IMG/VR virus record: IMGVR_UViG_3300001517_000002 | Coordinates: 49,448-113,447 of that record | DNA length: 64,000 bases | DNA from: a virus | Lineage: Duplodnaviria > Caudoviricetes | Direction: 5' to 3' (one strand) | Part shown: piece after piece, positions 1-64,000 of the stretch | How the letters are laid out: each line of letters begins with the position of its first letter | Numbering within the stretch: position 1 is the first letter of the stretch | Notes under the pieces: model-generated | The model's input: only the letters and a program-made list of their open reading frames with translations | What the model was told of the DNA's origin: nothing | The model's database searches: none | Program-made: the position numbers and the translations under genes

Positions 1-559
1 TTTCAAAACGTAAAGTTCTTAATTCTCCACGAGCGTTCTTAATTGTCGCAACAAGACCGTCTAACGCTTTGCCACTACCGTTTTCGCTATCAGAGCCTTC
101 TTTTCCGCTGTACAGTCCCTTTACACTGACTTCTCCTAAAGGAGCTAATCTCTTTTCAAGTAAAGTTATGTTCTTATTAGCGTCAGTATATCCATTGGTT
201 GTTAATGCGCTGAAACTTTTGGTAAATGTATCATTCAAATTTCTCAAAGAGTTAGAAACTTTGTCTACTTCTTTGGTAGTTTTTTGAGAAGCATTTTGAA
301 TATTACTCATAACATTTGTTGTTGTGTTACGAGTGTCAAAATCTATATTACCAATATTCAGCTTTAAGTTAGAAGATATTGTATTTAATTGAGACTGTAT
401 ACGCTGTGTTGTTTTTTTTAAATCAATATTACAGGTAATTTGTAATGCCCTATTTGCATTAAGTTGCTCACTAACTGATTTTAAATCGTTCTGTATGGTA
501 CTGACCGTTTCTCTCTTTTGTAAGCCAGCAGTTATTACAATCTTACTATTATTTGCCAT
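1..559 (-). CDS. probable tail tape measure protein, N-terminal part (runs off window)
   Basis: ATG at 559 behind an AGGGGG RBS, frame open to the window edge (MANNSKIVITAGLQ...); follows tail and chaperone-like genes. Confidence 0.55.
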   Translation of the reverse strand, partial: MANNSKIVITAGLQKRETVSTIQNDLKSVSEQLNANRALQITCNIDLKKTTQRIQSQLNTISSNLKLNIGNIDFDTRNTTTNVMSNIQNASQKTTKEVDKVSNSLRNLNDTFTKSFSALTTNGYTDANKNITLLEKRLAPLGEVSVKGLYSGKEGSDSENGSGKALDGLVATIKNARGELRTLRFE

Positions 560-1111
560 TTAAGCACTACCCCCTTTCTTTTGAAAATCCAAATGAACAT
601 CTTGTCCATTCCATGTAGCTATAACATCATCTGAGGATATATACACACCGTATGGATTTTGACGATTAAATTGTGCAATTGCTTTTTCTATGAAATGATA
701 ACCCTCATAATAAGTGAAGCGATTAATCCTATGCCCTATTCGTTTTTCCAGTTTTGGTGCATACCAACCAGAGTTAATTAAAATGGGAACATAAGACTGG
801 TGAGTATGATTGAAATTAGGATGATTAGCCATAGAGTCCATAAAAGAAACACGAAGCTCTATTCTGTTTCCTTTTACTCTTGCTTGTAAAAAATTTTCAG
901 CGTATAATGAATCCATAAAATCAAATGTACGTTCATACTCGATTGGTTTATACGACAGATAATATTCTCTGATATAATTATCTAAAATCTGATAAAGATA
1001 TTGAACAGCCCCTTCGAGATTTTCTTTTAAGGTTTTTCCGTTTTCCATTTTTATTTCTGTTTGCAATATTTTTTCAAGTTGTTTCTCTATACTATCTGCC
1101 ACATTTACCAC
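560..1111 (-). CDS. hypothetical tail-region protein
   Basis: 183 aa ORF abutting its neighbours in the late operon. Confidence 0.7.
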   Translation of the reverse strand: MVNVADSIEKQLEKILQTEIKMENGKTLKENLEGAVQYLYQILDNYIREYYLSYKPIEYERTFDFMDSLYAENFLQARVKGNRIELRVSFMDSMANHPNFNHTHQSYVPILINSGWYAPKLEKRIGHRINRFTYYEGYHFIEKAIAQFNRQNPYGVYISSDDVIATWNGQDVHLDFQKKGGSA

Positions 1112-1112
1112 C

Positions 1113-1652
1113 TTACTTCTTTCTTTTTTTACCTATTACCGCATTAACAAAAGCTTTTTTATCTACTTTGTTAATTCCACTAAGAACTTCTTTCGCCAAA
1201 ACAAGACTCTCGGTATTATCTGTGGTTATTATTGTTGATATATCTTCACAAAGCTTATCAAAAGAAGTTTTCTTAGTATTGATGCGATAATTAATCTGGT
1301 CAATAACAGCAGTCTCAATATCACTCCAGATTTCAAGATTAGTTACCTTACGTTCAATCTCAATAAACCACTGTCCCTGAGACAGCCCATAAATTTCGTT
1401 CACGCTATAATCAGAAATATCTAAATCGGTAAAGTATGTTATCATAGCATAATGTGTAATAACGGGCTTTCTCCATGACTCATACTCTCCCTTTTCATTA
1501 AAACAACTATCTACGATAAGAGAAACAATTTCTGCAAAATCATCAGTAGTTAATGTTGTAAATATATTGATAATTTCTCCCTTTATCTTTATAGGCTTAC
1601 TTTTTTCTTCCTGACACTTTGCAATAATAGTATTAATCTTTGCCATATTCAA
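1113..1652 (-). CDS. hypothetical protein (possible tail assembly chaperone)
   Basis: 179 aa ORF; position upstream of the tape measure gene. Confidence 0.6.
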   Translation of the reverse strand: MNMAKINTIIAKCQEEKSKPIKIKGEIINIFTTLTTDDFAEIVSLIVDSCFNEKGEYESWRKPVITHYAMITYFTDLDISDYSVNEIYGLSQGQWFIEIERKVTNLEIWSDIETAVIDQINYRINTKKTSFDKLCEDISTIITTDNTESLVLAKEVLSGINKVDKKAFVNAVIGKKRKK

Positions 1653-2200
1653 TTCTCCTTTTCTATTTCCGTTGCGTATCGTCCAAGAGCTATGCTATCA
1701 GACAAATCGTCAACTGTTATATCAAGACCATAATAGTCATTTACTTTCTTCATAATATCTTTTTTACGTTCTGGACGTTTTATTGTTCTGTCATATGTGC
1801 CCCAAGTATTTATCCACTTACTTTCTTCAATTATTTTATATGGGATATTTAAGGTATGGCACAAATGAGCAATAAAACCCTGTAATCTACCCAGCGACTT
1901 ATAGCCCTTTGGGTTTCCATTTTCAAAAATCTCCTCAAAATAAACTACATCAGGGGCAATTTTACGCAATTCCTTTTCAATAATATCTGTAATGAGCGTT
2001 GTTCTTAATAGCGTTATTTCATATTTCCACTCAGGCATATCAATAAAAAGTGTACGCTTAGTCTTGTCGTAGACATAAGAAACTTCATCGATACGTTTCT
2101 TCTTTTTGGGTTTGATTAAGTAGTAATTAACAAGCTCTCCATTTTCAAATACAGACAACCCTGTTGCGGTTGTACTTTGGTCTAAAGCAATAATTGTCAT
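1649..2200 (-). CDS. RuvC-like Holliday junction resolvase
   Basis: IIALDQSTTATG, VYFEE and DDLSDSIALG acidic RNase H-fold motifs. Confidence 0.85.
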   Translation of the reverse strand: MTIIALDQSTTATGLSVFENGELVNYYLIKPKKKKRIDEVSYVYDKTKRTLFIDMPEWKYEITLLRTTLITDIIEKELRKIAPDVVYFEEIFENGNPKGYKSLGRLQGFIAHLCHTLNIPYKIIEESKWINTWGTYDRTIKRPERKKDIMKKVNDYYGLDITVDDLSDSIALGRYATEIEKEN

Positions 2201-2214
2201 TTATTCCTCCCTTA

Positions 2215-2256
2215 TAAAAAAAATAGGGGTAAGCCAAATTGTATGACTTACCCCTT
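2215..2256 (-). terminator. rho-independent terminator
   Basis: AGGGGTAAG/CTTACCCCT stem followed by a T-run on the minus strand. Confidence 0.7.
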
Positions 2257-2259
2257 TCA

Positions 2260-2586
2260 TTATTCTATTTCTTCGTTATTTGTATCTTCTTTTGGTTTGG
2301 GCTTTGAAACTCTTTTAGGAGTGCCTTTTGAAATAATTTTCTTAATATCTCTTGACACAGCTTCAAGGTACGGCATTTCACTATCAATTGAAATACCGAG
2401 ACTTGCAAAGGCTTCAGCCGTTTCTTTAGCATTTGTAACTCCTTCACGATACTCTCTGAGAAGATGTACAATTTGATAATGCTCTGGAGAACAAGTTATT
2501 GCCCTCCAACTTCCAATTTCCCCACAAGAACGACAATAGTGATAGCCCTTACCACAAATCTGACAATAAGCGTTTATTTCAGCCAT
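2260..2586 (-). CDS. zinc-finger hypothetical protein
   Basis: CQIC...CRSC...CSPEH motifs. Confidence 0.7.
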   Translation of the reverse strand: MAEINAYCQICGKGYHYCRSCGEIGSWRAITCSPEHYQIVHLLREYREGVTNAKETAEAFASLGISIDSEMPYLEAVSRDIKKIISKGTPKRVSKPKPKEDTNNEEIE

Positions 2587-2599
2587 TTAAATCTCACCA

Positions 2600-3436
2600 T
2601 CAAGGAGTCTCAGGGAGTGTGGGGAATACCACTCTAAAGAGCTGTTTGTTCTCGTCACAATAATCCTGCTGAGCGGAGAACGAGAAGGGGAATGTATCTG
2701 TCTTGCCAAAGCTTGCAGTTACAGAAGCAGAGAGCTGCGCCTTGGGGAAGATGGTATAACCAGCAAGAGCTGCGCCACAAGCTGTTTCAAAAAGTCCCTC
2801 TACAACAATCTCAATGTCCTTGGGGAACTTATCAGCAGAGTTAATGATTGCAACACAGTCCTCGGAATTGAAGTCATATTCCACAAAGAGCTTATCGCCT
2901 TCCTTTATGTCTCCGTCTGCAAAAGTAAGTGTCTTTGTACCAGAGGTATAAGTAAATACTCCGTCAGACGCAGCCTGACCAAGTTTGAAAATTTTCTTAG
3001 GATAATCGTCTTTGCCAAGAATACAAACTGAAATCTTATACTCAGGAACAGACTCAGTTCCAACATTAGCAGCGGCATACTTGAGGGTATACTCAGTTAA
3101 AGTATCTCCTGCCTTATATGTCTTTACAGGGTCAGAAATAGGAACTATAATTCCATTACCAGTAGTGCCGAATGTCTTACCCTCGCCATTAAGTTGCTGA
3201 GAATAAAGGTCAAGATTCCAGAAGGTTTCGTCACCAGTAAACTGACCTGTCTTTGCGTTCATCCAACGCTTAATAGGAGTACCCTCTGCATCGTTCTTTA
3301 CAACTTCCTGTGCATCGCACTGTAATGAACCATTTGATACCTTTCCAGTGATAAAAAGAATCTCGGCAGTTGTACGGTCACGACCAACAATACGCTGAAT
3401 TATATCAGGAATAACACCTGTTACATTTGTAGCCAT
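2600..3436 (-). CDS. probable major tail tube protein
   Basis: ATG 3436 behind GGAAAGTG; Thr/Gly/Ala-rich beta-type sequence; follows neck genes. Confidence 0.65.
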   Translation of the reverse strand: MATNVTGVIPDIIQRIVGRDRTTAEILFITGKVSNGSLQCDAQEVVKNDAEGTPIKRWMNAKTGQFTGDETFWNLDLYSQQLNGEGKTFGTTGNGIIVPISDPVKTYKAGDTLTEYTLKYAAANVGTESVPEYKISVCILGKDDYPKKIFKLGQAASDGVFTYTSGTKTLTFADGDIKEGDKLFVEYDFNSEDCVAIINSADKFPKDIEIVVEGLFETACGAALAGYTIFPKAQLSASVTASFGKTDTFPFSFSAQQDYCDENKQLFRVVFPTLPETP

Positions 3437-3459
3437 GTAATCACTTTCCTTTCTTTTTT

Positions 3460-4188
3460 TTAACTGACTTCTCTTAGCCAATTAAATTCATTTTTGTTTA
3501 TTTTACTCATATCCAGATTGCCAGAATAAGCTCCAATGCAAAGATGGTTTGAGTTTTCTATTATATTAATGCTTGACACGGAATCATAAAAAGCATATAT
3601 TTTCATGTCCCACACCTCGTCAAGCCTGTATTTAAAATATGGATGATTGGTTATTCTTGAAATAGCTGTTTTTAAAATTGACTTAGGTTTTCTTCTCTTT
3701 GCAAGCTCTAAGTCATTATGAGCATATTCAATCATTTTTTGTTTCGTATAATCATTTGCCACTTTTGTAAATTTAGGAGGAGACAACATATTAATTTTCC
3801 GTATGTACTCGACAATATCAGAATATGTTTGTTCATCAATAACAATATCATAGTAATGCAATTCTAACTTATCATTACAATTCACCAACCTAAATTTACT
3901 GAAATCAATTTCACCAAAAAGTAGTTTTGTACTCTGATAGTCTAATGATTGATATAATACGCAGAATAATTGATAACTGGTTATTTTTGTAAAATCAATT
4001 TTCATATCATCTAATTGAGCGATAACATCAAATGGTGTACAAGTAAATGTTGAAATCATCGCATAATATTTATCCTCACCCAATTTTTCTATTTCACCAA
4101 GAGTGGGTTGACGTATCAAAATTTTGTCATTTATTTGATAGTCACGACCTCGAAGCATACTTAATGTTTCAACTACCATTACTATCAC
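3460..4188 (-). CDS. hypothetical virion morphogenesis protein
   Basis: 242 aa ORF overlapping the upstream gene in the late operon. Confidence 0.65.
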   Translation of the reverse strand: MIVMVVETLSMLRGRDYQINDKILIRQPTLGEIEKLGEDKYYAMISTFTCTPFDVIAQLDDMKIDFTKITSYQLFCVLYQSLDYQSTKLLFGEIDFSKFRLVNCNDKLELHYYDIVIDEQTYSDIVEYIRKINMLSPPKFTKVANDYTKQKMIEYAHNDLELAKRRKPKSILKTAISRITNHPYFKYRLDEVWDMKIYAFYDSVSSINIIENSNHLCIGAYSGNLDMSKINKNEFNWLREVS

Positions 4189-4678
4189 ACATTTCTTTAT
4201 TGAAATCTAAAACTTCAAATATTATTTCACGTTGGCGATAGGTGTCATTAAGACTTCTTGGCATATTAGATACTCTTTGCAAAGTCCCTATTCCAGCAAT
4301 ATGCTTTCCGTTGAATTTCTTGTTAATTAGCTGAGAAATATAATCTATACGAACAGCAGATTGCCCAGCAGTTTCCATACGCATGACACTTTGATGAGCG
4401 ACAACATAAATATAAACTATACACTTGTCATATACTATATCATTCTTGAATGTATTAAATCGGTCTTGAACAGCTTCAACTCCGATTTCAACAAATATAT
4501 ATGTTTTGGCATCTTCCTGTGTTGGAATGATATAGTAATAGGGGAATAGTCGCACATACGTCAAATCTTCTTTGTCCTCATTTTCATTAATATCCAACGA
4601 ATTTACTATTGCTTCGTCTTGCTGAAGCTGTTCGATTATCTTATTTTTAAAAGTGGTAATAATCTTATCATTAGCCAT
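4169..4678 (-). CDS. putative tail terminator/completion protein
   Basis: about 170 aa; position between the neck and tail tube genes. Confidence 0.55.
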   Translation of the reverse strand: MANDKIITTFKNKIIEQLQQDEAIVNSLDINENEDKEDLTYVRLFPYYYIIPTQEDAKTYIFVEIGVEAVQDRFNTFKNDIVYDKCIVYIYVVAHQSVMRMETAGQSAVRIDYISQLINKKFNGKHIAGIGTLQRVSNMPRSLNDTYRQREIIFEVLDFNKEMCDSNGS

Positions 4679-4679
4679 G

Positions 4680-5738
4680 TTAGATACCACCCTTCACTGT
4701 AATTAATAGTTCACTTGATTGTGTACCATCGTTTGCAATCAACTTAAAACTACTTCCCACTATATCTGTGTTATTTGATTGCACATGAATTGAGCATGAA
4801 TATTCATCGACTATGGTAAGTTCTATGTAGTCTTTCCATTTGTCAACTACAAGCAAACTAAAATTAGCACTGCTATCAGTTTTAAATGTTTTAGTTCTGC
4901 CTATTCTAATTTCTGGTTTTCCAGAATATGAAATAACAATAGGGACAGTAGGCTCTGGAATAGAATTTGGGTCTATATAGTCACACAGCATTAAATCAAT
5001 TCTATCAGTCTGAGGATTAAATTCATGTTCCGTAAATGTAATTCTCATAATACGCATTTCATTATATGAATATGGTACTTTTGACATTGATGTAATAATG
5101 TAAGTGTCAGGATGTTTTTTTGAAATATCAATAAACATTCTCTTATCTCGCTGTAATTCCGCAGTTATTTCATCAAGCGACAACCAACTCATCAACTGAA
5201 TATAACCAGTTTGAATAATATTATTTGCCGTTTCGACACCAGTATTATATTGAGTTGCATCTGCGGTATAAGAAGGATAATAATAAATTACTCCTGTCTC
5301 ACTGTCTTGCCATTTTAAAGTATAATTACATTCATGAACAACAGCTTTTGTATATATAGTGTCGCTGTCTGGCATAGCCATAATAATATATATCTGCCAG
5401 TTCTGTTTTGTATCTTTTATTTTGATATACTTATAATCAGCTACAAAATCACTTATTCGTGTAAGAACTTGTCTTTTCCAGCCTTGAGTATAAGCATCAA
5501 AGGTCTTGTTCTGGACAACTGCTTTTGTTGGGTATTCCGTTTCAAACAATCCAGTTTCACCATTGTATTGACCTTTACAAAAGATAACATCTTCTCCTAA
5601 AGGTGTTTCAGTTAAATCTTCATCAAAAGCGTCAATAACCCAATCATTCCATTCTTCATCTTCTAAACCGTTATTTATTGTTGGTTGCGGATTAATAAGA
5701 TACCAACCTTGCGAATCCATACTAATCACCCCAATCAA
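4680..5738 (-). CDS. putative head closure / head-tail joining protein
   Basis: 352 aa with a CNYTLKW motif and a beta-rich C-terminus; neck position. Confidence 0.55.
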   Translation of the reverse strand: MIGVISMDSQGWYLINPQPTINNGLEDEEWNDWVIDAFDEDLTETPLGEDVIFCKGQYNGETGLFETEYPTKAVVQNKTFDAYTQGWKRQVLTRISDFVADYKYIKIKDTKQNWQIYIIMAMPDSDTIYTKAVVHECNYTLKWQDSETGVIYYYPSYTADATQYNTGVETANNIIQTGYIQLMSWLSLDEITAELQRDKRMFIDISKKHPDTYIITSMSKVPYSYNEMRIMRITFTEHEFNPQTDRIDLMLCDYIDPNSIPEPTVPIVISYSGKPEIRIGRTKTFKTDSSANFSLLVVDKWKDYIELTIVDEYSCSIHVQSNNTDIVGSSFKLIANDGTQSSELLITVKGGI

Positions 5739-6130
5739 TCAAAAGCATGAGTTTTCTGTTTATGGAGGAACTCTTGGACTCGTTGCTGCTGGAATACCAA
5801 ATCTTTATAAGTTACATTCTTAGAAGCATCGCTACCAGTTAATTGAATATCCTTACCTCGAAATCCATTTATCTTTTCTGCTCTTGACAACTCTCTTGTA
5901 AGATACTCTTGGTACATAAGAAGTCCTAACGTATACACAACATTACTTTTGAGCTTTGAATCAAATTTAGAACTATCCATATCGTAACCAAGTTCATCAA
6001 TATCTAATTCGTATTGAGCCAAAGCAGAGCTAAACCATTCGTCCTCCAGCCCATCTGGTAACAGCTTTTTAGCCATTGGGTGAGAACGAAAGCTTTGGAT
6101 AACATCATCTTTTGTAGTTACGTCACCCAA
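5735..6130 (-). CDS. putative head-tail adaptor
   Basis: 131 aa, helical; downstream of the capsid gene. Confidence 0.55.
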   Translation of the reverse strand: MGDVTTKDDVIQSFRSHPMAKKLLPDGLEDEWFSSALAQYELDIDELGYDMDSSKFDSKLKSNVVYTLGLLMYQEYLTRELSRAEKINGFRGKDIQLTGSDASKNVTYKDLVFQQQRVQEFLHKQKTHAFD

Positions 6131-6147
6131 TGTTAATCACCACCTTA

Positions 6148-6618
6148 TTATTCGCTATCTTCTGTATTCAGCGGAATACCTGTGTATTTTTCAACGAACT
6201 TAATCTTATTATAATCATTTACCCCAAGCTTGCGCATAGTCTCGATAAGGAACTTCTTTTCTGGTAAGGTAGTAACAAGCTTTTTAATGGTGCTCTCAAA
6301 CTGTGTCTTACCCTTGATTTTAAATGCTTCTTCTATCTTATCTTCGTTAGTAATAGACTGCTCAGAATCCTCAGTGTCAAAACCAACATAAACTCTTGTT
6401 TCCTTATCATCAATATATATATAAGGATGGGAATGGTCATTATTTTCGCCACAGAACTTTACACTTCCTGATTGCACCTGAGAAACTACTTCTGCTCTAT
6501 CTATAAGAATTGATGTACGAGGAGGAATATTAACCTCTCCTTGTCCGTTGATTCTTATAAATCCCACAGGAAATGTTGTTAAGTTTTTAATTGTAATATT
6601 TGTGTTCATGTCTAACAT
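6148..6618 (-). CDS. hypothetical head-associated protein
   Basis: ORF directly after the capsid gene; AAGGAGG RBS before ATG 6618. Confidence 0.65.
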   Translation of the reverse strand: MLDMNTNITIKNLTTFPVGFIRINGQGEVNIPPRTSILIDRAEVVSQVQSGSVKFCGENNDHSHPYIYIDDKETRVYVGFDTEDSEQSITNEDKIEEAFKIKGKTQFESTIKKLVTTLPEKKFLIETMRKLGVNDYNKIKFVEKYTGIPLNTEDSE

Positions 6619-6637
6619 TAAACAAAATCCTCCTTGA

Positions 6638-6672
6638 TATTTTAGGGGCGGCATTTACCGCCCCATTGATTT
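6638..6672 (-). terminator. hairpin/terminator after the capsid gene
   Basis: GGGGCGG/CCGCCCC stem. Confidence 0.5.
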
Positions 6673-6675
6673 TTA

Positions 6676-7761
6676 TTATGATGCTGTATCAATAAGACCA
6701 ATCTTATACTCCTCACCCTTTGCAATATCAGCAGCAACCTCAAGGTCATATCTTGTAAGAATCTTACCAGTTGTCGCATCATTTGCTGTAAAGCTTGTAA
6801 GACCACCACGAGTCCAGAGCTTGATAGGAGAAGCTATACCATTGGGAACTACATAGATATATCTATCGTCCATAATCTTGTCGAACCAATTATTAGCATT
6901 AACTGAGGTAAGGTCATAGGCATTATCCATACCGTATACCAGTGCGCCCATAATGCTTGAAACATAACCATTATTCTTAATCTCGTTCATTGCCTCCTGA
7001 GAGATATTGAGATAAGGGGTTGCCTGTGCATCTGCATATGTAGCAATGGTATTCAGCTTTGTAACAGCAGAAGTATCACCTACAAGAGTTACACGACCAA
7101 AGGGACGAGCCTTATTGATAACTTCCTGCACTCCCTGTCTTGTAACACCAAGAACAGCGTTCTTAATATTCGCATTTGTAACAGCATTAATAACCTTGTC
7201 AAACGCATAAGCCTTTGCCTTGTTCATCATATCTGTCTGGATGTTCTGAATAAGAGTATTCTCGGAACTCATATCACCATACTGAGCCTTACGATAATCA
7301 ACCTCGTAACCAGCAGCAAGAGAAGTTGAAGGCACACCATACTCATCTTCGTAGTTAAAGCTGAAAGGAACATCACCATTGAGAGCCTGTCCTCTTGTAT
7401 TAATGCTCTGCTTTGTTACCTTGCGCTTAATGTCCTCGCCGTAGCCAAGCTGCTCAAAGTCTCCAAAGAATCCCAGAAGCTTAATTTCCTCAAGTACAAG
7501 GGGGCTTACAACCAGTGTTCTGATAGCATTAAGCTCAGAAATAGCAGAAGTATCACCACCCTCGGCTTTTGCGTTCAGTTCCTTAATATAATTTCTACAC
7601 TTGTTACCAACAGGCTTACCCTCTCCGTCTTTAATAGAGTCAATGGACTGTCCATTGACCATAGCACTATAAGCCTTTACAACAGGAGACTGTGAATTAA
7701 GCTCACTAACGACCTTATCTTTGCGACTATTAGTCATTTCATTAAGTTCATATCTTCTCAT
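6676..7761 (-). CDS. major capsid protein
   Basis: 361 aa; order portal-scaffold-decoration-capsid; codon usage of a highly expressed gene; followed by a hairpin. Confidence 0.8.
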   Translation of the reverse strand: MRRYELNEMTNSRKDKVVSELNSQSPVVKAYSAMVNGQSIDSIKDGEGKPVGNKCRNYIKELNAKAEGGDTSAISELNAIRTLVVSPLVLEEIKLLGFFGDFEQLGYGEDIKRKVTKQSINTRGQALNGDVPFSFNYEDEYGVPSTSLAAGYEVDYRKAQYGDMSSENTLIQNIQTDMMNKAKAYAFDKVINAVTNANIKNAVLGVTRQGVQEVINKARPFGRVTLVGDTSAVTKLNTIATYADAQATPYLNISQEAMNEIKNNGYVSSIMGALVYGMDNAYDLTSVNANNWFDKIMDDRYIYVVPNGIASPIKLWTRGGLTSFTANDATTGKILTRYDLEVAADIAKGEEYKIGLIDTAS

Positions 7762-7786
7762 ATCCTTATCATTCCTTTCTTAAAAA

Positions 7787-8236
7787 TTATTCAGCAATGG
7801 TTACAAGAACTCTTACACCTATAGTAAGGAGCTTCATAACCTTAAAGCAAATGTCACCAGTAGTTGCGGTATCTTTCTTAAACTTAAATGTAGTAGCGTC
7901 AAATGTAAGTGTATCTCCTACTGCAATATCGCCAAATGTACCTTCTATATTCTCCTTTGTTACATCAAGCTCCATACCTTCCCACTTAGAGAGCTTAAAG
8001 AGATTTACATACTCTCCCTGTGCGATAGGATAAGTAAGAGCGTACTCCTTATCACCAACCTGAGTATTAAGAACAATATAAAGTTCCTCGCCACTTGCAG
8101 GAGCTTTAGTTACCTTTGAAGCACCTGTATATGTAAGACCAACAAGTGCGCCATTAATCATATCTGCGTGTGCTGTAACATTAGGGTAGCTATCACCAAA
8201 ATGTTCAATCATCTTCATAGTATGTACCTTTACCAT
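7787..8236 (-). CDS. putative capsid decoration protein
   Basis: 149 aa, beta-rich; between the scaffold and capsid genes. Confidence 0.6.
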   Translation of the reverse strand: MVKVHTMKMIEHFGDSYPNVTAHADMINGALVGLTYTGASKVTKAPASGEELYIVLNTQVGDKEYALTYPIAQGEYVNLFKLSKWEGMELDVTKENIEGTFGDIAVGDTLTFDATTFKFKKDTATTGDICFKVMKLLTIGVRVLVTIAE

Positions 8237-8257
8237 ATTAAAACCTTCCTTTCTTAA

Positions 8258-9463
8258 TTAATAAATAGAACCTTCGTCTGAATTTGTTGTGTTTGTTTTT
8301 GCTCTAAAGACTTCACCATAAATGTCGCCATTTGCAGAATTAAGCTCAACGGTGGTATCTTCTTTCTTTTCTACTGACTTCATACCAATGCCACGATAAA
8401 TAGCATCAATTACTGTATTAATCTCAACATTAACAGGGTCAGCCTTGAACTTTTCAATCTCATCCTTTGCATACTCCTTCTGCTCATCTGTAAATCCTGC
8501 GATAGCAGAATTAAGTTCGCCAAGTCTCTCCTTTGCCTTTGCCTCACCAAGTGCAACTTCGAGTGCTCTCTTTTCCTCCCAAGCACCGTCAAGCTCCTTG
8601 GACTTCTGGTCAATCTCAGCCCTAACCGCATCAAGTGCAGACTGAATTTCAGCAACAGAAGCGTTAAGTTCCGCAATCTTGGAATCCTTATCTGTTATAA
8701 TCTGATTAAGCTCTGTAATCTTTGCCTCATACTCGGCATTTTTAGCATTAGTCTCTGATACTGCAACCTTTACGGAATCAGTAATCATAGCAAGTGTCTC
8801 TTTATCCATTTTGTTAACCTCACTTTCTTTATTCTTGTTTTTATTCAAAGAAGCGGCTTCTAATACAATTGCATTTTCATCAGCTTCTTTAACACTTAAA
8901 ATAGCAGTACCACTGAAATCAAACACCATAGGTATTCTGTATTCGTCAGTAGCCTCACCTTCGTATATAATTTGGTAGTCATTTTCTTCTTTTCCAGTTA
9001 ATTCAATAGAAGATTTTATAACATTTGTCTGTAAATTGTTCTTGAGCCATTTTACAAAGTTGGGATAGCGTTGGTCAAATAAATAACCTTCTCCAACTAA
9101 AAGCTTTTTATCAGAGCCATTTACATTAATCATTTCTAACTGTGCTTTTTCAATTACTCCAACTACATCCGAATCTTGAAATATAGGCACTGAATTACCC
9201 TTACCATCTTCAATCTGGTCAGTATACCCATGTCCTAAAGGTACTGTTTTTGTATCATCTGTAAACTCACAGCATATTGGCATATTAATAGCGGTTTCCA
9301 GATTGTTAAGGACATATTTTTCCTTCCAATGGAGTCCGTTACCTTGTGTATCTTCTTCATTTTCATGTATGGTGAGAAGTGCCATCTTTATATACCTTCT
9401 GCCACTTTTAGTACGTTTACTTCCCATTTCAATAATTGTATTCACGTTCTCACCACCTCTCAT
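8258..9463 (-). CDS. prohead protease/scaffold protein
   Basis: N-terminal globular domain (LGHG, SSIE) plus a long C-terminal coiled coil; follows the portal gene. Confidence 0.7.
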   Translation of the reverse strand: MRGGENVNTIIEMGSKRTKSGRRYIKMALLTIHENEEDTQGNGLHWKEKYVLNNLETAINMPICCEFTDDTKTVPLGHGYTDQIEDGKGNSVPIFQDSDVVGVIEKAQLEMINVNGSDKKLLVGEGYLFDQRYPNFVKWLKNNLQTNVIKSSIELTGKEENDYQIIYEGEATDEYRIPMVFDFSGTAILSVKEADENAIVLEAASLNKNKNKESEVNKMDKETLAMITDSVKVAVSETNAKNAEYEAKITELNQIITDKDSKIAELNASVAEIQSALDAVRAEIDQKSKELDGAWEEKRALEVALGEAKAKERLGELNSAIAGFTDEQKEYAKDEIEKFKADPVNVEINTVIDAIYRGIGMKSVEKKEDTTVELNSANGDIYGEVFRAKTNTTNSDEGSIY

Positions 9464-9505
9464 GTGCTATAATAAAAAGGACTTGCTGTATTATAGCAAG
9501 TCTCT

Positions 9506-11128
9506 TTAACCATTTGGTTTGGGTTGATTATTAGAATTATTTGTTTTACTCTTAATTGTATTTGGATTAGTAGGGTTGTCATTTGTTGGTCTACCGCCAC
9601 TACTATCTTCTTGATTTCCAGTATCATCTTCTTGATTTCCAGAGGTATTATAAGAAGTCTTATTAACTGGATATTTGTCTAATACTCCTTCTTCTAACTG
9701 TTCGTCCAACATAGCAAAATAAACGTCTTTGGGAATACCAGCGCAATTAGCAAGATACGCAAGTGAACCTCTACCAATAGTAAATAATTCTTTGGCTGTA
9801 TTGAAATATTTCTCCCTGTTTAAATGGGTTATTGGCAAGTAATTATTTTCAATATTAATAAAGTCCAGTCCGAGTATATTATAATTAATAACTTTGTTTA
9901 ATTCCAAAGTAATATCATATATCCACTCAAACAATTGACTGGTAACTAATTCAAGATTGGTTTGCTGAGAACTAAATGAAGTTGTTCCGCTTGCGTTAAG
10001 GAGTGAAGCCGCAAATCCCAAATCAGTCCCGACTTTAGTATCAAGATTGGACTCATAATCATTATCAAACAAATCAGTTTTGGTTTCGATACTTCCAATT
10101 TTCGTTCCTGCGGCGACAGAAAAGAATGTCGTTCCGCTTGAATTGCTCCTTCTTTGAACAGCCCTTTTTACCGCATCGTGTTGTTCTTCCTGTTGCTTTT
10201 TTGAAAGTGCCGAAGTACCAGCAGTTTTTCCTTCTGGGAATGTTTCGTATATAATATTATTGTTAATATTCCCAAGTAAATTTCTTTTAGTTCTTCTAAA
10301 ATCGTCTGAATATATAATGTCTTGAATTGCGCCAAGCACCAGCGGTCTACCCCAAGGCTCATCAAGATTAGAAGAAATCTTATGAACGATTGTTTTGGTA
10401 TTGTCCAAAATAAACATTTGATTTTCTGCTGTTTTGTCATTAGTCCATTTATTATATGCTACTGTAAATTCAGTAGGATATTTTTTTAATTTATCCTTTG
10501 GGCTTTCCATATTATCGCTTTCAAAGTAACTTAAATCAAAAGCAACAACATACGAGCTATTCATTGTTCCAACTATGCGGCAATAATCCGTAGGTAAAGA
10601 TTTTATTGCAATATTCAACTTGGCAAGCTTTGGTTTTAAAGCATTAACTTCTGAAATAGAAGTTGCTTTCCACTTACTCATATATTTTTTGTTAGAAGGT
10701 TTTGTTTTACCAGTATCTAAATAATAAAAAGCAATTCCATCAATACAACCTTTTAAAATAATGTCTCTAATTAATTGCTTATGCTTTATTTTGCGCATAG
10801 TATAATTCATTATTTCTTTCTGTATTTTAGAAGATTTATCTGTAATATAATTGGTTATAACATAATCCAAGGAGGGAAGGGCTTTCATATAATCGAGAGT
10901 GTTCCTTAAAATACCATCGCTTGAATACAATCTTCGTGAAATAATTCTAAGCTCCTTGTTATTATAGTCGTTCATAGGATTTTGAATCATACTAACTATA
11001 TCTTCAGTTCGATAGTCACTCAAAATATCAAACCACGTTTTTGTAGTTACATCACTATGCCACCAGTAACTATTTACTTCATAGTTAGTTGTATCTTTTC
11101 GTCTGGTTATTTTATGTACTTTAGCCAT
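9506..11128 (-). CDS. portal protein
   Basis: 540 aa directly downstream of the terminase; low-complexity GGRP tail typical of SPbeta-type portals. Confidence 0.8.
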   Translation of the reverse strand: MAKVHKITRRKDTTNYEVNSYWWHSDVTTKTWFDILSDYRTEDIVSMIQNPMNDYNNKELRIISRRLYSSDGILRNTLDYMKALPSLDYVITNYITDKSSKIQKEIMNYTMRKIKHKQLIRDIILKGCIDGIAFYYLDTGKTKPSNKKYMSKWKATSISEVNALKPKLAKLNIAIKSLPTDYCRIVGTMNSSYVVAFDLSYFESDNMESPKDKLKKYPTEFTVAYNKWTNDKTAENQMFILDNTKTIVHKISSNLDEPWGRPLVLGAIQDIIYSDDFRRTKRNLLGNINNNIIYETFPEGKTAGTSALSKKQQEEQHDAVKRAVQRRSNSSGTTFFSVAAGTKIGSIETKTDLFDNDYESNLDTKVGTDLGFAASLLNASGTTSFSSQQTNLELVTSQLFEWIYDITLELNKVINYNILGLDFINIENNYLPITHLNREKYFNTAKELFTIGRGSLAYLANCAGIPKDVYFAMLDEQLEEGVLDKYPVNKTSYNTSGNQEDDTGNQEDSSGGRPTNDNPTNPNTIKSKTNNSNNQPKPNG

Positions 11129-11145
11129 TTATACCTCCTTTCTTT

Positions 11146-12804
11146 TTAGTTCACAAATACCTGAGTTTCATATTCTTCATCTATAGACATATCTTTAGCA
11201 AATTTTTCAACATACCAAAGCATATATATTAATGCCGAGACTCTATCCTTATCTACTTTTCTTGCAACTCTTTCAATTGTTATTCCACCATTAGACAAAT
11301 GCTTCATTTTTAAGTTGGCAGCTTCTTCAATAAACGCATCAGTTTCAATATATGGTCTTATTAAATTTTCGGAATCCGCCCACTCACTTTCGGTAAAATC
11401 TGTCTCTATTTTTCTTTCTAATAATTTTAATTTACCACTTTCAACATAATCAATAAATGTAGTAACTATTTCATTCTGACATGATTGTGCCTTGAGGTTG
11501 TATAGGATTTTGGGCGAATTTGGAATCTCTGGTTCATTGTCATCATTAATTGTGTCCCAGCAACCTAAACTTTCTCCTGTAATTGGGTCAATAGTTTCTG
11601 TTAACAACGCATCTATAAGTCCAGCACCCAAACCATTACCATCGCAAATAACCATCTTCGCATGATACTGCTTTTGCACTTGCTTTACCCTTATGGACTG
11701 TTTAGTGAAATTATATATATTAGGAACATTTATAATATCAATGATTTCAACCGCAACAATCCTTGAAGCATCAGCATTGCGTATGATTTTACCAACTACA
11801 ATTGAAGATTGGTTATTAGAAGTTTTCTGACTTCGTGCAACGTCAACCCCCATGAAGATTTCGTCATTTTCTGTTATCTTTGTTTGTTTTGATAAAACTC
11901 TACAATTAAGCAGTTTATTAATATTTACCAATGCACCCTCAGAAGCTCCAACCCATTCTTGTTCATAGTTTTGTGCAAAAGCTACCAGTGACATATTTTT
12001 TTTCTTATTGAGTATCTGACTCTTACTTGAACCACGACCATACCAGCAAGGCAACATCCAATTAGAACCAAGAACAATCTTTCCTTTGAGTTGTTCCATT
12101 TCGTCAACCATACTTAATAGTCTAAGATATTCGTCACTACCTTTAAATCCAGCAGTTGTGAAGAAATGAATTTGTTGATTAAGCTCACAAGGGTCAGGTA
12201 TTCCAAGTTTGCCAACGGTTAAGCGAGGGACTTCAACAACGGGGGCAAGTGCATCCTCGAACAAGGTATTATTAAGTAATGCTGCTTCTTCTATTTTTAA
12301 ACGTGTACGTCTTTGTCCTTTTGTACTTTGAGCATTTGCAATAGCATCAATTTCAGAACCATTTTTGAACTTAATAAAAGCATATCCTTTTGAAAACTTG
12401 GGCTTATCCTCTACTTCGTTTAATAAAAGCGGATAATGTTTTGTTATTTCATTCCATTTAGCAGCCAAAAGGTCAGCAGCATTTTCTTTTGTTTGTGCTG
12501 AAATAGCAACAGTTATGTTGGGATATAGCATTGCAGCACATATGCAATCCAATACCTCGTCATATGTTTTTGCGTAGCCTCTTGAGAAATCTCCATACAT
12601 ACTAAAAAATCTCAAATCGCATCTGAGAAAAATTCTTTGGTCAAGATGAAGATTGATACCCCCTTTTGGGGGTTTAAGCATATCCAACATTAAATCAGGA
12701 TAGAAACGAAAGAAGCTTATTAAATCATAATAATTCTCAATTCTCTTGCCAAAAGGAGTATCATCAACAAGAGCTTTAATTCTATCATTCGCCATCGGCA
12801 TCAC
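11146..12804 (-). CDS. terL: terminase large subunit
   Basis: SRGYAKT Walker A, LKIEEAA Walker B, MGVDVAR and KDRVSA nuclease motifs. Confidence 0.9.
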   Translation of the reverse strand: MMPMANDRIKALVDDTPFGKRIENYYDLISFFRFYPDLMLDMLKPPKGGINLHLDQRIFLRCDLRFFSMYGDFSRGYAKTYDEVLDCICAAMLYPNITVAISAQTKENAADLLAAKWNEITKHYPLLLNEVEDKPKFSKGYAFIKFKNGSEIDAIANAQSTKGQRRTRLKIEEAALLNNTLFEDALAPVVEVPRLTVGKLGIPDPCELNQQIHFFTTAGFKGSDEYLRLLSMVDEMEQLKGKIVLGSNWMLPCWYGRGSSKSQILNKKKNMSLVAFAQNYEQEWVGASEGALVNINKLLNCRVLSKQTKITENDEIFMGVDVARSQKTSNNQSSIVVGKIIRNADASRIVAVEIIDIINVPNIYNFTKQSIRVKQVQKQYHAKMVICDGNGLGAGLIDALLTETIDPITGESLGCWDTINDDNEPEIPNSPKILYNLKAQSCQNEIVTTFIDYVESGKLKLLERKIETDFTESEWADSENLIRPYIETDAFIEEAANLKMKHLSNGGITIERVARKVDKDRVSALIYMLWYVEKFAKDMSIDEEYETQVFVN

Positions 12805-13888
12805 TTCCTATATTGTAATCTTTTGGCAATTGAATAAACTTCTTTACAGCTTCTCGGTTTTTTTCAGAAGTATCATCTGTAAAAATATTATATGGGTCGC
12901 CATACTGTGCGATATATTCTTCCTTCTTTCTGTCATAAAACTTATAAACTTCCTCATAAGCTACTTCTGGTAAACCTTTCAATTTGCGACAGAAATTAAT
13001 ATAGCACCAAATTATAAAATCTGGTGCATCATTAGGAGCATATTTAAACCTTGGTAAAATTTCTATAATATCAGCAGCTTCTTCAACAGCTTTTGATATT
13101 TCACTAATTGTAGTTATGCCGCCTTGCAAATCTGCCTGTGTTAGCTGCTTGGGTGTAAGCTTTGCTTTTTCGGCAGCATCTTGAGCTGCTTTATTCCATT
13201 TATTTGCGCTTTCCACATCTCCATTAGCTGTCGCTTCTTCTTCTCTGACTTTGAACCTGACGTATGTTGCAAGAGCTTCTTCGTGAAGATTTGTTGTCAA
13301 CTGATAATTTTGTTTAAGTTTGTCGTATTTTTTCTGCATTTTACGATACTGTGCTTTGGTATATCCCTCACCAAATCTATCAATTATTTCTTCTGTGACA
13401 ATAAACTCATCGTCTTGACTAACAAACACTTCATTAACATTCTCTTTTTTGCTTTTACGTCCAGAAGTTGTAATCTTCGTGCAAGTCGTTGCATCATTGC
13501 CAAGTAATTTCATACTATCCATAAAATTCATTTTTGAATACTTAGATAATGTAGAAATGTTCTTCATGTACTTACCAATAATATCTGTATAAGTATCAGA
13601 TTTTTCAACTTCCGCTACACTAAAATCAAGCACTTCTGGTACAAAGGGTCTATCTATTAACATGAGCATTTTTTTAAATGACTCAACATTTAAACTTCCA
13701 TCAATATTTAATGAGCCAGCTTTAAAACACTCCTTGCAAATATTAACCGTTTTACCATCACTTGAAGTCAAGGGATTTGAAGCAACATAAAAATTCTTCA
13801 AAGGCAATTCCCTGTTGCAATTAGTACAGTTTTTCATAGGGATAGTTTTAGCTTTACTTCCCTTGGGTCTACCTCTTTTAACTGCCAA
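12785..13888 (-). CDS. putative terminase small subunit (N-terminal RGRP and CxxC zinc finger)
   Basis: Overlaps the terL start; CTNC...CKEC. Confidence 0.55.
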   Translation of the reverse strand: MAVKRGRPKGSKAKTIPMKNCTNCNRELPLKNFYVASNPLTSSDGKTVNICKECFKAGSLNIDGSLNVESFKKMLMLIDRPFVPEVLDFSVAEVEKSDTYTDIIGKYMKNISTLSKYSKMNFMDSMKLLGNDATTCTKITTSGRKSKKENVNEVFVSQDDEFIVTEEIIDRFGEGYTKAQYRKMQKKYDKLKQNYQLTTNLHEEALATYVRFKVREEEATANGDVESANKWNKAAQDAAEKAKLTPKQLTQADLQGGITTISEISKAVEEAADIIEILPRFKYAPNDAPDFIIWCYINFCRKLKGLPEVAYEEVYKFYDRKKEEYIAQYGDPYNIFTDDTSEKNREAVKKFIQLPKDYNIGSDADGE

Positions 13889-13911
13889 ATATAAAATCTC
13901 CCTTCTATATA

Positions 13912-14103
13912 TTAATCAGAAGTCTTTCCGTAAAAACCTGTTGTCTTGGCAATATAATTACCGTTACAGTAGTTTTTTGTCATGTCTCTATTTGCTTTTT
14001 CTCCACAAACAGGACAAGACTCATGCGGATTATATTCACTAATTTTTTTATCTACCATAAACTTTTTATCACACTTGGGACATATGTAATTATATTCTGG
14101 CAT
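13912..14103 (-). CDS. FmdB-family zinc ribbon protein
   Basis: MPEYNYICPKC...CPVCG. Confidence 0.75.
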   Translation of the reverse strand: MPEYNYICPKCDKKFMVDKKISEYNPHESCPVCGEKANRDMTKNYCNGNYIAKTTGFYGKTSD

Positions 14104-14329
14104 TTTTTGTTATCTCCTTTTAATAAATTGGTGCGTTCTTACATATCGTTGCAATGCTTAAACGCATAAACGGGGAGGCAACCTCCCCATAGGAGGAAAT
14201 AAGTATTATGATGATGTCAGTAAATATAACTTGTGGCTTTGCAGGACTTATCCCGAATACCTACTACTGCAAGTACAGCGGAGAGGCGGTTTTCATCTCT
14301 CGTAGAATCCTAAAACTCTACCCTCTATT

Positions 14330-14406
14330 TGGTGAGCGTAGGGAGATTTGAACTCGCCATTACGACCTTGAAAGGGTCGTGTCCTTACCTATTAGACGAT
14401 ACACCC
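14330..14406 (-). tRNA. tRNA-Glu(TTC)
   Basis: Cloverleaf; CGACC-CT TTC AA-GGTCG; encoded CCA. Confidence 0.9.
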
Positions 14407-14759
14407 ATAATGCGCACCTTTACATTGTACTGTAAACGGTATAATGCGCAATATACAAGCACGAAAATCAAAGCGATACCTGTGCGCACAGACAACGCAA
14501 TGCAAGAGATGCTTGAAAACTCTTTCCTTGAAAGACCTACCATGGTACGCTTGTAACAGAGGCGTGGTAGGTACATTAGTGCTCGTAAAGAGCTGAGTCT
14601 TATATAGTGCCAGTTAATGGCTCTGTTGTACCACAAATCTTGCTCATGTGACTTAACACAAGGTTACTGTCTGCGGTATACTTTAATAGCAAATACCAAG
14701 AAACTAAGCGCAACGCAAGCATTGAGCTTACAAAGAAGGTAAGTGCAATTCTTTTATAT

Positions 14760-14835
14760 TGGCGGTCACGGCAAGACTCGAACTTGCGACCAACGGTTTA
14801 ACAGACCGCTGCTCTACCAACTGAGCTACACAACC
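14760..14835 (-). tRNA. tRNA-Asn(GTT)
   Basis: Cloverleaf; GCGGT-CT GTT AA-ACCGT; TTCGAGT T-loop; CCA. Confidence 0.92.
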
Positions 14836-14915
14836 ATACGCCCCTTTGGGCGTACAAGTATATTTTACTTGCCCTTGGTGGCAAGAACTATATCAAAGAC
14901 CAGCTATTGCCAATC

Positions 14916-15332
14916 TTACAGTCTTATTTTCTCTTGTATCTGAAATGGGACGAAGCTTGATGCAATCGCATACTTCATTGCTGTCTCAGCAGCGGACTTC
15001 TCCACAAAATATACCGTATCAGCAAATGCGTTTTTATTGTCAGAATATTTCACCGCTTCGCCTATCATTACACCGTCATCGTAAACGGCAACCATTATGT
15101 TCCCATCTCCGCTACGGGCTTCTGCAATTTCTTTATCAAATCTTGCACAACTATCGTAATCAAAAGCAATTGTATTACCATTAATAGTTTTGCCATTCAT
15201 ACTTGCGGCAAACCCCTGATAATCCTGATAATTTATAATTACGCCAGAACAGCCGTTCTGCATTACAGATAACAAAAGGTCAGTTGTAAACTCATCATAA
15301 TTTCCGTATGTTTTGTAAGAAGCATTTACCAC
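14916..15332 (-). CDS. hypothetical protein
   Basis: 138 aa with an AAGGAG RBS. Confidence 0.7.
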   Translation of the reverse strand: MVNASYKTYGNYDEFTTDLLLSVMQNGCSGVIINYQDYQGFAASMNGKTINGNTIAFDYDSCARFDKEIAEARSGDGNIMVAVYDDGVMIGEAVKYSDNKNAFADTVYFVEKSAAETAMKYAIASSFVPFQIQEKIRL

Positions 15333-15345
15333 GAAAATCTCTCCT

Positions 15346-16545
15346 TTAATTCAAAATTATTTTATAGGTTTCGGTATGTCCATATATATCATCGAAACCA
15401 TAAATCTTTACAGCACCCTTAGAGCCTTTAAATAAACTATCTGAATAAGGGTCACTACCAATAAACGATGGGGCAACAATAACTTCACAGTCATATGTAC
15501 AACCTTCTGCGACAATAGTTTCTTTACCACCATGCAAATGACCCATAAGCAAAAAATCTACATTCTGATTTGTTAAAGTTCTAATGTCCTGTAAAGCTGT
15601 AGATATATTTTTTATTTGATGACCATGCAACGCATATAAATCAAATCCAGTTACATCAGTAATCTTGATATATTGAGTATTGTCGTTTGCCAAGTGAACA
15701 TTTATTCTTGGATTGTTTGCAAGTATATCCTTGATATAATTACCAATAACATATTCTAAATCTTCATCAGCAAGCTCAGAAGCCTTTGTTCCCAAAGGTC
15801 TTATTTGAGTATGATTAGCTGTTGGAACATGATAGTATGCAACATTTGTGTATGCAGACAACTTGTTTAAGAACATAGCAATCAGTCTACTATAATTTAC
15901 TACTGCCTTTACAACAGAAGTATCATTAAGTGCAAGGTCAGACATATGTATAATACCTTGTATGCTGTCCCCCAAAGATGTTATTATAATCTTCTGTAAT
16001 CCCCTTGAGGTCACAAATTCAATAAGTCTATCAGATAAATATTCTAATCTTATCCCAAATTCTTCTGGAGAATAAGAATTGTTATGAGACTCGAATGTTG
16101 CACCATAATGTGTATCACTAATTGCAACCACATAAGTTAATGGGCGATTGCCAATAGTGTCTATTTCATTTTTAAATGCAGGAACGGGGAGTGTTTGGAT
16201 AGCATTGCCTATTTGTTCAAAATATAACTCTTGCCTTGCTTCATTTCTATCCAGACGATTGCGTTCCAAGTTGGCAGTTTGTAACTTCATTCTCTCCTTA
16301 CGAAGTTCACGACTTTTAAGTTCTATCTCCCTGCAAACATCATCACTCGATGTGAATATATCCTTGCAAGCAGAATACATACGGTCAAAATACTGCCAAG
16401 TCTTTCTAAAGCAGCTTTCAGAATATGAAGTTCCAAAGCGTTTGTTTAACATCTCAGCAACTTCATTCCAGCTTTTATAAAGTTCTTTCTTTGAACAAAC
16501 TTCATAAATAGTTCTAAGTTGCTCTTTGGTAAACTTGTCTTTTAT
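15346..16545 (-). CDS. calcineurin-like metallophosphoesterase (YonJ-like)
   Basis: SDTH, LGD, ANH, LHGH and GHLH motifs; frame extends from ATG 16452 to an RBS-linked ATA at 16545. Confidence 0.85.
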   Translation of the reverse strand: MKDKFTKEQLRTIYEVCSKKELYKSWNEVAEMLNKRFGTSYSESCFRKTWQYFDRMYSACKDIFTSSDDVCREIELKSRELRKERMKLQTANLERNRLDRNEARQELYFEQIGNAIQTLPVPAFKNEIDTIGNRPLTYVVAISDTHYGATFESHNNSYSPEEFGIRLEYLSDRLIEFVTSRGLQKIIITSLGDSIQGIIHMSDLALNDTSVVKAVVNYSRLIAMFLNKLSAYTNVAYYHVPTANHTQIRPLGTKASELADEDLEYVIGNYIKDILANNPRINVHLANDNTQYIKITDVTGFDLYALHGHQIKNISTALQDIRTLTNQNVDFLLMGHLHGGKETIVAEGCTYDCEVIVAPSFIGSDPYSDSLFKGSKGAVKIYGFDDIYGHTETYKIILN

Positions 16546-16561
16546 AACAACTCCTCCTTGG

Positions 16562-16747
16562 TTATCTCTCTACGGTATTTGAAACACTAATTGTTACATC
16601 AACACCATCAAAATGACTAAGCGTAGTTGCAAGTTCGATTGCCTGTCCATCTTCAAGTTCAACAGCAATCGTGTTACTATCTTCGCTAACACTCAGTATT
16701 CCTTTTATAGTTATTGTATTCTTTTCTACTATACTTGATTTCGCCAT
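16562..16747 (-). CDS. YonK-like small protein
   Basis: 61 aa: ITIKGIL...LSHFDGVDVTISV; same position as SPbeta yonK next to the phosphoesterase. Confidence 0.6.
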   Translation of the reverse strand: MAKSSIVEKNTITIKGILSVSEDSNTIAVELEDGQAIELATTLSHFDGVDVTISVSNTVER

Positions 16748-16819
16748 TTTATAATCTCCTTTTATGATTTCACACAAATCGCATTTTTTTAAATCATGAT
16801 TTTCCACACAATCGCATTT

Positions 16820-18241
16820 TTATAAGCTAATTGCCGTTCCGCTATTAACACATATAACCTTTGTGCTTTTATTCTTCTTTGAATATTCATCCTGTAATTC
16901 CTTGCAGAACTTTTCCTTGTCATTGAAATTTGAATGAACAATCGCAATCTTATTACAATCTATGTTAGAATAATACTCAAGCATTTGATTATGTTGTATG
17001 TGACTTGAAAAGCTATTTAATGTTGTGACATACGCTTTGTTAGGCACAACCTTGCCATCAATTGTAATAGTTTTTTGCATACTATTTTTTATCTTATCAG
17101 CAAGACTACCATCTGCGCTGTAACCACAAAATACAAAGTGATTCTTTGGGCTACCTAAAAGTTTCTGCGCCCACGACACTGACCTTCCAGCAGACATCAT
17201 ACCGCTACTCGCCAATACAATACAGGACTCATTTGTTTCCTGTAACGCTTTGCTATCTGCATACTCACTGATAAAATGTACATTCTTCCAAATCATAACC
17301 TTTTCCCAAACGTGCATTTGTTTCTCGTTGACAATATGACACATCAATTTACAAATCTTAACCGCCATAGGTGAGTCAACATATATCTGGGTATTGAAGT
17401 TTTTGTCATTACCATATATCTCATATAGAACTGTAAGAATAGTTTGACATCTATGATTTGCGAAAACAGGAAACAATACCTTACCACCCTTTTCGACAGT
17501 CTGTTCAATAACAGTCTTAATTTTGTCAATATCAATCTGTCTGTCTTTGGGCTTTATCTGTCTCTTAGGATTTGCGTATGTTGCTTCAGCAATTACTAAG
17601 TCCGCATTTAAAACAGGCTCTAATGGATGAACATAATAACAGGGGACAGAAGTGTTTCCTAAATCAGAAGTGTAATAAATCTTTTTGGTCACATTATTAT
17701 GTGAAACCCATAGTTCAATATGAGCCGCATTTGTAATATGTCCGCTATGAGAAAAGCGTATTGTCACACAATCATCAATTACATTTTTTTCATTAAATGG
17801 TAGCTCTACCATTTTATCAAGTGTGGCTTGTACATCTTCCTCGGTGTATAAAGGCTCTACTGAATGACCTGTACGATTAAGAAACTCTGCGTCCTTATCA
17901 CATATATGACAACAGTCCTCCATAAGAATACGCATAAGGTCAAAGTTGTCTTTGGGGATATATATACTGCCTGTAAATCCACGCTTTACAAGAAGGGGAA
18001 GAAGATTGCAATGGTCACTATGAGCATGACCAACAAACACAGCTTCAATATCCTTTGCTTTAAAATCAAACTTAGCAGAATTAATTTTGTATTCTTCCCA
18101 TGTTGACTTAGATGACTGATGTAAACCGCACTCAAAAAGATACTGTTTGTCCGCTACTGTTAGTAATGTACGAGAGCCAGTAACCTCAGTTGCATTAGTA
18201 CCACAAAAAGTTACTCGCATAGTATTTTTACTTTTTGCCAT
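16820..18241 (-). CDS. metallo-beta-lactamase-fold beta-CASP ribonuclease
   Basis: EVTGS, HAHSDH, SGHI, TSDLG, EATY, SSGM and SSH motifs. Confidence 0.9.
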   Translation of the reverse strand: MAKSKNTMRVTFCGTNATEVTGSRTLLTVADKQYLFECGLHQSSKSTWEEYKINSAKFDFKAKDIEAVFVGHAHSDHCNLLPLLVKRGFTGSIYIPKDNFDLMRILMEDCCHICDKDAEFLNRTGHSVEPLYTEEDVQATLDKMVELPFNEKNVIDDCVTIRFSHSGHITNAAHIELWVSHNNVTKKIYYTSDLGNTSVPCYYVHPLEPVLNADLVIAEATYANPKRQIKPKDRQIDIDKIKTVIEQTVEKGGKVLFPVFANHRCQTILTVLYEIYGNDKNFNTQIYVDSPMAVKICKLMCHIVNEKQMHVWEKVMIWKNVHFISEYADSKALQETNESCIVLASSGMMSAGRSVSWAQKLLGSPKNHFVFCGYSADGSLADKIKNSMQKTITIDGKVVPNKAYVTTLNSFSSHIQHNQMLEYYSNIDCNKIAIVHSNFNDKEKFCKELQDEYSKKNKSTKVICVNSGTAISL

Positions 18242-18252
18242 GAGGTTTCACC

Positions 18253-19005
18253 TCAATTTTCATGGCACTCACAGTCGTTGCCACAGTCGCAAGACATATC
18301 ACTCATAAAAGAGAATATTTCTTCTATTTCAACATCCTTGCCTATAATACCGTCAACCATATCCATTTCAACAAGGTCATCTGCAAAGAACCAAGTGTCA
18401 TGTGGCATTATATCCGTAAGCTCCTTTACTGTAAACTTTGTTCTGGAGGCAACCGCCTTATTATATCTCTCGGTAAGGCGAGGCGAGAATTTAGCCCAAT
18501 CCTGTGCTTTGGTCGCAGTCATCAAGGGACAAGACTCATATCCATCATGAACCATAAATACAGCATCGGGAACAGATACTCTTGTATGACAAACTGCATA
18601 AACTGCAAATGCCATTGAAGCACACACTCCAAGACATACACCAATAACGGGAGTAGTAGAGTTCTGAATAGTATTGACAAGTGCCATACCAATCATCGTG
18701 TCGCCACCACAACAATTAATAATAAGAGTTATAGGTTTCCTTTTGTTAATTGGCTTTTCATAATCTTCTCCATTTATCTTACATATCTGCATAATAATTG
18801 TACGAAGAATATCATCATTGACCTCACCATCAAGATAAAGGACTCTATCATATCTATCTTCAATTTGAAGCCGTTCCTCAAGACCTATACTCATAATGGT
18901 CTGCATACCATGTTCAGCCGTTAGCTCACCATTGGCTGCTTCAAGTTCGTTATTTGTTTCTTCTATTTTTGTTTCTGGCTTCTTTTTTGCCATAATCATT
19001 TCCAC
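18253..19005 (-). CDS. ClpP-like protease
   Basis: INCCGG, CASMA (catalytic Ser), MVHD (His), DTWF. Confidence 0.85.
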   Translation of the reverse strand: MEMIMAKKKPETKIEETNNELEAANGELTAEHGMQTIMSIGLEERLQIEDRYDRVLYLDGEVNDDILRTIIMQICKINGEDYEKPINKRKPITLIINCCGGDTMIGMALVNTIQNSTTPVIGVCLGVCASMAFAVYAVCHTRVSVPDAVFMVHDGYESCPLMTATKAQDWAKFSPRLTERYNKAVASRTKFTVKELTDIMPHDTWFFADDLVEMDMVDGIIGKDVEIEEIFSFMSDMSCDCGNDCECHEN

Positions 19006-19054
19006 CTTTATAATTTGATACGGTTATCCAACCGCCCTTTGAAAACAAAGGATA

Positions 19055-19285
19055 TTAACCAATTGCGCCGTAAGTTTCTTTTACAACTAAATTAGAATTA
19101 AACTCGTTTATAAGTTCAATTATGCTGGTATCTTCACAAGCGTAATAATTATGTCTTTTTGATTTCTGAGACATTGTTCGAGCAACAGGAAGTTCTACTC
19201 TGTTGTCATTAAGTTTTTTTCTTATGTACTCAGCCTGTGCTTTGGTAACTTTAATCATTTTTTTTATTTTGCTCCTTTTAATCAT
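19055..19285 (-). CDS. hypothetical protein
   Basis: Short basic ORF heading the late operon. Confidence 0.6.
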   Translation of the reverse strand: MIKRSKIKKMIKVTKAQAEYIRKKLNDNRVELPVARTMSQKSKRHNYYACEDTSIIELINEFNSNLVVKETYGAIG

Positions 19286-19625
19286 TTTTTACTTGAACCA
19301 CCCATCGTCTAAAGTCAGTGGGATTGAGGCACTTTTCTTTTTCAAAAATATTTATCACCCTATTGACTTTAATATAATAGTGTGATATGATATAATGGGG
19401 TAATTTAAATCTCTTTATTATTATATATAAAAAAGAGAACAAGAGGGGAATGTCCCCTCCTGCCAGAGATTAATACATATCTCTCTGATTATACCCGTAA
19501 CAGATTTACTCTCTCTGTCATAGGCAGGTTTTTCTTTTCAAAACAAAACAACGGTATATAGGCAAATACGGTACTTACAAAGTACAAAATGAATAGTCGT
19601 TTTGAAAGAAATTCCTGTTGACATA

Positions 19626-22487
19626 TCATTTTAACATACTTCGTTCTTTGATTTTTGCAATTCTAAGATATTCTCTACGCTCTTTCTTATAGCAGCAATC
19701 GCAAAGTTCACGCTTGGATTTTGAACCAACCCCAAACTCAGCTCCACAATTTATACATATTCTTGTGGGTGTATATTTTACAGGGACATATTTTTCTTTT
19801 GCTTTTTCCCTCATATCTTCTCTATGGGTAACAAGAGTATATCTTTCCTGACATTCTTTACATCTGCAAGTATTAGTTCCTTTGCGAACTATTATTTCTT
19901 CACCGCAATCAATACAATAACTTACATCTATCTCGCTATCAAAGTCTTTGGTCAAATGCTGATACATGGTGCTGCCGAACATTTCCCAAAACATTTGCTT
20001 CTTGCCTGTTGGATTACGATTAAATATTTCCTCTACAATGTTATCAACTATATCGTGCCAATTGGTCACGCCTATTTCTTTGCAGCGAGAAAAGATTTTA
20101 TTCCTTGCGCTGTTAATTACAAAGCGATAATCTTTTACAACATCATCTTGCTTTTTATCAAAACGTGAAGAATTAATAACATCCTTATAAATGTCAACTA
20201 CCTTTGAATTAAATCTATTATCTGTCATAGGACTGCTAAGAAATCTCGTATAATCAAATTGTGATTCAAAATTATATTTACCATATTGTATTCTCGGTAT
20301 TTTAATAATCTTAGCAATATTATTGACTGGAGTATTTGTAAGTGTGTCTGTTTTTTCTTCTTCGTAGTTCTTTGCATACTCAAAAAACCTTGGCACTTTT
20401 ACATTCAAATACTTGCTAATAATATAATTTATGTTTTTGGGGCGAGTAGGCATATACATAGTTTTGAAAAAATCAATCTGAAAATTGTTCTCTCCTACCA
20501 GAAGCTTAATAACTTTGATTTGTTCTTCGGTTAAACTCCAATCGTTATTTCTGCTTATATTCCAAATCTTAGTTATAGCATTGCTGTAATAACCTATGCT
20601 CTTGCTGTTAAATGCTATCTCCATACACTTGAAAAGATAATCGTTATTCACGGGAACGCTATCGCCCTTTTTCATTTCATAATATAAAGGACATATATTG
20701 AGTTTACTAATAACTCTTTTAGCAGCTTCAATAATTATCCTATCGCTACACACAAACAAGTGGTCGCCATCCCAATCAAGTGCCATAATGCGTGACATAA
20801 AATCATGGGAGTTTGTGTATATTGCATTGGTCGTGAACCATTCTTGAATATTGTTTACTTCAACGCAATGTTCGCAATAAAGGTGTGGACTACGCAAACA
20901 GTCAAGCTCTATACCATTTTCAAACAACCTACAGCTTACTTCACCAGCCTTCAACAAACCATCTGGGTTCTCTATACCCAAGAATAGGTGTTCGCAAAAA
21001 GCATATAAGTCAGGAACGGCAAATGTATAATTACTTTTTACTAAAAACTTTGCCGAGTACAAATCTCTAATCAAACTTTCTTTTTTTGATTTGAGTTGTT
21101 CTTTGATATATTTATCTTGTAGCATCTCAGGGTACTCGCAAAGACATTTCTGAAACGGAGATTTATTTTTATTATCTTTAGTTGCTCCAAAAACACCAAG
21201 AATATAATCCTTGTCAACTTCTTTATTTTTAGTAGAAATGCCGAGCTTTAAAATTTCTTCAATGTTAGGCTGGGAAAGCTGGGCTATTTCATCATCCGAA
21301 AGACATCTTAATGTCTGCGCAAACTGGTAATTCAGTTTCCTAACATTATCAAATTCTTCTTCTTCCTCATTGCCTATGCAAGCTTCGCAGCCATATGTTT
21401 TAAAACGGGTCTTATAATCTTCAAAATCGTGATAATACTTCCACATCTTAAATTGGCTCTTTGTAAATATTATCTCAATATCTTCTTCAATGATATTATG
21501 TTCTTTGCCATATATGTCTTTAACGATAGGAGAACAGTCATTGATTTCAATAAATCTTCTAAAATCAAATACTCCCATAAGCCCCTTAAACCAAGGCAAC
21601 CTAATAACAAAATCTTTATTACTTACTCTTGGCAGCATCATTCCGCAACCATCATTCTGCTCCATAGGAAGTGTTCTTACTCCATGCGTTATCTCATAAG
21701 TATCATAATTTATGTAATCCACTTCACCAGTTACTTCGTTTTGAAAATCATCTACGACAATAGACTTGTCAATATTGAAGTTCTTCCAAGGCTTAGACAT
21801 AGAGCTGCACAAAGAAACGTATGCAAGAAACTTAGCTGTATTGCAACCGCCCTTTGCATTTATTTCATTTATGTTTAATCCTGCTGTCAGTTTATTCCAA
21901 TATTTGTCTTTAAGGTCTTTGCGTATAGCTACAAATTTTTTATCTTTGGTTTGTCCTGCTGAAGCTGTAAAGAACTCATATTCATGTCCATCGTACACAA
22001 AACCATTCTTAATAAGGGATTCCATAATACCTGTATAGTACACTCTAATAATACATATCTCAGGATTAAATCTATTCTTGTTTAGTCCGAGGGTTCTTGT
22101 CAGAGTGCTATCACTTATAGTAACTTTCTTTCCGTTACTTATGGCAGTTTTGTTTCTATTTAGTATTTTCTCTTGAAGTAATTGCCGTTGAACATTTTTG
22201 TTTTGGTCAATGGCGGTTTTAAATTTTTCTTTTAGTGTTGCAAGTTCCCTTTGAATCTCTTGCACCCTTGGGAGGTTTTCTTCCTCCCAAAGAGCAATCT
22301 CGTTTGTATTAGTTTGAGTTTTTATGTCATTGATTTTTTTATATTTCGATTTTGGGCGTTTCTTCTCTATGAGATACTTCTCTATTTGAAGTTCCTCAAT
22401 CTTTTCCCATAACTCTTTTTCGTCATTGTTGGGTAACACAAAATCTTGGGTGTCCACACCTAAAACATAAAACAATTTCTTATTCAA
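19626..22487 (-). CDS. yonO: YonO-like single-subunit DNA-dependent RNA polymerase
   Basis: DGCGM, IRLPWFKG, LRSPHLY and catalytic DWDGD (DxDGD) motifs; upstream of the virion operon as in SPbeta. Confidence 0.88.
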   Translation of the reverse strand: MNKKLFYVLGVDTQDFVLPNNDEKELWEKIEELQIEKYLIEKKRPKSKYKKINDIKTQTNTNEIALWEEENLPRVQEIQRELATLKEKFKTAIDQNKNVQRQLLQEKILNRNKTAISNGKKVTISDSTLTRTLGLNKNRFNPEICIIRVYYTGIMESLIKNGFVYDGHEYEFFTASAGQTKDKKFVAIRKDLKDKYWNKLTAGLNINEINAKGGCNTAKFLAYVSLCSSMSKPWKNFNIDKSIVVDDFQNEVTGEVDYINYDTYEITHGVRTLPMEQNDGCGMMLPRVSNKDFVIRLPWFKGLMGVFDFRRFIEINDCSPIVKDIYGKEHNIIEEDIEIIFTKSQFKMWKYYHDFEDYKTRFKTYGCEACIGNEEEEEFDNVRKLNYQFAQTLRCLSDDEIAQLSQPNIEEILKLGISTKNKEVDKDYILGVFGATKDNKNKSPFQKCLCEYPEMLQDKYIKEQLKSKKESLIRDLYSAKFLVKSNYTFAVPDLYAFCEHLFLGIENPDGLLKAGEVSCRLFENGIELDCLRSPHLYCEHCVEVNNIQEWFTTNAIYTNSHDFMSRIMALDWDGDHLFVCSDRIIIEAAKRVISKLNICPLYYEMKKGDSVPVNNDYLFKCMEIAFNSKSIGYYSNAITKIWNISRNNDWSLTEEQIKVIKLLVGENNFQIDFFKTMYMPTRPKNINYIISKYLNVKVPRFFEYAKNYEEEKTDTLTNTPVNNIAKIIKIPRIQYGKYNFESQFDYTRFLSSPMTDNRFNSKVVDIYKDVINSSRFDKKQDDVVKDYRFVINSARNKIFSRCKEIGVTNWHDIVDNIVEEIFNRNPTGKKQMFWEMFGSTMYQHLTKDFDSEIDVSYCIDCGEEIIVRKGTNTCRCKECQERYTLVTHREDMREKAKEKYVPVKYTPTRICINCGAEFGVGSKSKRELCDCCYKKERREYLRIAKIKERSMLK

Positions 22488-22798
22488 GTAATTTCCTCCA
22501 GTTTCTTGTCTGTTCTATCAAGAGCAATTTCGCTTTCAATGTCCTCGATTAAAAACTCCCTATCACAACAATAGCAGTAATTGACTTTTTTAATGCCAAG
22601 CAAAAAATCACATTCGGGGCATCTGTATACCGTTATTGCGGTAGCGTATTTATTGTCCAATAAATATTTCTGTACCTCTGGAGCATTATTCCCAAAGTTT
22701 CTATATAGTGTACTTTGAAATATTCTGTCTCCCTTAGAGGTGATAGATATAAATTCTCGTAACTCCATAACTATACCTCTGTCGATTCTAAATTCCAA
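22484..22798 (-). CDS. zinc-ribbon hypothetical protein
   Basis: CPEC...CYCC; overlaps the yonO start. Confidence 0.65.
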   Translation of the reverse strand: MEFRIDRGIVMELREFISITSKGDRIFQSTLYRNFGNNAPEVQKYLLDNKYATAITVYRCPECDFLLGIKKVNYCYCCDREFLIEDIESEIALDRTDKKLEEIT

Positions 22799-23112
22799 GG
22801 CTGTGAATACTGAAGCACATCATATAAATTGCTGTATGACCGAAAAGGTAACACAAGCCCCGTCACCTTGTCTTTAAAAGCAAGATTATATTTACCCCAA
22901 TTATTTTCATAAATGTAAGTAGCAATAAAACCATGTTTGTCTAAACACATTTCAGAGAGCAACGAAATCATATCGTCAATACCAAACCATTCCATAACCT
23001 TTTCAGAATCACCAATGACTTCTGAAACCTTGTCGTATAATTTATCTCTTTCGGTAGAGACTTCATAAATTTTCTTCATTGCTGTTATAAATGTAACTCT
23101 ATCAATATTCAT
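22771..23112 (-). CDS. hypothetical protein
   Basis: 113 aa, translationally coupled. Confidence 0.65.
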   Translation of the reverse strand: MNIDRVTFITAMKKIYEVSTERDKLYDKVSEVIGDSEKVMEWFGIDDMISLLSEMCLDKHGFIATYIYENNWGKYNLAFKDKVTGLVLPFRSYSNLYDVLQYSQPWNLESTEV

Positions 23113-23770
23113 TTGTTTTTACTCCCTTCAACCATAGCATTGCCATGTTATCTGTAATTTTACTTAAATCGTTATCCTTAATATTATAGTGCTTTAAAAT
23201 TTCTTTGAAAGCAGAACCATGTTTATCGCCTTTATTAAGAACCTTTTTTAAAGTTTCAAATGTCAATTGCAATAGCCCCCTGTCATATAATCTAAATAGT
23301 TCCTGAGTTAATTTCAGTCCGTCAGGTGTTTCATAAACTGTGCGATATTTTGACCAACTCTTTCTATCTGGAACTGAATAACATTTGTATCTCCATTTAA
23401 GAGAACCATCTTCATTGATAAAAGTATTATTATAAAAATCTGAACCCAACACACAATACATTACATCTGTGTTTCCATCAACATTAAGTCCAACACAAGT
23501 TAATTCTCCATAAGGTCTAATTTGCTCTTTGACCTTATCCCAATGATTATACAGCCACGGCACTTTCTTTTCATCTGGTTCAAAGTCAGCACAGGTGTTT
23601 ATATCAAAACACCCACAATCGTATGATTTGAAAATCTTTTTGGCAAATCTTAAATGCTTGTGGTCTAATCTTTTACAGATAGATTTAACACCGTCCATAT
23701 CAGCATTAACCTTAAACCATTTACAATGACCACATTCAATTCTGCACCATTCTTCACAATTGGTATTCAT
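23102..23770 (-). CDS. Cys-rich hypothetical protein
   Basis: 222 aa with CGHC and CxDF motifs. Confidence 0.7.
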   Translation of the reverse strand: MNTNCEEWCRIECGHCKWFKVNADMDGVKSICKRLDHKHLRFAKKIFKSYDCGCFDINTCADFEPDEKKVPWLYNHWDKVKEQIRPYGELTCVGLNVDGNTDVMYCVLGSDFYNNTFINEDGSLKWRYKCYSVPDRKSWSKYRTVYETPDGLKLTQELFRLYDRGLLQLTFETLKKVLNKGDKHGSAFKEILKHYNIKDNDLSKITDNMAMLWLKGVKTNEY

Positions 23771-23902
23771 ATGTTATTGTCCTTTCAAACATTTTGTTTT
23801 TTCTCACTTCTTGCTTTTTTAATTTCTTCAAGAGTTAATGTTCTGCAATCCTTACCAGTACGCATGACTGACAATGGACATGACAAACAATGTGATTGCT
23901 GA

Positions 23903-24157
23903 CTACATATCTGTTCTCGTGTCATTGGTTCTCCTTTCGTAATAAGCGTAAGCATCATGTATGTTTTGTGTGGTAAGTTCCCACTTGTCGTTTATCCAAA
24001 CGTGATATACAGGTGTAGTCCAATTATAGCAAGGTACACCATTACCTATTCTTGTCTTGGTCATATATAACCCTGTTGTATCATTACTGCTTTCGAGTTG
24101 ATATAAACATTGGGTTTTATTATCAAAGGTAGAAGCCCACTGTTCTAAATTAGTCAT
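23903..24157 (-). CDS. hypothetical protein
   Basis: 84 aa with an AAGGAGG RBS. Confidence 0.65.
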   Translation of the reverse strand: MTNLEQWASTFDNKTQCLYQLESSNDTTGLYMTKTRIGNGVPCYNWTTPVYHVWINDKWELTTQNIHDAYAYYERRTNDTRTDM

Positions 24158-25100
24158 TGTCAGCCTCCTTAATTAGAAATATATCTTCAATGCCAGTTAT
24201 TTGAGCGATTTTTTCTTTATTAGCATAAATACTATATAGTGCTGGATTGACACACAAATATTCTTTGATAACATCATTCTTAGCTGCTCTGACTGCAATC
24301 AATACTCCTCGGCTATCACCATTCTTATCAGGGTACTGAATCTTTAACAGTTGGTTTACAAATCTCTTTGAATGAGAAACATTAAGCCCAAGTTTGACAC
24401 ACAATGTATCAACTGACATTTTTGCAATCTTCGTTTTATCAGTTTCCCACGGGTTTTCGCATAGAACATTATAGGTTAAATTAACATAGGGAAGTATCAT
24501 GTACATATAAGCTAACGTCTTATGGGAATCAACCGTAGCGTGTTCATATAAGAAACGAGTTGAGTATATAAACAACTTGGCTGCTCTCTGGTCTTTGGCT
24601 TTTTGTAATTTGCCCTTCCCGAATATGTTGGCATTAATCTGAAACCCTTCTTCATCTTCAATAAGATAATTGTATTTCTTGGCTTCTCTGAGAAACCGCT
24701 TAAACGTACTGGTGTCAAGACCAAGTAAATCCTGTAACTGACACCGTGACAATATACGTCCATTATCATAGGCTATGTAATTGTCCTTATTAACATAAGT
24801 TGCCAAATAAACCAATCTACTTATTGTTGGATTGTTTAGATTATCAAACGATTGCTCGGATGGTACAAAGTAATGCCACACATAATTCCCTCCTTCACCT
24901 ATGCTATTGTCATAGTCGCTCTCGTCCTGCTGCTTAATGGCATAATGTTTTCGCCCATAGTTCTTGCGATTATTGTATTCTTCTTCTGAGAAACAAGTAA
25001 TAATGCTATTCTCAGAAGGTTCTTTAACTTCGCCTTTGTCATTAATAATTGCTTTGATACGTTCCATTGCATCATTCCTTTCAATTTTGATTTTCGCCAT
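24150..25100 (-). CDS. winged-HTH protein, possible replication initiator (RepL-like)
   Basis: Two wHTH-like repeats ending in INANIFGKG and VNPALY; next to the non-coding switch region. Confidence 0.5.
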   Translation of the reverse strand: MAKIKIERNDAMERIKAIINDKGEVKEPSENSIITCFSEEEYNNRKNYGRKHYAIKQQDESDYDNSIGEGGNYVWHYFVPSEQSFDNLNNPTISRLVYLATYVNKDNYIAYDNGRILSRCQLQDLLGLDTSTFKRFLREAKKYNYLIEDEEGFQINANIFGKGKLQKAKDQRAAKLFIYSTRFLYEHATVDSHKTLAYMYMILPYVNLTYNVLCENPWETDKTKIAKMSVDTLCVKLGLNVSHSKRFVNQLLKIQYPDKNGDSRGVLIAVRAAKNDVIKEYLCVNPALYSIYANKEKIAQITGIEDIFLIKEADND

Positions 25101-25303
25101 TTTTGACCCTTTTTGGGGGTGTTTTTCGCCATTCGTGACCCCACCCCCAAGTTCTGTTTTTCCCGAAAAATCGGGCTAAACTGGCGTTTTTTGAAAAATC
25201 CGTTCTTTTAGATTTAGTAAACCCCATACGCTTGCCAACAACACTTGCTTGCATTTTGTACATTGCGGAGCTTAAAAAAATAAAACCTTACTGTTCTACA
25301 ATT

Positions 25304-25332
25304 ATTATACCATACATTTTGTACTATGTCAA
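25304..25332 (-). promoter_or_regulatory. sigma-A promoter with GTACAAAATG in the spacer
   Basis: TTGACA-17 bp-TATAAT on the minus strand. Confidence 0.85.
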
Positions 25333-25972
25333 GAGAAAAAAAAGAAAAAAATAAAATCCCCCTCTGGGGGACGAACGAACGTAGTGAGTGAGATAGGGGG
25401 CAATATATTGGGGACAGGGACGGTAAACTTCGCTTCGCTCAGTTGACCTTTTCCCTTTCCCCAAACCCCTTTTCCTAATTAGAGACATTTATGGCTATTT
25501 ATTGGGAGTTGTTAAGGAATAAGTATAATTAAGGTCATTTACTAAAATTGAATTATAGAGCTATTTATAGGGGAGTGTTCGATGAATTAATTAGATAAAA
25601 TAGGTAGGAAAAGAGGGGAGGAGAGAGATTTGAAAATTGAGTGTAGATTGAGTGGAACACCACCAGCATACTTGCGGCTGCAGCTATTTGTTAAAGATGT
25701 AAACATATCCCCCCTGCTATTGTTTAAAAGAATTGCAATGTTCAACAAATGCCTATATTTAGACCTTTTAACATTCAAGAAGGGTATTGCTGAATGTTAA
25801 ACGTATTGACAAAAAGAAAAGAAAATGAATAAAAAATTAATTAGTTAAAAATAAAAGAGCTTGAAGCTCCTCTATTTGTTTGCTGATTTGATTAATCCGT
25901 AAATGTTGCAATTGCAACAATATGCACATCATCGAATCTGTAAAGTATTTTTGCTTTACAGCAACTACACTA

Positions 25973-26034
25973 TTCGATAACCCATTATCGATACTACAAT
26001 ATCGATAAAATTATATCGATAATACAATATCGAT
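25973..26034. repeat. five (A/T)TCGAT units at a 14-bp period
   Basis: Cores at 25973, 25987, 26001, 26015 and 26029. Confidence 0.8.
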
Positions 26035-26898
26035 TAACTCCCTTATATTATAATAAGTAAGAACCGATTAAAATAAAATGAGCAGTAACCCGTAAATCCC
26101 TATATACAGCCTTAAACAAAGTATAAAATGCAATAATCGCTAATAGGTCAAAAATGCACGTTAAAGCCCCTCTAACACATAAAGGAATATAACTATACCA
26201 CCATAGCAAACAACGCCGAAAAAGGGCATTTAAAAGCGTTTTAGAGCTATGCACTATTACAACCATATTTTGCACAACAAAACAACTATTTTACACATAC
26301 AAATTTGTGCAAAATGTAGAATTATAATAAACGAGAAGTAACCTATAAACGCCGATATATAGCCATAAAGCAGCTCAAAACGGGTATAATCAATATATTT
26401 TAATAATCTATCACAAACAACGATATATAGACAAATAACCGTAATATCTGTATCATATCGGTATAAAACACTAAATTATATACAGTATGCAATATATTAT
26501 ACTCCAATGAGCAGTAAAATGCAAAACAACGATATATCGGCACAAAACCCGTGAAAACGTGTCCACAAATGCCTATTTACCGTTATAATCGACTTAATTA
26601 AGAATCCAAGTATAAAATGCCGATTTATAGGCGTTTAAAGGCTATTTCTGTATACCATTTTACTATAAACATTAAATTGTTAATGATAAACATTAAATCG
26701 TAAAATGCTACAAAATGTAATACAGAATTAAAATAATACAAAATGTTTTAAAATTCGATTTTTTAAATAAGTTGACAAAAGCCGATAAATGGCTATAAAT
26801 AGCCAAAAAATTAATTCGGCATTTTTTTGTGCATTTCTGCTGTTTTTGGCTGCACTTTGTAAGATTTACACAAAAAACGAGAAGGAGCTTGTATTTGC

Positions 26899-27096
26899 CT
26901 ATTTATTGGTATTTTCTCGGTCTAAATAGTCCCTAATCGACTTTACTACTAATTCATTGAATGACATCTGATGCCAATACAAAAAATCGGCTATTTCTCG
27001 GTCAAAATCAGGTTTTAAAATTACAGAATGTCTTTTATAATTGGTTTTCTTGTATTCTGAGTTATATTTATTTTTATCAAAACCCATAAAAATCAC
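26899..27096 (-). CDS. ribbon-helix-helix (Arc/CopG-like) DNA-binding protein
   Basis: NYKRHSVIL...MSFNELVVKSIRDYL pattern. Confidence 0.65.
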   Translation of the reverse strand: MIFMGFDKNKYNSEYKKTNYKRHSVILKPDFDREIADFLYWHQMSFNELVVKSIRDYLDRENTNK

Positions 27097-27175
27097 TCCT
27101 TTTGGCTAAATATAGCGATTTATCGTTCATTGTACAAAATGACTAACATTGTACAAAATGCACAAAATACCCCGT

Positions 27176-27204
27176 TTGCAACGTGGTACGCACCATGTTA
27201 TACT
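27176..27204 (+). promoter_or_regulatory. early sigma-A promoter
   Basis: TTGCAA-17 bp-TATACT with extended -10 TG; two GTACAAAATG boxes upstream. Confidence 0.7.
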
Positions 27205-27576
27205 GGTATTGTCGAAAGGGACACGGAGAACAAAGTCAACAGGGAACAGAGTTGAAAACGGTTTGACAAAGTTCAAAGGTCGCTTGAAGAATCTTCTAAA
27301 AGTTTAGGGCTGAAAAGCTTGTTAAAAAACGAGGTTGATTCAAAATTAAAAAGTGCTTAAACCTCTATACGACAATTGGTTATGAGGGGCGGAGCGAATC
27401 CACGGATATTTAACCAGCTAAAAGCACAAAGCAACTTGAAAATTAAAAAGCCCATCATGTTATTATAGCAAGTTTTGATTAATTTGTCAAGGCTTGCTAA
27501 TATCAACAATTCAAGTTCAAGAGCTTGAAAAGTTGCCAAAAAAATCAATGATAAAACAGTTAGGGAGGTCACAACT

Positions 27577-27783
27577 ATGACAGCTATAAATGTTTATAAC
27601 CGTTATTATTGGCTATATCTTAAACAGTTTACAATGTGGCTAAATAATGAAGATTATTCGCAAATTCAAGAGCGTATAAAACGCTATACAATAAGGATTT
27701 TACATCATAATAACAAGTTCAATCCTTTATTAATCAAGGCGGCTGCTCAGTCAAGCGCAAGAAATATTATAAATGGCATTTAA
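27577..27783 (+). CDS. hypothetical early protein
   Basis: GGGAGGT RBS. Confidence 0.7.
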   Translation: MTAINVYNRYYWLYLKQFTMWLNNEDYSQIQERIKRYTIRILHHNNKFNPLLIKAAAQSSARNIINGI

Positions 27784-27882
27784 AAATGCAAAATTGACCG
27801 TCTAAAGGCGGTCAAATTATGCCGAAAATAGCGTAAATTCGCTAAATTCAGCACCATATCAATTTAATAGGAGGTCATAACT

Positions 27883-28200
27883 ATGACAAATGCACAGAAA
27901 ATAATACTCTTTTTAGGACTCTTTGACAAAGAGACTAAAGCTCAAGAGATAACCACATTAGACGCTTTTAAAATAGCGTCAAATCTGCTTACTGACATTA
28001 TCGGTTTTGGTACAATTACCGAGGCTGTAGGCGTGTACACTCATGATGACGGTACTATCGTCAATGAACCTACGCTCAGAATCGAAGTCTCCAATGTGGA
28101 GCTTGAGCCTATGAAAAGGCTTGCTATAGCCTTAAAATCGGCATTTAATCAAGAGTCAGTCGCTTTTGAAGTCGTTCATTCTGACTTCAATTTCATCTAA
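27883..28200 (+). CDS. DUF3574-like protein
   Basis: GTITEAVGVYTHDDG...NQESV pattern; AGGAGGT RBS. Confidence 0.5.
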   Translation: MTNAQKIILFLGLFDKETKAQEITTLDAFKIASNLLTDIIGFGTITEAVGVYTHDDGTIVNEPTLRIEVSNVELEPMKRLAIALKSAFNQESVAFEVVHSDFNFI

Positions 28201-28284
28201 TCACAAAGTACAAAATGTAGGGCTGTTGCGTAACTTCTGCAACAGTGGGAGCGAGAACAGCCCGAAAAATGGGAGGAAATAGCT

Positions 28285-28563
28285 ATGAAAATTATCAGAA
28301 CCATCAACAGGGACAAAGTATACCGTCATTGCAACGAACACGGATATTACACTTGCGGAAATAATAAGGAATATTCTGCAATGCTGGACAAATGCGCAGA
28401 CTATGAACCCATAGAAGCTTCAGACGAGGATATTCTCGCTATTGCTAAAGATATATGGGAACATTCCGATATGTCGGATTTTTTGGCAAGCGGCGGTGAT
28501 TATGAGTGTTTTTTATGGGGAATTTTCAACGAGTGTACACGTTACGAGATTATTTCAGATTAA
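28285..28563 (+). CDS. hypothetical early protein
   Basis: GGAGG RBS. Confidence 0.75.
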   Translation: MKIIRTINRDKVYRHCNEHGYYTCGNNKEYSAMLDKCADYEPIEASDEDILAIAKDIWEHSDMSDFLASGGDYECFLWGIFNECTRYEIISD

Positions 28564-28630
28564 TGCAGAGTAGTCGCCCTAAATAGGGCGATTAATGCAG
28601 CCAGTCAGACGGTTACAAGCCCGTGACTCA
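28564..28630 (+). ncRNA. twister ribozyme, circularly permuted (P5-type layout)
   Basis: GCAGAGT-[AGTCGCCCT/AGGGCGATT]-AATGCAGC-...-ACGG TTACAAG CCCGT matches the twister core. Confidence 0.88.
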
Positions 28631-28666
28631 CTGTAAATTTATGCCTAATTATAGGAGGAAACTGTT

Positions 28667-28924
28667 ATGTTAAATGGAAATATCGTAGAACTTAAACCCA
28701 CTGACTCACGCAAGAGCTTTTATGGAAAAGCAAGAGTTGTTATGGCTGAAAATGGGGATAAAACTCTGATTAGCTACACAACGCCCGTTCTCAAGCTGTC
28801 CGCTGATGGTAAACTGGAAAAACTATGGCACGGCTATTCTGCCACTACTATGCGGCATATCAACTCATTCTGTGACACTTTCGGAATCAACGGAGGCGGC
28901 AAAAGGTGGTGGGAGAATCTATAA
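28667..28924 (+). CDS. hypothetical early protein
   Basis: RKSFYGKA...YSATTMRHI; RBS. Confidence 0.75.
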   Translation: MLNGNIVELKPTDSRKSFYGKARVVMAENGDKTLISYTTPVLKLSADGKLEKLWHGYSATTMRHINSFCDTFGINGGGKRWWENL

Positions 28925-29019
28925 GCATAACGCTGATGGAGGCTTGTGGAATTTTCTGCAAGCCGTAAAGCTACACTGTCATATCCAAAGTAGACAGATG
29001 CTTAAAGGAGGAAAATTAT

Positions 29020-30192
29020 ATGGCAAAGTACACTATTTTCTTGAATCGTCTGGAAGAACTCCAGAAGGTGTATGCCCGTTATGCCAAAAAAGCTGAAGCC
29101 ATAGGTCTGGAAACTTCTCTGACTGTTGGTGAACCTTATATCAAGGCGGTGACGGTGTATGAAGTTGATTATATCAATCATTGTCAGCGCAAAACTGGAA
29201 TAATCAATGTTGATGTAGTTGACATTGACATACTTTTCCCCGATTATAGACTCGGAAATTATACCGTTGCAGCGGTAATTGACCACACTATTGATGCGGA
29301 AAATAATGCAATATACGCCTACGGTGATATTTCTATACCTATGGAATATCGCAAGGGACAGGGAATTTGTGAGCATTGCCGCACAAATCACAAGAGGAAC
29401 AAAACCATATTACTTCTTGACAGTGACGGAAATTTCAAACAGGTTGGAACATCTTGTTTGCGTGAATATACTGGAATTTCTGACATTGATTTAGTCAAGG
29501 CTTTTGGAGCTTTTGACTCATTCCTTGCTGAATGTGATACGGAAAAAGGAACGTACACAGGAACGGGGAAAACATATGTCAAGACAGTTGATTATTTAGC
29601 TTTTTGTATTCATTCCATACGGAAAAACGGATATGACAAAGAGCTAAAATATACAGCTTATGACGAGGTATTAGGAGAATCTAAATGCGCCTCAAGGTCT
29701 GATTATGAGGCAGCGGAAAAAGTCATTGAATACTTTGCCAATGCGGAATTTTCGGACAATTTCCTTTACAATATCAAGCTCCATGTTATGCAAAACTATT
29801 GCAAGGAAAATGGTTTTGTGGCATATGCTTATGTAGCGTATCAAAAGGAAATGGAAAAGCTTGCTGAACGCAAGGAAAATGCTGAAAACTCTGAATACTT
29901 TGGAAAAGTAGGTGACAGAATCAAGGATATTCCCGTCACTGGAAAAGTTGTATCAAGCTATACAAATTGTTATGGAAGTATCTATAATTCAGTAACAACT
30001 TTCATTTACAAGTTTACAGATAATGCAAATCATGTATTTATCTGGAAAAGCTCATGTGATATAGTTCTGGATGATAATGGAATTTTCAAGGGAACTATTA
30101 CGGGAACTATTAAGGAACATTCTGAGTTTAAGGGAACTAAACAGACTGTTCTGACACGTTGTAAGGTTAAAGAGGAGGAAAATTTATGCTGA
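29020..30192 (+). CDS. phage protein with CxxC and a C-terminal OB-fold-like domain
   Basis: CEHC, VGTSC, GTIKEHSEFKGTKQTVLTR; RBS. Confidence 0.75.
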   Translation: MAKYTIFLNRLEELQKVYARYAKKAEAIGLETSLTVGEPYIKAVTVYEVDYINHCQRKTGIINVDVVDIDILFPDYRLGNYTVAAVIDHTIDAENNAIYAYGDISIPMEYRKGQGICEHCRTNHKRNKTILLLDSDGNFKQVGTSCLREYTGISDIDLVKAFGAFDSFLAECDTEKGTYTGTGKTYVKTVDYLAFCIHSIRKNGYDKELKYTAYDEVLGESKCASRSDYEAAEKVIEYFANAEFSDNFLYNIKLHVMQNYCKENGFVAYAYVAYQKEMEKLAERKENAENSEYFGKVGDRIKDIPVTGKVVSSYTNCYGSIYNSVTTFIYKFTDNANHVFIWKSSCDIVLDDNGIFKGTITGTIKEHSEFKGTKQTVLTRCKVKEEENLC

Positions 30193-30452
30193 GATATACA
30201 AGGTCAATCGACTGGACAAGTTTGTGGGAGATGGACAAAAAGTCCATCATTTCCACTATGTACGGAAATATGAACGCTGATTTAAAGGCTGGCTATGACC
30301 CTTTCGGAAAAAGCATTAGAAGTCAGCGTGAACAGATAACAGCTTATGAACAGGATTATCTTGACACTTTGGAAAAGTTCAAGTATATGACTGAAGAACA
30401 GATTAATCATTGGTGCTTTTATGACTTGAAAAAGCGTGGAGCTATAGAATAA
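30186..30452 (+). CDS. hypothetical protein
   Basis: GGAGG RBS, coupled. Confidence 0.75.
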   Translation: MLRYTRSIDWTSLWEMDKKSIISTMYGNMNADLKAGYDPFGKSIRSQREQITAYEQDYLDTLEKFKYMTEEQINHWCFYDLKKRGAIE

Positions 30453-30467
30453 AAGGAGGAAAATTAC

Positions 30468-30662
30468 ATGAAACTCAAGGATTTAAAAAAGGGGGAATAT
30501 TTTACCCTTAAACCGATAGAAGAACCAAAGGAAAATCAAGTGTACATTCGTGGAGAATATGACCGCACTGAAAAGAAGTATGAGTGCGGAAAATTCTCTG
30601 ACATAAGCTATACACGTTATATTGACGGAGACAGGGAAGTATACACTGACTTTACATTTTAA
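30468..30662 (+). CDS. hypothetical protein
   Basis: GGAGG RBS. Confidence 0.75.
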   Translation: MKLKDLKKGEYFTLKPIEEPKENQVYIRGEYDRTEKKYECGKFSDISYTRYIDGDREVYTDFTF

Positions 30663-30675
30663 GGGAGGAAGAAAT

Positions 30676-30876
30676 ATGAAACATTTAAACATTCATTCAA
30701 TGGATGGAAATATAGGCAAGTTTGCACTTGACCTTGAAATTATCAAGGAAAATTCAAAATCAATCTATGCCGAGGGAATGTATGGAAATGTGTATCGAGT
30801 TGTTAAGAAAACAGGCTCAGTATATATTGACGGGGAAAAATACGCAGACAATAGCTCTTACAGCATTGTTGACTAA
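30676..30876 (+). CDS. hypothetical protein
   Basis: GGAGG RBS before ATG 30676. Confidence 0.7.
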   Translation: MKHLNIHSMDGNIGKFALDLEIIKENSKSIYAEGMYGNVYRVVKKTGSVYIDGEKYADNSSYSIVD

Positions 30877-30890
30877 AGGAGGAAAATAAT

Positions 30891-31262
30891 ATGTTACACA
30901 TAAGCTCTAAACCAATCACGGAAAAAGCTCAGATAGGTTATCTGAACTATAGCTCTATCTTTTCGGAACTTATTCACGCTGCAACGGTTTGTGAATACTT
31001 TGCAAGCGATATATTCATAGACTTAAAGCGGATAGAATGTGCTATCACAGGTGCGGAAAATAAAGTGTTCTATCTCGGTTATCGTAATAGCGGAGTTGAT
31101 GGAAATACTTTTGTCAAGTCACGACTTTCGGGAAACAAATACTATGAATATATCCGTCTGTACAGACTGGAAATATCTTCTGACGGAGAATATATCACGG
31201 TAGAACTCAAACGTGTATCAAATTATGATGCACATAAGGAACTTTGCGAGGAGGAAAAGTAA
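30891..31262 (+). CDS. hypothetical protein
   Basis: GGAGG RBS. Confidence 0.75.
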   Translation: MLHISSKPITEKAQIGYLNYSSIFSELIHAATVCEYFASDIFIDLKRIECAITGAENKVFYLGYRNSGVDGNTFVKSRLSGNKYYEYIRLYRLEISSDGEYITVELKRVSNYDAHKELCEEEK

Positions 31263-31811
31263 ATGAAAAATATTATATTCTCAAACTATTATGACAGTGA
31301 CAGGGAAAAAGCAACAAGAGAGTTCTTGTTGGAAGATAGAGGCGAGGACAACGGCTGGGAAAATATTGATGATATTCCCGACAGTGAAGTATGGGAAGAA
31401 ATGTCATTCAATGAGCAGATAGACTGGGAAAATGTTACAAGCGAACTGGAAAACTTCTTTGAGGGTAAGGAAATTCTTGTCATCGGAACTGTAGGCAGAT
31501 GGAATGGCACATACTCTGCTGGAAAAGTTATATCATATAACGAACTTCATAAGTGCTGGTCTGACTGCGACTATGTGGAAATCTATGACGAGGACGGTCA
31601 TATGCACATCAATGCAAGTCACCATGACGGAAACAACCATTTTGAAGTCAAGATTCTTACGGAAAAAGGTAGAGACTACTATTCACGTTGGAATGAGAAT
31701 TGGAGTGATTCACGGTCAGAACGGGAAATTCACACAAAACTTGCGGAAAGTTCACGCTACACTCATATACCACATTTTGCAAGGAAAGTTTACGGCTGCA
31801 AAACACGATAA
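31263..31811 (+). CDS. hypothetical protein
   Basis: GRWNG and HHDGNN motifs; RBS. Confidence 0.8.
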   Translation: MKNIIFSNYYDSDREKATREFLLEDRGEDNGWENIDDIPDSEVWEEMSFNEQIDWENVTSELENFFEGKEILVIGTVGRWNGTYSAGKVISYNELHKCWSDCDYVEIYDEDGHMHINASHHDGNNHFEVKILTEKGRDYYSRWNENWSDSRSEREIHTKLAESSRYTHIPHFARKVYGCKTR

Positions 31812-31886
31812 AGGAAAAGTATGATGGGCGCTTACAAGTCCCATCACCACATACGATAAAGGAAATTTTCAAAGGAGGAAATTACT

Positions 31887-32123
31887 ATGGCAAGACCTAA
31901 AATCACTATGAAAAAACAGATAAGGAATACGGAAATTTTCAACAGTATTCTTAAAAGCATAGGAGGAAAATGTACTGATACTGCGAGTGTTTATGTGAAC
32001 GGAAAATTTTTCGCTCACTATTCTCGTGAAGTTGCAATGGAAGTATTTGATGACATCAAGGGAAAAACTGTTGACGTTGTAAGTGATGTGACAGGGGAAA
32101 TCTTAAAGCATAAGGAGGCATAA
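31887..32123 (+). CDS. hypothetical protein
   Basis: GGAGG RBS. Confidence 0.75.
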   Translation: MARPKITMKKQIRNTEIFNSILKSIGGKCTDTASVYVNGKFFAHYSREVAMEVFDDIKGKTVDVVSDVTGEILKHKEA

Positions 32124-32125
32124 TT

Positions 32126-32428
32126 ATGAAAGTTATATTCAAAAAGTCTGATACTGGAATACTTGCGTTCTATCCTGAGATGGCTGCCAACTATGGAAAA
32201 ATATTCGCCTTTGAATATCTTGGTAAAGCACCAATGGGACAGGGATGTTTAGGAGGTCATATGGAAATATCCATTGACTACTATCTGTCATTAAAGAGCG
32301 CAAAGCCTAATGAATACGCAGAGGCACTGGAAAACTTACGTCATATATATGACGAACCTTTGGAAGTTAGACAGCGCATAAACCATAATGACTTACGTTA
32401 TAAGGCTTGGAAAAGGGAGGTAAACTAA
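32126..32428 (+). CDS. hypothetical protein
   Basis: GGAGG RBS. Confidence 0.75.
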   Translation: MKVIFKKSDTGILAFYPEMAANYGKIFAFEYLGKAPMGQGCLGGHMEISIDYYLSLKSAKPNEYAEALENLRHIYDEPLEVRQRINHNDLRYKAWKREVN

Positions 32429-32429
32429 T

Positions 32430-32780
32430 ATGAATAAAGCTATGGAAAAACTCAGACAGGAAATTGTGGAACTTTGCAATGAACTGGAAGTAAGCGACTA
32501 TATAATTTATTGCAATGGAAAACGCTATATGTATGGAGGATATAGCAACCATAAGAATCAGCCCACAATACAGGATGCCGATGTGGAATCCTACTTGGAA
32601 TATTGCAATCCTGATACGCTGTCAATGGCTTTCGAGGGAGAACTTCACAGCATATTCAATTACTCTTGGAATATTCCATACTGTGAAAGGGCAATCGAGA
32701 AGTTTGAAAAGCTCTTTGCAAAGTACGGATTTTATTATGAGCTTGGAAATTCTTGGAACTTATCGTTATATGAAAACTAA
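32430..32780 (+). CDS. hypothetical protein
   Basis: GGAGGT RBS. Confidence 0.75.
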   Translation: MNKAMEKLRQEIVELCNELEVSDYIIYCNGKRYMYGGYSNHKNQPTIQDADVESYLEYCNPDTLSMAFEGELHSIFNYSWNIPYCERAIEKFEKLFAKYGFYYELGNSWNLSLYEN

Positions 32781-32793
32781 GGAGGAAATTATT

Positions 32794-33501
32794 ATGTTAA
32801 ATGAAATGATTAAGGAATACACAGAGCTTATGACTTCTCTCAATGAGAGTAAGGAAAAGGCTAATGCTATGAATAAGGAAATGTATAAGACAGACATCAA
32901 AGACAGGCTTGCCGATAAAGACGGTTGGAAAAAGCAGCTTGACAAATATGCTCATATGGAAAACTTCATAAAGCACAAACAGGAATATCTGTACATTCTC
33001 CAATACAATATGTTCAATGCTTTTATAGTTGAGAATATGGAAACGATAAGGGAAATTGTAAACAAGTATGCTAACAAACCCATTGGAGAAAAGCGCAGCG
33101 AAAACTTATATAATGAACTTCATGCTCTTATTCCAAAAGAAGTTATGTATATTTTTAGTATAAGTATTAACTACAGAACTTTTGGAGGAATAGAAATATA
33201 CCTCAACTACAAGAATAATCGCCATTGGGTTTGGATTATTGATAGTGGAAACAGCAAAGAGTACAGAGATAGTAACACATACTCAGAACTGACAGAGGAA
33301 AAAACATCTGATATAATCAACGATGCAAAAGGAAAAATCGTCAATGATATTGACAAGTACATTGCTGATACCTATGAAAAAATCGCTGTCCTCAATGGGA
33401 AGATAGAAGAAGTTGAAAAGCTGTATTCGGAAATTAGAGATGCAGCCGATGAAATGAATATATGGTCATACGATACAACTGTAAAGAAGTACAGAATATA
33501 A
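32794..33501 (+). CDS. hypothetical coiled-coil protein
   Basis: RBS before ATG 32794 (the 32515 start overlaps the upstream gene). Confidence 0.75.
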   Translation: MLNEMIKEYTELMTSLNESKEKANAMNKEMYKTDIKDRLADKDGWKKQLDKYAHMENFIKHKQEYLYILQYNMFNAFIVENMETIREIVNKYANKPIGEKRSENLYNELHALIPKEVMYIFSISINYRTFGGIEIYLNYKNNRHWVWIIDSGNSKEYRDSNTYSELTEEKTSDIINDAKGKIVNDIDKYIADTYEKIAVLNGKIEEVEKLYSEIRDAADEMNIWSYDTTVKKYRI

Positions 33502-33556
33502 AGCTCTTGGAAAAAAGTAACAAAAAAGCACCATACACTTTGTACAATGTTACATA

Positions 33557-33585
33557 TTGACAAAGTATAAAGTGTATGGTATACT
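33557..33585 (+). promoter_or_regulatory. sigma-A promoter flanked by operator boxes
   Basis: TTGACA-17 bp-TATACT; CATTTTGTAC at 33600. Confidence 0.8.
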
Positions 33586-33630
33586 GTAGGAGAAGTAAAC
33601 ATTTTGTACATTGCAAAAGGAGGAAATGTT

Positions 33631-34527
33631 ATGAATACACCATTATCGAATCTGTTAAAGGAAAATCGTAAGGCATTACAGGGACTTCATATTATTGCTG
33701 GGATGGACTTTCAGAAGCCATTCCATATTATTGAAGCCATTGGAAACTTTACTTATAATTCGGTTATGAATCTGCTTGGAAAACCTGACCTTGATGAAGT
33801 CAATATATTTGTAATGTACAAGTCATCAAGAACTTGGGATGCAAACTACAATTATCTCGCTCACGTTATCAAAGGAAAATTTGAAACTCAGCGTAATGAC
33901 ATTGAAGGCTATGAATCAGGTGGTTGGCGTTGGTTCGATACCGCAATAGGTAAAGGAACTTTTGAGAAAAAAAGAAAAGACAAGAATTGCCACTACTGGA
34001 TAATTGCACAGGAGCGGAAATATGCTGTACAATCTAAGCCTAAAGCTGTGGATTATTCCGTAAGGTATAGAACCAAAATAGACCATGGAAATTATTATGC
34101 CATTCCATATCACAAAAATGGTGATTGGTTTTACGATGATGTAACCTATGGTATTTATGGAAAACCTGAGAACTTCCCTGACAAGTCTGGATATTTCAAT
34201 ACAAACGATTATCCGACAAGAGTACGGAAACTTAAAGCAGAACGCTCCGCTGCCGAGGCTGCAAAGTTCGACAATACGGAAAAGCTCAGAGAGTTCACGG
34301 AACGTATCAATCATTGCAATGAGGCATTGCAGATTATTCTCGCAGGAAATTACATTGATATTGACTACGAAAAAATCTCAGACGTAATACGTCATCTTCG
34401 TTTTGGAAAGCGTTATTACAAAGAGCTTAAAGCAAACGGCTTTACTTCCATGAGAGATATTAATTATACTTTGGAAAGATTAGAAGATGAAGTTAGAAGT
34501 GCCGAGAAGTATTTGAAGGGAGAATAA
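33631..34527 (+). CDS. hypothetical protein
   Basis: RBS before ATG 33631. Confidence 0.8.
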   Translation: MNTPLSNLLKENRKALQGLHIIAGMDFQKPFHIIEAIGNFTYNSVMNLLGKPDLDEVNIFVMYKSSRTWDANYNYLAHVIKGKFETQRNDIEGYESGGWRWFDTAIGKGTFEKKRKDKNCHYWIIAQERKYAVQSKPKAVDYSVRYRTKIDHGNYYAIPYHKNGDWFYDDVTYGIYGKPENFPDKSGYFNTNDYPTRVRKLKAERSAAEAAKFDNTEKLREFTERINHCNEALQIILAGNYIDIDYEKISDVIRHLRFGKRYYKELKANGFTSMRDINYTLERLEDEVRSAEKYLKGE

Positions 34528-34634
34528 AAATGGCTGATATTATGTTCCACTTGGTTATTTATCTGTTCTTATGGAGAATCCTTATGGAATTAGATACCAT
34601 AAAACATAGCCTAAAAGAAAAGGAGGAATGAATT

Positions 34635-35186
34635 ATGAGTAAAAGAATTGGTGTAGCTGGGACATGGTTCTACGGAAACGAGGTCAGTGATTATGGAAAA
34701 AATAATAACAGAGTTGACTATCGTACATTAGCAAAGGCGTTTGGACACGTTGATGCTGGAAAACTCATGGACGTACACCCTGACTACTGCGATGGAGCAG
34801 AGTGGGAAGTGGTCAACGGCAATGGATATTTCTACGAGGACTACAATGAGAATGAATACAGTTATGAAGAAGCTCAGAAGCGTATCGAAGAACTGAATGA
34901 AGAACTGGAAAAGCTGGAAGAACTGGAAGAACTTACAGAAGAACAGGAAGAACGCATAAAAGATATTGAGTATGACATTCATTCTCTTGGAGAAGGAAAA
35001 TTCAGAGACTTCTATAACTACTTAATAATAGACAGTAACGGTGCGGAAATTCTGAAGGAGTGGACAGACGAGTATGTAATATATAATGAGGAACTTGACC
35101 TTTATGTGTGGGGAATAGACCATTGTGGAACTTCTTGGGATTACGTTCTCACGCAGATAAAATGCAACTATAAAGAAGAAGAATAA
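34635..35186 (+). CDS. hypothetical acidic protein
   Basis: VWGIDHCGTSWDYV; RBS. Confidence 0.8.
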   Translation: MSKRIGVAGTWFYGNEVSDYGKNNNRVDYRTLAKAFGHVDAGKLMDVHPDYCDGAEWEVVNGNGYFYEDYNENEYSYEEAQKRIEELNEELEKLEELEELTEEQEERIKDIEYDIHSLGEGKFRDFYNYLIIDSNGAEILKEWTDEYVIYNEELDLYVWGIDHCGTSWDYVLTQIKCNYKEEE

Positions 35187-35213
35187 TAAAAAAGTAGAAC
35201 AGGAGACAATAAA

Positions 35214-35423
35214 ATGACTATTAATGGGAGGCATTGGCATTTAAAAAAGGAAATGGAAATTCGATTGCAGGGTATTGCATTGGCATTGCTTGGAATTATG
35301 TGCCGTAACAATAATATTGATGGCGTTGCAATTTTATTCTTAGCGTGTGGCATTGCTTTAACCTTTGGAAAAAGGAGGAGAGTTAATGACTCAGAAGCAG
35401 ACAGAGAATTGTCTCAAGGTTAA
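35214..35423 (+). CDS. small membrane protein
   Basis: Two hydrophobic segments. Confidence 0.6.
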   Translation: MTINGRHWHLKKEMEIRLQGIALALLGIMCRNNNIDGVAILFLACGIALTFGKRRRVNDSEADRELSQG

Positions 35424-35628
35424 ATCAGCCTTGATTGACATTTTCGACAATGGAAGATTAACAAAGTATCTTCCCACAAGTTATCTCGCATTTGAATTAG
35501 CGAGAACATACAATCATATAATCAAAAATGAACCTGTGGAAACTATTAACAAGGAGCTTAAAGACTTCTATGAAAAGAACGGGTTTACAATCACAAACAA
35601 GGGCATAGGCTGGACAATCAGCTTATAA
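35386..35628 (+). CDS. hypothetical protein
   Basis: GGAGG RBS before ATG 35386. Confidence 0.7.
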   Translation: MTQKQTENCLKVKSALIDIFDNGRLTKYLPTSYLAFELARTYNHIIKNEPVETINKELKDFYEKNGFTITNKGIGWTISL

Positions 35629-35657
35629 TAAATATTGAATTTTAGGAGGAAAATATT

Positions 35658-36668
35658 ATGACAAAGGCAAACATTTCATGGAACATCAATCAGATAGTAA
35701 AGGGCATGGCAAACGGAACTATCCGTTTTGATAATGCTATTCAGCGTGGTTATGTGTGGGATAAAAAGAGGGCATCACTTCTTATTGACAGTGTACTCAG
35801 GGAATATCCTGTGCCGCCTATCTTTACAATCAGAACAGAGGAAAAAATTACAGTAAGGAATAAGGAAGTTTCTGTCTATGACTGCATAGACGGAAAACAG
35901 AGGTCAACAGCGTTCAAACTGTTTATGGAAAATGAGTTCGCTTTAACAGGGCTTGAGCCTATTATTCAGTCAGATGGCTCGGAAATTGACATAAATGGCA
36001 AGACCTTTGAGGAACTTGACGAGGAAATGCAGGATGCTATTAAGTCTTACACTCTGACAGTTTATTACTTCTCAGACATTACAGACGAGGAAGTTGCAGA
36101 AATGATGTCAAGACTGAATAATGGTAAGGTGCTGACAGGAACGGAAAATGCCCGTATCAAGGCAAAGCAGCTTGACACTATCAAGGAGCTTGCAAGTCAT
36201 GCTGTACTTACAAACTACCTTACGGAAAAAGCAATCAAGGGATATGTCAACGAGGACATTGTAATCAAGTTTGCCCTTCTGCTCAGTGACCAGACGGAGC
36301 TTTCAAACAAAAATGTTCGTGAAGCGTATGAGACTTACAACTTTGGAGAATCTACTTGCAAGAGCATTACTGATACTATGGACTTCGTTCTTGAAGCTAT
36401 TGAGGATAGCACTGACGATAAGAAGCTTATCAAGCGTATGACTTCAAAGGCAAATCTGATTACCATTCTGTATGTAGCACATGAGTATCTTGTAAACGGA
36501 AACGCTGATGTCAGCGAGTTCGCTGACAGGCTGGCTGAGTTCTTTGACGGAAAGAATGGAGCTACTATTAGTGATGATTATAATAGTGCTTGCACAAACG
36601 GAACAATGCGTAGTGCAAATGTACTTACAAGAAATGACGAGTTCTACAAGTATGTAATGGGAGAATAA
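35658..36668 (+). CDS. DUF262 (ParB/Srx-fold, GmrS-like) domain protein
   Basis: IQRGYVW, LIDSVLREYPVPPIF, IDGKQR. Confidence 0.85.
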   Translation: MTKANISWNINQIVKGMANGTIRFDNAIQRGYVWDKKRASLLIDSVLREYPVPPIFTIRTEEKITVRNKEVSVYDCIDGKQRSTAFKLFMENEFALTGLEPIIQSDGSEIDINGKTFEELDEEMQDAIKSYTLTVYYFSDITDEEVAEMMSRLNNGKVLTGTENARIKAKQLDTIKELASHAVLTNYLTEKAIKGYVNEDIVIKFALLLSDQTELSNKNVREAYETYNFGESTCKSITDTMDFVLEAIEDSTDDKKLIKRMTSKANLITILYVAHEYLVNGNADVSEFADRLAEFFDGKNGATISDDYNSACTNGTMRSANVLTRNDEFYKYVMGE

Positions 36669-36762
36669 CATAACATTCTGTTTAGCGGACAGACTGTACA
36701 TCTGTCCGTCTTACAGAGTGTTGTGTTTAAAAGCAAATAATAAGACGAGGGAGGAAAATATT

Positions 36763-37014
36763 ATGAATGAATATATTATAGACGATTTTACAGGAAAGTT
36801 GACAGGACTTTACAAGGATTATATGTTTAACATCAGGATAATCAAAGGCGATTCGCCTATAAAGGCAGTAAGAGCAGCATACAAACCTTTTGGAAAAATC
36901 AGAAAAGCAAAAGCATTTGAGAATCCCGATGTTATTATAACAGCGATAAGACGAGAAGAAAACAAGTTGATACGCACAAGCGGACAAATGTGTTATATGT
37001 TTGAGGAGGCATAA
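36763..37014 (+). CDS. hypothetical protein
   Basis: RBS before ATG 36763. Confidence 0.7.
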   Translation: MNEYIIDDFTGKLTGLYKDYMFNIRIIKGDSPIKAVRAAYKPFGKIRKAKAFENPDVIITAIRREENKLIRTSGQMCYMFEEA

Positions 37015-37016
37015 TT

Positions 37017-37202
37017 ATGAGAGTGAAATATTTACCAGTCAAGACAGGTGAAAGACTTAATATATCACAGTACCCTAATTTTCACAAGTCAGGCAGTATC
37101 AAAGGAATGAAGAAGCTCTATTACGGTGAGAACGCTTTACTTGTAAGATGTGGCGAATGGATATACAAAGTACCACAGGAAATTTATGATAGAGCGCACT
37201 GA
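37017..37202 (+). CDS. hypothetical protein
   Basis: RBS; PNFHKSGSIKGMK. Confidence 0.7.
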   Translation: MRVKYLPVKTGERLNISQYPNFHKSGSIKGMKKLYYGENALLVRCGEWIYKVPQEIYDRAH

Positions 37203-37217
37203 ACGGAGGGAAATGTT

Positions 37218-37394
37218 ATGACAAACAGATTTGAGCCAAGAAAAAGAACTGCACTTGATGGAAAAGTGTGGTGGTGCGTATATGACAATCAGAACAATTG
37301 TTATTCTACATATATTTGTCACGGCAAATATAAGACTAAACGAAAGTGCATTGAAACTATTGACTTTTGGAATAAAAAATATTTTTCTAAATAA
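37218..37394 (+). CDS. hypothetical protein (below ORF-track cutoff)
   Basis: GGAGG RBS; MTNRFEPRK... Confidence 0.6.
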   Translation: MTNRFEPRKRTALDGKVWWCVYDNQNNCYSTYICHGKYKTKRKCIETIDFWNKKYFSK

Positions 37395-37478
37395 AAGGGT
37401 GATTTAAAAGCCAGACGGGGAGCTTACAATCTCCGTCACCATAGACAATAAAACCAAAAGGAGGTAAAGGAGGAAATT

Positions 37479-37682
37479 ATGAAGGTAATGAATCATATGG
37501 ATTATGAATGTACGCAGCCAAACAAAATTGATTGTGAAGCCTACATCCATTTTATGTGTAATCCAGACAACTCATACAATTGCAATGAATGTCCTGAACG
37601 TGAATCTGGATGTGATGACGGATTGCCTTGTGGTCAACAGCATTGTTGGGTAGATATACATTGTAAGGAGGAAAAGTTATGA
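37479..37682 (+). CDS. Cys-rich small protein
   Basis: CNECPE...LPCGQQHCW; RBS. Confidence 0.7.
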   Translation: MKVMNHMDYECTQPNKIDCEAYIHFMCNPDNSYNCNECPERESGCDDGLPCGQQHCWVDIHCKEEKL

Positions 37683-38054
37683 AAAAATTTATTATTAAAA
37701 TTGAAGTTAATAATAACATTACATTAGAGGATGTGGAATCAGCTATCTCTGAAATGATAAACAATTATCTTGATACAACAAATGGCTTTTATGAAATTAC
37801 AGATACAGAAATTGGCGATGAGGATGAATTGAACTTAATAAAAGAGTGATTTAAGAGAGGGATTTGATATGATAGGTAGATTAATTCTTGGAATTTTTTT
37901 CTTTGCATTAGCTATTTTCGAGATAAGATTAGCTAATAAACGTAAAGAACAAGATATTTTACAGCTATTATTCTTGATATTGTGTCATGGATTTTGTTGC
38001 GGATTATTAATCAGCAGGTTTCTGACAGATATAATTAATTAGGAGGAAATTTAA

Positions 38055-38249
38055 ATGAAAAAGAGAATTGCGTTTGCATATGTTACAATTATAATGGATT
38101 TTGCAACACAGGGAGATGCGAAAGAATATAAACATAAGAACATTGCAAAGCATTGGAGATTTTCGGAAATAAGATATACAGGTGACAGCGAATATCCTTA
38201 TTCAATGGAAATTACAAAGCCATATGGCAAATACCCCACTGGATATTAA
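38055..38249 (+). CDS. hypothetical protein
   Basis: GGAGG RBS. Confidence 0.7.
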   Translation: MKKRIAFAYVTIIMDFATQGDAKEYKHKNIAKHWRFSEIRYTGDSEYPYSMEITKPYGKYPTGY

Positions 38250-38265
38250 TTAGGAGGAACAAGAA

Positions 38266-38580
38266 ATGTATATCAAATATGTAATTGAGAAATACGGAGA
38301 GCAATACAATTGGAATAAAAGAAAAAGCCCACCAACACAGGATGATTTGTATGGGAATTATTATGCAAGTGATATTTCAACAGTAGATACAATTGGAATA
38401 TTTGACACGGAAGAAGAAGCAAAACAGCATATGCCGACAGAGGTGGTTATTGATACGGAAAAATACAATAGCTACAACGATACAAGAACAATATGGTACG
38501 ATGTTTATGCCTTGTTTGCAGTCGAATTTGACGGAGGAGATGAACTTAACAGGGAAGAAATAGACGTTGTGATAGCTTAA
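38266..38580 (+). CDS. hypothetical protein
   Basis: GGAGG RBS. Confidence 0.75.
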   Translation: MYIKYVIEKYGEQYNWNKRKSPPTQDDLYGNYYASDISTVDTIGIFDTEEEAKQHMPTEVVIDTEKYNSYNDTRTIWYDVYALFAVEFDGGDELNREEIDVVIA

Positions 38581-38613
38581 AGGTTTGTATGAGGAAAAAT
38601 AAGGAGGTCAATC

Positions 38614-38901
38614 ATGTATCAAAAGTATATCGGAAATCCCAGCGAAGCAATAGGGAAAACCCTTTATGTAAAACTGCCATCAGGCTATGTAGCTGGAAAA
38701 GTTGTGGAATATATTTATCCTAAATACGGAATAGTTGGAACGTATAAGGTTAAAAGAGCAGACGGAAAAACAATGAGCGCACAGACTCTTTATTGTCCAC
38801 AGGTTTATATCGACTGCTTTAGAACAATGGATTATCACGACTTTGAAAAATTCCCTTGTGAGAATTGTCCATTCAATAAGAAATGCGGAAGTTATAGGTA
38901 G
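38614..38901 (+). CDS. hypothetical protein
   Basis: AAGGAGGT RBS. Confidence 0.75.
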   Translation: MYQKYIGNPSEAIGKTLYVKLPSGYVAGKVVEYIYPKYGIVGTYKVKRADGKTMSAQTLYCPQVYIDCFRTMDYHDFEKFPCENCPFNKKCGSYR

Positions 38902-38911
38902 GAGGTCAATT

Positions 38912-39091
38912 ATGACAGTCAGAGAGTTACTTGATGATTTTCAGCTATTTAAAGGGAAAATTTATGTATATCAAGGAGAGTTCGGGGATAATCTTGAATT
39001 TGATGCAGATGACGATGAGGAAAATTTATCAAATGCAGAAGTGGTTGAGTATGAACTTAACTATGGCACACTATACATAGAAATAAAATAA
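38912..39091 (+). CDS. small acidic protein
   Basis: AGGAGGT RBS before ATG 38912. Confidence 0.7.
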   Translation: MTVRELLDDFQLFKGKIYVYQGEFGDNLEFDADDDEENLSNAEVVEYELNYGTLYIEIK

Positions 39092-39111
39092 TACTTTGAG
39101 GAGGATTAATT

Positions 39112-39318
39112 ATGACGGTTAAGGAATTTTTCGCAAATCTGAATCGTATAGTTGCCGATTATAACGTAGGTATGAGGGACATATCAAGCAATACGGAACA
39201 TCATAATAGTGTTAATACGCTTATGGAAAATGAAGATTTATACAACGATTGGAAAAACGCAACGATATGGTCGTGGTGCGTTATAGACAATAAGTTTGTA
39301 TTGACTGTACAGAAATGA
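39112..39318 (+). CDS. hypothetical protein
   Basis: GGAGG RBS. Confidence 0.7.
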   Translation: MTVKEFFANLNRIVADYNVGMRDISSNTEHHNSVNTLMENEDLYNDWKNATIWSWCVIDNKFVLTVQK

Positions 39319-39495
39319 GGAGGAAGATTAAATGAAACTTGATGAACTTATAAAAGGACTTACAGAAATACAGGAACAGTATGGAAATCTTACTGTTGAG
39401 ATTGTGAGAGAGGGAGTTCACCTTCCTGAGATTGAACCATACATTGACGGAAACTTTCTTTACTTAGAAGCCTATGAAGAAGGAGAGGGATTAGT

Positions 39496-39786
39496 ATGAA
39501 AACACTTGAACAGTTGTTTAAAGATAACAGAAATGATTTTGTGGAACTAATGAGAGAGTTTGAAGATAGTTATACACCTAAAACTTCATGGGAAAATATG
39601 ACCGACAACGCACTGGAAGAATTTAAAGGTTACTGTGAAGATGAAGCAAGTGGTTTTTTAAAGAATAGCTATGAGAGTGGTGCTAATAGTTCTGATTATG
39701 TTTTGAATGAATTTGACAGTATGCTTTGGACATATGCTCAGTGCATACAGCAGTTCGATATAATACAGGGAGGTTGCTTTATATGA
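39496..39786 (+). CDS. acidic hypothetical protein
   Basis: RBS, coupled. Confidence 0.7.
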   Translation: MKTLEQLFKDNRNDFVELMREFEDSYTPKTSWENMTDNALEEFKGYCEDEASGFLKNSYESGANSSDYVLNEFDSMLWTYAQCIQQFDIIQGGCFI

Positions 39787-40289
39787 ATATCAAAAACCGT
39801 GAACAGATAATTGAACAGCTTACGGAAATGCTGATACAGTTTGACAAGGACATGAACAAGTATCAGACAGATGTATACCTTTATTACAATAAGGAAACTC
39901 AGACAGCAGAGCTTGATACCTTCGTAAATGTGGGTGGAAATTCTTGGCTTGACGATGACCACTCTACAATCTATACCGACAAGGAACATAATGAAACTGT
40001 GTGGAACTGGTTCAATAATTCTACAGAAATCGCAGATGTATTGGAATATCCCACATATACAGAGTTCGATTATGATGTAAGACAAGCCCTTGAAATTGAA
40101 GCAGATGAGGATATTGCGTGGGAAGATTATATAGTTTACATCAAGTCAAATGATGATTATATGGAAAAGATATACGCAGCCTACAAGGAATACATTGACG
40201 AATTGCGTTCTGAGTATGCAGAAAAAGCAGAAATGATAATGAAGCAGTTTGAAGATGAAATGACAATTAAGGAGGGAACTGCAGTATGA
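39783..40289 (+). CDS. acidic hypothetical protein
   Basis: ATGA overlap with the upstream gene. Confidence 0.75.
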   Translation: MNIKNREQIIEQLTEMLIQFDKDMNKYQTDVYLYYNKETQTAELDTFVNVGGNSWLDDDHSTIYTDKEHNETVWNWFNNSTEIADVLEYPTYTEFDYDVRQALEIEADEDIAWEDYIVYIKSNDDYMEKIYAAYKEYIDELRSEYAEKAEMIMKQFEDEMTIKEGTAV

Positions 40290-40486
40290 AAACAACTTGT
40301 GTTCTTGGAGCTAACAGTAAAGAGGGTCTGGAAAACATGATAAATAATTATTTCTACTCGGAAAATTATATTATCACAGACGATAATAGAGTATACAACC
40401 GTAAGACTATGAAATATCTTGACGGGTATATTGTACAGGAGAGGAAATTAAGATGGAGTTTTAGGAGAATTGAAAAAGAAAATTGA
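40286..40486 (+). CDS. hypothetical protein
   Basis: ATGA overlap; RBS. Confidence 0.7.
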   Translation: MKTTCVLGANSKEGLENMINNYFYSENYIITDDNRVYNRKTMKYLDGYIVQERKLRWSFRRIEKEN

Positions 40487-40573
40487 GCATAGCTAATTGC
40501 CTATAATGGTGACAGCTTATAGGTAAATACATATGCTTAACGAAATCCAAACATAAATAAGGAGGAAATTTAT

Positions 40574-40930
40574 ATGCTAAGATATGATATTATGTATGCT
40601 TGTCTTGGTAATGGAATTACCGTATGTAACAGAGCGCAAACGGAAAATGGTGATTATAAAATTATAGCACACATTTCCAATGGTGGAAATATTGAATATC
40701 GAGTAAACAAGGACAAGCTTCCAGCGTATGCAATTAAAGGCATTGAGAATATGGCTGATGCTGAAAAGAAAAAATTTAGGGAAAATTTTATTAAGCTCCC
40801 CAGACTTAGACAGTATGAAATAATGCTTGACTCACTTCCTTGGTCACGCATACGTCTAAGGTTTAAAGGAGCGTATAACAATGAAGAACTTTGGAAAGAA
40901 CTCTTAAATGAGTATTTTGAAATTGCATAA
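40574..40930 (+). CDS. hypothetical protein
   Basis: CLGNGITVCNR...DYKIIAHI; RBS. Confidence 0.75.
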   Translation: MLRYDIMYACLGNGITVCNRAQTENGDYKIIAHISNGGNIEYRVNKDKLPAYAIKGIENMADAEKKKFRENFIKLPRLRQYEIMLDSLPWSRIRLRFKGAYNNEELWKELLNEYFEIA

Positions 40931-40938
40931 GGAGAAAG

Positions 40939-41205
40939 ATGATGACAGTACAGAAGAACTTGTTAAATAGAAAAACTCCTGCAAGAATTAATTATCCACA
41001 AGTTATCCGTAATGACGGAGCAGTATTTGAAGTATGCGGAAGTGATTATTACGGTTGGGAAATTCTTGTGATTTATGAATGGGGTTCAGACAATGTGTTC
41101 TTGATTGATGGAGAACGCAAAGGGATGCCACCACCAAAGTTTAAGACAAAAATACAGGCGGTCAAATACATGATAGAAAACGCAGACAAATTTACGTTTA
41201 TGTAA
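40939..41205 (+). CDS. hypothetical protein
   Basis: AAGGAG RBS. Confidence 0.7.
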   Translation: MMTVQKNLLNRKTPARINYPQVIRNDGAVFEVCGSDYYGWEILVIYEWGSDNVFLIDGERKGMPPPKFKTKIQAVKYMIENADKFTFM

Positions 41206-41239
41206 TTATAGAAAAAAAATGGATGTGGGAGGAAAAAAT

Positions 41240-41503
41240 ATGAGAAATAAATATCCAGAATGTTGCTATAGTCATGACATATATAATAACTGTACTATTA
41301 TTAAATGGGGAGAGTCGGGTTATTATAGAACTGATTTCCCGTCAGGACAGTATGATGACAGTATTGTAAATGAGCTTAATAAAAATAGTGGCGTTACACC
41401 CCAGATGCGTAGAGCAATGGAAATATGTTCTATGGCTTCGCAGAACAATCCTAATTTAAATTGGGAGAATCATTATGATATGATTATGAGGAGGCTGAAA
41501 TGA
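41240..41503 (+). CDS. hypothetical protein
   Basis: IIKWGESGYY motif; RBS. Confidence 0.7.
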   Translation: MRNKYPECCYSHDIYNNCTIIKWGESGYYRTDFPSGQYDDSIVNELNKNSGVTPQMRRAMEICSMASQNNPNLNWENHYDMIMRRLK

Positions 41504-41823
41504 AAAAGTTAATTAAGGAAATTAATGAATGTACGACCCTCTATCGTGATGATACAACAGGTATTGCTTGGATAGAGGATGGTTCAACTGGAATGGGAAT
41601 ATCAATACACCCTAACATATCCAACACAGGCTCAGTCAGAGGAATGAAAGACAGAGGATATTGGGGAAGAAAAGACCGCACGATTAGAAGTCACGGATGG
41701 ATTTATAACATTGATAGACTTGTAGTCGATAATAATAATCCATTGGAAAAATTATTAGCTAATACAGAATGTAAGTGTCAGGCTTGCATTGAACGTAGGG
41801 AGGACATATATGAAAGAAGATGA
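41500..41823 (+). CDS. hypothetical protein
   Basis: HPNISNTGSVRGMK; ATGA overlap. Confidence 0.75.
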   Translation: MKKLIKEINECTTLYRDDTTGIAWIEDGSTGMGISIHPNISNTGSVRGMKDRGYWGRKDRTIRSHGWIYNIDRLVVDNNNPLEKLLANTECKCQACIERREDIYERR

Positions 41824-41995
41824 CCTTTATTTTAAGAACGGAAAAATGAAGAAAAAATATATGATGTGTGAGAGCAAGGAATATCTCACAGAAATTAAAA
41901 ACGCTAACGGATATAAAAACATAGACGAGATTAATAAATCTTGGGTATGTGCTGGAAATCGTTGTCCTTATTATAGTATGGGCTGCAAGAAATAA
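41810..41995 (+). CDS. hypothetical protein
   Basis: GGAGG RBS. Confidence 0.65.
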   Translation: MKEDDLYFKNGKMKKKYMMCESKEYLTEIKNANGYKNIDEINKSWVCAGNRCPYYSMGCKK

Positions 41996-42006
41996 GGAGG
42001 AAGGTT

Positions 42007-42273
42007 ATGGAAAACAAAGTATTTACAACAGGCAACAGTGGTTATTTGGGTACTGAATATAGGTTGTATATAGACGGAAACAAAATTGAAACAAGGTATG
42101 ACAACAGCGGCGATAATTACAGAAATCTTATGTATGATAATTATGTACACGGCTATACAACTGCACAAGTACGCAAGGCACAAAAGGAATACGATTATTG
42201 GAAGGAACAATTGGAAGAAATGAAAAATGCTCCTATTGTAGAAGATGATGAAGAATTTTTAGGAGAGTTATAA
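42007..42273 (+). CDS. hypothetical protein
   Basis: GGAGG RBS. Confidence 0.7.
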   Translation: MENKVFTTGNSGYLGTEYRLYIDGNKIETRYDNSGDNYRNLMYDNYVHGYTTAQVRKAQKEYDYWKEQLEEMKNAPIVEDDEEFLGEL

Positions 42274-42290
42274 TAAGGAGGAATTTTAAA

Positions 42291-42683
42291 ATGACATTGT
42301 ATGATTTTATCCGCATGGAAGATACAGACTTTGACACATATGACACGGTATTTGATGCCGAGGTCACTGTATGTGTGCCTTATGATGATTCGGAAATAAC
42401 AGAATGGTATGACAAGTTTTATAACTTCATTATCAAACACGTTGAGTTTAAGGAAAAGATTTCAGAAGGTGAGTGTACCGCTGAATGGACAAACTTCATT
42501 ACTGATAATCTGGAAATATTCAGAGAGGCAGCTAATGATATGTGGTACGATGACCGTGTTCCTGACGATGACGATGACCTTATCTATGAATGGATTAAGG
42601 AAATACATAGTTGGCTTGCAGGATATGTAAGTGAAGTTGAATACCAGAAGTTTATGGAAAAGTATGCACCCAAAATTAAGTAA
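42291..42683 (+). CDS. acidic hypothetical protein
   Basis: GGAGG RBS. Confidence 0.75.
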   Translation: MTLYDFIRMEDTDFDTYDTVFDAEVTVCVPYDDSEITEWYDKFYNFIIKHVEFKEKISEGECTAEWTNFITDNLEIFREAANDMWYDDRVPDDDDDLIYEWIKEIHSWLAGYVSEVEYQKFMEKYAPKIK

Positions 42684-42696
42684 AGGAGAGAATGAT

Positions 42697-43203
42697 ATGT
42701 TAAAAAAGAATATAAAAATTATTAAAGGAACATTAAGACCAGAAAAGGAAAAACTTGCAAAGGTTGTTTATCATGGTGGGTTCTATTATGCCTGTGATGA
42801 TTTCAGAATGGTGCGTTTTGAAGAACTTCCCGATGAACTCCCTTTGTTTGAGGACAACGAGCCACGTTTCGATGTGGAATTTGGTGTGCTTAGAGCTGCG
42901 GAACAAACATACAGAGAGTTTGTAGTGCCATATCCGATTGAGGTATTGAAGAAGTGGAGGACTGGTAAAAGGAAAGAACCATATAGACTTGGAATAAGCG
43001 GAAAAACCTCTTATGGTTCTGAGCATTGGTTTGGAATTAATATTAATTTCCTTATTGATGCTATCGAAACAACAGGTTCTTATGTGATTAAAGTCCCTGA
43101 GAGATATACGGCTATGGTAATGGAAGGTAATGGATTCACTTGGATGATTATGCCAATCGATGTTAAGGACGGTAAGGATAAGGGCGAAACTATTATAGTA
43201 TAA
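42697..43203 (+). CDS. hypothetical protein, weak similarity to a beta-clamp fragment
   Basis: ACDDFRM, GININFLIDAI, MIMPI. Confidence 0.5.
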   Translation: MLKKNIKIIKGTLRPEKEKLAKVVYHGGFYYACDDFRMVRFEELPDELPLFEDNEPRFDVEFGVLRAAEQTYREFVVPYPIEVLKKWRTGKRKEPYRLGISGKTSYGSEHWFGININFLIDAIETTGSYVIKVPERYTAMVMEGNGFTWMIMPIDVKDGKDKGETIIV

Positions 43204-43257
43204 ATACAATGTACAAAATGAACATAAGCACTACATACATTTTGTACAATATTTATC

Positions 43258-43286
43258 TTGACAACGTACAAAATGTATGGTAAAAT
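43258..43286 (+). promoter_or_regulatory. sigma-A promoter with three GTACAAAATG boxes
   Basis: TTGACA-17 bp-TAAAAT; boxes at 43211, 43238(-) and 43266. Confidence 0.85.
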
Positions 43287-43306
43287 ATGTATGTAAGGAG
43301 AAGAAT

Positions 43307-43477
43307 ATGATATATATAATTTTTACACAGGGTAATGAAGAAAAGGAAATTGCTTTCTGCAATACATTAGCAGAGGCAAAGAACAAGAAAAGAGAGTTAG
43401 AAAAATCCCCCGAATATTCAAATGGCTTGCTTACAATTGAAGTCAAGACCAATAAGGGTAGTAGAATTTTAGGATAA
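43307..43477 (+). CDS. hypothetical protein
   Basis: AAGGAG RBS. Confidence 0.6.
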   Translation: MIYIIFTQGNEEKEIAFCNTLAEAKNKKRELEKSPEYSNGLLTIEVKTNKGSRILG

Positions 43478-43491
43478 GAAGGGGATATAAT

Positions 43492-43719
43492 ATGAGTAGA
43501 GTTAGAGATTTAACAGGGCAGAAGTTCGGCAGACTTCGTGTTCTTGAGCGAATGGAAAACGCAACAGACGGTCACGCACAGTGGCTTTGTGAGTACAAAT
43601 GTAATAACAGATTAATTGTTACAAGTCAATCGTTAACTTGTCATAAAACAAACAGTTGCGGTTGCTATCGTAATGAAAAAAACAAGGCACGTTTCAGTGG
43701 TCAGGAGGTTGTATTATAA
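43492..43719 (+). CDS. N-terminal module of AP2/HNH-type endonucleases (truncated)
   Basis: DLTGQKFGRLRVL...WLC...SCGC; no nuclease domain follows. Confidence 0.7.
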   Translation: MSRVRDLTGQKFGRLRVLERMENATDGHAQWLCEYKCNNRLIVTSQSLTCHKTNSCGCYRNEKNKARFSGQEVVL

Positions 43720-43883
43720 TCAAAAGGAGGTGAATATCCAATGGGACTGGCGGCAGCAATATCAAACGAAATACAATTAAGAGATAAAGGAGAATATGGA
43801 ATTTTACATCATATGCCATACTTGTATTTACTTTGTCTCGCTTATAAAATGAATTTAACAATATGAAATAGGAGGATTTTTTT

Positions 43884-44429
43884 ATGAAAAAAATAATATC
43901 AATTATAATTTCAGCAGCAAGTATTATTACAATCAGTCCCATGTCTGCAAGGGCAGTCAATGGATTTAGACCTAATGGGAGACTCAAGCTTGACATTAAT
44001 GCGGATGAGTATATCAACGCCGTTGATGCGTCTATTGTCCTTTCTGAATATGCTAAATCCGCAACAGGTGAGGGCGAGTTCACAAGGACAGAAAAATTTG
44101 TAGCTGATTTCAACGATGACGGAAAAATTGATGCAGTTGATGCTTCTGGAATCCTTGCAGTATATGCTCAGAATAGTAGTAGGGATTGCAAGGAATATCC
44201 TATTACAACATTGGAATTTTATAGTATGATAAAAGTTGGTCATGACTGGATTGCTTGTGGTAACTCTTTCCTTTCTTACGAAGAAGCAATGATTGCTCTT
44301 GAATGTGGTAAAGAGAACCTTGAAGAAAAACGTCAGACTTATTCTGAGTGTAACATTCAGATGGTGTCAACAATCATGACAGACTTACCGCAGACAGAAA
44401 TCAAGTATGTATATAGAGAAGTAAAATAA
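43884..44429 (+). CDS. secreted type I dockerin-domain protein
   Basis: Signal peptide ending ARA; duplicated Ca-binding loops DINADEYINAVDAS and DFNDDGKIDAVDAS. Confidence 0.88.
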   Translation: MKKIISIIISAASIITISPMSARAVNGFRPNGRLKLDINADEYINAVDASIVLSEYAKSATGEGEFTRTEKFVADFNDDGKIDAVDASGILAVYAQNSSRDCKEYPITTLEFYSMIKVGHDWIACGNSFLSYEEAMIALECGKENLEEKRQTYSECNIQMVSTIMTDLPQTEIKYVYREVK

Positions 44430-44443
44430 TAGGAGGGCTAATT

Positions 44444-45403
44444 ATGTCAGCCAATCTTAATAACCAGAAGTTATGTAATGTTATTGACATATCAAGGCGA
44501 GAATATGATTTTAATGCTTTCATTCCAAGTTCCCATGACAGTTTGTCAGAACAAGAACTTACAGAAATTGAACGAGTAGAAGCTGCGCAGAGAGCTGGTC
44601 AAGGAGATGACGAGTTACCTGTTGGGATATTTAATGACCTTCTAAAATATTTTTTAGATAACCATGATTATCGAAGTGCATTATGGATAACTTTGCAAGC
44701 TAACACTGGATTAAGATATGTTGACATAAGTAAATTTAGGAAGATAGAACTTATAAATGAGAACAATTTATTCCGTGAGTCGATACTTGATAGCGAACAG
44801 AAAACAGGTAAAAAAAGAATTAACTTTATTAATGATGCTATTAAAATGGCGACATTATTATATTTGTGGGACAACCCAGAAATTAAATTACTCGACTATC
44901 TTATTGTTGCTGATAAGAACGCACCCAACAGAGGCTATAAGAAAGAAACGTACATTGATAGTAGAGGAAATAAAAGGGTAAAAAGAGAGAATGGCAAATA
45001 TGTTTATGTTCTCGATTCCAATGGAAATAAAATTATTGAACCACTTTCAATACAATGCGCAAATGAAATTATAAAAAAGGCTCTTGTTGATGGTCTGGGA
45101 ATAGCAATAAGAAATAGTCAGGGGAAAGATGGTTATTTAAAAATAGCTACTCATTCCCTTAGAAAAACATATGCAGGGGCAGTAGTAGACTATTATACAA
45201 GACAGTTTGACACAAACAAAGAGTATGCTCATGCTGCTGCAATGGAACAGCTACAATATGACTTAAATCATAGTAGTCGAAAAATGACATATCACTATAT
45301 CGGTGATTATGTTGAAACTAAACGCTCAATAAATATGAGCATGAATTTAGGGATAGATGTACTCAAACCAGTTTTTGATGTAGAAAAGGAAAAGAGGAAG
45401 TAA
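44444..45403 (+). CDS. tyrosine recombinase
   Basis: TGLRYVD (R), KTGK, HSLRK (HxxR), LNHSS...TYHY (H, Y): catalytic residues intact. Confidence 0.92.
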   Translation: MSANLNNQKLCNVIDISRREYDFNAFIPSSHDSLSEQELTEIERVEAAQRAGQGDDELPVGIFNDLLKYFLDNHDYRSALWITLQANTGLRYVDISKFRKIELINENNLFRESILDSEQKTGKKRINFINDAIKMATLLYLWDNPEIKLLDYLIVADKNAPNRGYKKETYIDSRGNKRVKRENGKYVYVLDSNGNKIIEPLSIQCANEIIKKALVDGLGIAIRNSQGKDGYLKIATHSLRKTYAGAVVDYYTRQFDTNKEYAHAAAMEQLQYDLNHSSRKMTYHYIGDYVETKRSINMSMNLGIDVLKPVFDVEKEKRK

Positions 45404-45438
45404 CTTGAAGAACAACTCAAATTCCCTTATATTTACAC

Positions 45439-45467
45439 TTGACAAACTGGAACAGATGTTCTATAAT
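45439..45467 (+). promoter_or_regulatory. sigma-A promoter with a LexA (Cheo) box
   Basis: TTGACA-17 bp-TATAAT; GAAC-AGAT-GTTC at 45450-45461. Confidence 0.85.
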
Positions 45468-45511
45468 ATATTTATCCACTCACAGCAATGTAATATAAGG
45501 GGGAATATAAT

Positions 45512-45844
45512 ATGCACATTTTTGCTTTATTAGGTCATATCCTCGATAAGATATGCGAAGATGAAATCATTAATGGAACAGTGGTTATTAGAGATAGGAG
45601 TATCATTAACAATTATATTGTTCCTATTGTAAGCGAAGATATACATATTGATAACAATAGTATAGTGACACTGAAATTTGGCAAAAATCCATATTGTCAC
45701 AGAGGGGAGCTACAAAATATTTTAATTGAGAACGAGGGAAAGCCACCAATAAAAGTGGAAGTTGGCGATACAATTCTTGATATACTAACAGATTTCCGTC
45801 TGGACGAAATATATTTTTCCATTTGTGATGAAATAATCTTTTAA
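45512..45844 (+). CDS. hypothetical protein, probably SOS-inducible
   Basis: 110 aa downstream of the LexA-boxed promoter. Confidence 0.7.
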   Translation: MHIFALLGHILDKICEDEIINGTVVIRDRSIINNYIVPIVSEDIHIDNNSIVTLKFGKNPYCHRGELQNILIENEGKPPIKVEVGDTILDILTDFRLDEIYFSICDEIIF

Positions 45845-45850
45845 TAATCC

Positions 45851-45879
45851 TTGACATTATGTGGGTTTTTTGCTATAAT
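45851..45879 (+). promoter_or_regulatory. sigma-A promoter
   Basis: TTGACA-17 bp-TATAAT, extended -10. Confidence 0.85.
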
Positions 45880-45907
45880 TTAAATAATTATAGAGAGGAG
45901 TGAAATC

Positions 45908-46921
45908 ATGTTATACATGATAGAGGAATACATAAAAGAATATCCCAAAAGACCGCTACAAGCTCTTGAGAAATTTAGAAATTCTCCTTTAAATCTACAT
46001 GAAATGTCATTGAGTGAATTAAACGAAGCAGTTTCAAAATGGAAACCATTGTCAGCAAGAACAGCATATAATCAAAGAAAAGATATTTTAAATTATTTTA
46101 AATGGTTATTGTCCAAAGGGATTAAAGTCGATTTATCTATTGTTGATAAGATTGAAATACCAATTTCCGAGGTAAAGTATTTAATTTTTTCTACACAAGA
46201 TATTATACATTACTATAATTTGCTTTTTTCTGTTTTAACAAATCAGGCTATAAAGAGTGGTAGTCAGTTTAGTGCTAACAGTTATTTGATGAGCTATGCT
46301 GCTGGCATACTTGGATTTCACGGATTGACCGATGAACAAATAATAGAACTTGATTTAACTGACATTACAACAGAAGGTGTTAAAGGATATAATCTTCCTT
46401 TGACCAAAGAAGATATTAACATTTTAATGTCATATAAAGATGTTACCACTTTAGCAAACCATATGCCGCTAATAGGTAGTAAATATATTCGTTCTTCTCG
46501 TGGAATTGACAACATTGATGGAGCATTTTTATCTCGTCCACTTTGGCGATTAAAGCTGCCAGAGGAATATGGCTATTTAAAAAATTTATTAAGAGTGCAA
46601 AATCTTTATCAGCTTGGAGTGTATAATCGAATATATGAGCTTGAGAAAAGCACAGGGGAAATCGTTACATTAGGTGGGATTACGCCCTTGTGGTTTAAAA
46701 AAATTATTGGCAAAGCAGAAATGGCTATTACTATCAACAAAAAAAGATATATACAATACAAACATGACCGTGAAGAAGCACAGTCGGACATCCAGAAAGA
46801 AATAATTACAAGCGAATATATATCAAAGCAAGAATTAGAAAAGAAGTATGATGAGCTTTTGCAACGCCGAAGGGAGCTTGATAAAGAAATTCAAGAATTA
46901 CAAGAAATGGTTAAAAAATAA
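45908..46921 (+). CDS. degenerate recombinase-fold protein, MrpR/YopR-like repressor candidate
   Basis: SAM-like ILNYFKW; box I-like LGFHGLTDEQIIELDLTDI lacking the catalytic Arg; no HxxR. Confidence 0.55.
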   Translation: MLYMIEEYIKEYPKRPLQALEKFRNSPLNLHEMSLSELNEAVSKWKPLSARTAYNQRKDILNYFKWLLSKGIKVDLSIVDKIEIPISEVKYLIFSTQDIIHYYNLLFSVLTNQAIKSGSQFSANSYLMSYAAGILGFHGLTDEQIIELDLTDITTEGVKGYNLPLTKEDINILMSYKDVTTLANHMPLIGSKYIRSSRGIDNIDGAFLSRPLWRLKLPEEYGYLKNLLRVQNLYQLGVYNRIYELEKSTGEIVTLGGITPLWFKKIIGKAEMAITINKKRYIQYKHDREEAQSDIQKEIITSEYISKQELEKKYDELLQRRRELDKEIQELQEMVKK

Positions 46922-46938
46922 AAATATTCATTTTGTAC

Positions 46939-46967
46939 TTGACAAGGTACAAAAAGTATGCTATAAT
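46939..46967 (+). promoter_or_regulatory. sigma-A promoter of the tRNA array with operator boxes
   Basis: TTGACA-17 bp-TATAAT; boxes at 46929(-), 46947 (1 mismatch), 47021 and 47060. Confidence 0.85.
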
Positions 46968-47076
46968 ATATTATAGAAAGAGGGGAGAACACCTCCCCTC
47001 AATAATAAAAATTTTGCAAAGTACAAAATGAATGAGATTTGTTTTTTTAATCAAGCAAAGTACAAAATGAATTTAA

Positions 47077-47151
47077 TAGGGTATAGCAAAGAGGTAATGC
47101 AACGGGCTTTGACCCCGTAATTCGCCAGTTCAAATCTGGCTGCCCTAACCA
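47077..47151 (+). tRNA. tRNA-Gln(TTG)
   Basis: ACGGG-CT TTG AC-CCCGT; CCA. Confidence 0.88.
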
Positions 47152-47304
47152 TCGTTCCAACAGGTTAAAAGGAAGCCAAAAGCAATGAGCCTGACATCAA
47201 GCTTCGGGGCGAGGCATACGTTCTATAGGGGATAATGTGACAGTGCAAACTCCAATATATGCTTAATGACTCACTGTATGACGGCTCGGAAAGACGAGCA
47301 TAAC

Positions 47305-47364
47305 GACTCACTTGATAATAGACCTCCTCGTGGTGTGAGTTGGGTAACGCTAAGATATTATCAA
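47305..47364 (+). ncRNA. minimal HDV-like (theta-type) ribozyme
   Basis: P1 GACTCAC/GTGAGTT, P2 TTGATAATA/TATTATCAA, P3 ACC/GGT, L3 TCCTCGT, GG, GCTAA with the catalytic C. Confidence 0.85.
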
Positions 47365-47415
47365 ATTTCTTTTACTATTCTTTTTCTGATTGCGGTGAGA
47401 AATCACCGCACAAAT

Positions 47416-47490
47416 GGGAGTGTAGCTCAGTGGTAGAGCAATTGCCTTTTAAGCAATAGGTCGAGGGTTCGATGCCCTTCACTCTCACCA
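47416..47490 (+). tRNA. tRNA-Lys(TTT)
   Basis: ATTGC-CT TTT AA-GCAAT; CCA. Confidence 0.93.
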
Positions 47491-47495
47491 ATTAT

Positions 47496-47581
47496 CTGGA
47501 CGTAGCTCAGTTGGGAGAGCACTACAATAGTTTATGATAGAAATGTAGAGGTCGCTTGTTCAAGCCAAGCCGTTCAGACCA
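47496..47581 (+). tRNA. tRNA-like RNA with a 17-nt anticodon loop (identity undetermined)
   Basis: Acceptor, D and T arms and CCA intact; CTACA-[17 nt]-TGTAG. Confidence 0.75.
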
Positions 47582-47814
47582 AGGGGTTAACCCCCTCATC
47601 AATATATACCATAGATACAAACAACTCTGGCTTCCTCTGAGATGAAGGTTGAAACAATAATGGCGTGGTCGCTTCTTTAGAGATGATATGGCTCAGAAGT
47701 CCTTTGCTTCAGCATAAAAGACCTTAACTAAATGACAATGATATATTGGCGCATTGGGGTTGTGATGATAATAAAGGAGGGAAAACATCACATAGTTTGT
47801 ATCAAAATAAAAAT

Positions 47815-47900
47815 GCTCCTGTGGTGGAACTGGCAGACGCAAGGGACTTAAAATCCCTCGGGTGAAACCCGTATCGGTTCGAGTCCGATTAGGAGCACCA
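47815..47900 (+). tRNA. tRNA-Leu(TAA)
   Basis: AGGGA-CT TAA AA-TCCCT; long variable arm; CCA. Confidence 0.93.
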
Positions 47901-48107
47901 ATACTTCAAAAGCGGTGTGGCAACATTATTTAAATAAGGGAAACGATGGGTATACGAAACTTATTTGGTAATGATAAAATGGATAAAATGTAAAGCCATC
48001 AAATCGTTCTTGACTATGGGCAAACCTGTAGAAGTAGCTACCTACGGAAACCAGCAAAAAGAACACAAATCTTGCATAAGTTACACGCTCTTATGCAAGC
48101 AAATCAT

Positions 48108-48184
48108 CTGGATTTAACTCAGTTTGGTAGAGTGCTTGCTTTGGGAGCAAGATGCCGCAGGTTCGAGTCCTGTAATCCAGACCA
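48108..48184 (+). tRNA. tRNA-Pro(TGG)
   Basis: CTTGC-TT TGG GA-GCAAG; CCA. Confidence 0.92.
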
Positions 48185-48389
48185 ATTGGATTAAGAAGAT
48201 GCAATATCAAATGAATAGGAATGTATATCGTGGTGGAGGTAGACTGTGGTTTACGCAAAGGACGAGAATTATTTAATTCAATATTTGATAGAGGTGGTTG
48301 CATTGCCTCCGCTTAATCCATTACCAAAATCTTCGTTATGTCTTTGGCATAACTGACCTCCTTCAGCCCGTAGTTGCTACGGGCAATAT

Positions 48390-48465
48390 GGGACAGTAGC
48401 AGAATTGGCATATGCGGTAGTCTCAAAAACTACGTCATTTATGGGTTCGACTCCCATCTGTCCCA
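48390..48465 (+). tRNA. tRNA-Leu(CAA), short variable region, no encoded CCA
   Basis: GTAGT-CT CAA AA-ACTAC; GGGACAG/CTGTCCC acceptor stem. Confidence 0.8.
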
Positions 48466-48605
48466 CTACTACATTTTTATAGGAGGAATAACCAAATGAA
48501 TAAATGCGTTTGTTGCGGAGCTATAATTCCAGAAGGAACTTTGGTCTGCTTTATTTGTTTGCATAAAAATAATTTTTATAAAATCAATTATAGGAGGTAA
48601 TCTTA

Positions 48606-49103
48606 ATGACCAACAATGAAAAGATTCAAAAAGCAGAACAGCTTATCGCAGAAGCTAATGCACTTCTTAATGAAGTTAAATCTACCTATGATAATAAGAA
48701 AGATGTGATTGCTAAGTATAAAGAAGATTATTGTAAAGGTAAGAAATATTATATTAATGATGATAGTAATACCAGTTGGATTGTCACTCCTAATGCGTAT
48801 ACATTTAAAAACACTTCAAATCCTTATAAATTTTATCTTACAGAAGAACTTGCTGAACAGGCAAAGAAACTGAAAGACTTCAATGATAAACTGCTGGCTT
48901 TTAAATATTGTTATGATTTAGATTATAAGCCCAGTTGGGATAACGATTGTCAAAAGTATTATATTTATTATAGTACAGTTGATAACGAATACCACGCTGA
49001 CGGTTTATCTTCTATGCGTGAACCATTAGTTTATTTTAGCACCAAGGAAATCGCACAGAAATGTGCAGACTGGCTTAATTCATTTAAGGAGGTTGAAAGT
49101 TAA
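48606..49103 (+). CDS. hypothetical protein
   Basis: AGGAGGT RBS; VYFSTKEIAQKC. Confidence 0.8.
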   Translation: MTNNEKIQKAEQLIAEANALLNEVKSTYDNKKDVIAKYKEDYCKGKKYYINDDSNTSWIVTPNAYTFKNTSNPYKFYLTEELAEQAKKLKDFNDKLLAFKYCYDLDYKPSWDNDCQKYYIYYSTVDNEYHADGLSSMREPLVYFSTKEIAQKCADWLNSFKEVES

Positions 49104-49107
49104 TCTG

Positions 49108-50205
49108 GTGGCAAACAGAGCGTATAAATTTAGGCTATATCCTAATGAAGAACAAAAGATATTATTTGCCAAAACCTTTGGTTGTGTTAGATTTATCTAC
49201 AATCAAATGCTTTCGGATAAGATAGCACATTATAAAGAAACTGGAACGAAGCTCAACAATACTCCTGCTCAATACAAGAAAGAATTTGAGTGGCTTAAAG
49301 AAGTTGACAGCCTTGCTCTCGCAAACGCACAAATGAATTTACAGACCGCTTATAACAATTTCTTCAGGACACCAAAAGTTGGATTTCCTAAATTCAAGAG
49401 TAAAAAGAGAGACAGGGATAGTTATACTACAAACAATCAAAATGGTACAGTAAGTATTATTGAGAAGAAATTAAGGTTGCCAAAGGTTGGTCTTGTAAAA
49501 ATGGTGCAACACAGAATAATTTCAGACAACGAAAAGATTAAGTCTGCTACAATTACAAGAACACCATCGGGCAAATATTATGTTTCTATTCTTGTGGAAT
49601 ATGATAAGGTTGTTCCCAATGTAGAATTATCAAGGGATAAGGCGATAGGATTAGATTATGCAAGTCATAGCTTTTATGTCGATAGTCAAGGCAGAGAAGC
49701 AGATTATCCCAAATTCTATCGTAAAGCACAAGCTAAACTGGCTCACGAACAGCGCAAACTTGCTAATATGAAGTATGGTAGTAATAACTACTACAAACAG
49801 AAGATTAGGGTTGCGAGAGTTCACGAAAAGGTTGCAAATCAGCGTTTGGATTGGATTCATAAACTCAGTACACAATTAGCAAATGAATACGATATAGTTT
49901 GTGTGGAAGATATAAATATGCAAAATATGGCGAGGTCATTAAAATTAGGAAAGTCAACTAATGACAATGGCTTTGGAATGTTCAGAGATATTCTTTCCTA
50001 CAAACTCACTGACAGAGGAAAAGCATTTGTAAAGATTGATAAGTGGTTTCCGTCAAGCAAGATGTGTAGGCATTGTGGTTCTATCAACCACGAGCTTGCG
50101 CTATCAGACAGAGTTTGGACTTGCAGTTGCGGTACTACAATCAATCGAGATGAAAATGCTGCGATAAACATAATGAACGAAGGTTTGAGAATGTTATTCT
50201 CATAA
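49108..50205 (+). CDS. tnpB: IS200/IS605-family RNA-guided endonuclease TnpB
   Basis: AYKFRLYP HTH; RuvC D (GLDY), E (VEDI), D (RDENAA); CRHC/CSC zinc ribbon; probable GTG start at 49108. Confidence 0.93.
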   Translation: MANRAYKFRLYPNEEQKILFAKTFGCVRFIYNQMLSDKIAHYKETGTKLNNTPAQYKKEFEWLKEVDSLALANAQMNLQTAYNNFFRTPKVGFPKFKSKKRDRDSYTTNNQNGTVSIIEKKLRLPKVGLVKMVQHRIISDNEKIKSATITRTPSGKYYVSILVEYDKVVPNVELSRDKAIGLDYASHSFYVDSQGREADYPKFYRKAQAKLAHEQRKLANMKYGSNNYYKQKIRVARVHEKVANQRLDWIHKLSTQLANEYDIVCVEDINMQNMARSLKLGKSTNDNGFGMFRDILSYKLTDRGKAFVKIDKWFPSSKMCRHCGSINHELALSDRVWTCSCGTTINRDENAAINIMNEGLRMLFS

Positions 50206-50330
50206 TCGAATAGAAGAACCGTAAGGACTACGGGGATAGCTCGTTGATACTGGTAGCAATAGCTACCTTGGGCGAGAAGCCCGTTGACTTTAGACGATGG
50301 GTAGTTCGTGGAGGAAATATAAAATGATAT
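50206..50330 (+). ncRNA. TnpB omegaRNA scaffold / right end plus putative guide
   Basis: GGGGATAGC...GAAGCCC-hairpin-GGGTAGTTC, typical of IS605/IS1341-type right ends. Confidence 0.7.
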
Positions 50331-50356
50331 TTATTAAAATGAGGAGGAAATAAAAA

Positions 50357-52390
50357 ATGACATTCGTTGAAATGAGAACAAAAATGCTTGAACACTTTGC
50401 AGAAATGACAAAGGATTCAACAGAACTTTTTGAGGTAGGTCTTGACAAGGACAAGCTCTGGGATTTATACCTTGAGAGTTTCCCACCTGAGAAGAACAAG
50501 ATATTCAGAGAGCGCAGAGAACATGATTGTTCTTGTTGTCGCCACTTCATTAAGACAATGGGTAATGTGGTAGCAATCAAGGATGGTAAGGTTATTTCTC
50601 TTTGGGATTTTGATATTGAAGGTGACGATACATATGAACCTTCAATTAAAGCAATGAGAGAATATGTACACGAATGTGCTATCAGAGATGCGTTTTATAC
50701 AAAGGAAAGACGTATTGGAACAGAGTATAACAGAGAGCTTACAGATGGTCAGCTTCGTACTTGGGAACATTTTTATGCAGACATTCCTGAGAGATTTGTA
50801 CTTGATTATTATACCTCTAAGGCAGAAGAACAGGGGCAGTTCCGTGATACAAGGAATGTATTCAAGCGTTCTCTTGACGAGATAACAGAAGAAGCTGTTA
50901 ATGTTGTTCTTGAACTTATTGCACAGGGTTCTCTTTATCGTGGTGAGGAGCATAAGGGAGTTCTTGAAAAGTTCGCAAGCTATCAGGTAAGATACAATCA
51001 GCTTACTAATGAGCAGAAGGAAATTTTTGCTTGGGAGTATGCGAGTGAAGCTGGTATGGCTATTGGTAGAATAAGAAATCATTCTATTGGTACACTTCTG
51101 ACAGACATTTCCGAGGGAACTGACCTCGATAGAGCAGTAAAAAGCTATGAAGCTATTGTAGCTCCTGCGAATTACAAGCGACCAAAGGCTATCTTTACAA
51201 AGCGTATGCTTGAAGATGCTAAGAAAACTATTTCAGACCTCGGTTATATGGATTCATTAAAGAGAAGATATGCAACTCTTGATGATATTACAGTAAATAA
51301 TATTCTGTTCTCTAATAGGGATTCTGCAAAGCGTATTTCTGGCGCAGATATATTTGACGAAATGGCTGCAAGCGTGGCTGTTAATCCCAAGAAGTTCAAT
51401 AAGGTTGAAGAAATCAATATTGAGAACTTTATTGAGAATGTTCTCCCTACTGCACAGGAGATTGAAGTTCTGTTCGAGAATCGACTTGCTTCTAATATGA
51501 TGTCACTTATTGCTCCTGAGAATAAGGACAGTAAGACAATGTTCAAATGGAACAACAATTTCTGTTGGGCTTACGCTGGCAACATAGCAGACTCAATGAA
51601 AGAAAGAGTTAAGGCTGCTGGTGGTAGCGTTACTGGTGATTTAAGATTCTCTATTCAGTGGAACGAGGACGGAACTGACAACTGTGACCTTGATGCTCAT
51701 TGTATAACACCCATTATAGATGATGAAATCTATTACAGCCATAAACGAAGTATTACTCATGGCGAACTTGATGTAGATATAATTGACCCTAATGGTAAGG
51801 TTGCTGTTGAGAATATAACTTGGGCTGACAGGAAGAATATGAAGGACGGTATTTATAAGTTTTATGTTCATCAGTTTGGTAGTAGTGCAAGGAATGGTTT
51901 CAGAGCAGAGATTGAATTTGATGGTCAGATTTATAGCTTTGATTATTCTCATTCTATGAGACTTAAAGAAAAGGTAGCTGTTGCAGAAGTGACATTAAAG
52001 AATGGTCAGTTTACGATTAAGCCTTTACTCTCCGAAAAAAATGTTTCAAGCAGAGAAGTTTGGGGACTGAATACCAATCAGTTTGTGCCTGTATCAGTGA
52101 TTATGTATTCACCAAACTATTGGGACGAGCAGAAGGGCATAGGCAATAAGCATTACTTCTTTATGTTAAAGGATTGTGTAAATCCTGAGACACCTAATGG
52201 CTTCTATAACGAGTTTCTTAACAATGAACTTGACAAGCATAAGAGAGTTATGGAGGCTCTTGGTTCTAAGCTTGCTGTAACTAACGCTGATGACCAGCTT
52301 AGTGGTATAGGATTCAGTTCGACAAAGCGTAACTCAATTATCGTCAAGGTCAAGGGCAAGACCGAGAGAACATTAAAGATTAATTTTTAA
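50357..52390 (+). CDS. large phage protein with a YfaP/TerD-like DLDAH module
   Basis: HDCSCCRHF; RFSIQW...DLDAHC...LDVD...AVENI. Confidence 0.75.
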   Translation: MTFVEMRTKMLEHFAEMTKDSTELFEVGLDKDKLWDLYLESFPPEKNKIFRERREHDCSCCRHFIKTMGNVVAIKDGKVISLWDFDIEGDDTYEPSIKAMREYVHECAIRDAFYTKERRIGTEYNRELTDGQLRTWEHFYADIPERFVLDYYTSKAEEQGQFRDTRNVFKRSLDEITEEAVNVVLELIAQGSLYRGEEHKGVLEKFASYQVRYNQLTNEQKEIFAWEYASEAGMAIGRIRNHSIGTLLTDISEGTDLDRAVKSYEAIVAPANYKRPKAIFTKRMLEDAKKTISDLGYMDSLKRRYATLDDITVNNILFSNRDSAKRISGADIFDEMAASVAVNPKKFNKVEEINIENFIENVLPTAQEIEVLFENRLASNMMSLIAPENKDSKTMFKWNNNFCWAYAGNIADSMKERVKAAGGSVTGDLRFSIQWNEDGTDNCDLDAHCITPIIDDEIYYSHKRSITHGELDVDIIDPNGKVAVENITWADRKNMKDGIYKFYVHQFGSSARNGFRAEIEFDGQIYSFDYSHSMRLKEKVAVAEVTLKNGQFTIKPLLSEKNVSSREVWGLNTNQFVPVSVIMYSPNYWDEQKGIGNKHYFFMLKDCVNPETPNGFYNEFLNNELDKHKRVMEALGSKLAVTNADDQLSGIGFSSTKRNSIIVKVKGKTERTLKINF

Positions 52391-52402
52391 GGAGAATGTA
52401 TT

Positions 52403-52654
52403 ATGACAATGGACGAAAAAGCAATAAAGATTATTACAGATTACATTATCGCACATCTTGACAAGTCAGATACCATTCCACCATTTGAAGTGTATACAGT
52501 ATGGAAGTGTAAGGCGTTACAGAATTGGAAGTATTTGCTTTCAAGTAGTCTGTTTGATGGTATGTATTATGAACTTACTTATAATGGTGTCAAGAAAGAG
52601 TGGTATCTTGATGCTTATAAGAAGTTTGAAAATAAAACAATTGTGGAGGTATAA
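52403..52654 (+). CDS. DUF6275-like protein
   Basis: VWKCKALQNWK...DGMYYELTYNG...YLDAYKK. Confidence 0.7.
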   Translation: MTMDEKAIKIITDYIIAHLDKSDTIPPFEVYTVWKCKALQNWKYLLSSSLFDGMYYELTYNGVKKEWYLDAYKKFENKTIVEV

Positions 52655-52656
52655 TT

Positions 52657-53031
52657 ATGAATATTTTTGAAAGAGCAGTAAGAGAAAAGACACGTTTTGC
52701 CTTTAAGGGTAGTATTGGAGTAGAGGAACTTTGGGACTTGTCCCTTATTAACCTTGATACCATTTACGGCAATCTCGAAACAGAGCTTGAAGGTCTGCCT
52801 AAGAAGTCTCTGCTTTCCACTAATTCCAAGCAGAGAGAGGAAATTGAGTTCAAGCAGGAGATTATCAAGTATATCGTAGAGACAAAGAAGATAGAAGCAG
52901 AGCAGAAGTCTATTGCCAAGGAGAACTCAGCTAAGAAGCAGATGATTCTTGACATTCTGGCAAAGAAGCAGAACCAGTCTTATGAGAATATGAGTGTAGA
53001 GGAACTTACTGCACTGGCTAATAGTCTTTGA
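52657..53031 (+). CDS. coiled-coil phage protein
   Basis: FERAVREKTRF...EELWDL; RBS. Confidence 0.75.
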   Translation: MNIFERAVREKTRFAFKGSIGVEELWDLSLINLDTIYGNLETELEGLPKKSLLSTNSKQREEIEFKQEIIKYIVETKKIEAEQKSIAKENSAKKQMILDILAKKQNQSYENMSVEELTALANSL

Positions 53032-53275
53032 TGTGAATAGTATAGTGACCGTATGAACAATGCGGTCACTATTAAAATTATTGGCACAAGGAAAAGAGGG
53101 AATATGTTTACTATAAGTGATATTGCAAAACTTACAGAGTTTGACTGTTATTGTTGCCTCCCTGTATTAAAATGTAATGACATTGGTAGTATGGAATGTA
53201 GGGCGGTGTTCTTTGCGAACATGGCTTGTATAATGATACTTAATAACGAGTATATGTAAAAGGAAGGTTGATATA

Positions 53276-54172
53276 ATGAATCATAAGAAGTTTATGGATA
53301 TTGAAAGAATCAAGGAAAACATTATAGGTGGATTTGAAGTAGGCAATCATATAGTTATACAGGAGAAGATTGATGGAGCTAATGCAGCTATCAGATATGA
53401 TAGTGAAACAAATACTGTCGTAGCTCAGAGCCGTAAAAATATACTTAATATATCAAACAACCTTAGAGGGTTTTATGAATGGACACAGACACTTAATGCA
53501 GATAAAGTAAGAGAGGTTCTTGGAGATAATCTTATATTGTTTGGAGAATGGCTTGTGCCACATAGCGTTAAATATCCCAATGATAAATATAATCATGCTT
53601 ATTTTTATGATATTTATGATACAGCAACAGAATCTTATCTCGCACAGAATATTGTAAAAGAGAAGGTTGATGCTCTTAGTCTTATTTATGTTCCAGTTTT
53701 TTATGATGGACTGTTTGAATCTTGGGAGCATTGTTATTCATTTGTAGGCAAGACTAAAATGGGTGGCGAATATGGAGAAGGCATTGTAATAAAGAATCAA
53801 ACAAAGCTGAATGACCCCAACTCTCGTACTCCATACTATATTAAAATTGTTGGTGAAAAATTTCAAGAAACTCACGAGCATCATAAAAAGGAAGTTTCAC
53901 CAGAACAAATAAAGGCACTTGAAGAAAATAAAATCCTGTGCGAAACTATTGTTACAGAAGCGAGAGTAACTAAGATACTTCACAAGCTGGTCGATGAAGG
54001 TATTCTTCCTGAGAATTGGGGTGCATCTGAAATGCCAATCGTAGCAAGAAATCTTTGTAAAAGAGTATTTGAGGATTGTCAGAAAGAAGAACCAGAAACA
54101 ACAGCTAAGATTGAAAACTTTGGTAAGGTTGCGAACTCAATTTGTATGAGCATTGCAAGAAAGCTCATATGA
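53276..54172 (+). CDS. RNA ligase (Rnl2-like nucleotidyltransferase)
   Basis: EKIDGAN, FGEW, FYDI, EGIVIK, IK motifs. Confidence 0.85.
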   Translation: MNHKKFMDIERIKENIIGGFEVGNHIVIQEKIDGANAAIRYDSETNTVVAQSRKNILNISNNLRGFYEWTQTLNADKVREVLGDNLILFGEWLVPHSVKYPNDKYNHAYFYDIYDTATESYLAQNIVKEKVDALSLIYVPVFYDGLFESWEHCYSFVGKTKMGGEYGEGIVIKNQTKLNDPNSRTPYYIKIVGEKFQETHEHHKKEVSPEQIKALEENKILCETIVTEARVTKILHKLVDEGILPENWGASEMPIVARNLCKRVFEDCQKEEPETTAKIENFGKVANSICMSIARKLI

Positions 54173-54732
54173 AACGTCTATCCAATTTAATGCTCTTAGC
54201 TAATTTTCTATCCACCTTATTTTATTCCGTATCATATCCATACATTTATGCCGAGACAATTAAGGTAGTCCCACATTCATATATAGGAATTGAACAGATA
54301 CTTGCTTGCCTCGGCACAATTGTATTTTGTAGGTTATGGAACAAACATAGTGATAGATTATTTGAGCATTATAGATTATTCTTGTGTGCTGAAATTATAG
54401 CAGATGTCATTCTTTTTTCCGATGTATTGATAAGAAATGATTTAAGTTTTTATTTTCTTTTGAACATCATTATCTTCTCAGTGATTACAAAGAATCTGTG
54501 TTGTGCAAGTACCAAAATGAGAGCTAAGGTAAATCCTACTGAGAAAGAGCGTGAGCAATATGATAACAATTCAAGCATAGTTAATTCTATTGCTACATTA
54601 ATCGGTGCTGGTACTGCGATAGTATTTGATTTCGATTTACGATTACTGTTTATACTTGCTTTCGTGGGAAATGCAATTGATAACATATTCTATTTATATA
54701 TTTACAAAAAGATAAGGAGCGAGAATAAATGA
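54169..54732 (+). CDS. multi-pass membrane protein
   Basis: About six hydrophobic segments; ATGA overlap. Confidence 0.7.
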   Translation: MKRLSNLMLLANFLSTLFYSVSYPYIYAETIKVVPHSYIGIEQILACLGTIVFCRLWNKHSDRLFEHYRLFLCAEIIADVILFSDVLIRNDLSFYFLLNIIIFSVITKNLCCASTKMRAKVNPTEKEREQYDNNSSIVNSIATLIGAGTAIVFDFDLRLLFILAFVGNAIDNIFYLYIYKKIRSENK

Positions 54733-55037
54733 GTATAACAAGCTGTCCAATTTGTGGTACTCACGACTTAAATTGCACTCACTACTTTGAAGATGGAATT
54801 GGTGTAGTTGAGGAATACATTGATTGCAAACATTGCAACTATTCATTTGAATACGTCTATGGTGCTTATCGAGAATCATTTGGTAGGTATGAGTTTCATT
54901 GGGGTTATTCAATATTCAACAAAGACAATGGTGAGATACACAAGTTCTTTATGCCGATATACAAAGCTAAATTTATGGAGCGTAGAAAGTGGCATAAGGG
55001 TTTGAGAAAATGGCTCAAAAAGAGTGAGGTGACTTAA
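54729..55037 (+). CDS. zinc-ribbon protein
   Basis: CPIC...CKHC. Confidence 0.7.
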   Translation: MSITSCPICGTHDLNCTHYFEDGIGVVEEYIDCKHCNYSFEYVYGAYRESFGRYEFHWGYSIFNKDNGEIHKFFMPIYKAKFMERRKWHKGLRKWLKKSEVT

Positions 55038-55408
55038 TGTTTATTACAGCGACTAATGACAAAGCCAGCATACTATCAGGGATTATAAACTGTATAGGAA
55101 GTTCAGATGCAAAGGTAACTATGGTAATAGCCCCTAAAAGACCTATTGCAGATATTCTTTATATTACAAAAGAAATTCTTTATTTACTTGAAGATACTCA
55201 GGATTGTGATTATAAAATCTTGATTAATAATAGTTATTTTTGTGTCAAGTTTGAAAATGGTAGTGTGTTTGAAGTGAAGCGTTGGACGGGGAGCATCAGA
55301 GGGAAAGCAGCTCATATGGTTATTGTTGATGATGGTATTCCAAAAGAAGATAGAACAATGTTACTTGATTATTGTAATGCAATAGATAGGAGTTTAAATA
55401 ATGAGTGA
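55037..55408 (+). CDS. hypothetical protein
   Basis: Coupled; IRGKAAHMVIVDD resembles a helicase/terminase fragment. Confidence 0.65.
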   Translation: MFITATNDKASILSGIINCIGSSDAKVTMVIAPKRPIADILYITKEILYLLEDTQDCDYKILINNSYFCVKFENGSVFEVKRWTGSIRGKAAHMVIVDDGIPKEDRTMLLDYCNAIDRSLNNE

Positions 55409-55781
55409 GTATTGCCACAGAAAAGCTGTCAGATTTAAGATTGACGAAAAATTAGCTTGTGAACTTTTAAATGTTGAAGATAGCTGGGGTATGGAGGATT
55501 TGGTTAAAGCTCCATTTGAAATTGCTCCAACCAAAGAATTTTTCATTGACTATAATTTGCCTTGTAGTAACGATGCAGAAGGTGATTGGGGCAAGGTAAG
55601 AATTTTGTCCACATCTGAATATAGCAAATACGAAAAGTTGTTTAATGAATTGTTTGGTTATCAGCTAAGATGTTATCCTGATGATTTTAGACTTGTCGAA
55701 TACTGTTGGTATGATAATAGTGAAGCACCAGATTATTTTGATGAGACAACTTACCATGATGATTTTTATGACGAGGTGTGA
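55401..55781 (+). CDS. hypothetical protein
   Basis: Coupled ORF. Confidence 0.7.
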   Translation: MSEYCHRKAVRFKIDEKLACELLNVEDSWGMEDLVKAPFEIAPTKEFFIDYNLPCSNDAEGDWGKVRILSTSEYSKYEKLFNELFGYQLRCYPDDFRLVEYCWYDNSEAPDYFDETTYHDDFYDEV

Positions 55782-55792
55782 GGTAGCAAGAA

Positions 55793-56290
55793 ATGAATAG
55801 AGGTAATCTTTATAGAGCAATGGACGAAATATTATTCAGAGCTAAAGCCATAAACCGTGACTGCAAATATGGTTATTCTCCAAACAGACGTAGTGACTAT
55901 AAGAACGGTGATTGGGTATACGGTCTTATAACAAAACCATATAACGAACGCTTTCCAAAACTTCCTGCTGAAATGAGAAATACCGATGGAATTAGTGGGA
56001 TTGAAGTTGACTATAAGACAATAGGAATGTGGACAGGTAAACTTGATTGCGAAGAAAATTATATATTTGAGAACGACATTCTTCAAGATATTGATACAGG
56101 GGAATATGTAGTTGTTCAATGGTTTCCAGAACATTCTTCCTTTATGGTTTGGCGAATAACTATCAATAAGATAGAGTTCCTGTACTCTTTTCTTGATTCC
56201 AAATACAAAAAGTTAAAAGTCGTAGGTAACATATATGACGGTCAGAATTTAATAGATAAAGCAATGGGGGAGTTTGATTATGAATCGTGA
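55793..56290 (+). CDS. YopX-family protein
   Basis: ILFRAK, WVYG, TIGMWTG, IFENDIL, VVGNIYD. Confidence 0.85.
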   Translation: MNRGNLYRAMDEILFRAKAINRDCKYGYSPNRRSDYKNGDWVYGLITKPYNERFPKLPAEMRNTDGISGIEVDYKTIGMWTGKLDCEENYIFENDILQDIDTGEYVVVQWFPEHSSFMVWRITINKIEFLYSFLDSKYKKLKVVGNIYDGQNLIDKAMGEFDYES

Positions 56291-56612
56291 ACCAGTTCCC
56301 ATTGACGAGATTGATGGCTATGTTACCAAGGATTCTATGTATAGGTTAATATCTCAATACAAACGTGAAGGTCGCATTTCACCAGCAACGGCACAGGATA
56401 TGTGTAATACAATTGCTTATTCAATTGGGGTTGAAAGAACCAAAGACAGATGGATATGGGATGCTATGTGTCTGTTCAAAACCATACAAGGTTGGTTTAC
56501 AGAAAACAAAATATCATTCACTATGCTTTTAAGGGAAATTGATAATAAAAATATAGAGTATTTAAATAATGAGATAGATAATCTTTATGAAAAATATAAG
56601 GGGATAACATAA
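56280..56612 (+). CDS. hypothetical protein
   Basis: Coupled ORF. Confidence 0.7.
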   Translation: MNREPVPIDEIDGYVTKDSMYRLISQYKREGRISPATAQDMCNTIAYSIGVERTKDRWIWDAMCLFKTIQGWFTENKISFTMLLREIDNKNIEYLNNEIDNLYEKYKGIT

Positions 56613-56956
56613 TGAGTATTATACAAGATATACCAGAGTTGCGTAAACTTATAATAGAGAACCCTGAGCTACCTATATGTGTACTTGTAGAGAACGACTT
56701 ACCTTGGGAAGAATACTCTTATACCTATGCTGCTTCTGTTAAAGTTTATATAGGTGAGATTCTTGACTGTGATGTCCCATATAGTGACGGATATGTTTTT
56801 AATGATAGAGATGATTTAGGAGAACATTTACAATGCCATTTAGACATAGACGATAGTGTTTCAGATGAAGAATTTGAAAAGCTGGTTGATAAAGAAGTCG
56901 AGAAGTATGAACCCTACTGGAAGAAGGTTATTGTTGTGAGGGCTGAGAGTCAATGA
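56612..56956 (+). CDS. hypothetical protein
   Basis: LIIENPELPI; TAATG overlap. Confidence 0.75.
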   Translation: MSIIQDIPELRKLIIENPELPICVLVENDLPWEEYSYTYAASVKVYIGEILDCDVPYSDGYVFNDRDDLGEHLQCHLDIDDSVSDEEFEKLVDKEVEKYEPYWKKVIVVRAESQ

Positions 56957-57089
56957 AGATAAGAGAAAAGATTGATAATATACTTAATACGATTCAGTTA
57001 TACAGTTATAAGTTACCTACTTGTAAAATAGGCAATGCTATAATGGACTTTAGAGAAAGGTTTACATTGCCAAGAGAGAGGTGATATAA

Positions 57090-57353
57090 TTGGATAAATT
57101 AAGTGGCGATTACATTCGTGGATTCACGGCTGGACTTCAAAAAGTCCAAGAGATAATGCAATACATAGAATCTGATATGAAATTTCATAAGCGAAGAATG
57201 AATACAAAATCTCTTATGGAGATTTTAAATTGCGCAATTAAAGACAGAGAAAAATTAAGAGAAAATCCAGAGGCGTTTGTGCGTTGTACAAACGATGGGG
57301 GATTTGAAGTGTACGAGCCAATGAGGAGGGTAAAACCAAATGATTGCAGCTAA
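57090..57353 (+). CDS. hypothetical protein
   Basis: GAGGTG RBS, TTG start. Confidence 0.7.
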   Translation: MDKLSGDYIRGFTAGLQKVQEIMQYIESDMKFHKRRMNTKSLMEILNCAIKDREKLRENPEAFVRCTNDGGFEVYEPMRRVKPNDCS

Positions 57354-57552
57354 GTGCATAAATATTAACACAAGTGGTTGGAATACATACCCAGAGTTAA
57401 AATTAGGCGAAACTTATGAGGTAGAATACGCTGATGTGGGCGGCTACTATACAAGTGTTTATCTTAAAGGTTTTAAGAAAGGGTTTAATTCTGTTTGCTT
57501 TGAGTTTTATAAAGATGGCGAGAAAATAAATATTGTTTCCGAATTTATGTGA
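57340..57552 (+). CDS. hypothetical protein
   Basis: GGAGG RBS. Confidence 0.7.
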   Translation: MIAAKCININTSGWNTYPELKLGETYEVEYADVGGYYTSVYLKGFKKGFNSVCFEFYKDGEKINIVSEFM

Positions 57553-57585
57553 ATAGGAATCTTGTTTTATTAAGGTGGTGATATA

Positions 57586-58080
57586 ATGTTTAACATGAAT
57601 GAACCAGCAATAACTATTACTATGACAGAGAAATGGGTATGGGATTGTCCTAATACTAAAGCTGCTTTTTATGAAGCCAAACATAATACACAAACCACTA
57701 TTAATGACAGGGTAAACTGGTGTATGGCTAAGATTAAGCAGTTGGAGTTGTCAGATATATTAGACCCGTGGGACTTGGAACGATATGCTACCGAGATGAA
57801 ATATTTATAAACTACCGTTTCAGATTGTATGTTGAGTTTCTTCGACGATTTAGAAGCTTTCATTGATATGAAACTTGATACCGAGCCTAACAAGCAAATG
57901 GCAGTACAATGGACAGGAGATAAATTTATACAAGGACTATTCTACAATATTTTTGAGAAGCTAAATTTAGATTATAGTTTGGACTCTGTAAGAAATATTA
58001 TGTTTATAAAGCCAAGATTTCATAAGATAAGAGTTTTTGATAGAAAGACAAATTTCTTTGCAAATGCAATGAAAGAATAA
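57586..58080 (+). pseudogene. single gene split by an in-frame TAA
   Basis: ORFs 57586-57810 and 57829-58080 share a frame; no RBS before 57829. Confidence 0.6.
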
Positions 58081-58100
58081 TTCTATGAGAGGTAATACAA

Positions 58101-58271
58101 ATGACTGATTTTGAAAAATTCAAGAAGTTTTTTGACAGTATAGGGATTGAATACGAAGTCAACGGAGATTGCCTATATTTGAAAAATTTCGCAGTACGGG
58201 GCGGTCAATTGATTGTTGTGGATTTTTATGAGGACGGGAAGTTCCAATGTTTTAGTCCTTATCCATCATAA
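58101..58271 (+). CDS. hypothetical protein (below ORF-track cutoff)
   Basis: GAGGT RBS; MTDFEKFKKFF. Confidence 0.6.
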   Translation: MTDFEKFKKFFDSIGIEYEVNGDCLYLKNFAVRGGQLIVVDFYEDGKFQCFSPYPS

Positions 58272-58286
58272 TTAAGGAGGAACAAT

Positions 58287-58607
58287 ATGTTAAATTTAAA
58301 AGTTGGCGATAAGGTGCTTATGCGAAACACATGGCGCACAGAAATTGGAGTTGTTGATAAGATAACCCCTACTGGTTTAATTAAAGTTGGTGGTTATACA
58401 TTTAGACCTGATGGGCGTGAACGAGGTGGAGATAGTTACCATCCGTGGGACATCGAACCACTTACACCTGAATTAGAAGTTGAATTTTATAAAAAGCGGT
58501 TTATATCTAAGGTTGCTAATGGAGCAAGCGATTATGATTTTAGAAATATGTCCTATGATATTGCAAAGGCTTTGAATGAATTATTGAACTTACAAATAAA
58601 AGAATGA
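58287..58607 (+). CDS. hypothetical protein (SH3/KOW-like)
   Basis: LKVGDKV...VDKITPTGLIKV. Confidence 0.75.
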   Translation: MLNLKVGDKVLMRNTWRTEIGVVDKITPTGLIKVGGYTFRPDGRERGGDSYHPWDIEPLTPELEVEFYKKRFISKVANGASDYDFRNMSYDIAKALNELLNLQIKE

Positions 58608-58631
58608 TGTTTTATTAAGGAGGAAATTATA

Positions 58632-59084
58632 ATGTTAAAAAATCTTGATATTATATCAATCATGCCATCAGGAATAATGGCTATGTTAGCAGAAACAATA
58701 CATAAGGTAGATATCACAAATTTTGATTCCATGTTTAGCAATTACGAAACTGGAGTGTATAGACATGACGGATTTAAGTTTAATTTCGATTGCTTCATCG
58801 AAGAAAACTGTCTCAATCGTATAAAGGATAAGTGGGTGGCATACGGAGTTTGTGATAATTACAAACAGATACTTGAATATCATAAAGAACTTCTAAATAA
58901 CACAAATAAAAATTATGTTATCGGGCTGTCCACTGTAAATCGCAAAGATGAACCCGAAGATGGCGGTTGGAGATGGAGTGGATGGGGTAATTATATAGGG
59001 ATTCAAAGCCCTCAGCATGAATACATATATAATGATACGCATATAGATACAGTCTATTGTTATCACATATATGAAATCGAATAA
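58632..59084 (+). CDS. hypothetical protein
   Basis: YGVCDN, GGWRWSGWGNYIG. Confidence 0.8.
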   Translation: MLKNLDIISIMPSGIMAMLAETIHKVDITNFDSMFSNYETGVYRHDGFKFNFDCFIEENCLNRIKDKWVAYGVCDNYKQILEYHKELLNNTNKNYVIGLSTVNRKDEPEDGGWRWSGWGNYIGIQSPQHEYIYNDTHIDTVYCYHIYEIE

Positions 59085-59141
59085 AAGAATAATTCCATTG
59101 GTAAAACGACAACGTAGAATAGCCAAAAACGAGGTGTTAAA

Positions 59142-59435
59142 ATGAATAGAGATGAGCGATTGTATAAAATATATCTGAAGTGGTTCAAACTTGGATTTAA
59201 TGAACATATAAAATGCCTTCATAATCCTAATAGATGGTTAGGAGTAAACAAGGCATTTGATATTGATTATGATTATGAAGCAACTTTTGTAGAATCATTA
59301 CCGTGGAATAATAGGTGGACTTGGAGAGGTTATAGGGATGGTTATTACTTTGTAGACCCATTTAATTACGCAAACAAAATGCCAGATGATTCTTGTATAA
59401 AGGAATTTTTTAATAGCAGACGATGTAAGAATTAA
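59142..59435 (+). CDS. hypothetical protein
   Basis: GAGGTG RBS. Confidence 0.7.
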   Translation: MNRDERLYKIYLKWFKLGFNEHIKCLHNPNRWLGVNKAFDIDYDYEATFVESLPWNNRWTWRGYRDGYYFVDPFNYANKMPDDSCIKEFFNSRRCKN

Positions 59436-59498
59436 ATTTCATGTGATTTTAAGGCGATAATTTGTCCATATATCGTTGTTTAAAAAGGAGTGTTTTTC

Positions 59499-59684
59499 AT
59501 GGCTGAGTATATAAACAGAGAAAACCCAAATCAAGAGTGTACACTATGTCGCAGATATGGGATTGAAAAAGGCGATACATTATATCAGGTCGCATATCCT
59601 GATACTGGTATAGACTTCTATGCAATACCTAATATCAAGTATTGTCCTTTATGCGGTAAAGAGCTTAAAGATGATAATACCTGA
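59499..59684 (+). CDS. zinc-ribbon protein
   Basis: CTLC...IKYCPLCG. Confidence 0.7.
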   Translation: MAEYINRENPNQECTLCRRYGIEKGDTLYQVAYPDTGIDFYAIPNIKYCPLCGKELKDDNT

Positions 59685-59706
59685 ATGATAAAGGATGGTG
59701 ATACAA

Positions 59707-59970
59707 ATGGCTGATATGTATTTTCATAGGATTGGACTTATAGACTATCTGAAAGAAAAGAGCCTAACAAAATTTAACTCTTTTTATAAAGGATATGTTG
59801 AGGCAATAAAAGATGTTGTTACATATGAGTCAACAGAAATTCAACCTGTAGTATGCTGTAAAGATTGCAAATATGCACAGAATCCAAATGACACTATGAT
59901 TTATTGCACATATTTTGAGTGTGGTACAATGTCACAAAATGATTTCTGTTCACAGGGAGAGAGGCGGTAA
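59707..59970 (+). CDS. Cys-rich modular protein
   Basis: CKDCKY...DFCSQGE. Confidence 0.7.
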   Translation: MADMYFHRIGLIDYLKEKSLTKFNSFYKGYVEAIKDVVTYESTEIQPVVCCKDCKYAQNPNDTMIYCTYFECGTMSQNDFCSQGERR

Positions 59971-59976
59971 TGCGGA

Positions 59977-60177
59977 ATGAATGTGCTGGACGAGAAGATA
60001 GTATTCGAGCAAGCAATTGCCAGAATGACCCATGATACTGACAAACCTAAAAAGGTACACCTATTCCTGACGAAGAAGCAGTATGAAAGTGACCCTGACT
60101 GGTGGCATGATGTTCTTAGAAAGCGTGGGTTATCTGATGATACTATTGTAATCGTACCGAACGAAAGGATAAAGTAA
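59977..60177 (+). CDS. hypothetical protein
   Basis: GAGG RBS. Confidence 0.65.
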   Translation: MNVLDEKIVFEQAIARMTHDTDKPKKVHLFLTKKQYESDPDWWHDVLRKRGLSDDTIVIVPNERIK

Positions 60178-60294
60178 AAATGGTTGATTGCATTAATATA
60201 TTGCAGAGAACGCTTGACAAGTATGAGCGAAAACCTGATGTATACAACAAACTCTTAATTTTAGAAGCAAAAATATTGACAGGTAGGTGTAGTT

Positions 60295-60624
60295 ATGGAA
60301 GTTATGAAAGATGATTATATTTGCAGAATTGAAGTCGTAAAGATATTGCAGAAAGCATATGCGGAGGGTAGAATAAAAGCAAAAGACGGTTGTGTATCGG
60401 TGCTTGATGATATTAATTCTTTACCAAAAGCCGATGTACAATCTGTGAAGCATGGACAGTGGGTATGTGAGTTTTATAATGATGTATTTGACGTATATCA
60501 AGCGGATTGTTCTGTTTGTAAGAAAGAATCTACCGATAAATATGACAAAGTATCGGAATCGTATGAATATTGTCCTCATTGTGGAGCGAGAATGGACTTA
60601 AAGGACGGTGATACAAATGGCTGA
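60295..60624 (+). CDS. zinc-ribbon modular protein
   Basis: HGQW...CSVC...YCPHCGARM. Confidence 0.75.
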   Translation: MEVMKDDYICRIEVVKILQKAYAEGRIKAKDGCVSVLDDINSLPKADVQSVKHGQWVCEFYNDVFDVYQADCSVCKKESTDKYDKVSESYEYCPHCGARMDLKDGDTNG

Positions 60625-61003
60625 TTATATAAGGCGTGATATAGTCTTGAAAATTATCAACACGGTAAACGACACAGGCGGATTTGCAGGATATGCGGAC
60701 TATTGCACATTGTTTGACGAGATAGACACCATGCCAGCCGTAATACAGCCAATAAATCTATTAGTAAAAGTTGAAGAAAGAGTTCCTAATGTTAGTGGTA
60801 ACTATTTGTGCTATTTGGCTAATGGTGAATTTGAAGTATTGTATTTTGACCGAGGAATAGAAGATGATGAGTATAATAACGACTATCCATTTGGAGTTTG
60901 GAATACTTATCCAAGCGAGGACGGTGGAGAATGTCGAGAATGGATAGAAGTGCTTGAAGTAACACATTGGCAACCTTTACCAAAACCGCCAAAAGGAAGG
61001 TGA
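60617..61003 (+). CDS. DUF551-domain protein
   Basis: VEERVP...VTHWQPLPKPP. Confidence 0.8.
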   Translation: MADYIRRDIVLKIINTVNDTGGFAGYADYCTLFDEIDTMPAVIQPINLLVKVEERVPNVSGNYLCYLANGEFEVLYFDRGIEDDEYNNDYPFGVWNTYPSEDGGECREWIEVLEVTHWQPLPKPPKGR

Positions 61004-61009
61004 TATAAA

Positions 61010-61258
61010 ATGACAAATGAACAGCTTGAAAGAGCTACATTATTAAAGAAAGAAATAGACAGATTATATGCTGAAACGTATAACATCTGGGGGAATTATG
61101 GGCTTGGAGAACAATTTGAAAGAATAGTTCTGACTGGCATACGAAAGAATGGCGAAAAGTACCAGATTACAGAAGTGTCTCCAGAACTTCTTGAGGCTAT
61201 AAAAGATTGGTATGATAGCAAGCTTGCCAAGTTAGAAGCTGAGTTTGAAGGGATGTGA
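61010..61258 (+). CDS. hypothetical protein
   Basis: AAGGTG RBS. Confidence 0.7.
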   Translation: MTNEQLERATLLKKEIDRLYAETYNIWGNYGLGEQFERIVLTGIRKNGEKYQITEVSPELLEAIKDWYDSKLAKLEAEFEGM

Positions 61259-61267
61259 AGCTGCGTT

Positions 61268-61507
61268 ATGACTGGCGTATATAATGCTTTAGAAGATAAG
61301 CTTAATAAGCGTATTGATGATGCGTTTACAGAGCTTGATACTCAAAGAAACAGAATGAGTGGACTTACAAGGGAGAACTCCGAATTAAAACAAGAAATTG
61401 AAAGACTGGAAATCAGGATAAGCAAGACAAATAATTTTATTGAGTTTATGTTAATGACATATTTATTTCTTGCAATTGCAAAATTAATAGTAGCAATAGT
61501 TGTATAA
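61268..61507 (+). CDS. coiled-coil protein with a C-terminal TM helix
   Basis: Hydrophobic C-terminus. Confidence 0.65.
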   Translation: MTGVYNALEDKLNKRIDDAFTELDTQRNRMSGLTRENSELKQEIERLEIRISKTNNFIEFMLMTYLFLAIAKLIVAIVV

Positions 61508-61524
61508 AGAAAGGTGCTATAAAA

Positions 61525-61782
61525 ATGATAGAAATAATTAAAAATTTACCTATACCTGTTATTATTGCAATTTCTGTATTAGCATATATTATAATTGCTA
61601 TAATATTTACTTTCCTACTTGGACTGGTAACACATGATGAAGATTTTGCAATAGTTGGATTACTGTGGATTGTTGCTGTGCCTATTCTATTAATTATAGG
61701 ACTGATGTGGCTTTTCGACATTATATATCACAAGGCTAATAAAATATCGTTACGTCATCGCAAGAAACACAGAAGGAGATAA
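61525..61782 (+). CDS. two-TM membrane protein
   Basis: Two hydrophobic helices and a basic tail. Confidence 0.7.
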   Translation: MIEIIKNLPIPVIIAISVLAYIIIAIIFTFLLGLVTHDEDFAIVGLLWIVAVPILLIIGLMWLFDIIYHKANKISLRHRKKHRRR

Positions 61783-61802
61783 AAGAGAATGAGGAGGCTG
61801 CT

Positions 61803-62180
61803 ATGAATAGGACTGAAGAACTCATTGGTATATTTGGCACATTATGTGACTACATGGTATATAATGGCAGATGCGATGTATTCTGTCCGTATGCCGAAAC
61901 TAAAGATAAGGATGACGAGTGCGAAGCGTGGAGAACGATTCAAAAGATTAGACAGGAGGAAAGAGATAGAAAACCCGAAAGAATTGGTAAGTGGTGGATT
62001 GAAAGAGATAAAGAACGCTGTGTTAAGCCTTATCATTGTGGGAACTGTGATATTTACGGTAGTTATATTGGGCATAGTAGCATATCTAAATATTGCCCTG
62101 TATGTGGCATAAAAATGGATACAAGTAAGGTCTATGAGTATGAAGAAGTCATAAAGGAGGTAAAGACAAATGACGATTGA
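61803..62180 (+). CDS. zinc-ribbon modular protein
   Basis: GKW...CGNC...YCPVCG. Confidence 0.75.
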   Translation: MNRTEELIGIFGTLCDYMVYNGRCDVFCPYAETKDKDDECEAWRTIQKIRQEERDRKPERIGKWWIERDKERCVKPYHCGNCDIYGSYIGHSSISKYCPVCGIKMDTSKVYEYEEVIKEVKTNDD

Positions 62181-62631
62181 TGAAGCAATTTCTCACGCTT
62201 TGGAAGTGGCAGAGCGTTATGATAGGGTTGAGGACTCTCATGCTGATGAAGGACTGAAACAGGAATGTATACAGTGCGCCGCAGACCATCGTCAGCTTGC
62301 AGAGTGGCTGACAGACTACAAAGAGCTGAAAAATTCAATCGGTGCTGTAAGACTCAATAATATGACAGAAGCTTTGAAACTGATACGGGCATATAAGGCA
62401 GAAAACATAACACAGAAAAAAATGATAGTGAAATACAAGCGGCTTCTGAAAGCAGCGGTAGAGGATTTTACCGTGTATGGAGCATTAAAAGATTTACCAA
62501 CAGAGCAAAGAGTTCAAAATTTAGAATGGCGAAGGTTCAATAGAGTATTTGATATTCTTGACCATAGATGGAGGTATACTGATGAAGCTTTAAAATTGCT
62601 TGGAAAGGATGAAGCTAATGAACATAAGTGA
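62170..62631 (+). CDS. modular hypothetical protein
   Basis: MTIDEAISHA...HRQLAEWL; YKRLLKAAVED. Confidence 0.75.
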   Translation: MTIDEAISHALEVAERYDRVEDSHADEGLKQECIQCAADHRQLAEWLTDYKELKNSIGAVRLNNMTEALKLIRAYKAENITQKKMIVKYKRLLKAAVEDFTVYGALKDLPTEQRVQNLEWRRFNRVFDILDHRWRYTDEALKLLGKDEANEHK

Positions 62632-62971
62632 TGCTATACAAATTCTCAGAAAACACAATGCAAGTGGAGCTTCTGTGCTTAGAATTACCGAAGGTAAAGT
62701 TACAGAGCATGAACTACTTGCTTATGTATTAAATGCTTGTGAGCAATTTATAGCAGAAAGGGAAGAATACAAGCGACTTTTGAAAGTGGCAGTTGAGGAT
62801 ATGAGCGTTACCGTTGCCGAGGTTTACAATGGTGGTTTAATTTGTGAATGTTGCAAATGGAAGTCTCAAATAGGTGGATGTTGTTGTCCTGATGATGGCG
62901 GCTGTGATGTTGCATATCGGTGGCGTTACGCAGACGAAGCCTTAAAATTAATAGGAGGAACAAGCGTATGA
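62618..62971 (+). CDS. modular hypothetical protein
   Basis: YKRLLKVAVED...WRYADEALKL. Confidence 0.75.
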   Translation: MNISDAIQILRKHNASGASVLRITEGKVTEHELLAYVLNACEQFIAEREEYKRLLKVAVEDMSVTVAEVYNGGLICECCKWKSQIGGCCCPDDGGCDVAYRWRYADEALKLIGGTSV

Positions 62972-63243
62972 CTAATTTTATACACGGAGCATTAGAGTTT
63001 ATAGGTCTTGCAACTGTAGTTACGTTTACATTTATTGTACTAAGAGTTTTATGGAGTGCAAAGGATAGGTTCTTTCATAAACATTCTTATCAAGTTCAAG
63101 CTGTAGGAAGTACGCAAAAAGACGAAAGGGAGCATTGGACTGTATATCTAAAATGTGAGATATGTGGTAAACAAAAGAGAATTGCGTTTTGGAATGATAA
63201 ACTTAGATTATATACAAGAGATGTATTGGAGGATAAGCGATAA
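62968..63243 (+). CDS. membrane-anchored small protein
   Basis: N-terminal TM; HKH...CEICGK. Confidence 0.7.
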   Translation: MTNFIHGALEFIGLATVVTFTFIVLRVLWSAKDRFFHKHSYQVQAVGSTQKDEREHWTVYLKCEICGKQKRIAFWNDKLRLYTRDVLEDKR

Positions 63244-63707
63244 TGAGGTATGTTGCAGACGATGGTATGGAGTTTGATACAGAACAGGAATGTCTTGATT
63301 ATGAACGAGAGCAAATGAAGATTAAAGAAAATTTTGTTTTGTATGATAAAGACTTCAATAAAATAGATATTAATGATACAGATAGCTATGAGTATCTTTA
63401 TGTCATTTCTGATGTTCAAGGAGTTGCAGAGTATCTTCGCTATTGGGTTGGCTTTTGTGATGGGCTGGATGATACAGGTCTTTATTGGCTAAATGGCGAT
63501 GGAGATTGGGAGTTTGTAAATGATTTGATAGACCGTCACAAAAAGGAACTTGATATACTTGAAACAGCAGTTCGTAAAATACAACCACTCGAAAAGTCTT
63601 GTAAAACTTGTAAGTATTTTCATGAACCAACTCAGTGGTGCAGTCGGTATAATGATACAACATACTCCACTAATTGCACTCGGTATGAAAACAAGGAGAG
63701 TGATTAA
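63243..63707 (+). CDS. hypothetical protein
   Basis: YVADDGMEFDTEQECLDYE. Confidence 0.75.
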   Translation: MRYVADDGMEFDTEQECLDYEREQMKIKENFVLYDKDFNKIDINDTDSYEYLYVISDVQGVAEYLRYWVGFCDGLDDTGLYWLNGDGDWEFVNDLIDRHKKELDILETAVRKIQPLEKSCKTCKYFHEPTQWCSRYNDTTYSTNCTRYENKESD

Positions 63708-64000
63708 ATGTCAATTAGCTTGGTTGATAAACAATCTATAAAATGTCCTTATTGCGATTTGCCTATGATATGGACGTTTGAACGTGATGATATGATAGGT
63801 GATTATCCAGTATGCTTTTGTAATTGGTGCAAGATAACTATAAAAGCAGAGAACGATAGTCCGTATATGAACGATGACAAGACAGCAGAGTATCTTGTAG
63901 ATAAACTTATATCGGCTTGTAAACGTAAGGTTAAGCGACCAAAGTGTAGCTGCTGGCAAAAGGGACATTGGTATATAAAAGATATGGACACTTGTTTAGG
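63708..64000 (+). CDS. zinc-ribbon protein (runs off window)
   Basis: AAGGAG RBS; CPYC...CNWC. Confidence 0.65.
   Translation, partial: MSISLVDKQSIKCPYCDLPMIWTFERDDMIGDYPVCFCNWCKITIKAENDSPYMNDDKTAEYLVDKLISACKRKVKRPKCSCWQKGHWYIKDMDTCL

Follow-up and report, generated by a model that had tools for sequence, protein, structure and literature searches.

The small genes in this window, the whole 64,000-nucleotide stretch of phage DNA analysed here, are joined in places by a short linker, and we consider it probable, at about 0.6, that these linkers act as short patches of homology through which genes are shuffled as modules, and form a portable junction and leader module. They would mark places where genes are swapped by ordinary short-repeat recombination, as is familiar from phage evolution, and not by an integron-like system. 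An earlier note took a set of 18-mers at these junctions for palindromic recombinase sites bounding gene cassettes; they are really copies of a short one-strand motif between small phage genes. The observation in that note is, as a whole, partly confirmed, and its interpretation is partly supported.

The six 18-mers are present exactly, at 37391, 37838, 57553, 58069, 58598 and 59081, and do lie at gene junctions where they overlap stop codons. Five of them, once re-registered, are copies of one plus-strand 14-nt core, AATAAAAGARTRAT, at 37390, 37837, 58068, 58595 and 59080. At the 57553 site the core is not conserved, and only the downstream TGTTTTATTAAGG leader is held in common. The copies and the elements beside them are listed here.

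37390-37403, plus strand: core copy with one mismatch and an 'a'-type right flank; the ORF 37218-37394 stops at its TAA.
37414-37437, plus strand: conserved stem-loop (stem 8 bp, loop 8 nt); a ACCATAGACAATAA tract, likewise conserved, comes next.
37837-37850, plus strand: exact core copy; the ORF 37679-37849 runs into it and ends in ...LIKE-stop; the ATG lies 32 nt from the core start.
57557-57575, plus strand: diverged 'c'-type leader, sharing its TGTTTTATTAAGG with 58608-58620.
58068-58081, plus strand: core copy with one mismatch and a 'b'-type flank; the ORF 57829-58080 ends in ...AMKE-stop inside it; the ATG lies 33 nt from the core start.
58595-58631, plus strand: exact core, 'c'-type leader and Shine-Dalgarno sequence; the ORF 58287-58607 ends in ...QIKE-stop inside it.
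59080-59136, plus strand: exact core with a 'd'-type leader, which is also found in the relative L074.

At up to one mismatch, the 113-kb genome holds five copies of the core (1.3 ± 1.1 expected), all five on the plus strand and at gene junctions. The motif was derived post hoc from the window copies, and the independent test is the count in the relatives alone: 60 kb of close relatives contain eight copies on the coding strand and none on the opposite one; the expectation is 0.85 ± 0.89, and none of 200 shuffles gave more than 4. In independent relatives the core recurs at six non-orthologous junctions. Across 13 aligned copies the left edge of conservation is sharp and the right half of the motif varies, and nine of the 13 have a distance of 32-37 nt from core start to ATG. 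The 37390 core is 89 nt from the next ATG because of the stem-loop element in between; the metagenome contig L077 has this element too, there with a compensatory change of G-C to T-A. The layout of the module is the 14-nt core, then one of four short leader subtypes (a, b, c, d), then a Shine-Dalgarno sequence; a genome carries only five to six copies.

The leaders are portable. The c-type leader stands before a 150-aa gene in the window, before a 106-aa gene in L073, where it follows a non-coding spacer, and before a 57-aa gene in L002; an exact search of viral contigs for it returned only the two contigs already known. The d-type leader is common to the window and L074, and the gene downstream of it in L074 is a different one. 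On the upstream side, six unrelated ORFs end in ...(I/M)KE-stop at the core's TRA codon, and further ORFs end at its TAA. The window proteins with shared tails have no significant similarity to one another, and for these we reject descent of the upstream genes from a common ancestor as the origin of the ...IKE tails, although the ORFs 37679-37849 and 58287-58607 have ~10 C-terminal codons in common.

It is quite unlikely that such sites are a product of chance and composition, that is, AT-rich surroundings of stop codons and Shine-Dalgarno sequences that caught the eye in a genome of 35% G+C. Several features of the earlier reading do behave as chance would have it. The proposed inverted 6-6-6 arms have a complementarity of just 4/6 at each site, and the window has 3,074 sites that reach at least 4/6 in this register, where shuffles have 3,220 ± 63; with arms of 4/6 throughout and no enrichment, the palindrome model is rejected. 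The earlier note's three variants each own two members, no more than shuffles yield, and are rejected as repeated families. The likeness within pairs is real, in that all three pairs are among 25 runs of at least 16/18 identity lying less than 1.1 kb apart, where 4.4 are expected, and the excess in the window consists mostly of Shine-Dalgarno plus ATG strings. The 'weaker site' at 50319 is not a copy of the core, from which it differs at 4 of 14 positions by hand alignment, and a core search at up to two mismatches already gives chance-level matches; it sits within the right end of the TnpB insertion. Chance is largely refuted, however, by the six non-orthologous junctions in independent relatives and the 8:0 strand ratio. 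The ...IKE-stop tails common to unrelated ORFs speak against it as well, as does the greater likeness between the two junctions of one gene than between junctions far apart: an exact repeat of at least 10 nt is shared by 11% of junctions flanking one gene and by 1.9% of junction pairs at least ten genes apart (Fisher p=1.6e-5), and the rate of sharing falls with separation.

Comparison with relatives places gene gain and loss at these and other short repeats. L074 lacks exactly the 485-bp gene unit between the 58595 and 59080 copies, which is flanked by an 11-nt direct repeat (58595-58605 and 59080-59090) inside the two core copies; this is the only clean indel with both breakpoints in core copies. 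In L002 a 1,134-bp block of five genes is absent, with its right breakpoint at 37853|37854, just 3' of the 37837 core copy. In L077 a 67-aa gene travels by itself, its homology bounded by 37476 and 37664, and a break falls at the 3' edge of the core. Most indel breakpoints relative to L002 and L003 fall at other junctions with different Shine-Dalgarno or start-codon microhomologies, and in the clean indels the overlap is 6-17 nt of such strings. The units concerned are these.

39493-40294, plus strand: unit with a 12-nt direct repeat across the start codon at 39493-39504 and 40283-40294.
41991-42283, plus strand: region of the single gene 42007-42273, with a 12-nt stop plus Shine-Dalgarno direct repeat at 41991-42002 and 42272-42283.
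49093-50341, plus strand: TnpB-only insertion relative to L002, L003 and L004, between two AGGAGG copies.
57079-61008, plus strand: multi-gene block of 3.9 kb with the same extended Shine-Dalgarno string on both sides, at 57079-57089 and 60998-61008.

The gene 42007-42273 is missing in both L002 and L003, each of which retains one copy of the repeat. L002 has lost the 39493-40294 unit, with a 17-nt overlap of the flanks, and in place of the 57079-61008 block it has 1.1 kb of other sequence. As boundaries of cassettes, then, the proposed sites stand for the 485-bp unit of L074 and for the right edge at 37837 in L002, and fall short in that most indels break elsewhere. The 447-bp and 1,012-bp units predicted from the site pairs are not those that vary, since L002 loses a five-gene block and L077 moves the 67-aa gene alone. 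For the 57553 and 58069 sites, viral contigs gave no relatives with genes 57586-57810 and 57829-58080 for comparison, and a megablast against cultured phages gave no match. The variable microhomologies of 6-17 nt at the other junctions make homology-driven exchange a better fit to the indel pattern than a site-specific enzyme.

In the reading that we prefer, the module would stand before a subset of small accessory genes in co-oriented, hypervariable arrays. Because the core has two stop codons, whichever ORF is joined upstream would read into it and terminate there, often as ...IKE-stop. The copies would act as short homology patches at which recombination inserts, deletes or swaps single genes or small blocks, and other junction strings (stop plus Shine-Dalgarno, extended Shine-Dalgarno, start codon plus first codons) apparently do the same job. 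Exchange at the patches would leave direct repeats on either side of the exchanged unit; the partners could be relatives infecting the same cell or neighbouring copies within a single genome. The process is probably homologous or microhomology-mediated recombination and not the work of a site-specific enzyme, and the module may have its primary role in gene expression, as a 5' leader or in translation initiation or RNA processing. Against this reading weigh the small number of copies per genome and the fact that a single clean indel has both its breakpoints in them. Co-location of joints and linkers alone is weak evidence, because where genes are packed so tightly no gene-level mosaic joint can be far from a junction. 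For RecA-type recombination, moreover, 10-17 nt is a short stretch of homology; RecT, ERF and RecA homologs, sought in the phage genome as the recombination enzyme, were not found there.

The enzyme to which the earlier note assigned the sites is the following.

44444-45403, plus strand: divergent Xer-like tyrosine recombinase of 319 aa with a short N-terminal region.

The gene is intact, as claimed, with catalytic R91, K120, H237, R240, H276 and Y285 all there and invariant in the eight closest homologs. Its nearest solved relatives by profile are XerA (6.4e-6) and XerC-like (2.6e-5), and it matches a PHROG integrase family at 8.8e-15; Pfam Phage_integrase reaches only 16.5 bits, below the cut-off, and the NCBIfam models, which include the integron integrase, give no match at E<=1 (query P0001). 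A search of bacterial genomes, aimed at a prophage-integrase role, found no relative of the recombinase, with a single-protein query and alignments too divergent for that search. Judged by its sequence, the product is a genuine but divergent Xer-like tyrosine recombinase and not an integron integrase.

That this recombinase excises and inserts cassettes at the sites in an integron-like manner is very unlikely. The enzyme has all its catalytic residues and is conserved in the clade along with the motif, the gene itself in three related phage records; one cassette-sized indel ends in core copies on both sides; and the core provides stop codons, as some attC sites do. The arrangement resembles an integron in that single-gene units are arrayed in one orientation, each with a short element at its 3' boundary, and in that the same genome encodes a tyrosine recombinase. 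Against this, the arms are not above chance and the four leader subtypes, over 13 aligned copies, have no dyad in common. Attachment-site folding of the attC kind is absent from ten junction strands (five sites, both strands), where z runs from -1.40 to +0.72 against shuffles, and this reading of the sites is rejected. The GTTRRRY core of integrons is seen, by inspection, in 0 of 13 aligned copies, and no IntI-type enzyme, attC hairpin or attI and promoter beside the recombinase gene is found here. The two site clusters, at 37.4-37.9 kb and 57.5-59.1 kb, are ~6.6 kb and ~12.7 kb away from the recombinase gene, and many genes, five tRNAs and a TnpB element intervene; the array is not integrase-adjacent. 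Boundary strings and overlap lengths vary from junction to junction. Unlike lox, FRT, dif and attP-core sites, the linkers do not have inverted arms around a 6-8 bp overlap. An integron-like mechanism is unsupported. It is likewise highly improbable that the 14-nt core is a dedicated cassette-boundary signal by which some phage enzyme, for example the clade-conserved recombinase, mobilises single-gene cassettes; such a system, if true, would differ mechanistically from integrons in having neither hairpin nor dyad.

A further possibility, which we hold to be rather unlikely, is that the core is purely a signal for regulation or expression (a phage-specific promoter element, an asymmetric 'stoperator'-type operator, an RNA-processing site or a translational leader) with no part in recombination, joints lying near it only because all joints sit at gene junctions. 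It agrees with the strand specificity of the core and its regular distance to the ATG, and with the absence of the core from the junctions of most indel breakpoints. In L073 the core, with no gene upstream, lies just downstream of what by inspection is a promoter-like spacer, a possible transcript 5' end. Active processing of mRNA is suggested by a beta-CASP RNase-like protein and a twister ribozyme, both encoded by the phage. It does not account for the exact 11-nt repeat within two core copies that bounds the L074 indel, nor for the independent reassortment of leader subtypes and genes among phages. No sigma-70-like promoter, terminator or structure coincides with the core: no promoter match at the copies scores highly, the sole overlap being 9/12 at 37403-37430, promoter-like sites are no commoner than in shuffles, and the only neighbouring stem-loop, at the 37390 junction, is a separate element. 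A T7-type phage RNA polymerase promoter was considered, as some copies run on ...TCTATAGGAGA; the right half of the motif is unconserved between copies. The PF00940 profile has no match in the phage genome, and the control genomes likewise have none. On the primary function of the motif, the regulatory alternative and the homology-patch reading are compatible.

The closest parallel is with the PeSL (promoter-early stem-loop) mobile regulatory cassettes of T4-type phages (Arbiol et al. 2010, PMC2839356; Comeau et al. 2014, PMC4122927), where recombination between repeated junction cassettes shuffles genes and forms mini-circles (PMC2839356). Both have short conserved cassettes repeated at the junctions of small non-essential genes in hypervariable regions. 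Both have indel or replacement breaks between close relatives within the cassettes, here at L074, L002 and L077, though most breaks use other repeats. Nearby direct copies would release gene-sized circles, as the earlier note predicted, but via homologous exchange. In a PeSL a strong sigma-70-like promoter is joined to a terminator stem-loop, whereas here a 14-nt core and a Shine-Dalgarno leader are found and neither of those elements was detected; copies are also fewer, and the genome is that of an uncultivated large low-G+C phage with direct terminal repeats (per IMG/VR) that is not T4-type.

The literature on modular evolution describes, for tailed phages, mosaic joints that coincide with the boundaries of genes, along with short conserved 'boundary' or linker sequences. 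The likeness lies in gene-by-gene presence and absence and in joints at boundaries, sometimes within short shared sequences; the present case differs in that many joints are assignable to specific 6-17 nt stop, Shine-Dalgarno or start direct repeats, and in that one linker family has a defined 14-nt core supplying the upstream ORF's stop codon. The stoperators of cluster A mycobacteriophages, 13 bp long and asymmetric, are sites for a repressor that lie close to stop codons and point the same way as transcription. The core resembles them as a short asymmetric motif in one orientation relative to transcription at junctions beside stop codons, and differs in having far fewer copies, no sequence similarity and no known repressor.

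No new recombination mechanism is revealed here. If the homology-patch reading holds, this phage offers a clear example, outside the T4 type, of the rebuilding of hypervariable arrays of small genes. Short strings that no gene can do without, namely stop codon, leader and ribosome-binding site, would double as recombination linkers, and one linker family would donate a stop codon and a common ...IKE tail to any ORF landing upstream. For searchers after integron-like phage systems, the window shows what a false positive looks like. In uncultivated phages, the case also aids the reading of ORFan turnover and of artefacts of annotation, C-terminal tails held in common being one example.

The six 18-nt sites at 37391, 37838, 57553, 58069, 58598 and 59081, which an earlier note had read as 6-6-6 quasi-palindromes, are each present at exactly those coordinates. 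Their palindromy does not hold up, the arms being complementary at just 4/6 positions in every site. Because positions with at least 4/6 in this register are as frequent in the window (3,074) as in first-order Markov simulations (3,220 ± 63), the quasi-palindrome is uninformative. The three sequence variants have two members each at up to 3 mismatches, and shuffles give as many. The similarities within pairs are real: the three proposed pairs are among 25 runs of at least 16/18 identity within 1.1 kb in the window, where 4.4 are expected, and the other runs are mostly Shine-Dalgarno (SD) plus ATG strings.

Scanning the window together with 82 fetched loci showed the two main variants to be the same motif in shifted register, a 14-nt core, AATAAAAGARTRAT, found on the coding strand without exception. 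The whole genome holds five copies at up to 1 mismatch, where 1.3 ± 1.1 are expected; each is on the + strand and lies at a gene junction:

37390 (+), core copy
37837 (+), core copy
58068 (+), core copy
58595 (+), core copy
59080 (+), core copy

The core was defined post hoc from the window copies, and the sole independent test is the count in close relatives, which were identified via a conserved 677-aa protein and a GmrSD-like protein. In 60 kb of these relatives, the coding strand carries 8 core copies and the opposite strand 0, with 0.85 ± 0.89 expected and no more than 4 in any of 200 shuffles; 6 of the 8 lie at junctions non-orthologous to those of the window. In view of this count, we consider it improbable that the sites resemble one another by chance. 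Site 57553 has the downstream leader TGTTTTATTAAGG and nothing else in common with the core copies, and a weaker site proposed at 50319 contains no core copy and sits within the right end of an inserted TnpB element.

When 13 copies are aligned, conservation has a sharp onset at the core's first A. The flanks 5' of it are unrelated coding sequence, and 3' of it stands one of four short leader subtypes (a to d), followed by an SD; the distance from core start to start codon is 32-37 nt in 9 of the 13. Stop codons are built into the core, TAA at positions 3-5 and TRA at positions 11-13. Six unrelated ORFs running into it, in the window, the metagenome contig L077 and the relative L003, end in ...(I/M)KE-stop. 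The core TAA is the stop for further ORFs, and in the relative L002 the upstream ORF stops just 5' of the core. No significant similarity was found among the window proteins ending in the core. About 10 C-terminal codons 5' of the core are common to two genes that are otherwise unrelated (37823-37851, ...ELNLIKE; 58573-58608, ...ELLNLQIKE), the tails being two in-frame 3-nt indels apart; here the transferred module apparently took along the 3' end of an ORF. At 37414-37437 (+) lies a conserved stem of 8 bp, with loop GCTTACAA and then ACCATAGACAATAA; it is also found at an unrelated junction, L077:572-620, with two changes, G.T to G-C and a compensatory G-C to T-A. The window has a single copy of this stem-loop, for which Rfam has no matching family.

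The c-type leader stands 5' of three different genes, encoding 150 aa in the window, 106 aa in locus L073 and 57 aa in L002; in L073 it is preceded by a non-coding spacer, tRNA-like and promoter-like. The d-type leader is common to the window and locus L074, where the downstream genes differ. Since the same leader is found 5' of different genes, linkers and genes reassort independently. The primary role of the module is probably in expression, as a leader, translation initiation or processing site. Our preferred reading, to which we give a probability of about 0.6, is that the sites belong to a portable junction/leader module, used in modular shuffling as a short patch of homology. Crossovers in junction strings would bring genes in and take them out.

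Gene content in relatives bears on the cassette idea. L002/L068 is 92-96% identical to the window in DNA across shared blocks and lacks a five-gene block, 36720-37853; at its empty site, the hairpin 3' of the GmrSD-like gene directly abuts the gene 37869 RBS. Of the two breaks, the right one coincides with the 3' edge of copy 37837, but the left one lies away from 37391. Of the two genes in the proposed 447-bp unit, L077 has the 67-aa Cys-rich one alone (homology 37476-37664) and lacks the other. The Cys-rich family (37479-37682, +), mobile in L077 as a single-gene unit, has 12 metagenome homologs at 65-96% identity and eight Cys/His positions that are invariant or nearly so, an NCNEC motif among them, so that the protein probably binds zinc. 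L074 lacks exactly the 150-aa gene and its leader, and its flanks overlap in an exact 11-nt repeat (58595-58605 = 59080-59090). Both breaks thus lie inside two of the proposed sites, in a pairing that had not been proposed; this is the only indel with both ends in core copies. Every 58-kb site lies inside a 3.9-kb block, in place of which L002 has 1.1 kb and whose edges carry an identical extended-SD string on either side.

Comparison with L002 and L003 gives about 26 gaps, and in nearly all of them the breaks are no more than a few bases from where a gene starts or stops. Overlapping flanks are common in the clean indels, the strings being stop plus SD or start codon plus first codons.

Flank overlaps at breaks in the window
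39508/40283, 17 nt
55823/56256, 12 nt
42002/42274, 10 nt, in both relatives
41819/41810, 10 nt
around TnpB, 6 nt

In the window, the two junctions on either side of a gene have an exact repeat of at least 10 nt in common in 10 of 90 cases; for junctions separated by 10 genes or more, the figure is 63 of 3,321 pairs (odds ratio 6.5, p=1.6e-5), and the rate falls off through separations of 2 and 3 genes. This pattern is the footprint expected if crossovers in junction strings move genes in and out. A purely regulatory role, with which the strand bias of the core and its spacing to the start codon are consistent, is rather unlikely. The motif is one junction-string family out of several. A second linker family carries a near-full-length anti-16S extended SD, AAAGGANGGTGATAYAAA, plus ATG, and L002 homology picks up again exactly at the 60992 copy:

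59688-59717, extended SD plus ATG
60598-60627, extended SD plus ATG
60992-61012, extended SD plus ATG
61506-61526, extended SD plus ATG

The earlier note had instead suggested that these are core sites at which the tyrosine recombinase at 44444 may move cassettes in an integron-like manner. This enzyme (44444-45403, 319 aa) falls under the Pfam threshold and as a single sequence has no match in PDB or NCBIfam; it matches a PHROG integrase family (8.8e-15), and a homolog-derived profile hits XerA and an XerC-like enzyme. R91, K120, H237, R240, H276 and Y285 are invariant in its 8 closest homologs. Homologs occur in three related phage records (96%, 47% and 39% identity); as the gene is conserved in the clade, its co-occurrence with the motif is uninformative either way. 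Against the integron-like model, the sites have no dyad, the junction strands show no single-strand folding, the enzyme is unlike IntI and its gene is not next to the cassette array. Junctions differ from one another in boundary string and in overlap length, and the units seen to vary, the five-gene block of L002 and the single gene of L077, differ from the predicted 447-bp and 1,012-bp units. We regard this model as highly improbable.

The nearest precedent for the junction module is the promoter-early stem-loop (PeSL) cassettes of T4-type phages, where exchange between repeated junction cassettes explains indels between close relatives and yields mini-circles (PMC2839356). In contrast to PeSL, the module here has no detected promoter or terminator. 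RecT, ERF and RecA were not detected in the phage, and the shortness of the homology patch is the chief weakness of the shuffling model.

Two further features vary between the window and its relatives. A TnpB-only element (49093-50341, +; OrfB_IS605, Cas12f1-like TNB and HTH domains), missing from L002, L003 and locus L004, is inserted between the SD and start codon of the 677-aa gene, which retains an SD because AGGAGG stands at each element edge. No TnpA was seen at it, and the adjacent upstream 165-aa ORF is a conserved phage gene without Pfam or PHROG hit. An RNA ligase gene (53276-54172, +; Pfam RNA_ligase, 4.3e-24) is replaced by an unrelated ~1 kb in L002 and by ~3.3 kb in L003 and L004, with joints at start and stop codons.

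The window is the final 64 kb of a 113,447-bp record classed by IMG/VR as having direct terminal repeats, with 35% G+C. The junction sites all lie within an array of about 90 mostly small genes, every one on the + strand, from about 26.5 kb to the window end; terminase, portal and exonuclease genes are in the - strand part. No DNA-level match to cultured phages was found, and the 677-aa protein is about 58-60% identical to Clostridioides and Bacillus phage proteins. A dockerin type I domain is a hint that the host may belong to the cellulosome-bearing Clostridia. Other features are:

14330-14835 (-), tRNA genes Glu and Asn
16820-18241 (-), phage-encoded beta-CASP/metallo-beta-lactamase protein with RNA-specificity domain (RNase J/CPSF-like)
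28564-28624 (+), match to the Rfam Twister-P5 ribozyme at 55.5 bits (gathering score 37.6), between genes of the first + strand operon
35658-36668 (+), protein with GmrSD_N domain (type IV restriction-like N-terminal domain)
43884-44429 (+), small protein with the dockerin domain
47077-48466 (+), tRNA genes Gln, Lys, Leu-UAA, Pro and Leu-CAA, making seven in all

The tRNA array of L002 has an additional 277 bp at window 48433/48444, and further spacers differ too.

What the first reader, a model, noticed from the sequence alone, without database searches (positions are those of the whole stretch)
43884..44429. Phage-encoded secreted dockerin: a route into the host cellulosome or cell surface
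Seen: Sec signal peptide, two symmetric Ca-binding dockerin repeats (DINADEYINAVDAS..YA, DFNDDGKIDAVDAS..YA; about 43986-44180) and an unknown about 80-aa C-terminal domain, with no CAZyme module. The gene has a normal RBS and lies between an operator-controlled promoter and the recombinase gene. Known: AVDAS-type dockerins are typical of Ruminococcus and bind cohesins of scaffoldins. Inference: the phage plugs cohesins to mask a receptor (superinfection exclusion), displaces cellulosomes to detach the host from fibre, or displays an effector.
Basis: partly seen in the sequence, partly recalled or inferred. Interest (0 to 1): 0.85.

Follow-up and report, generated by a model that had tools for sequence, protein, structure and literature searches.

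The report
Secreted dockerin protein of rumen-type phages
A complete 113-kb phage genome encodes a small exported protein made of a genuine Ruminococcus-type dockerin (the calcium-dependent plug that clips proteins onto cell-surface cohesin sockets) and an unknown 80-residue domain. The gene is kept under strong selection across a lineage of about 100-kb phages, so these phages probably dock a protein onto the infected cell's surface, most likely to keep other phages off.

Summary
ORF 43884-44429 (+) encodes 181 aa: a Sec-type signal peptide, a complete symmetric two-loop dockerin and an 80-aa beta-beta-alpha-beta-beta domain. The dockerin scores 35.8 bits on Pfam Dockerin_1 (cut-off 22.9). 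Its best structural match is the R. flavefaciens ScaH group-4 dockerin, 8AJY (Z 8.5). The C-terminal domain has no detectable relative. The window belongs to a complete 113,447-bp virus record with terminal repeats.

The protein founds a family of about 40 clusters, all 170-200 aa with the same architecture. Members lie on contigs of 95-113 kb and at the same locus in related viral contigs. It is under purifying selection (dN/dS 0.04). I did not find it in 161 Ruminococcus genomes. The nearest cellular dockerins are almost all from Ruminococcus.

Separately, Ruminococcus prophages carry dockerins on their distal tail protein, so cohesins are probable phage landing sites.

My best reading (0.45) is an early-expressed, exported protein that docks on a host cohesin to mask or guard the surface against other phages. 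Cohesin binding, host identity and the role of the C-terminal domain are untested. This scan has noted virion-borne phage dockerins on other DNA before. A secreted, non-virion form is a new variant.

The parts
43258..43286 (+). Sigma-70-type promoter-like site (TTGACA-17-TAAAAT, TG-extended). It is the nearest strong candidate upstream. No terminator-like site lies on the + strand between it and the end of the recombinase gene.
   Evidence: 11 of 12 matches. Function as a promoter is inferred.
43492..43719 (+). 75-aa HNH-endonuclease-like gene in the same putative transcription unit, conserved next to the dockerin locus in relatives.
   Evidence: phrog_374, E 1.2e-18; 69% identical gene in L044.
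43870..43875 (+). Shine-Dalgarno AGGAGG, 8 nt before the start codon.
   Evidence: sequence
43884..44429 (+). Gene for the 181-aa exported dockerin protein (P0001), stop codon included.
43884..43955 (+). Signal peptide, residues 1-24 (MKK, hydrophobic core, A-R-A before the predicted cut).
   Evidence: sequence; K3 and A24 conserved in alignments A1 and A2; pLDDT below 50. No dedicated predictor was run.
43980..44183 (+). Dockerin module, residues 33-100. Calcium loops are at 43992-44027 (D37-D48) and 44106-44141 (D75-D86), each followed by a helix. Ala-Val occupies the recognition positions 10 and 11 of both repeats.
   Evidence: Pfam 35.8 bits; 8AJY_B Foldseek E 1e-4, rmsd 1.2 over 68 columns; VIA Z 8.5, rmsd 1.6 over 75 aa; phmmer against PDB E 4.8e-9.
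44184..44426 (+). C-terminal domain, residues 101-181. Predicted strand-strand-helix-strand-strand fold. Conserved F112, Y132-E133 (the YEE motif) and Y177. No known relative.
   Evidence: AF2 pLDDT above 90 in the whole-protein model; fold searches give best Z 5.0 and nothing significant; a domain HMM hits only proteins of this family.
44444..45403 (+). Tyrosine-recombinase-like gene immediately downstream. It is the conserved neighbour of the dockerin locus in related phages.
   Evidence: phrog_216, E 8.8e-15; Pfam Phage_integrase is below its cut-off. Orthologues at 37-43% identity in L044, L046 and L003.

Best explanation
The gene encodes a small protein that the phage makes the infected cell export.

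Proposed steps:
1. It is transcribed with neighbouring small early-type genes from a host-type promoter.
2. It is exported through Sec and its signal peptide is removed after residue 24.
3. Its two-loop, internally symmetric dockerin binds calcium and plugs into a cohesin on the surface of a cohesin-bearing host, probably a rumen or hindgut Ruminococcus.
4. That cohesin is probably a cell-anchored, ScaE-like socket rather than an enzyme-carrying scaffoldin.
5. Docking occupies the socket and displays the compact 80-residue C-terminal domain.

The most likely purpose is to remodel the infected cell's surface against other phages, that is, receptor masking or superinfection exclusion. Phages of these bacteria carry dockerins on their tail tips and so probably land on cohesins.

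Shown here: the domain architecture, the phage origin, retention across the lineage and purifying selection.
Inferred: export, timing, cohesin binding, the host and the exclusion role.

I put about 0.8 on 'exported cohesin-binding protein' and about 0.4 on the exclusion role.
For: Architecture.

Phage origin:
- The record is a complete 113,447-bp virus genome with terminal repeats, one dockerin and no Pfam cohesin.
- Portal, terminase, tail collar and endolysin genes are present.

A lineage gene rather than a stray fragment:
- All 33 aligned homologues have the same three parts.
- The C-terminal-domain HMM hits 39 of 162 fetched proteins, and every one is 115-197 aa.
- Members of clusters down to 40% identity lie on contigs of 95-113 kb.
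- The gene sits just upstream of the same recombinase in L002, L044, L046 and L003.
- dN/dS is 0.04 overall, 0.035 for the dockerin and 0.033 for the C-terminal domain.
- It was not found in 161 Ruminococcus-genus genomes, in 34 genome loci or in 50,697 deposited phage genomes.

Host type:
- 27 of the 34 nearest cellular dockerins are labelled Ruminococcus.
- Five such genomes hold 15-35 dockerins that match the family profile at up to 100 bits.
- A syntenic structural module lies in a Ruminococcus-genus assembly that has 9 cohesins.
- Terminase relatives in Lachnospiraceae genomes come with no credible dockerin match: none in two genomes, one marginal 18-bit hit (E 0.0066) in the third.

Cell-surface target: the only solved dockerin matched by sequence is the ScaH group-4 dockerin. 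It binds the sortase-anchored ScaE cohesin and is symmetric.

Cohesins as phage landing sites:
- Distal tail protein (Dit)-dockerin fusions occur in a tape-measure-Dit-Tal gene order.
- One such prophage is 100% identical to a Ruminococcus-genus genome, and relatives occur in 50 of 161 genomes.
- Those genomes carry 9-11 cohesins.

Arms-race signature: over a longer distance the C-terminal domain changes much faster than the dockerin (dN 0.37 against 0.066).

Locus: in L044 and L061 the gene lies near a minus-strand HTH regulator and the recombinase. By my own knowledge, not checked here, exclusion genes of Gram-positive temperate phages often sit in such a place.
Against: - No binding data exist and no cohesin partner has been identified.
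- The recognition dyad is Ala-Val, not the Gly-Arg of ScaE binders, so ScaE-type targeting is only an analogy.
- The host is not demonstrated. No CRISPR-type match was seen, though only 2 candidates per genome were scored. The related contig in the Ruminococcus assembly holds only phage genes, so it could be a binning artefact.
- This phage's own tail proteins carry BspA-type LRR ends and no dockerin, so masking cohesins would not protect against its own kind.
- A pure plug would not obviously need a conserved extra domain.
- Early timing rests only on a consensus promoter and gene position.
- Lysogeny of this phage is unproven.
Confidence: 0.45

Rival explanations
1. Host-directed surface effector (a moron or auxiliary gene). 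The dockerin only tethers the protein to the cellulosome or cell surface. The C-terminal domain then changes host physiology. For example, it could compete with ScaB or CttA-type dockerins to loosen the cell from fibre, alter adhesion, or inhibit or protect a surface enzyme. This would benefit phage production or spread, or a carrier-state host.
For: The C-terminal domain is conserved and under purifying selection, so it does something specific. Group-4 dockerins in R. flavefaciens carry proteases and unknown domains, and have been proposed to act in cell-surface structuring rather than fibre digestion. About 19 host proteins have the same layout of signal peptide, N-terminal dockerin and other modules.
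Against: No enzyme, CBM or inhibitor fold is recognisable. The domain is absent from the 161 Ruminococcus genomes searched, so it is not a borrowed host function. Its fast divergence relative to the dockerin fits a conflict interface better than a housekeeping host target.
Confidence: 0.25
2. Pure high-affinity cohesin plug in which the C-terminal domain is a structural helper. Like an X-module in X-dockerin dyads, it would pack on the dockerin to stabilise it or bias one binding face, and it would have no target of its own.
For: The whole-protein model has pTM 0.77 with both domains at high confidence. That is compatible with a fixed two-domain unit, although interdomain contacts could not be inspected. 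The conserved residues are mostly hydrophobic or aromatic, which looks core-like. X-dockerin dyads are known in the ScaE-binding ScaB and CttA proteins.
Against: Known X-modules are N-terminal and immunoglobulin-like, not C-terminal alpha/beta domains; the only X-dockerin matches cover the dockerin part and not the C-terminal domain: 4IU3/4IU2 at Foldseek E 0.15-0.19 and 4IU2_B at VIA Z 4.9 over model residues 32-108. Group-4 dockerins such as ScaH bind ScaE without any helper module.
Confidence: 0.15
3. The dockerin-like module has no cohesin partner. As in many non-cellulosomal dockerin-bearing proteins, it would serve as a calcium-binding or other interaction module. The protein would then act in the medium or on another surface polymer.
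For: Dockerin_1 domains occur widely outside cellulosome producers; the control genomes B. thetaiotaomicron and M. acetivorans also give hits. The phage has no Pfam cohesin. The host is unproven.
Against: The module is closest, at 36-55% identity, to dockerins of cohesin-rich Ruminococcus genomes and to a solved cohesin-binding dockerin. It keeps the full symmetric two-helix layout typical of dual-mode cohesin binders. The dockerin is by far the slowest-evolving part.
Confidence: 0.1
4. Non-functional passenger: a host gene fragment recently captured by the phage and not used.
For: The gene lies in a rearranging region of small accessory genes.
Against: dN/dS is 0.04. The reading frame is intact in every copy. 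The gene is retained at the same locus down to about 37-46% identity in genomes of 95-113 kb. No cellular counterpart has the C-terminal domain.
Confidence: 0.03

Closest known systems
R. flavefaciens FD-1 group-4 (type III, symmetric) dockerins, e.g. the ScaH dockerin bound to the ScaE cohesin (PDB 8AJY)
   Same: The only solved dockerin matched by sequence (E 4.8e-9, about 36-43% identity) and the best structural match (Z 8.5, rmsd 1.6 A over 75 residues). Both have two complete calcium loops, internal two-fold sequence symmetry and no X-module. Both sit on non-enzymatic proteins.
   Different: The recognition dyad is Ala-Val in both repeats rather than Gly-Arg. The protein is phage-encoded. 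Its dockerin is N-terminal, directly after the signal peptide, and is followed by a novel domain. The cohesin partner is unknown.
Surface-anchored superinfection-exclusion proteins of Gram-positive temperate phages (e.g. the Ltp lipoprotein of Streptococcus thermophilus phage TP-J34 and lactococcal Sie proteins). Cited from my own knowledge, not checked here.
   Same: A small exported phage protein held at the cell surface by an anchor plus a compact effector part. The gene lies in the accessory region near the recombinase and regulator genes.
   Different: The anchor would be a non-covalent dockerin-cohesin bond rather than a lipid or a transmembrane segment. There is no sequence or fold similarity. 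Neither exclusion nor lysogeny has been shown.
Virion-borne phage dockerins: the Dit-dockerin fusions found here in Ruminococcus prophages, and the fibre-tip dockerins noted earlier in this scan
   Same: The same DAS-type Ruminococcus dockerin class. Two Dit dockerins group with this family in a weakly supported tree. These also suggest that phages exploit host cohesins.
   Different: Those are structural tail proteins without signal peptides and presumably serve adsorption. This protein is exported from the infected cell and is not part of the particle.
Host 'signal peptide - dockerin - unknown domain' proteins of R. flavefaciens (118 dockerin proteins with unknown regions; 19 with N-terminal dockerins; Rincon et al. 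2010, PMC2930009)
   Same: The same general layout and dockerin class.
   Different: The C-terminal domain was not found in any Ruminococcus genome searched. The family tracks a phage lineage.

Membership tests
Dockerin (Pfam PF00404 Dockerin_1) | Score at or above the curated gathering threshold | tested here: met
   35.8 bits against a cut-off of 22.9; 37.9 bits in the six-frame search. All 33 family members hit the model.
Dockerin (Pfam PF00404 Dockerin_1) | Two 12-residue EF-hand-like calcium loops with Asp/Asn at positions 1, 3, 5, 9 and 12, each followed by a helix | tested here: met
   D37-N39-D41-N45-D48 and D75-N77-D79-D83-D86. Helices 46-60 and 84-98 in the model.
Dockerin (Pfam PF00404 Dockerin_1) | Dockerin three-dimensional fold | tested here: met
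   8AJY dockerin chains: Z 8.5, rmsd 1.6 A over 75 aa (8ajy_D) and Foldseek E 1e-4 (8ajy_B). Further dockerins at Z 5-6.4. This rests on a predicted model.
Dockerin (Pfam PF00404 Dockerin_1) | Calcium-dependent binding to a cohesin | not testable with these tools
   No binding assay or complex prediction was available, and the partner cohesin is unknown.
R. flavefaciens group-4 dockerins (binders of the ScaE cohesin) | Internal sequence symmetry of the two repeats | tested here: met
   12 of 21 positions are identical between the repeats, including A-V-D-A-S in both.
R. flavefaciens group-4 dockerins (binders of the ScaE cohesin) | Gly-Arg dyad at the cohesin-recognition positions of the repeats | tested here: not met
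   Ala-Val in both repeats, against G-R in the first repeat of the ScaH dockerin (alignment; role of the dyad). It is therefore not filed as a ScaE binder, only as the nearest class.
R. flavefaciens group-4 dockerins (binders of the ScaE cohesin) | Closest sequence relatives are group-4 rather than group 1, 3, 5 or 6 dockerins | tested here: inconclusive
   Among solved structures only the ScaH dockerin is matched by sequence. A full comparison with all FD-1 dockerin groups was not made.
Phage superinfection-exclusion proteins (Ltp or Sie type) | Blocks adsorption or DNA entry of incoming phage when expressed in the host | not testable with these tools
   Needs a cultured host and phages.
Phage superinfection-exclusion proteins (Ltp or Sie type) | Exported, surface-retained small protein encoded in the accessory or lysogeny region | tested here: inconclusive
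   A signal peptide and a dockerin anchor are present. The gene lies next to a recombinase, and near an HTH regulator in L044 and L061. Lysogeny of this phage is unproven.
X-module-dockerin dyad | Immunoglobulin-like X-module N-terminal to the dockerin | tested here: not met
   The extra domain is C-terminal and alpha/beta. It shows no fold match to X-modules; 4IU2 and 4IU3 align only over the dockerin.
Viral auxiliary carbohydrate-active enzymes | A glycoside hydrolase, esterase, lyase or CBM module | tested here: not met
   No such Pfam hit in this protein or in 33 homologues at E up to 1.

The most novel reading that the evidence does not exclude
Cell-surface cohesins of Ruminococcus are a contested phage entry point. 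Temperate siphophages land on them with dockerins built into their distal tail protein. A lineage of about 100-kb phages makes the infected cell secrete a free dockerin protein that closes or guards those sockets. This would be receptor masking by mimicry of a cellulosome assembly module, with a fast-evolving novel domain as the guard.
Probability: 0.3. Interest if true: 0.85.

Novelty: new variant of a known kind. Interest (0 to 1): 0.62.

Why it matters
Cohesin-dockerin pairing is known as the assembly code of cellulosomes and of some cell-surface structures. It is not known as something phages use from inside an infected cell.

A conserved, secreted phage dockerin family, together with dockerins on the tail tips of Ruminococcus prophages, would make cohesins candidate phage receptors and exclusion targets in key fibre-degrading gut and rumen bacteria. 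That bears on how phages shape fibre digestion.

It also offers small natural dockerin-plus-domain units as tools for surface display. And it gives a concrete, testable handle on Ruminococcus phage-host recognition, for which I know of almost no experimental data.

Tried and rejected
Genomic context of most family members could therefore not be read. I used contig lengths and viral or metagenome loci instead.
- tblastn against 50,697 deposited phage genomes gave no match. PHROGs gave no family.
- The word-based search restricted to the C-terminal domain found only near-identical proteins. The ESM Atlas gave no usable hit.
- Fold searches of the whole model and of the C-terminal domain alone, against PDB and BFVD, gave nothing above generic alpha/beta similarity. 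The best was Z 5.0 to a topoisomerase fragment. RuBisCO small-subunit-like, BMC, ClpS and YebC rows scored Z 3-5. The domain-alone model had a poor last strand.
- A three-sequence C-terminal-domain alignment (A6) was misaligned and was discarded.
- Alignment A2 was too diverse for pattern scans.
- The metagenome scan added only one full-length relative, on a 3.1-kb contig.
- Host identification through the phage's TnpB-like transposase failed. The best matches, about 61%, were spread over Ruminococcus, Lachnospiraceae and others.
- A DNA search of 20 kb of the window against 161 Ruminococcus genomes gave tRNA matches and one related phage contig, but no spacer-like hit. Only 2 candidates per genome were scored.
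- Weak C-terminal-domain hits in Ruminococcus genomes turned out to be YebC-family housekeeping proteins and are chance matches.
- Longer proteins that seemed to align past the dockerin (P0107, P0112, P0135) do not carry the C-terminal domain.
- The careful phylogeny did not finish. Only a quick, weakly supported tree is reported.

Full report
**What is there.**
ORF 43884-44429 on the + strand encodes 181 residues. An AGGAGG lies 8 nt before the ATG.

Residues 1-24 read as a Sec signal peptide: MKK, a hydrophobic core, then A-R-A. K3 and A24 are nearly invariant in homologues, and this stretch is disordered in the model. I had no signal-peptide predictor, so this is a reading of the sequence.

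Residues 33-100 are a dockerin:
- Pfam Dockerin_1 scores 35.8 bits against a cut-off of 22.9.
- Both 12-residue loops have the full set of Asp/Asn ligands.
- Each loop is followed by a helix.
- The two repeats share 12 of 21 positions, including A-V-D-A-S.

An AlphaFold2 model built on 33 homologues has mean pLDDT 87.4 and pTM 0.77. Its dockerin superposes best on the R. flavefaciens ScaH dockerin in PDB 8AJY. Foldseek gives E 1e-4 and rmsd 1.2 A. VIA gives Z 8.5 and rmsd 1.6 A over 75 residues. This is also the only solved chain matched by sequence (E 4.8e-9).

Residues 101-181 form a confident strand-strand-helix-strand-strand domain. It matches no Pfam or PHROG family in this protein. No Pfam family beyond dockerin and EF-hand models recurs among the 33 relatives. 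It has no convincing structural neighbour, whether searched within the whole model or alone. The best score is Z 5.0, on generic alpha/beta folds.

**It is a phage gene.**
The window is bases 49448-113447 of a 113,447-bp IMG/VR record with direct terminal repeats, rated complete. The record has portal, large terminase, exonuclease, a 2039-aa ORF of tape-measure size (not scanned against any library), tail collar and M15 endolysin genes on the minus strand, and seven tRNAs.

The dockerin gene lies in the + strand block of small genes. The nearest strong promoter-like site is TTGACA-17-TAAAAT at 43258-43286. No terminator-like site follows it on the + strand before the end of the recombinase-like gene that starts 14 nt after the dockerin stop. 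The genome has this one dockerin and no Pfam cohesin.

**A family that tracks a phage lineage.**
Sequence searches found full-length relatives of 172-197 aa down to about 32% identity. An HMM of the C-terminal domain hits 39 of the 162 proteins fetched. Every hit is a short protein; the full-length ones share the signal-peptide, dockerin and domain layout.

Members of at least five clusters, down to 40% identity, sit on contigs of 95-113 kb, the size of this genome. None sits on a chromosome-sized contig.

In IMG/VR:
- L002 (97% identity) is fully syntenic.
- L044 (57-kb contig; 46% identity over 117 aligned residues by BLASTP, 43% over 153 codons) shares at least eleven other genes with the window at 26-76% identity. 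It keeps the gene a few kb upstream of the same recombinase, with local rearrangement.
- L046 (106 kb) and L003 are further relatives. At the same locus they encode a variant with an N-terminal zinc-ribbon-like stretch, a hydrophobic segment, the dockerin and a shorter tail domain.

Against L002, dN/dS is 0.04 overall, 0.035 for the dockerin and 0.033 for the C-terminal domain. Against the 68%-identical L061 copy, the dockerin has dN 0.066 and the C-terminal domain 0.37. Both parts are therefore constrained, but the C-terminal domain diverges much faster.

I did not find the family in:
- 161 genomes of the genus of R. flavefaciens 007c (with the caveat that only 21 candidates per genome were scored, whose weak hits are YebC proteins);
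- 34 bacterial loci;
- deposited phage genomes.

A quick tree of the dockerin module places all 33 family members in one weakly supported group, nested among Ruminococcus dockerins.

**Which host and which socket.**
The nearest cellular dockerins are almost all from rumen or gut Ruminococcus assemblies: 27 of 34 loci, up to 55% identity. Five such genomes each hold 15-35 dockerins that match the family profile at up to 100 bits, many with the same N-A-V-D-A-S wording.

A 37-kb contig in one Ruminococcus-genus assembly (G009) carries a syntenic portal-to-tape-measure module at 27-58% identity. That contig holds only phage genes, so it may merely be co-binned. The assembly has 9 cohesins.

More distant terminase relatives (53-61%) lie in Lachnospiraceae and Lacrimispora genomes. 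Two have no match to the family profile and the third only a marginal 18-bit hit. A Ruminococcus-type, cohesin-bearing host is therefore likely but not shown.

According to the literature read here, ScaH-type group-4 dockerins are symmetric and bind in two orientations. They attach their proteins directly to the sortase-anchored ScaE cohesin. They sit on proteases and unknown proteins rather than cellulases. However, their Gly-Arg recognition dyad is Ala-Val in the phage protein. I therefore treat 'cell-anchored cohesin' as the nearest analogy, not as a finding.

**Phages of these bacteria carry dockerins on their tails.**
While collecting relatives I found dockerins fused to the distal tail protein (Dit) in several siphovirus contigs: L004, L006, L042/L043, L048 and L049.
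- In L043 the gene lies between the tape-measure and Tal genes.
- That prophage is 100% identical to a stretch of a Ruminococcus-genus genome (G028) and 90% identical in another (G151). Parts of it recur in 50 of 161 genomes.
- Those two hosts have 9-11 cohesin modules.

Earlier notes of this scan report dockerins at the tips of phage fibres on other DNA, one also nearest to the ScaH dockerin. Cohesins are therefore plausible phage landing sites. This gives a rationale for a secreted dockerin that occupies them.

**Mechanism and rivals.**
I commit to the following. The protein is exported early, docks calcium-dependently on a host surface cohesin, and thereby masks or guards that surface against other phages. 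I give about 0.8 to the molecular part and about 0.4 to the exclusion role.

Weak points:
- nothing about binding or the host was tested;
- this phage's own tail proteins end in BspA-type leucine-rich repeats, not dockerins;
- a simple plug would not need a conserved second domain.

Rivals, in order of my weighting:
1. A host-directed surface effector, acting on adhesion or cellulosome remodelling.
2. A plug whose C-terminal domain is only a stabiliser.
3. A dockerin-like module with no cohesin partner.
4. A useless passenger, which the conservation data contradict.

**Novelty.**
Full-text searches found no paper describing a phage-encoded secreted dockerin, nor dockerin-tailed Ruminococcus phages. 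The nearest was a mention of dockerin domains on a putative archaeal virus contig. The library covers only open-access papers. Dockerins themselves are well known, and this scan has seen virion-borne ones. I therefore rate this a new variant of a known kind.

Noticed in passing
L043:7554-8288 (also L042, L004:3551-4510, L006:7461-8468, L048:7503-8276, L049:7533-8276): Distal tail proteins (Dit, phrog_33) of siphovirus contigs carry a Dockerin_1 module. In L043 the gene lies between the tape-measure and Tal genes. The L043 prophage is 100% identical to a Ruminococcus-genus genome (G028:C12) and 90% identical in G151. Parts recur in 50 of 161 genomes, and those hosts have 9-11 cohesins. This suggests adsorption to cohesins.
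   Followed up: partly
L046:7857-8435 and L003:3888-4478: Relatives of this phage (106-kb and 24.7-kb contigs) encode a variant at the same locus, upstream of the phrog_216 recombinase. It has an N-terminal CxxC...CxxC stretch, a hydrophobic segment, a dockerin and a shorter tail domain. In L046 it follows an anti-repressor (Ant) gene.
   Followed up: partly
L170:235-1758 (-) and L169:19235-19975 (-), i.e. G000 about 38.2-39.8 kb: Two proteins in the tail-fibre region of this phage end in BspA-type leucine-rich repeats (Pfam LRR_5). This module is also common on dockerin proteins of R. flavefaciens. They are candidate receptor-binding parts.
   Followed up: no
window 49063-50205 (+): A 380-aa transposase-like gene (phrog_506, E 7e-120) sits just after the cluster of five tRNA genes (47077-48466). 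Its best cellular relatives, about 61%, are spread over Ruminococcus, Lachnospiraceae and others.
   Followed up: partly
window 44444-45403 and 45908-46921 (+): A tyrosine-recombinase-like gene and a conserved 337-aa gene lie side by side. Both are retained at 37-53% identity in L044, L046 and L003. L044 and L061 also have a minus-strand HTH regulator here that the window lacks. Whether the phage integrates, resolves dimers or is strictly lytic is open.
   Followed up: no
cluster of P0001: One near-identical family member lies on a 217,989-bp contig, about twice the genome length. This may be a concatemer or an assembly duplication.
   Followed up: no
L085 and L086 (Lachnospiraceae bacterium COE1 scaffold; Lacrimispora sp. 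HJ-01 chromosome): Large-terminase relatives at 53-61% identity lie inside large bacterial scaffolds or chromosomes. Related head-packaging modules therefore exist as prophages in Lachnospiraceae, and those genomes show no match to the dockerin family.
   Followed up: partly
window 43741-43866 (+): A 41-codon ORF with a strong AAAGGAGG ribosome-binding site lies directly upstream of the dockerin gene. It was not examined further.
   Followed up: no

Follow-up and report, generated by a model that had tools for sequence, protein, structure and literature searches.

Theta ribozymes are minimal HDV-like ribozymes of Caudoviricetes that self-cleave in vitro (four members of the family have been tested) and are killed by a C-to-U change at the catalytic C (Kienbeck et al. 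2024, PMC10879173). The published work explains only the copies that abut a tRNA, and nearly half have no assigned role: the non-tRNA theta ribozymes, which make up 42% of occurrences, are a published category whose role was left open and for which upstream hairpins were not mentioned (PMC10879173). Most of these isolated ribozymes lie more than 200 nt from any ORF (PMC10879173). The locus described here belongs to this known class and is not a new RNA class; what it adds is an informative presence/absence comparison and a conserved partner hairpin.

The locus is located in a 64-kb stretch of DNA, called the window below, which is the right-hand part of an IMG/VR phage record; the record is complete, measures 113,447 bp, and carries direct terminal repeats, and the phage encodes a portal protein and a large terminase (TerL). 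The ribozyme lies on the + strand in a tRNA operon with the order tRNA-Gln, tRNA-Lys, an odd tRNA-like gene, tRNA-Leu, tRNA-Pro and tRNA-Leu, whose inter-tRNA spacers are long (150-230 nt). The operon is preceded by a consensus promoter (Table 1), and no terminator-like site is found on the + strand between this promoter and position 48700. Like the isolated theta ribozymes of Caudoviricetes (PMC10879173), the window's ribozyme has the minimal HDV-like fold, a very short P4, and the same L3 and J4/2 signatures, and it is of phage origin, non-coding, and oriented in the same direction as the neighbouring genes. Unlike them, it belongs to a tRNA operon, at a distance of 153 nt from the preceding tRNA and 111 nt from the following one, and lies between related hairpins, and it is missing from a close relative. 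With the tRNA-associated theta ribozymes (PMC10879173) it shares the ribozyme type and the tRNA-cluster context, and one such ribozyme, directly after a tRNA-Met, has an identical P1. (This example, L136 2074-2130, sits within a large tRNA array on a contig that was binned with a Bacteroides MAG and is otherwise unrelated to this phage.) However, the cut is not within +/-5 nt of a tRNA 3' end. As had been noted originally, the ribozyme is of the theta type and away from any such end, the nearest being 153 nt upstream. In addition, the neighbouring tRNAs encode CCA, which only 4.5% of theta-associated tRNAs do (PMC10879173); since tRNA-Gln encodes its CCA, the ribozyme is not forming a tRNA 3' end here. 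The reading that is favoured below, and that is considered probable, is that an isolated theta-type HDV-like ribozyme within the tRNA-Lys 5' leader, with related leader hairpins on either side, cuts the operon transcript.

Table 1. Features of the theta ribozyme locus and its tRNA operon (positions are those of the window).
Feature	Position	Strand	Description
sigma-70-type consensus promoter of the tRNA operon	46939-46967	+	hexamers 12/12, TG-extended -10
tRNA-Gln(UUG)	47077-47151	+	encoded CCA; 66.1 bits
variable trailer/cassette	47152-47278	+	bulk of the proposed 153-nt RNA; unique to this phage, no excess structure
12-mer	47267-47278	+	sole other genomic copy 28624-28635, abutting a twister ribozyme; core repeats the 5' strand of ribozyme P1; absent from L002
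hairpin module h1	47279-47304	+	TGACG, 5-bp stem 47284-47288/47295-47299, loop GAAAGA, tail ATAAC; identical in L002
predicted cut	between C47304 and G47305	+	5' of G47305
theta-type minimal HDV-like ribozyme	47305-47364	+	Rfam match and fold elements
ribozyme P1	47305-11/47335-41	+	7/7 pairs, first pair G1.U
ribozyme P2 (pseudoknot helix)	47312-20/47356-64	+	9 bp; 7 bp in L002
ribozyme P3	47322-24/47332-34	+	3 bp
ribozyme L3	47325-31	+	UCCUCGU, 7 nt, UCCNCGN type; common to 6/36 family members
ribozyme P1.1	C47326-27/G47342-43	+	CC with GG
ribozyme mini-P4	47344-49	+	about 6 nt
predicted catalytic C	C47350	+	first J4/2 position, in GCUAAGA, UAA next
U-rich linker after ribozyme	47365-47385	+	conserved in L002, absent from G003
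hairpin module h2	47386-47415	+	CTGATT, 7-bp stem 47392-98/47403-09, GAAA loop, tail ACAAAT; ends at the tRNA-Lys RNase P site
tRNA-Lys(UUU)	47416-47490	+	first tRNA 3' of the ribozyme; 72.6 bits

Every element of the nested double pseudoknot can be read in the ribozyme sequence, and the cut and the catalytic C that had been predicted for it agree with a complete minimal HDV-like fold. A permissive Rfam search of 1.8 kb gives as the best match RF02682 (the F. prausnitzii HDV ribozyme, or minimal drz), which aligns at 47305-47362 over the whole length of the model (positions 1-74), including the P1, P3, and J4/2 core, with 29.3 bits and an E of 0.0054. This score does not reach the gathering threshold of the family (44 bits), and the search returns no HDV-like RNA at the curated Rfam threshold; the model expects a longer P4 than the one of about 6 nt that is present here. 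Within the 113-kb genome this is the only convincing match to RF02682, the other one having 8 bits at an E of 5.7. The Rfam model takes no account of P2 in its score, so the 9-bp P2 seen here constitutes independent support for the ribozyme. A comparison set of compact HDV-like ribozymes (n=36) was taken from IMG/VR by pattern and filtered on P1 and P2 pairing. P1 is fully paired across all 36, with 3-6 pair types per position (a result that is partly built into the filter), and every position that is invariant among the 36 is present in the window's ribozyme as in the 35 others. Its first P1 pair, G.U, is the commonest in the sample (24/36), and in P4/J4-2 it has one of the two most frequent strings (each 10/36). 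Judged by these sequence features, the ribozyme is real and probably active. It is not found in the supplementary text of PMC10879173 that was searched.

Tight patterns applied to IMG/VR, JGI metagenomes, and GTDB genomes find one other carrier of this ribozyme, a 32-kb contig (records L002, L005, and L023; L002 below); otherwise they return one unrelated theta ribozyme adjacent to a tRNA-Met and one coding false positive. The copies in the two carriers are 97% identical, with two differences (P4 loop and end of P2), and P2 of L002 contains a C.A mismatch. With only two carriers at this level of identity, there is no covariation within this lineage. The flanks of L002 are 95-97% identical to the window, but from 47104 to 47278 the two are unrelated, and identity resumes at 47279 with h1 and the ribozyme. 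In L002, a 30-nt 5' remnant of the window-type tRNA-Gln is followed by a different tRNA-Gln (58% identical) and then by a 61-nt spacer. A search through the large terminase yields 73 related records, and the 30 longer ones among them contain neither a theta pattern nor a credible RF02682 match. One relative with a complete genome and a TerL identity of 93%, G003, has the same promoter and the same tRNA-Gln remnant, after which come a 213-aa ORF of the HNH endonuclease family (phrog_374, E 5e-38) and then, without a ribozyme, a single hairpin positioned 6 nt 5' of tRNA-Lys. The locus offers a natural comparison, in which nearly identical phages have or lack the ribozyme within one and the same leader. 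The remnants of about 30 nt in G003 (within L215 1637-2408) and L002 (5170-5199) are broken at the same point of the anticodon stem, and to judge from these sequences the remnant site is a hot spot for insertion or replacement. Because three close phages have three different contents, the stretch from the start of tRNA-Gln to the hairpin is a cassette site, of which the novel RNA that had been proposed is the content of one phage. (A neighbouring 337-aa protein has one relative in IMG/VR and none in the genomes searched, and blastn against INPHARED gives matches to tRNAs only.)

Just upstream of the predicted cut lies the GCTCG-GAAAGA-CGAGC hairpin (47284-47299), present as first described and followed by the cut 5 nt later. 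With the rest of h1, it would make up the 3' terminus of the product upstream of the cut. The stem of the G003 hairpin (GCGTG/CACGC) differs from that of h1 (GCTCG/CGAGC) by two double compensatory changes and has the same loop. In addition, h1 and h2 each give a significant alignment with the G003 module, and none of 2000 shuffles reaches either score (for h2, score 26 and 0/2000). Compared directly, h1 and h2 show no significant likeness (p 0.13-0.93), and consequently the relation between them is drawn through the G003 intermediate. The hairpin is kept, with compensatory changes, whether the adjacent cutter is the ribozyme or RNase P. Elsewhere in the operon, stable hairpins at 47392-47409, 48073-48099, and 48367-48384 end 5-8 nt before tRNA-Lys, tRNA-Pro, and tRNA-Leu(CAA), respectively. 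Since hairpins precede tRNA 5' ends as well, the arrangement of hairpin, short single-stranded tail, and cut is the local rule for RNase P and ribozyme alike. (A more distant relative, G004, keeps the hairpin of the tRNA-Leu(CAA) position though no tRNA follows there.) The simplest history suggested by these sequences is an insertion of the ribozyme, together with its U-rich tail, into the tRNA-Lys leader of the lineage of the window and L002, in the course of which a single leader hairpin was duplicated; alternatively, recombination between h1 and h2 could have removed the ribozyme from G003. An element of the IS200/605 type with h1 and h2 as its ends was also considered, and was rejected because the "empty" G003 site still has a hairpin.

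In the favoured reading, transcription of the operon would begin from the promoter at 46939, and the ribozyme would fold once position 47364 has been made and would then cut co-transcriptionally. The upstream piece would contain tRNA-Gln and the variable trailer and would close with h1 and 5 nt, the last of which would bear a 2',3'-cyclic phosphate. The downstream piece would carry a 5'-OH on the folded ribozyme, and its first 111 nt, comprising the ribozyme, the linker, and h2, would be removed by RNase P at 47415/47416. The 153 nt before the cut lie in a cassette site that is prone to recombination and insertion, and h1 would most likely insulate the cutter, be it the ribozyme or the RNase P site, from this variable upstream sequence, or cap the new 3' end, or both. 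An awkward consequence is that exonucleases, in trimming this piece to the CCA of tRNA-Gln, would be hindered by its 3' hairpin.

A different emphasis, which is unlikely, is that the ribozyme mainly serves the downstream RNA, giving tRNA-Lys a shorter leader with a 5'-OH and a compact fold, and thereby shielding the precursor from 5'-end-dependent decay or uncoupling it from the upstream cassette. The insertion does lie within the tRNA-Lys leader, and HDV-type cleavage leaves a 5'-OH (PMC10879173). Uncoupling could be useful because the upstream cassette is highly variable and in G003 contains a mobile HNH gene. However, the whole leader is removed by RNase P anyway, and G003 and 37 other related records get by without the ribozyme (the theta and RF02682 scan covering the 30 longer records).

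The original prediction was concerned with the other side of the cut. It held that positions 47152-47304 form a structured segment of about 150 nt, starting right after tRNA-Gln (which indeed ends at 47151), and that tRNA processing and self-cleavage together define both ends of a novel RNA. The phage T4 tRNA cluster provides a precedent for non-tRNA RNAs made from a phage tRNA precursor, namely the co-transcribed small stable RNAs called species 1 and 2, which are conserved and stable; in contrast, the segment here shows no conservation and no detectable structure. A small RNA of this kind, functional and structured, would have its 5' end made by 3' processing of tRNA-Gln and its 3' end by the ribozyme. 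An endonuclease cutting after the CCA would release it, the hairpin at its end would be protective, and it could be specific to a lineage, with which non-conservation alone is compatible. The four word pairs other than the terminal hairpin that had been named as helices do exist at their places. However, the segment has no excess folding energy (MFE -33.1 kcal/mol vs -32.5 +/- 3.6 for shuffles, z = -0.16), and its complementary 4-, 5-, and 6-mers occur at chance (36 vs 32.6, 10 vs 7.8, and 2 vs 1.6, respectively). Moreover, CAGG/CCTG crosses GAAGC/GCTTC, and GCATA/TATGC crosses ACAGTG/CACTGT, so that one nested fold cannot hold all of them, and none of the four pairs is kept in the nearest relative, L002. 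The Rfam comparison that had been suggested gives the sub-threshold RF02682 match for the ribozyme and, at E up to 10, no match for the spacer.

Conservation likewise speaks against such an RNA. Among 39 records (38 terminase relatives and the L002 contig), there is no homologue of 47152-47278, and L002, the closest relative, replaces everything except the last 26 nt of the 153-nt segment. Within the genome, the spacer has no repeats elsewhere beyond 11-13-mers. It shows no similarity to the HNH cassette of G003 or to the insert of L002, and the idea that it is a leftover of either was dropped. A degenerate tRNA was also rejected: there is no tRNA match at E up to 10, and the geometry of the terminal hairpin (6-nt loop, 5-nt tail) is unsuited, being unlike a T arm plus acceptor strand. 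Nor are the ends well specified. CCA blocks RNase Z, and since tRNA-Gln encodes CCA, a precise cut at 47151/47152 is not expected and the 5' end of the proposed RNA is not sharply defined. A functional small RNA is thus improbable here. The 153 nt before the cut are fast-changing filler rather than a conserved structured RNA, with only the small hairpin conserved. The stretch ahead of the hairpin is without excess structure, unique to this phage, and exchanged for other sequence in the two informative relatives, and the proposed 153-nt ncRNA is best abandoned.

Two smaller features of this segment may be mentioned. Short ORFs end at the same TAA (47301-03), 1 nt before the cut, with 14 codons in the window (47259-47303) and 19 in L002 (5294-5353); they are judged probably to be chance, because they lack a ribosome-binding site and are preceded by different sequences. 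The 12-mer at 47267-47278 and its partner at 28624-28635 give a pairwise E of 0.003. The ribozyme next to the partner is an intercistronic twister-P5 (within 28564-28635, 55.5 bits, above threshold), which begins 1 nt after the stop of the ORF at 28285-28563 and lies 42 nt before the start of the next ORF.

It is similarly improbable that the ribozyme is a neutral passenger or a decaying relic that has neither function nor activity today, for example what is left of a lost tRNA-plus-ribozyme cassette. Such a history would suit its sporadic distribution (2 carriers, and 0/30 related phage records scanned for the motif), the rapid turnover of the site, and the C.A mismatch that P2 of L002 already contains. 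However, all of the catalytic and structural positions are intact in both carriers, P2 still has 7-9 bp, and there is no tRNA remnant before the ribozyme, either as a match at E up to 10 or in the hairpin with its 6-nt loop and 5-nt tail. Finally, it is very improbable that cleavage is switchable or occurs at two sites, with the copy of the P1 5' strand at 47268-47274 competing for the P1 3' strand and either inhibiting the cut or moving it to 47267/47268 with h1 as a J1/2 insert: the same 8-mer does occur at both 47268 and 47305, and long J1/2 inserts are known in HDV-like ribozymes, but the upstream copy is absent from L002, the genome contains the 8-mer 4 times vs 2.5 expected, and folding favours the nearer strand.

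Insight into whether a cut beside a hairpin is peculiar to this locus comes from the other theta ribozymes that lie away from tRNAs. In a first pattern set, about 20 ribozymes abut tRNAs and 13 non-tRNA families were examined; a stable terminal hairpin no more than 6 nt from the cut is present in 10/13 of these families vs 13% of control positions, by a strict criterion that was chosen after this sample had been seen. A second, independent pattern scan gives 57 unique ribozymes, 45 of them adjacent to tRNAs and 12 others. By the same strict criterion, 4/12 of the latter have the hairpin (p 0.057); of these 12, three are in fact tRNA-like and one repeats a locus already sampled. A measure that is free of this criterion is the folding energy of the 40 nt preceding 21 non-tRNA theta ribozymes, the median MFE being -9.9 vs -4.3 kcal/mol in controls (p 3e-6); in the independent sample alone, p is 0.019. 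The tendency toward a stem-loop before non-tRNA theta ribozymes is real but not universal.

At two isolated theta loci in IMG/VR, L052 and L288, the upstream hairpin is repeated in diverged form just 3' of the ribozyme (p 0.016 and 0.002), which resembles h1 and h2. As a general rule, direct repeats flanking isolated theta ribozymes were rejected, since they are significant in only 2/22. ORF stop codons are found 22-39 nt before the cut in several other loci; no enrichment is claimed, given the naive ORF calls and the published distance to ORFs (PMC10879173).

This locus and the stem-loop tendency of isolated theta ribozymes lead to a testable idea, that the ribozyme cuts after an insulating or protective hairpin. 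A tentative extension, put forward as a possibility only, is that stem-loop and theta ribozyme together may be a portable module for forming and insulating RNA ends, which would act beside the tRNA/RNase P punctuation or replace it and would split polycistronic transcripts into hairpin-capped pieces. Related arrangements are found in phage T7, where RNase III processing hairpins stand between the early genes, and in synthetic ribozyme insulators such as RiboJ. As in these systems, a cut beside a stem-loop would divide a polycistronic RNA and leave a hairpin-capped end, or a hairpin would insulate from context; unlike them, with their host enzyme or engineered design, this locus has a naturally occurring HDV-like ribozyme as the cutter and a hairpin whose role is putative. 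Were the extension true, the 42% of theta ribozymes listed as "function unknown" would be explained, and this locus would show gain by insertion between duplicated leader hairpins.

Several other features of the operon and its surroundings deserve mention. The tRNA-like gene at 47496-47581 combines CCA and the complete set of four stems with an anticodon loop of 17 nt. Its stems are kept in L002 (5546-5631) except for one T-arm substitution, and its loop differs there at 3 positions; G004 (L214 1710-1813) has a tRNA-like gene with an insert of about 38 nt at the same place. The 228-nt inter-tRNA spacer that follows (47582-47809) is missing from L002, its 95-97% identical relative, which has 56 nt there instead. 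Just 3' of the tRNA array, at 49063-50205, there is a TnpB-type gene (OrfB_IS605, with Cas12f1-like TNB and HTH domains), which is overlapped by a 165-aa ORF (48606-49103) with no family match. A CCA-adding enzyme (PF01743) is not found in the phage genome. A 298-aa protein (53276-54172) contains an RNA ligase domain (PF09414, 87 bits), together with weak, sub-threshold matches to Rnl2 and DRB0094; RNA ligase is a gene class that is enriched among theta-carrying phages (PMC10879173).

Follow-up and report, generated by a model that had tools for sequence, protein, structure and literature searches.

The tRNA genes of phages have come to be regarded as weapons against defences with which hosts cut tRNAs. 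What, if anything, does a phage gain from a tRNA gene that has a perfect tRNA body and only one fault, a loop too large to decode? Such a gene, close to the simplest variant of this theme, lies in a tRNA array of the 64,000-nucleotide stretch of DNA analysed here (the window). The IMG/VR virus record from which the window comes has 113,447 bp and direct terminal repeats, and the window covers its right-hand 64 kb. Standard annotation misses genes of this kind, and ARAGORN with default settings did not call this one. If its RNA is stable and has a role, a tRNA body alone would be useful to the phage, as a decoy, a sponge or a processing signal. If the gene is no more than a disabled tRNA, it would single out the anticodon loop as a site at which these arrays are prone to rearrange. 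If the extra nucleotides are spliced out, a tRNA splicing pathway would exist in bacterial viruses that needs neither a ribozyme nor a bulge-helix-bulge (BHB) endonuclease.

A secreted dockerin gene adjoins the region, and among cultured phages a conserved 677-aa protein has its nearest relatives in a Clostridioides phage and in large Bacillus myoviruses (58-60% identity). By these two observations, the DNA probably comes from a large phage whose hosts are Firmicutes of the gut or rumen.

Structure of the odd tRNA gene

Read directly, the gene (Table 1) has an acceptor stem of seven pairs (CTGGACG/CGTTCAG), including one G-U pair at 4:69, a D stem of four pairs (GCTC/GAGC) closed by the D loop AGTTGGGA with G18 and G19, an anticodon stem of five pairs (CTACA/TGTAG) and a T stem of five pairs (GCTTG/CAAGC) with the T loop TTCAAGC. 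U8, A9 and A26 are present, the variable loop is AGGTC, a G15-C48 pair can form, and the discriminator A73 is followed by an encoded CCA. The minimum free energy (MFE) fold is a cloverleaf. The Rfam tRNA model (RF00005) matches the gene end to end, over model positions 1-71, with 47.8 bits (E 6e-10; the gathering score of the model is 29 bits); the match was not listed in an earlier, wider Rfam run. In the Rfam alignment, 17 nt stand in place of the 7-nt loop and are treated as an insertion, and ARAGORN in intron mode calls the gene with a 10-nt "intron". A previous reading of the locus, made from the sequence only, had described four paired stems, an encoded CCA and a 17-nt anticodon loop with 10 extra nucleotides, and each of these points is borne out by the direct reading, the Rfam score and the ARAGORN insert.

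The gene clearly derives from a tRNA, far beyond what chance would produce. It has the four-stem cloverleaf of a tRNA, above the Rfam cut-off, and lacks the other hallmark, a 7-nt loop with U33, an anticodon at 34-36 and a purine at 37. Folding revealed no stable internal structure in the 17-nt loop, and no position in it is readable as an anticodon with confidence. The RNA is almost certainly unable to read codons.

From which tRNA did it arise? The sequence-only reading had noted that C1-G72 and A73 are as in the tRNA-Pro(UGG) at 48108, and the resemblance holds: the first five acceptor pairs of the two genes are the same except for G4-U69 in the odd gene and G4-C69 in the tRNA-Pro. This Pro-like acceptor does not fix the parent isoacceptor, because the tRNA-Lys genes of related phages likewise begin with C1-G72 and carry A73.

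Table 1. Features at and around the odd tRNA gene, in window coordinates.
Feature	Position	Strand	Basis
Consensus sigma-70-type promoter (TTGACA, 17 nt, TGnTATAAT) ahead of the tRNA array	46939-46967	+	
tRNA-Lys(UUU), canonical, 5 nt upstream of the odd tRNA	47416-47490	+	
Odd tRNA gene, 86 nt, encoded CCA	47496-47581	+	direct read; ARAGORN intron mode; Rfam tRNA model; MFE fold
Its 17-nt AU-rich anticodon loop, ATAGTTTATGATAGAAA	47527-47543	+	direct read
Palindromic hairpin GGGGTTAACCCC, starting one base past the CCA of the odd tRNA	47583-47596	+	
Rnl2-family RNA ligase gene	53276-54172	+	PF09414 86 bits; phrog_548

The tRNA array and its surroundings

Eight tRNA-type genes are found in the genome, and six of them form an array at 47077-48466 in the order Gln(UUG), Lys(UUU), odd gene, Leu(UAA), Pro(UGG), Leu(CAA). 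A promoter lies ahead of the array, and no terminator-like site was found on the + strand inside it, up to its end; from this arrangement, the odd gene is probably co-transcribed with its neighbours. The tRNA-Lys and the odd gene are conserved as one block in a sister phage, which is described below. The hairpin just behind the CCA is replaced in the sister phage by another one, GTCTTAT..ATAAGAC.

The spacer after the odd gene (47582-47814) is 233 nt long in the window and 61 nt long in the sister phage. The extra ~170 nt contain a hairpin, TGTGATG...CATCACA, whose loop exposes AAAGGAGGG, a Shine-Dalgarno-like word with no start codon behind it. Just upstream of the tRNA-Lys, Rfam weakly matches positions 47305-47362 with an HDV-like ribozyme, at 29.3 bits (E 0.007) where the cut-off is 44; the block 47279-47415 is near-identical in the sister phage, and the sequence preceding it has been replaced. 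Directly upstream of the array promoter, in every relative found, stands a gene for a 337-aa protein with no Pfam family (45908-46921), and the gene before it (44444-45403) has a weak tyrosine-recombinase match (phrog_216). This pair of possible recombinase genes next to a tRNA array of mosaic structure may have to do with cassette exchange. On the other side, between the array and the gene of the 677-aa protein, an insertion at 49092-50342 carries a TnpB/IS605-type transposase (phrog_506, E 7e-120; ORF 49063-50205) and is absent from the sister phage and from the relatives at loci L006 and L007.

A sister copy of the odd gene

Could the long loop be an assembly error, an alternative that the sequence-only reading had raised? 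Exact-pattern scans revealed only one further copy of the odd tRNA, in IMGVR_UViG_3300031760_000347 (contig Ga0326513_10000531), an independent assembly in which the neighbouring genes are ~95% identical to those of the window. This sister copy is also 86 nt long and its loop, ATAGTTTATAAAAGGAA, is also of 17 nt, which excludes the assembly error. Since the 17-nt loop is found in both phages, the insertion predates their split. The two copies differ at three positions of the loop, within its 3' half, and at one position of the 69-nt body (T-loop position 60), leaving all stem pairs unchanged. ARAGORN by default calls the sister copy as "tRNA-Cys(ACA)", a poor alternative fold that we rejected.

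How widespread is the gene? Patterns built on the body, the acceptor stem and the D and T arms showed the sister contig alone to carry the odd tRNA in IMG/VR; the same patterns gave one unrelated tRNA-Pro with a matching acceptor stem. JGI metagenomes returned the same sister contig again, together with unrelated tRNA-Ala genes with normal loops, and no new copy. There was no copy in GTDB genomes, where the matches were normal 7-nt-loop tRNAs of unrelated bacteria, and no relative among GenBank phages; a "tRNA-OTHER" match in Acinetobacter phage ME3 proved to be unrelated. In G005 (locus L006), the next complete relative, the array is smaller and different and contains no odd tRNA, so that the gene is dispensable. 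A tRNA-Pro(UGG) at L071:2528-2617 (IMGVR_UViG_3300048591_001028) has an acceptor stem as in the odd tRNA and, with an unusual 17-nt variable arm, a total length of 90 nt.

Does the comparison of the two copies reveal selection? The arrays of the window and the sister phage are mosaics of near-identical blocks and wholly replaced blocks. Differences amount to 14/567 in the alignable spacers (2.5%), 4/238 in three true tRNAs, 1/69 in the body of the odd tRNA and 3/17 in its loop. Under the spacer divergence of 2.5%, 69 nt would show at most one change with a probability of 0.49. With only two copies that are ~2.5% apart, the conserved body is thus no evidence of selection. The sequence-only reading had taken the intact stems to speak against simple decay; because a single body change is what neutrality predicts, this argument has no power and the intact stems carry no weight on selection. 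The loop, on the other hand, is more changed than the spacers (3/17 vs 14/567, p about 0.008), and its three changes, which fall within 6 nt, may be a single event.

Odd tRNA bodies and broken anticodon arms in relatives

More distant relatives were reached via the conserved 337-aa gene upstream of the array, and a homologue search with its protein gave 22 relatives. Two of the more distant relatives have odd tRNA bodies. At L196:6440-6543, right after a tRNA-Gln, a 36-nt AU-rich loop is carried on a 5-bp stem (Rfam tRNA model, 47.9 bits). At L202:6742-6852, after a tRNA-Gln and a tRNA-Lys, ~60 nt stand in place of the anticodon arm, among them a CAGCAA word and a hairpin of 7 bp (CTATCTT/AAGATAG); this element scores 49.3 bits with the Rfam tRNA model and is not called by ARAGORN. 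Both bodies are unrelated in sequence to the odd tRNA of the window, and both lie early in the corresponding array. Four other relatives have no tRNA gene with an odd anticodon arm. When IMG/VR was scanned with a pattern built on one common D arm, many tRNA bodies with odd middle parts were found. Most of the matches are giant-virus tRNAs with eukaryote-type introns, and dozens are phage tRNA bodies in which the anticodon arm is replaced by hairpins, some of them capped, or by other sequence. The odd bodies at the array and in IMG/VR favour a real class of non-decoding tRNA look-alikes.

Other forms were seen on the way. Six smaller phage contigs (L106, L128, L142, L143, L168 and L182; for example L106:2422-2499, minus strand) have a lone tRNA-like gene without CCA whose 11-nt anticodon loop is CAATATACCGT, with two variable positions. 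In L139 and L075, the anticodon arm of a tRNA body is a long hairpin capped by a tetraloop.

Breaks within the anticodon arm are also found in this clade. At L006:6928-7720 and L005:~7900-7960, the first ~27 nt of a tRNA-Gln of the window type are kept and followed by different sequence, the remnant stopping at the 5' strand of the anticodon stem. In L006, the remnant is followed by a Gln-like anticodon arm (CTTTGAC) in a possible tRNA-like fold with a non-standard T loop (GGCAGAA), and then by an ORF of ~210 aa that is homing-endonuclease-like by eye only. The pattern in the two loci looks like repeated recombination at the anticodon arm. A further arrangement is found at L064:14906-15051 (IMGVR_UViG_3300045988_136318), where a complete tRNA-Asn(GUU), GGGAAGT...ACTTCCC G CCA, is nested in the anticodon loop of an outer tRNA. 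The outer tRNA is well formed (acceptor GTTCCAG/CTGGAAC, A73, CCA). The inner tRNA lies between CCTTT and AA of the outer loop, which without it would be CCUUUAA with the anticodon UUU, and by this anticodon we judge the outer tRNA to be Lys-like. When the whole is folded, the MFE structure is a double cloverleaf (z -2.5). Release of the inner tRNA by RNase P and 3' trimming would give halves with a 3'-OH and a 5'-P, and an Rnl2-family ligase is encoded on the same contig. In IMG/VR, an exact-pattern scan revealed no other copy of the nested tRNA. Because of the tRNA-Gln remnants and the nested tRNA, anticodon arms can be read as places of breaking and rejoining, and they look like rearrangement hot spots in the arrays of this clade; such breaks in relatives favour the view that the odd tRNA is a scar.

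Comparison with known tRNAs and tRNA-like RNAs

The odd gene shares with a canonical elongator tRNA (RF00005) the cloverleaf, the conserved nucleotides of the D and T loops, the discriminator, the CCA and the location in a phage tRNA array, and differs from it in having a loop of 17 nt instead of 7. Phages T4 (species 1 and 2 RNAs) and T5 (RNA1 and RNA2) produce stable tRNA-like RNAs from their tRNA clusters; these are non-decoding and tRNA-derived, are co-transcribed with the phage tRNAs and processed at tRNA-like ends, and are longer, with rebuilt middle parts, and their function remained unknown for decades. The odd gene finds a place in a loose class of this T4/T5 type, whose members lie in a phage tRNA cluster and combine acceptor and T arms like those of a tRNA with an anticodon region that is not canonical. 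Unlike the T4 and T5 RNAs, it retains a 5-bp anticodon stem of the normal kind and differs only by 10 additional bases in the loop. No sequence relationship of the odd tRNA to any other tRNA-like gene was found.

Extra bases in the anticodon loop are a feature shared with intron-containing tRNA genes, both the archaeal and eukaryal ones of the BHB type and the bacterial ones with group I introns, whereas the odd tRNA comes without BHB pairing or an endonuclease, and its 10 nt hold no group I core. YrlA-type Y RNAs (RF02553), which are bound by Ro60/Rsr, are likewise tRNA mimics of bacteria and phages, but the layout of the odd tRNA is not permuted. The YrlA model scores 25.3 bits against a cut-off of 69, in a match that spans two genes, and no TROVE/Ro60 gene (PF05731) was found in this phage or in four relatives; a Y RNA with a Ro60 partner was rejected on these grounds.

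Phage tRNAs that evade nucleases form the remaining group. The tRNA-Lys of T5 escapes or neutralises PARIS (PMC11464382), and phage tRNAs act against retron effectors (PMC11555353). Like these tRNAs, the odd gene is phage-encoded and has an altered anticodon loop, and it lies beside a tRNA-Lys(UUU). Nuclease-evading phage tRNAs, however, keep a 7-nt loop with point changes, decode, and rescue translation rather than act as decoys, whereas the loop of the odd tRNA has 17 nt.

What is the odd gene?

Might the loop still yield an anticodon? One way would be splicing: the 10 extra loop nucleotides would be cut out by host or phage nucleases and the halves sealed by the Rnl2-like ligase to give a decoding tRNA. 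The sequence-only reading had pointed to a phage RNA ligase in this context, and the gene is indeed present, 5.7 kb downstream of an odd tRNA that ARAGORN accepts in its intron mode. By our own reading, removal of loop positions 6-15, 7-16 or 8-17 would place all differences from the sister copy within the "intron" and leave AGU in both phages, as expected of a splice near the canonical 37/38 site. The splice drawn by ARAGORN, however, gives AGA in the window phage and AGG in the sister, and neither the AGA/AGG nor the AGU reading has independent support. All the candidate anticodons start with A34, which is rare in bacteria, and for AGU the C1-G72 acceptor is not known to fit threonine identity. 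As to the machinery, there is no BHB pairing between loop and "intron": inspection revealed no 4-bp helix that would join loop positions 32-37 to the insert's 3' portion, nor does the fold contain one. A group I catalytic core takes about 200 nt or more, far above the 10 nt of the insert, and Rfam gave no group I intron (RF00028) at the locus. The phage genome encodes no splicing endonuclease (PF01974, for which control genomes gave matches), RtcB, Rnl1 or 2H phosphoesterase. Nor does the ligase follow odd tRNAs among relatives, as an Rnl2-like ligase is present in the complete relative without the odd tRNA (G005), and another complete relative, G003, has an odd tRNA-like gene and no such ligase; we take the ligase gene as context only. 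We know of no protein-dependent short tRNA intron in bacteria or phages. An intron-containing tRNA is therefore very improbable in our view. Processing of the nested tRNA in L064 would leave halves that an Rnl2-family ligase could join, and a protein-dependent mini-intron might be part of a habit of this clade of interrupting anticodon loops, the nested tRNA included; this, too, we consider very improbable. The other way to an anticodon would be a lengthened anticodon stem, in which UUU (loop positions 5-7) pairs with AAA (15-17), AUAG is bulged and an inner 7-nt loop, AUGAUAG, offers U33, the anticodon GAU and A37. As we read the two copies, each of them allows the pairing, as UUU/AAA in the window and as UUU/GAA in the sister, whose A-to-G change keeps a U-G pair, and both have U33 and A37 in the inner loop. 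Yet ViennaRNA does not choose this pairing, the arm alone being worth about -1 kcal/mol, no better than shuffled sequences, and the inner "anticodon" would differ between the two phages, GAU as against AAA. Three extra pairs and a 4-nt bulge should not fit the fixed distance from anticodon to acceptor in the ribosome. A decoding tRNA of this form is hardly credible.

We tentatively favour the view that the odd gene is an expressed, non-decoding tRNA look-alike that is kept for a role depending on its body. In outline, the gene would be transcribed together with the tRNA array from the promoter at 46939, and its intact acceptor, D and T arms would allow RNase P and the 3' trimming enzymes to excise the RNA as they do any tRNA. 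This would yield an L-shaped RNA of 86 nt with ACCA at its end. Its unstructured, AU-rich loop of 17 nt would present no anticodon in the ribosome, so that the RNA would not decode and would be kept for something that needs only a tRNA body. In the version that we prefer, this mimic would occupy a host factor that recognises tRNA bodies, for example a tRNA-cleaving defence nuclease aimed at tRNA-Lys, the direct neighbour of the odd tRNA. Besides splicing, the sequence-only reading had proposed a decoy for anticodon nucleases or tRNA-sensing defences and an aminoacyl carrier used outside the ribosome; either may apply, and the odd tRNA bodies at the corresponding array position in L196 and L202 lend the two proposals indirect support. 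The anatomy of the gene, its place in an array and its presence in two phages are matters of observation, whereas its expression, its processing, its loss of decoding and any role are what we infer from them.

What distinguishes such a look-alike from a tRNA that has simply been broken? It is also a serious possibility that the odd gene is a young disabled tRNA or a rearrangement scar, in which decoding was killed by a 10-nt insertion or a rearrangement shortly before the two phages split; its RNA may still be made and processed, would have no selected role, and would in time decay or be lost. The flawless body (47.8 bits) and a sole defect at the place where an insertion spares both folding and processing suit a look-alike, as does the position of the gene inside a promoter-driven array without an internal terminator. 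The sister phage keeps the gene, the loop length and all stem pairs, but the copies are two only and ~2.5% apart, a distance at which an intact body is expected without any selection (P = 0.49). Likewise, the unstructured, AU-rich loop, whose 3' half varies, fits junk as well as a look-alike. It has no detectable target: the phage genome contains no site complementary to the loop that is longer than those given by shuffled loops, and an antisense role was rejected for lack of a target above chance. Plain neutrality does not account for the faster change of the loop relative to the spacers (p about 0.008), unless the loop changes are a single event, and a random 10-nt insertion would hit a 7-nt loop only in about 1 in 10 cases. 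The surroundings can be read both ways. The array is in flux, with segments replaced wholesale between the two phages and a TnpB-type element in one of them only, a 5' fragment of tRNA-Gln is broken at the anticodon arm in L005 and L006, and a whole tRNA sits inside the anticodon loop of another in L064, all of which would suit a scar. On the other side, the combination of an intact top half and an altered anticodon arm recurs at the corresponding array position in three diverged lineages, including the unrelated bodies of L196 and L202, in unrelated sequences, which counts against a disabled tRNA, and dozens of phage tRNA bodies in IMG/VR have replaced anticodon arms. The stable tRNA-like RNAs of T4 and T5 speak for a look-alike as well. 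Absence of the gene from the closest complete relative suits a disabled tRNA, and counts, as dispensability, against a look-alike, as does the missing gene for a Ro60 partner. Phage tRNAs are known counter-measures to defences that cleave tRNA-Lys (PMC11464382, PMC11555353), a precedent for a look-alike aimed at such a defence. A nuclease decoy would nevertheless be expected to copy the 7-nt loop of its target, which the 17-nt loop does not, and the specific proposal that the odd RNA is a decoy or mimic of tRNA for a tRNA-targeting factor is rather unlikely.

Other altered tRNA genes in the relatives

ARAGORN in intron mode found further tRNA bodies with insertions in the anticodon loop among the relatives. 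At L055:9571-9880 and L064:9579-9886, and likewise at L055:6065-6271(-) and L064:6074-6280(-), the loop contains a conserved insert of ~217 nt. The inserts are not called by Rfam at gathering score; elsewhere in the L055 and L064 loci, Rfam identifies group I introns on the minus strand. Finally, a tRNA with the anticodon CUA, that is, an amber suppressor, and a long variable arm is located at L054:8947-9034, which hints at recoding of TAG in that phage.
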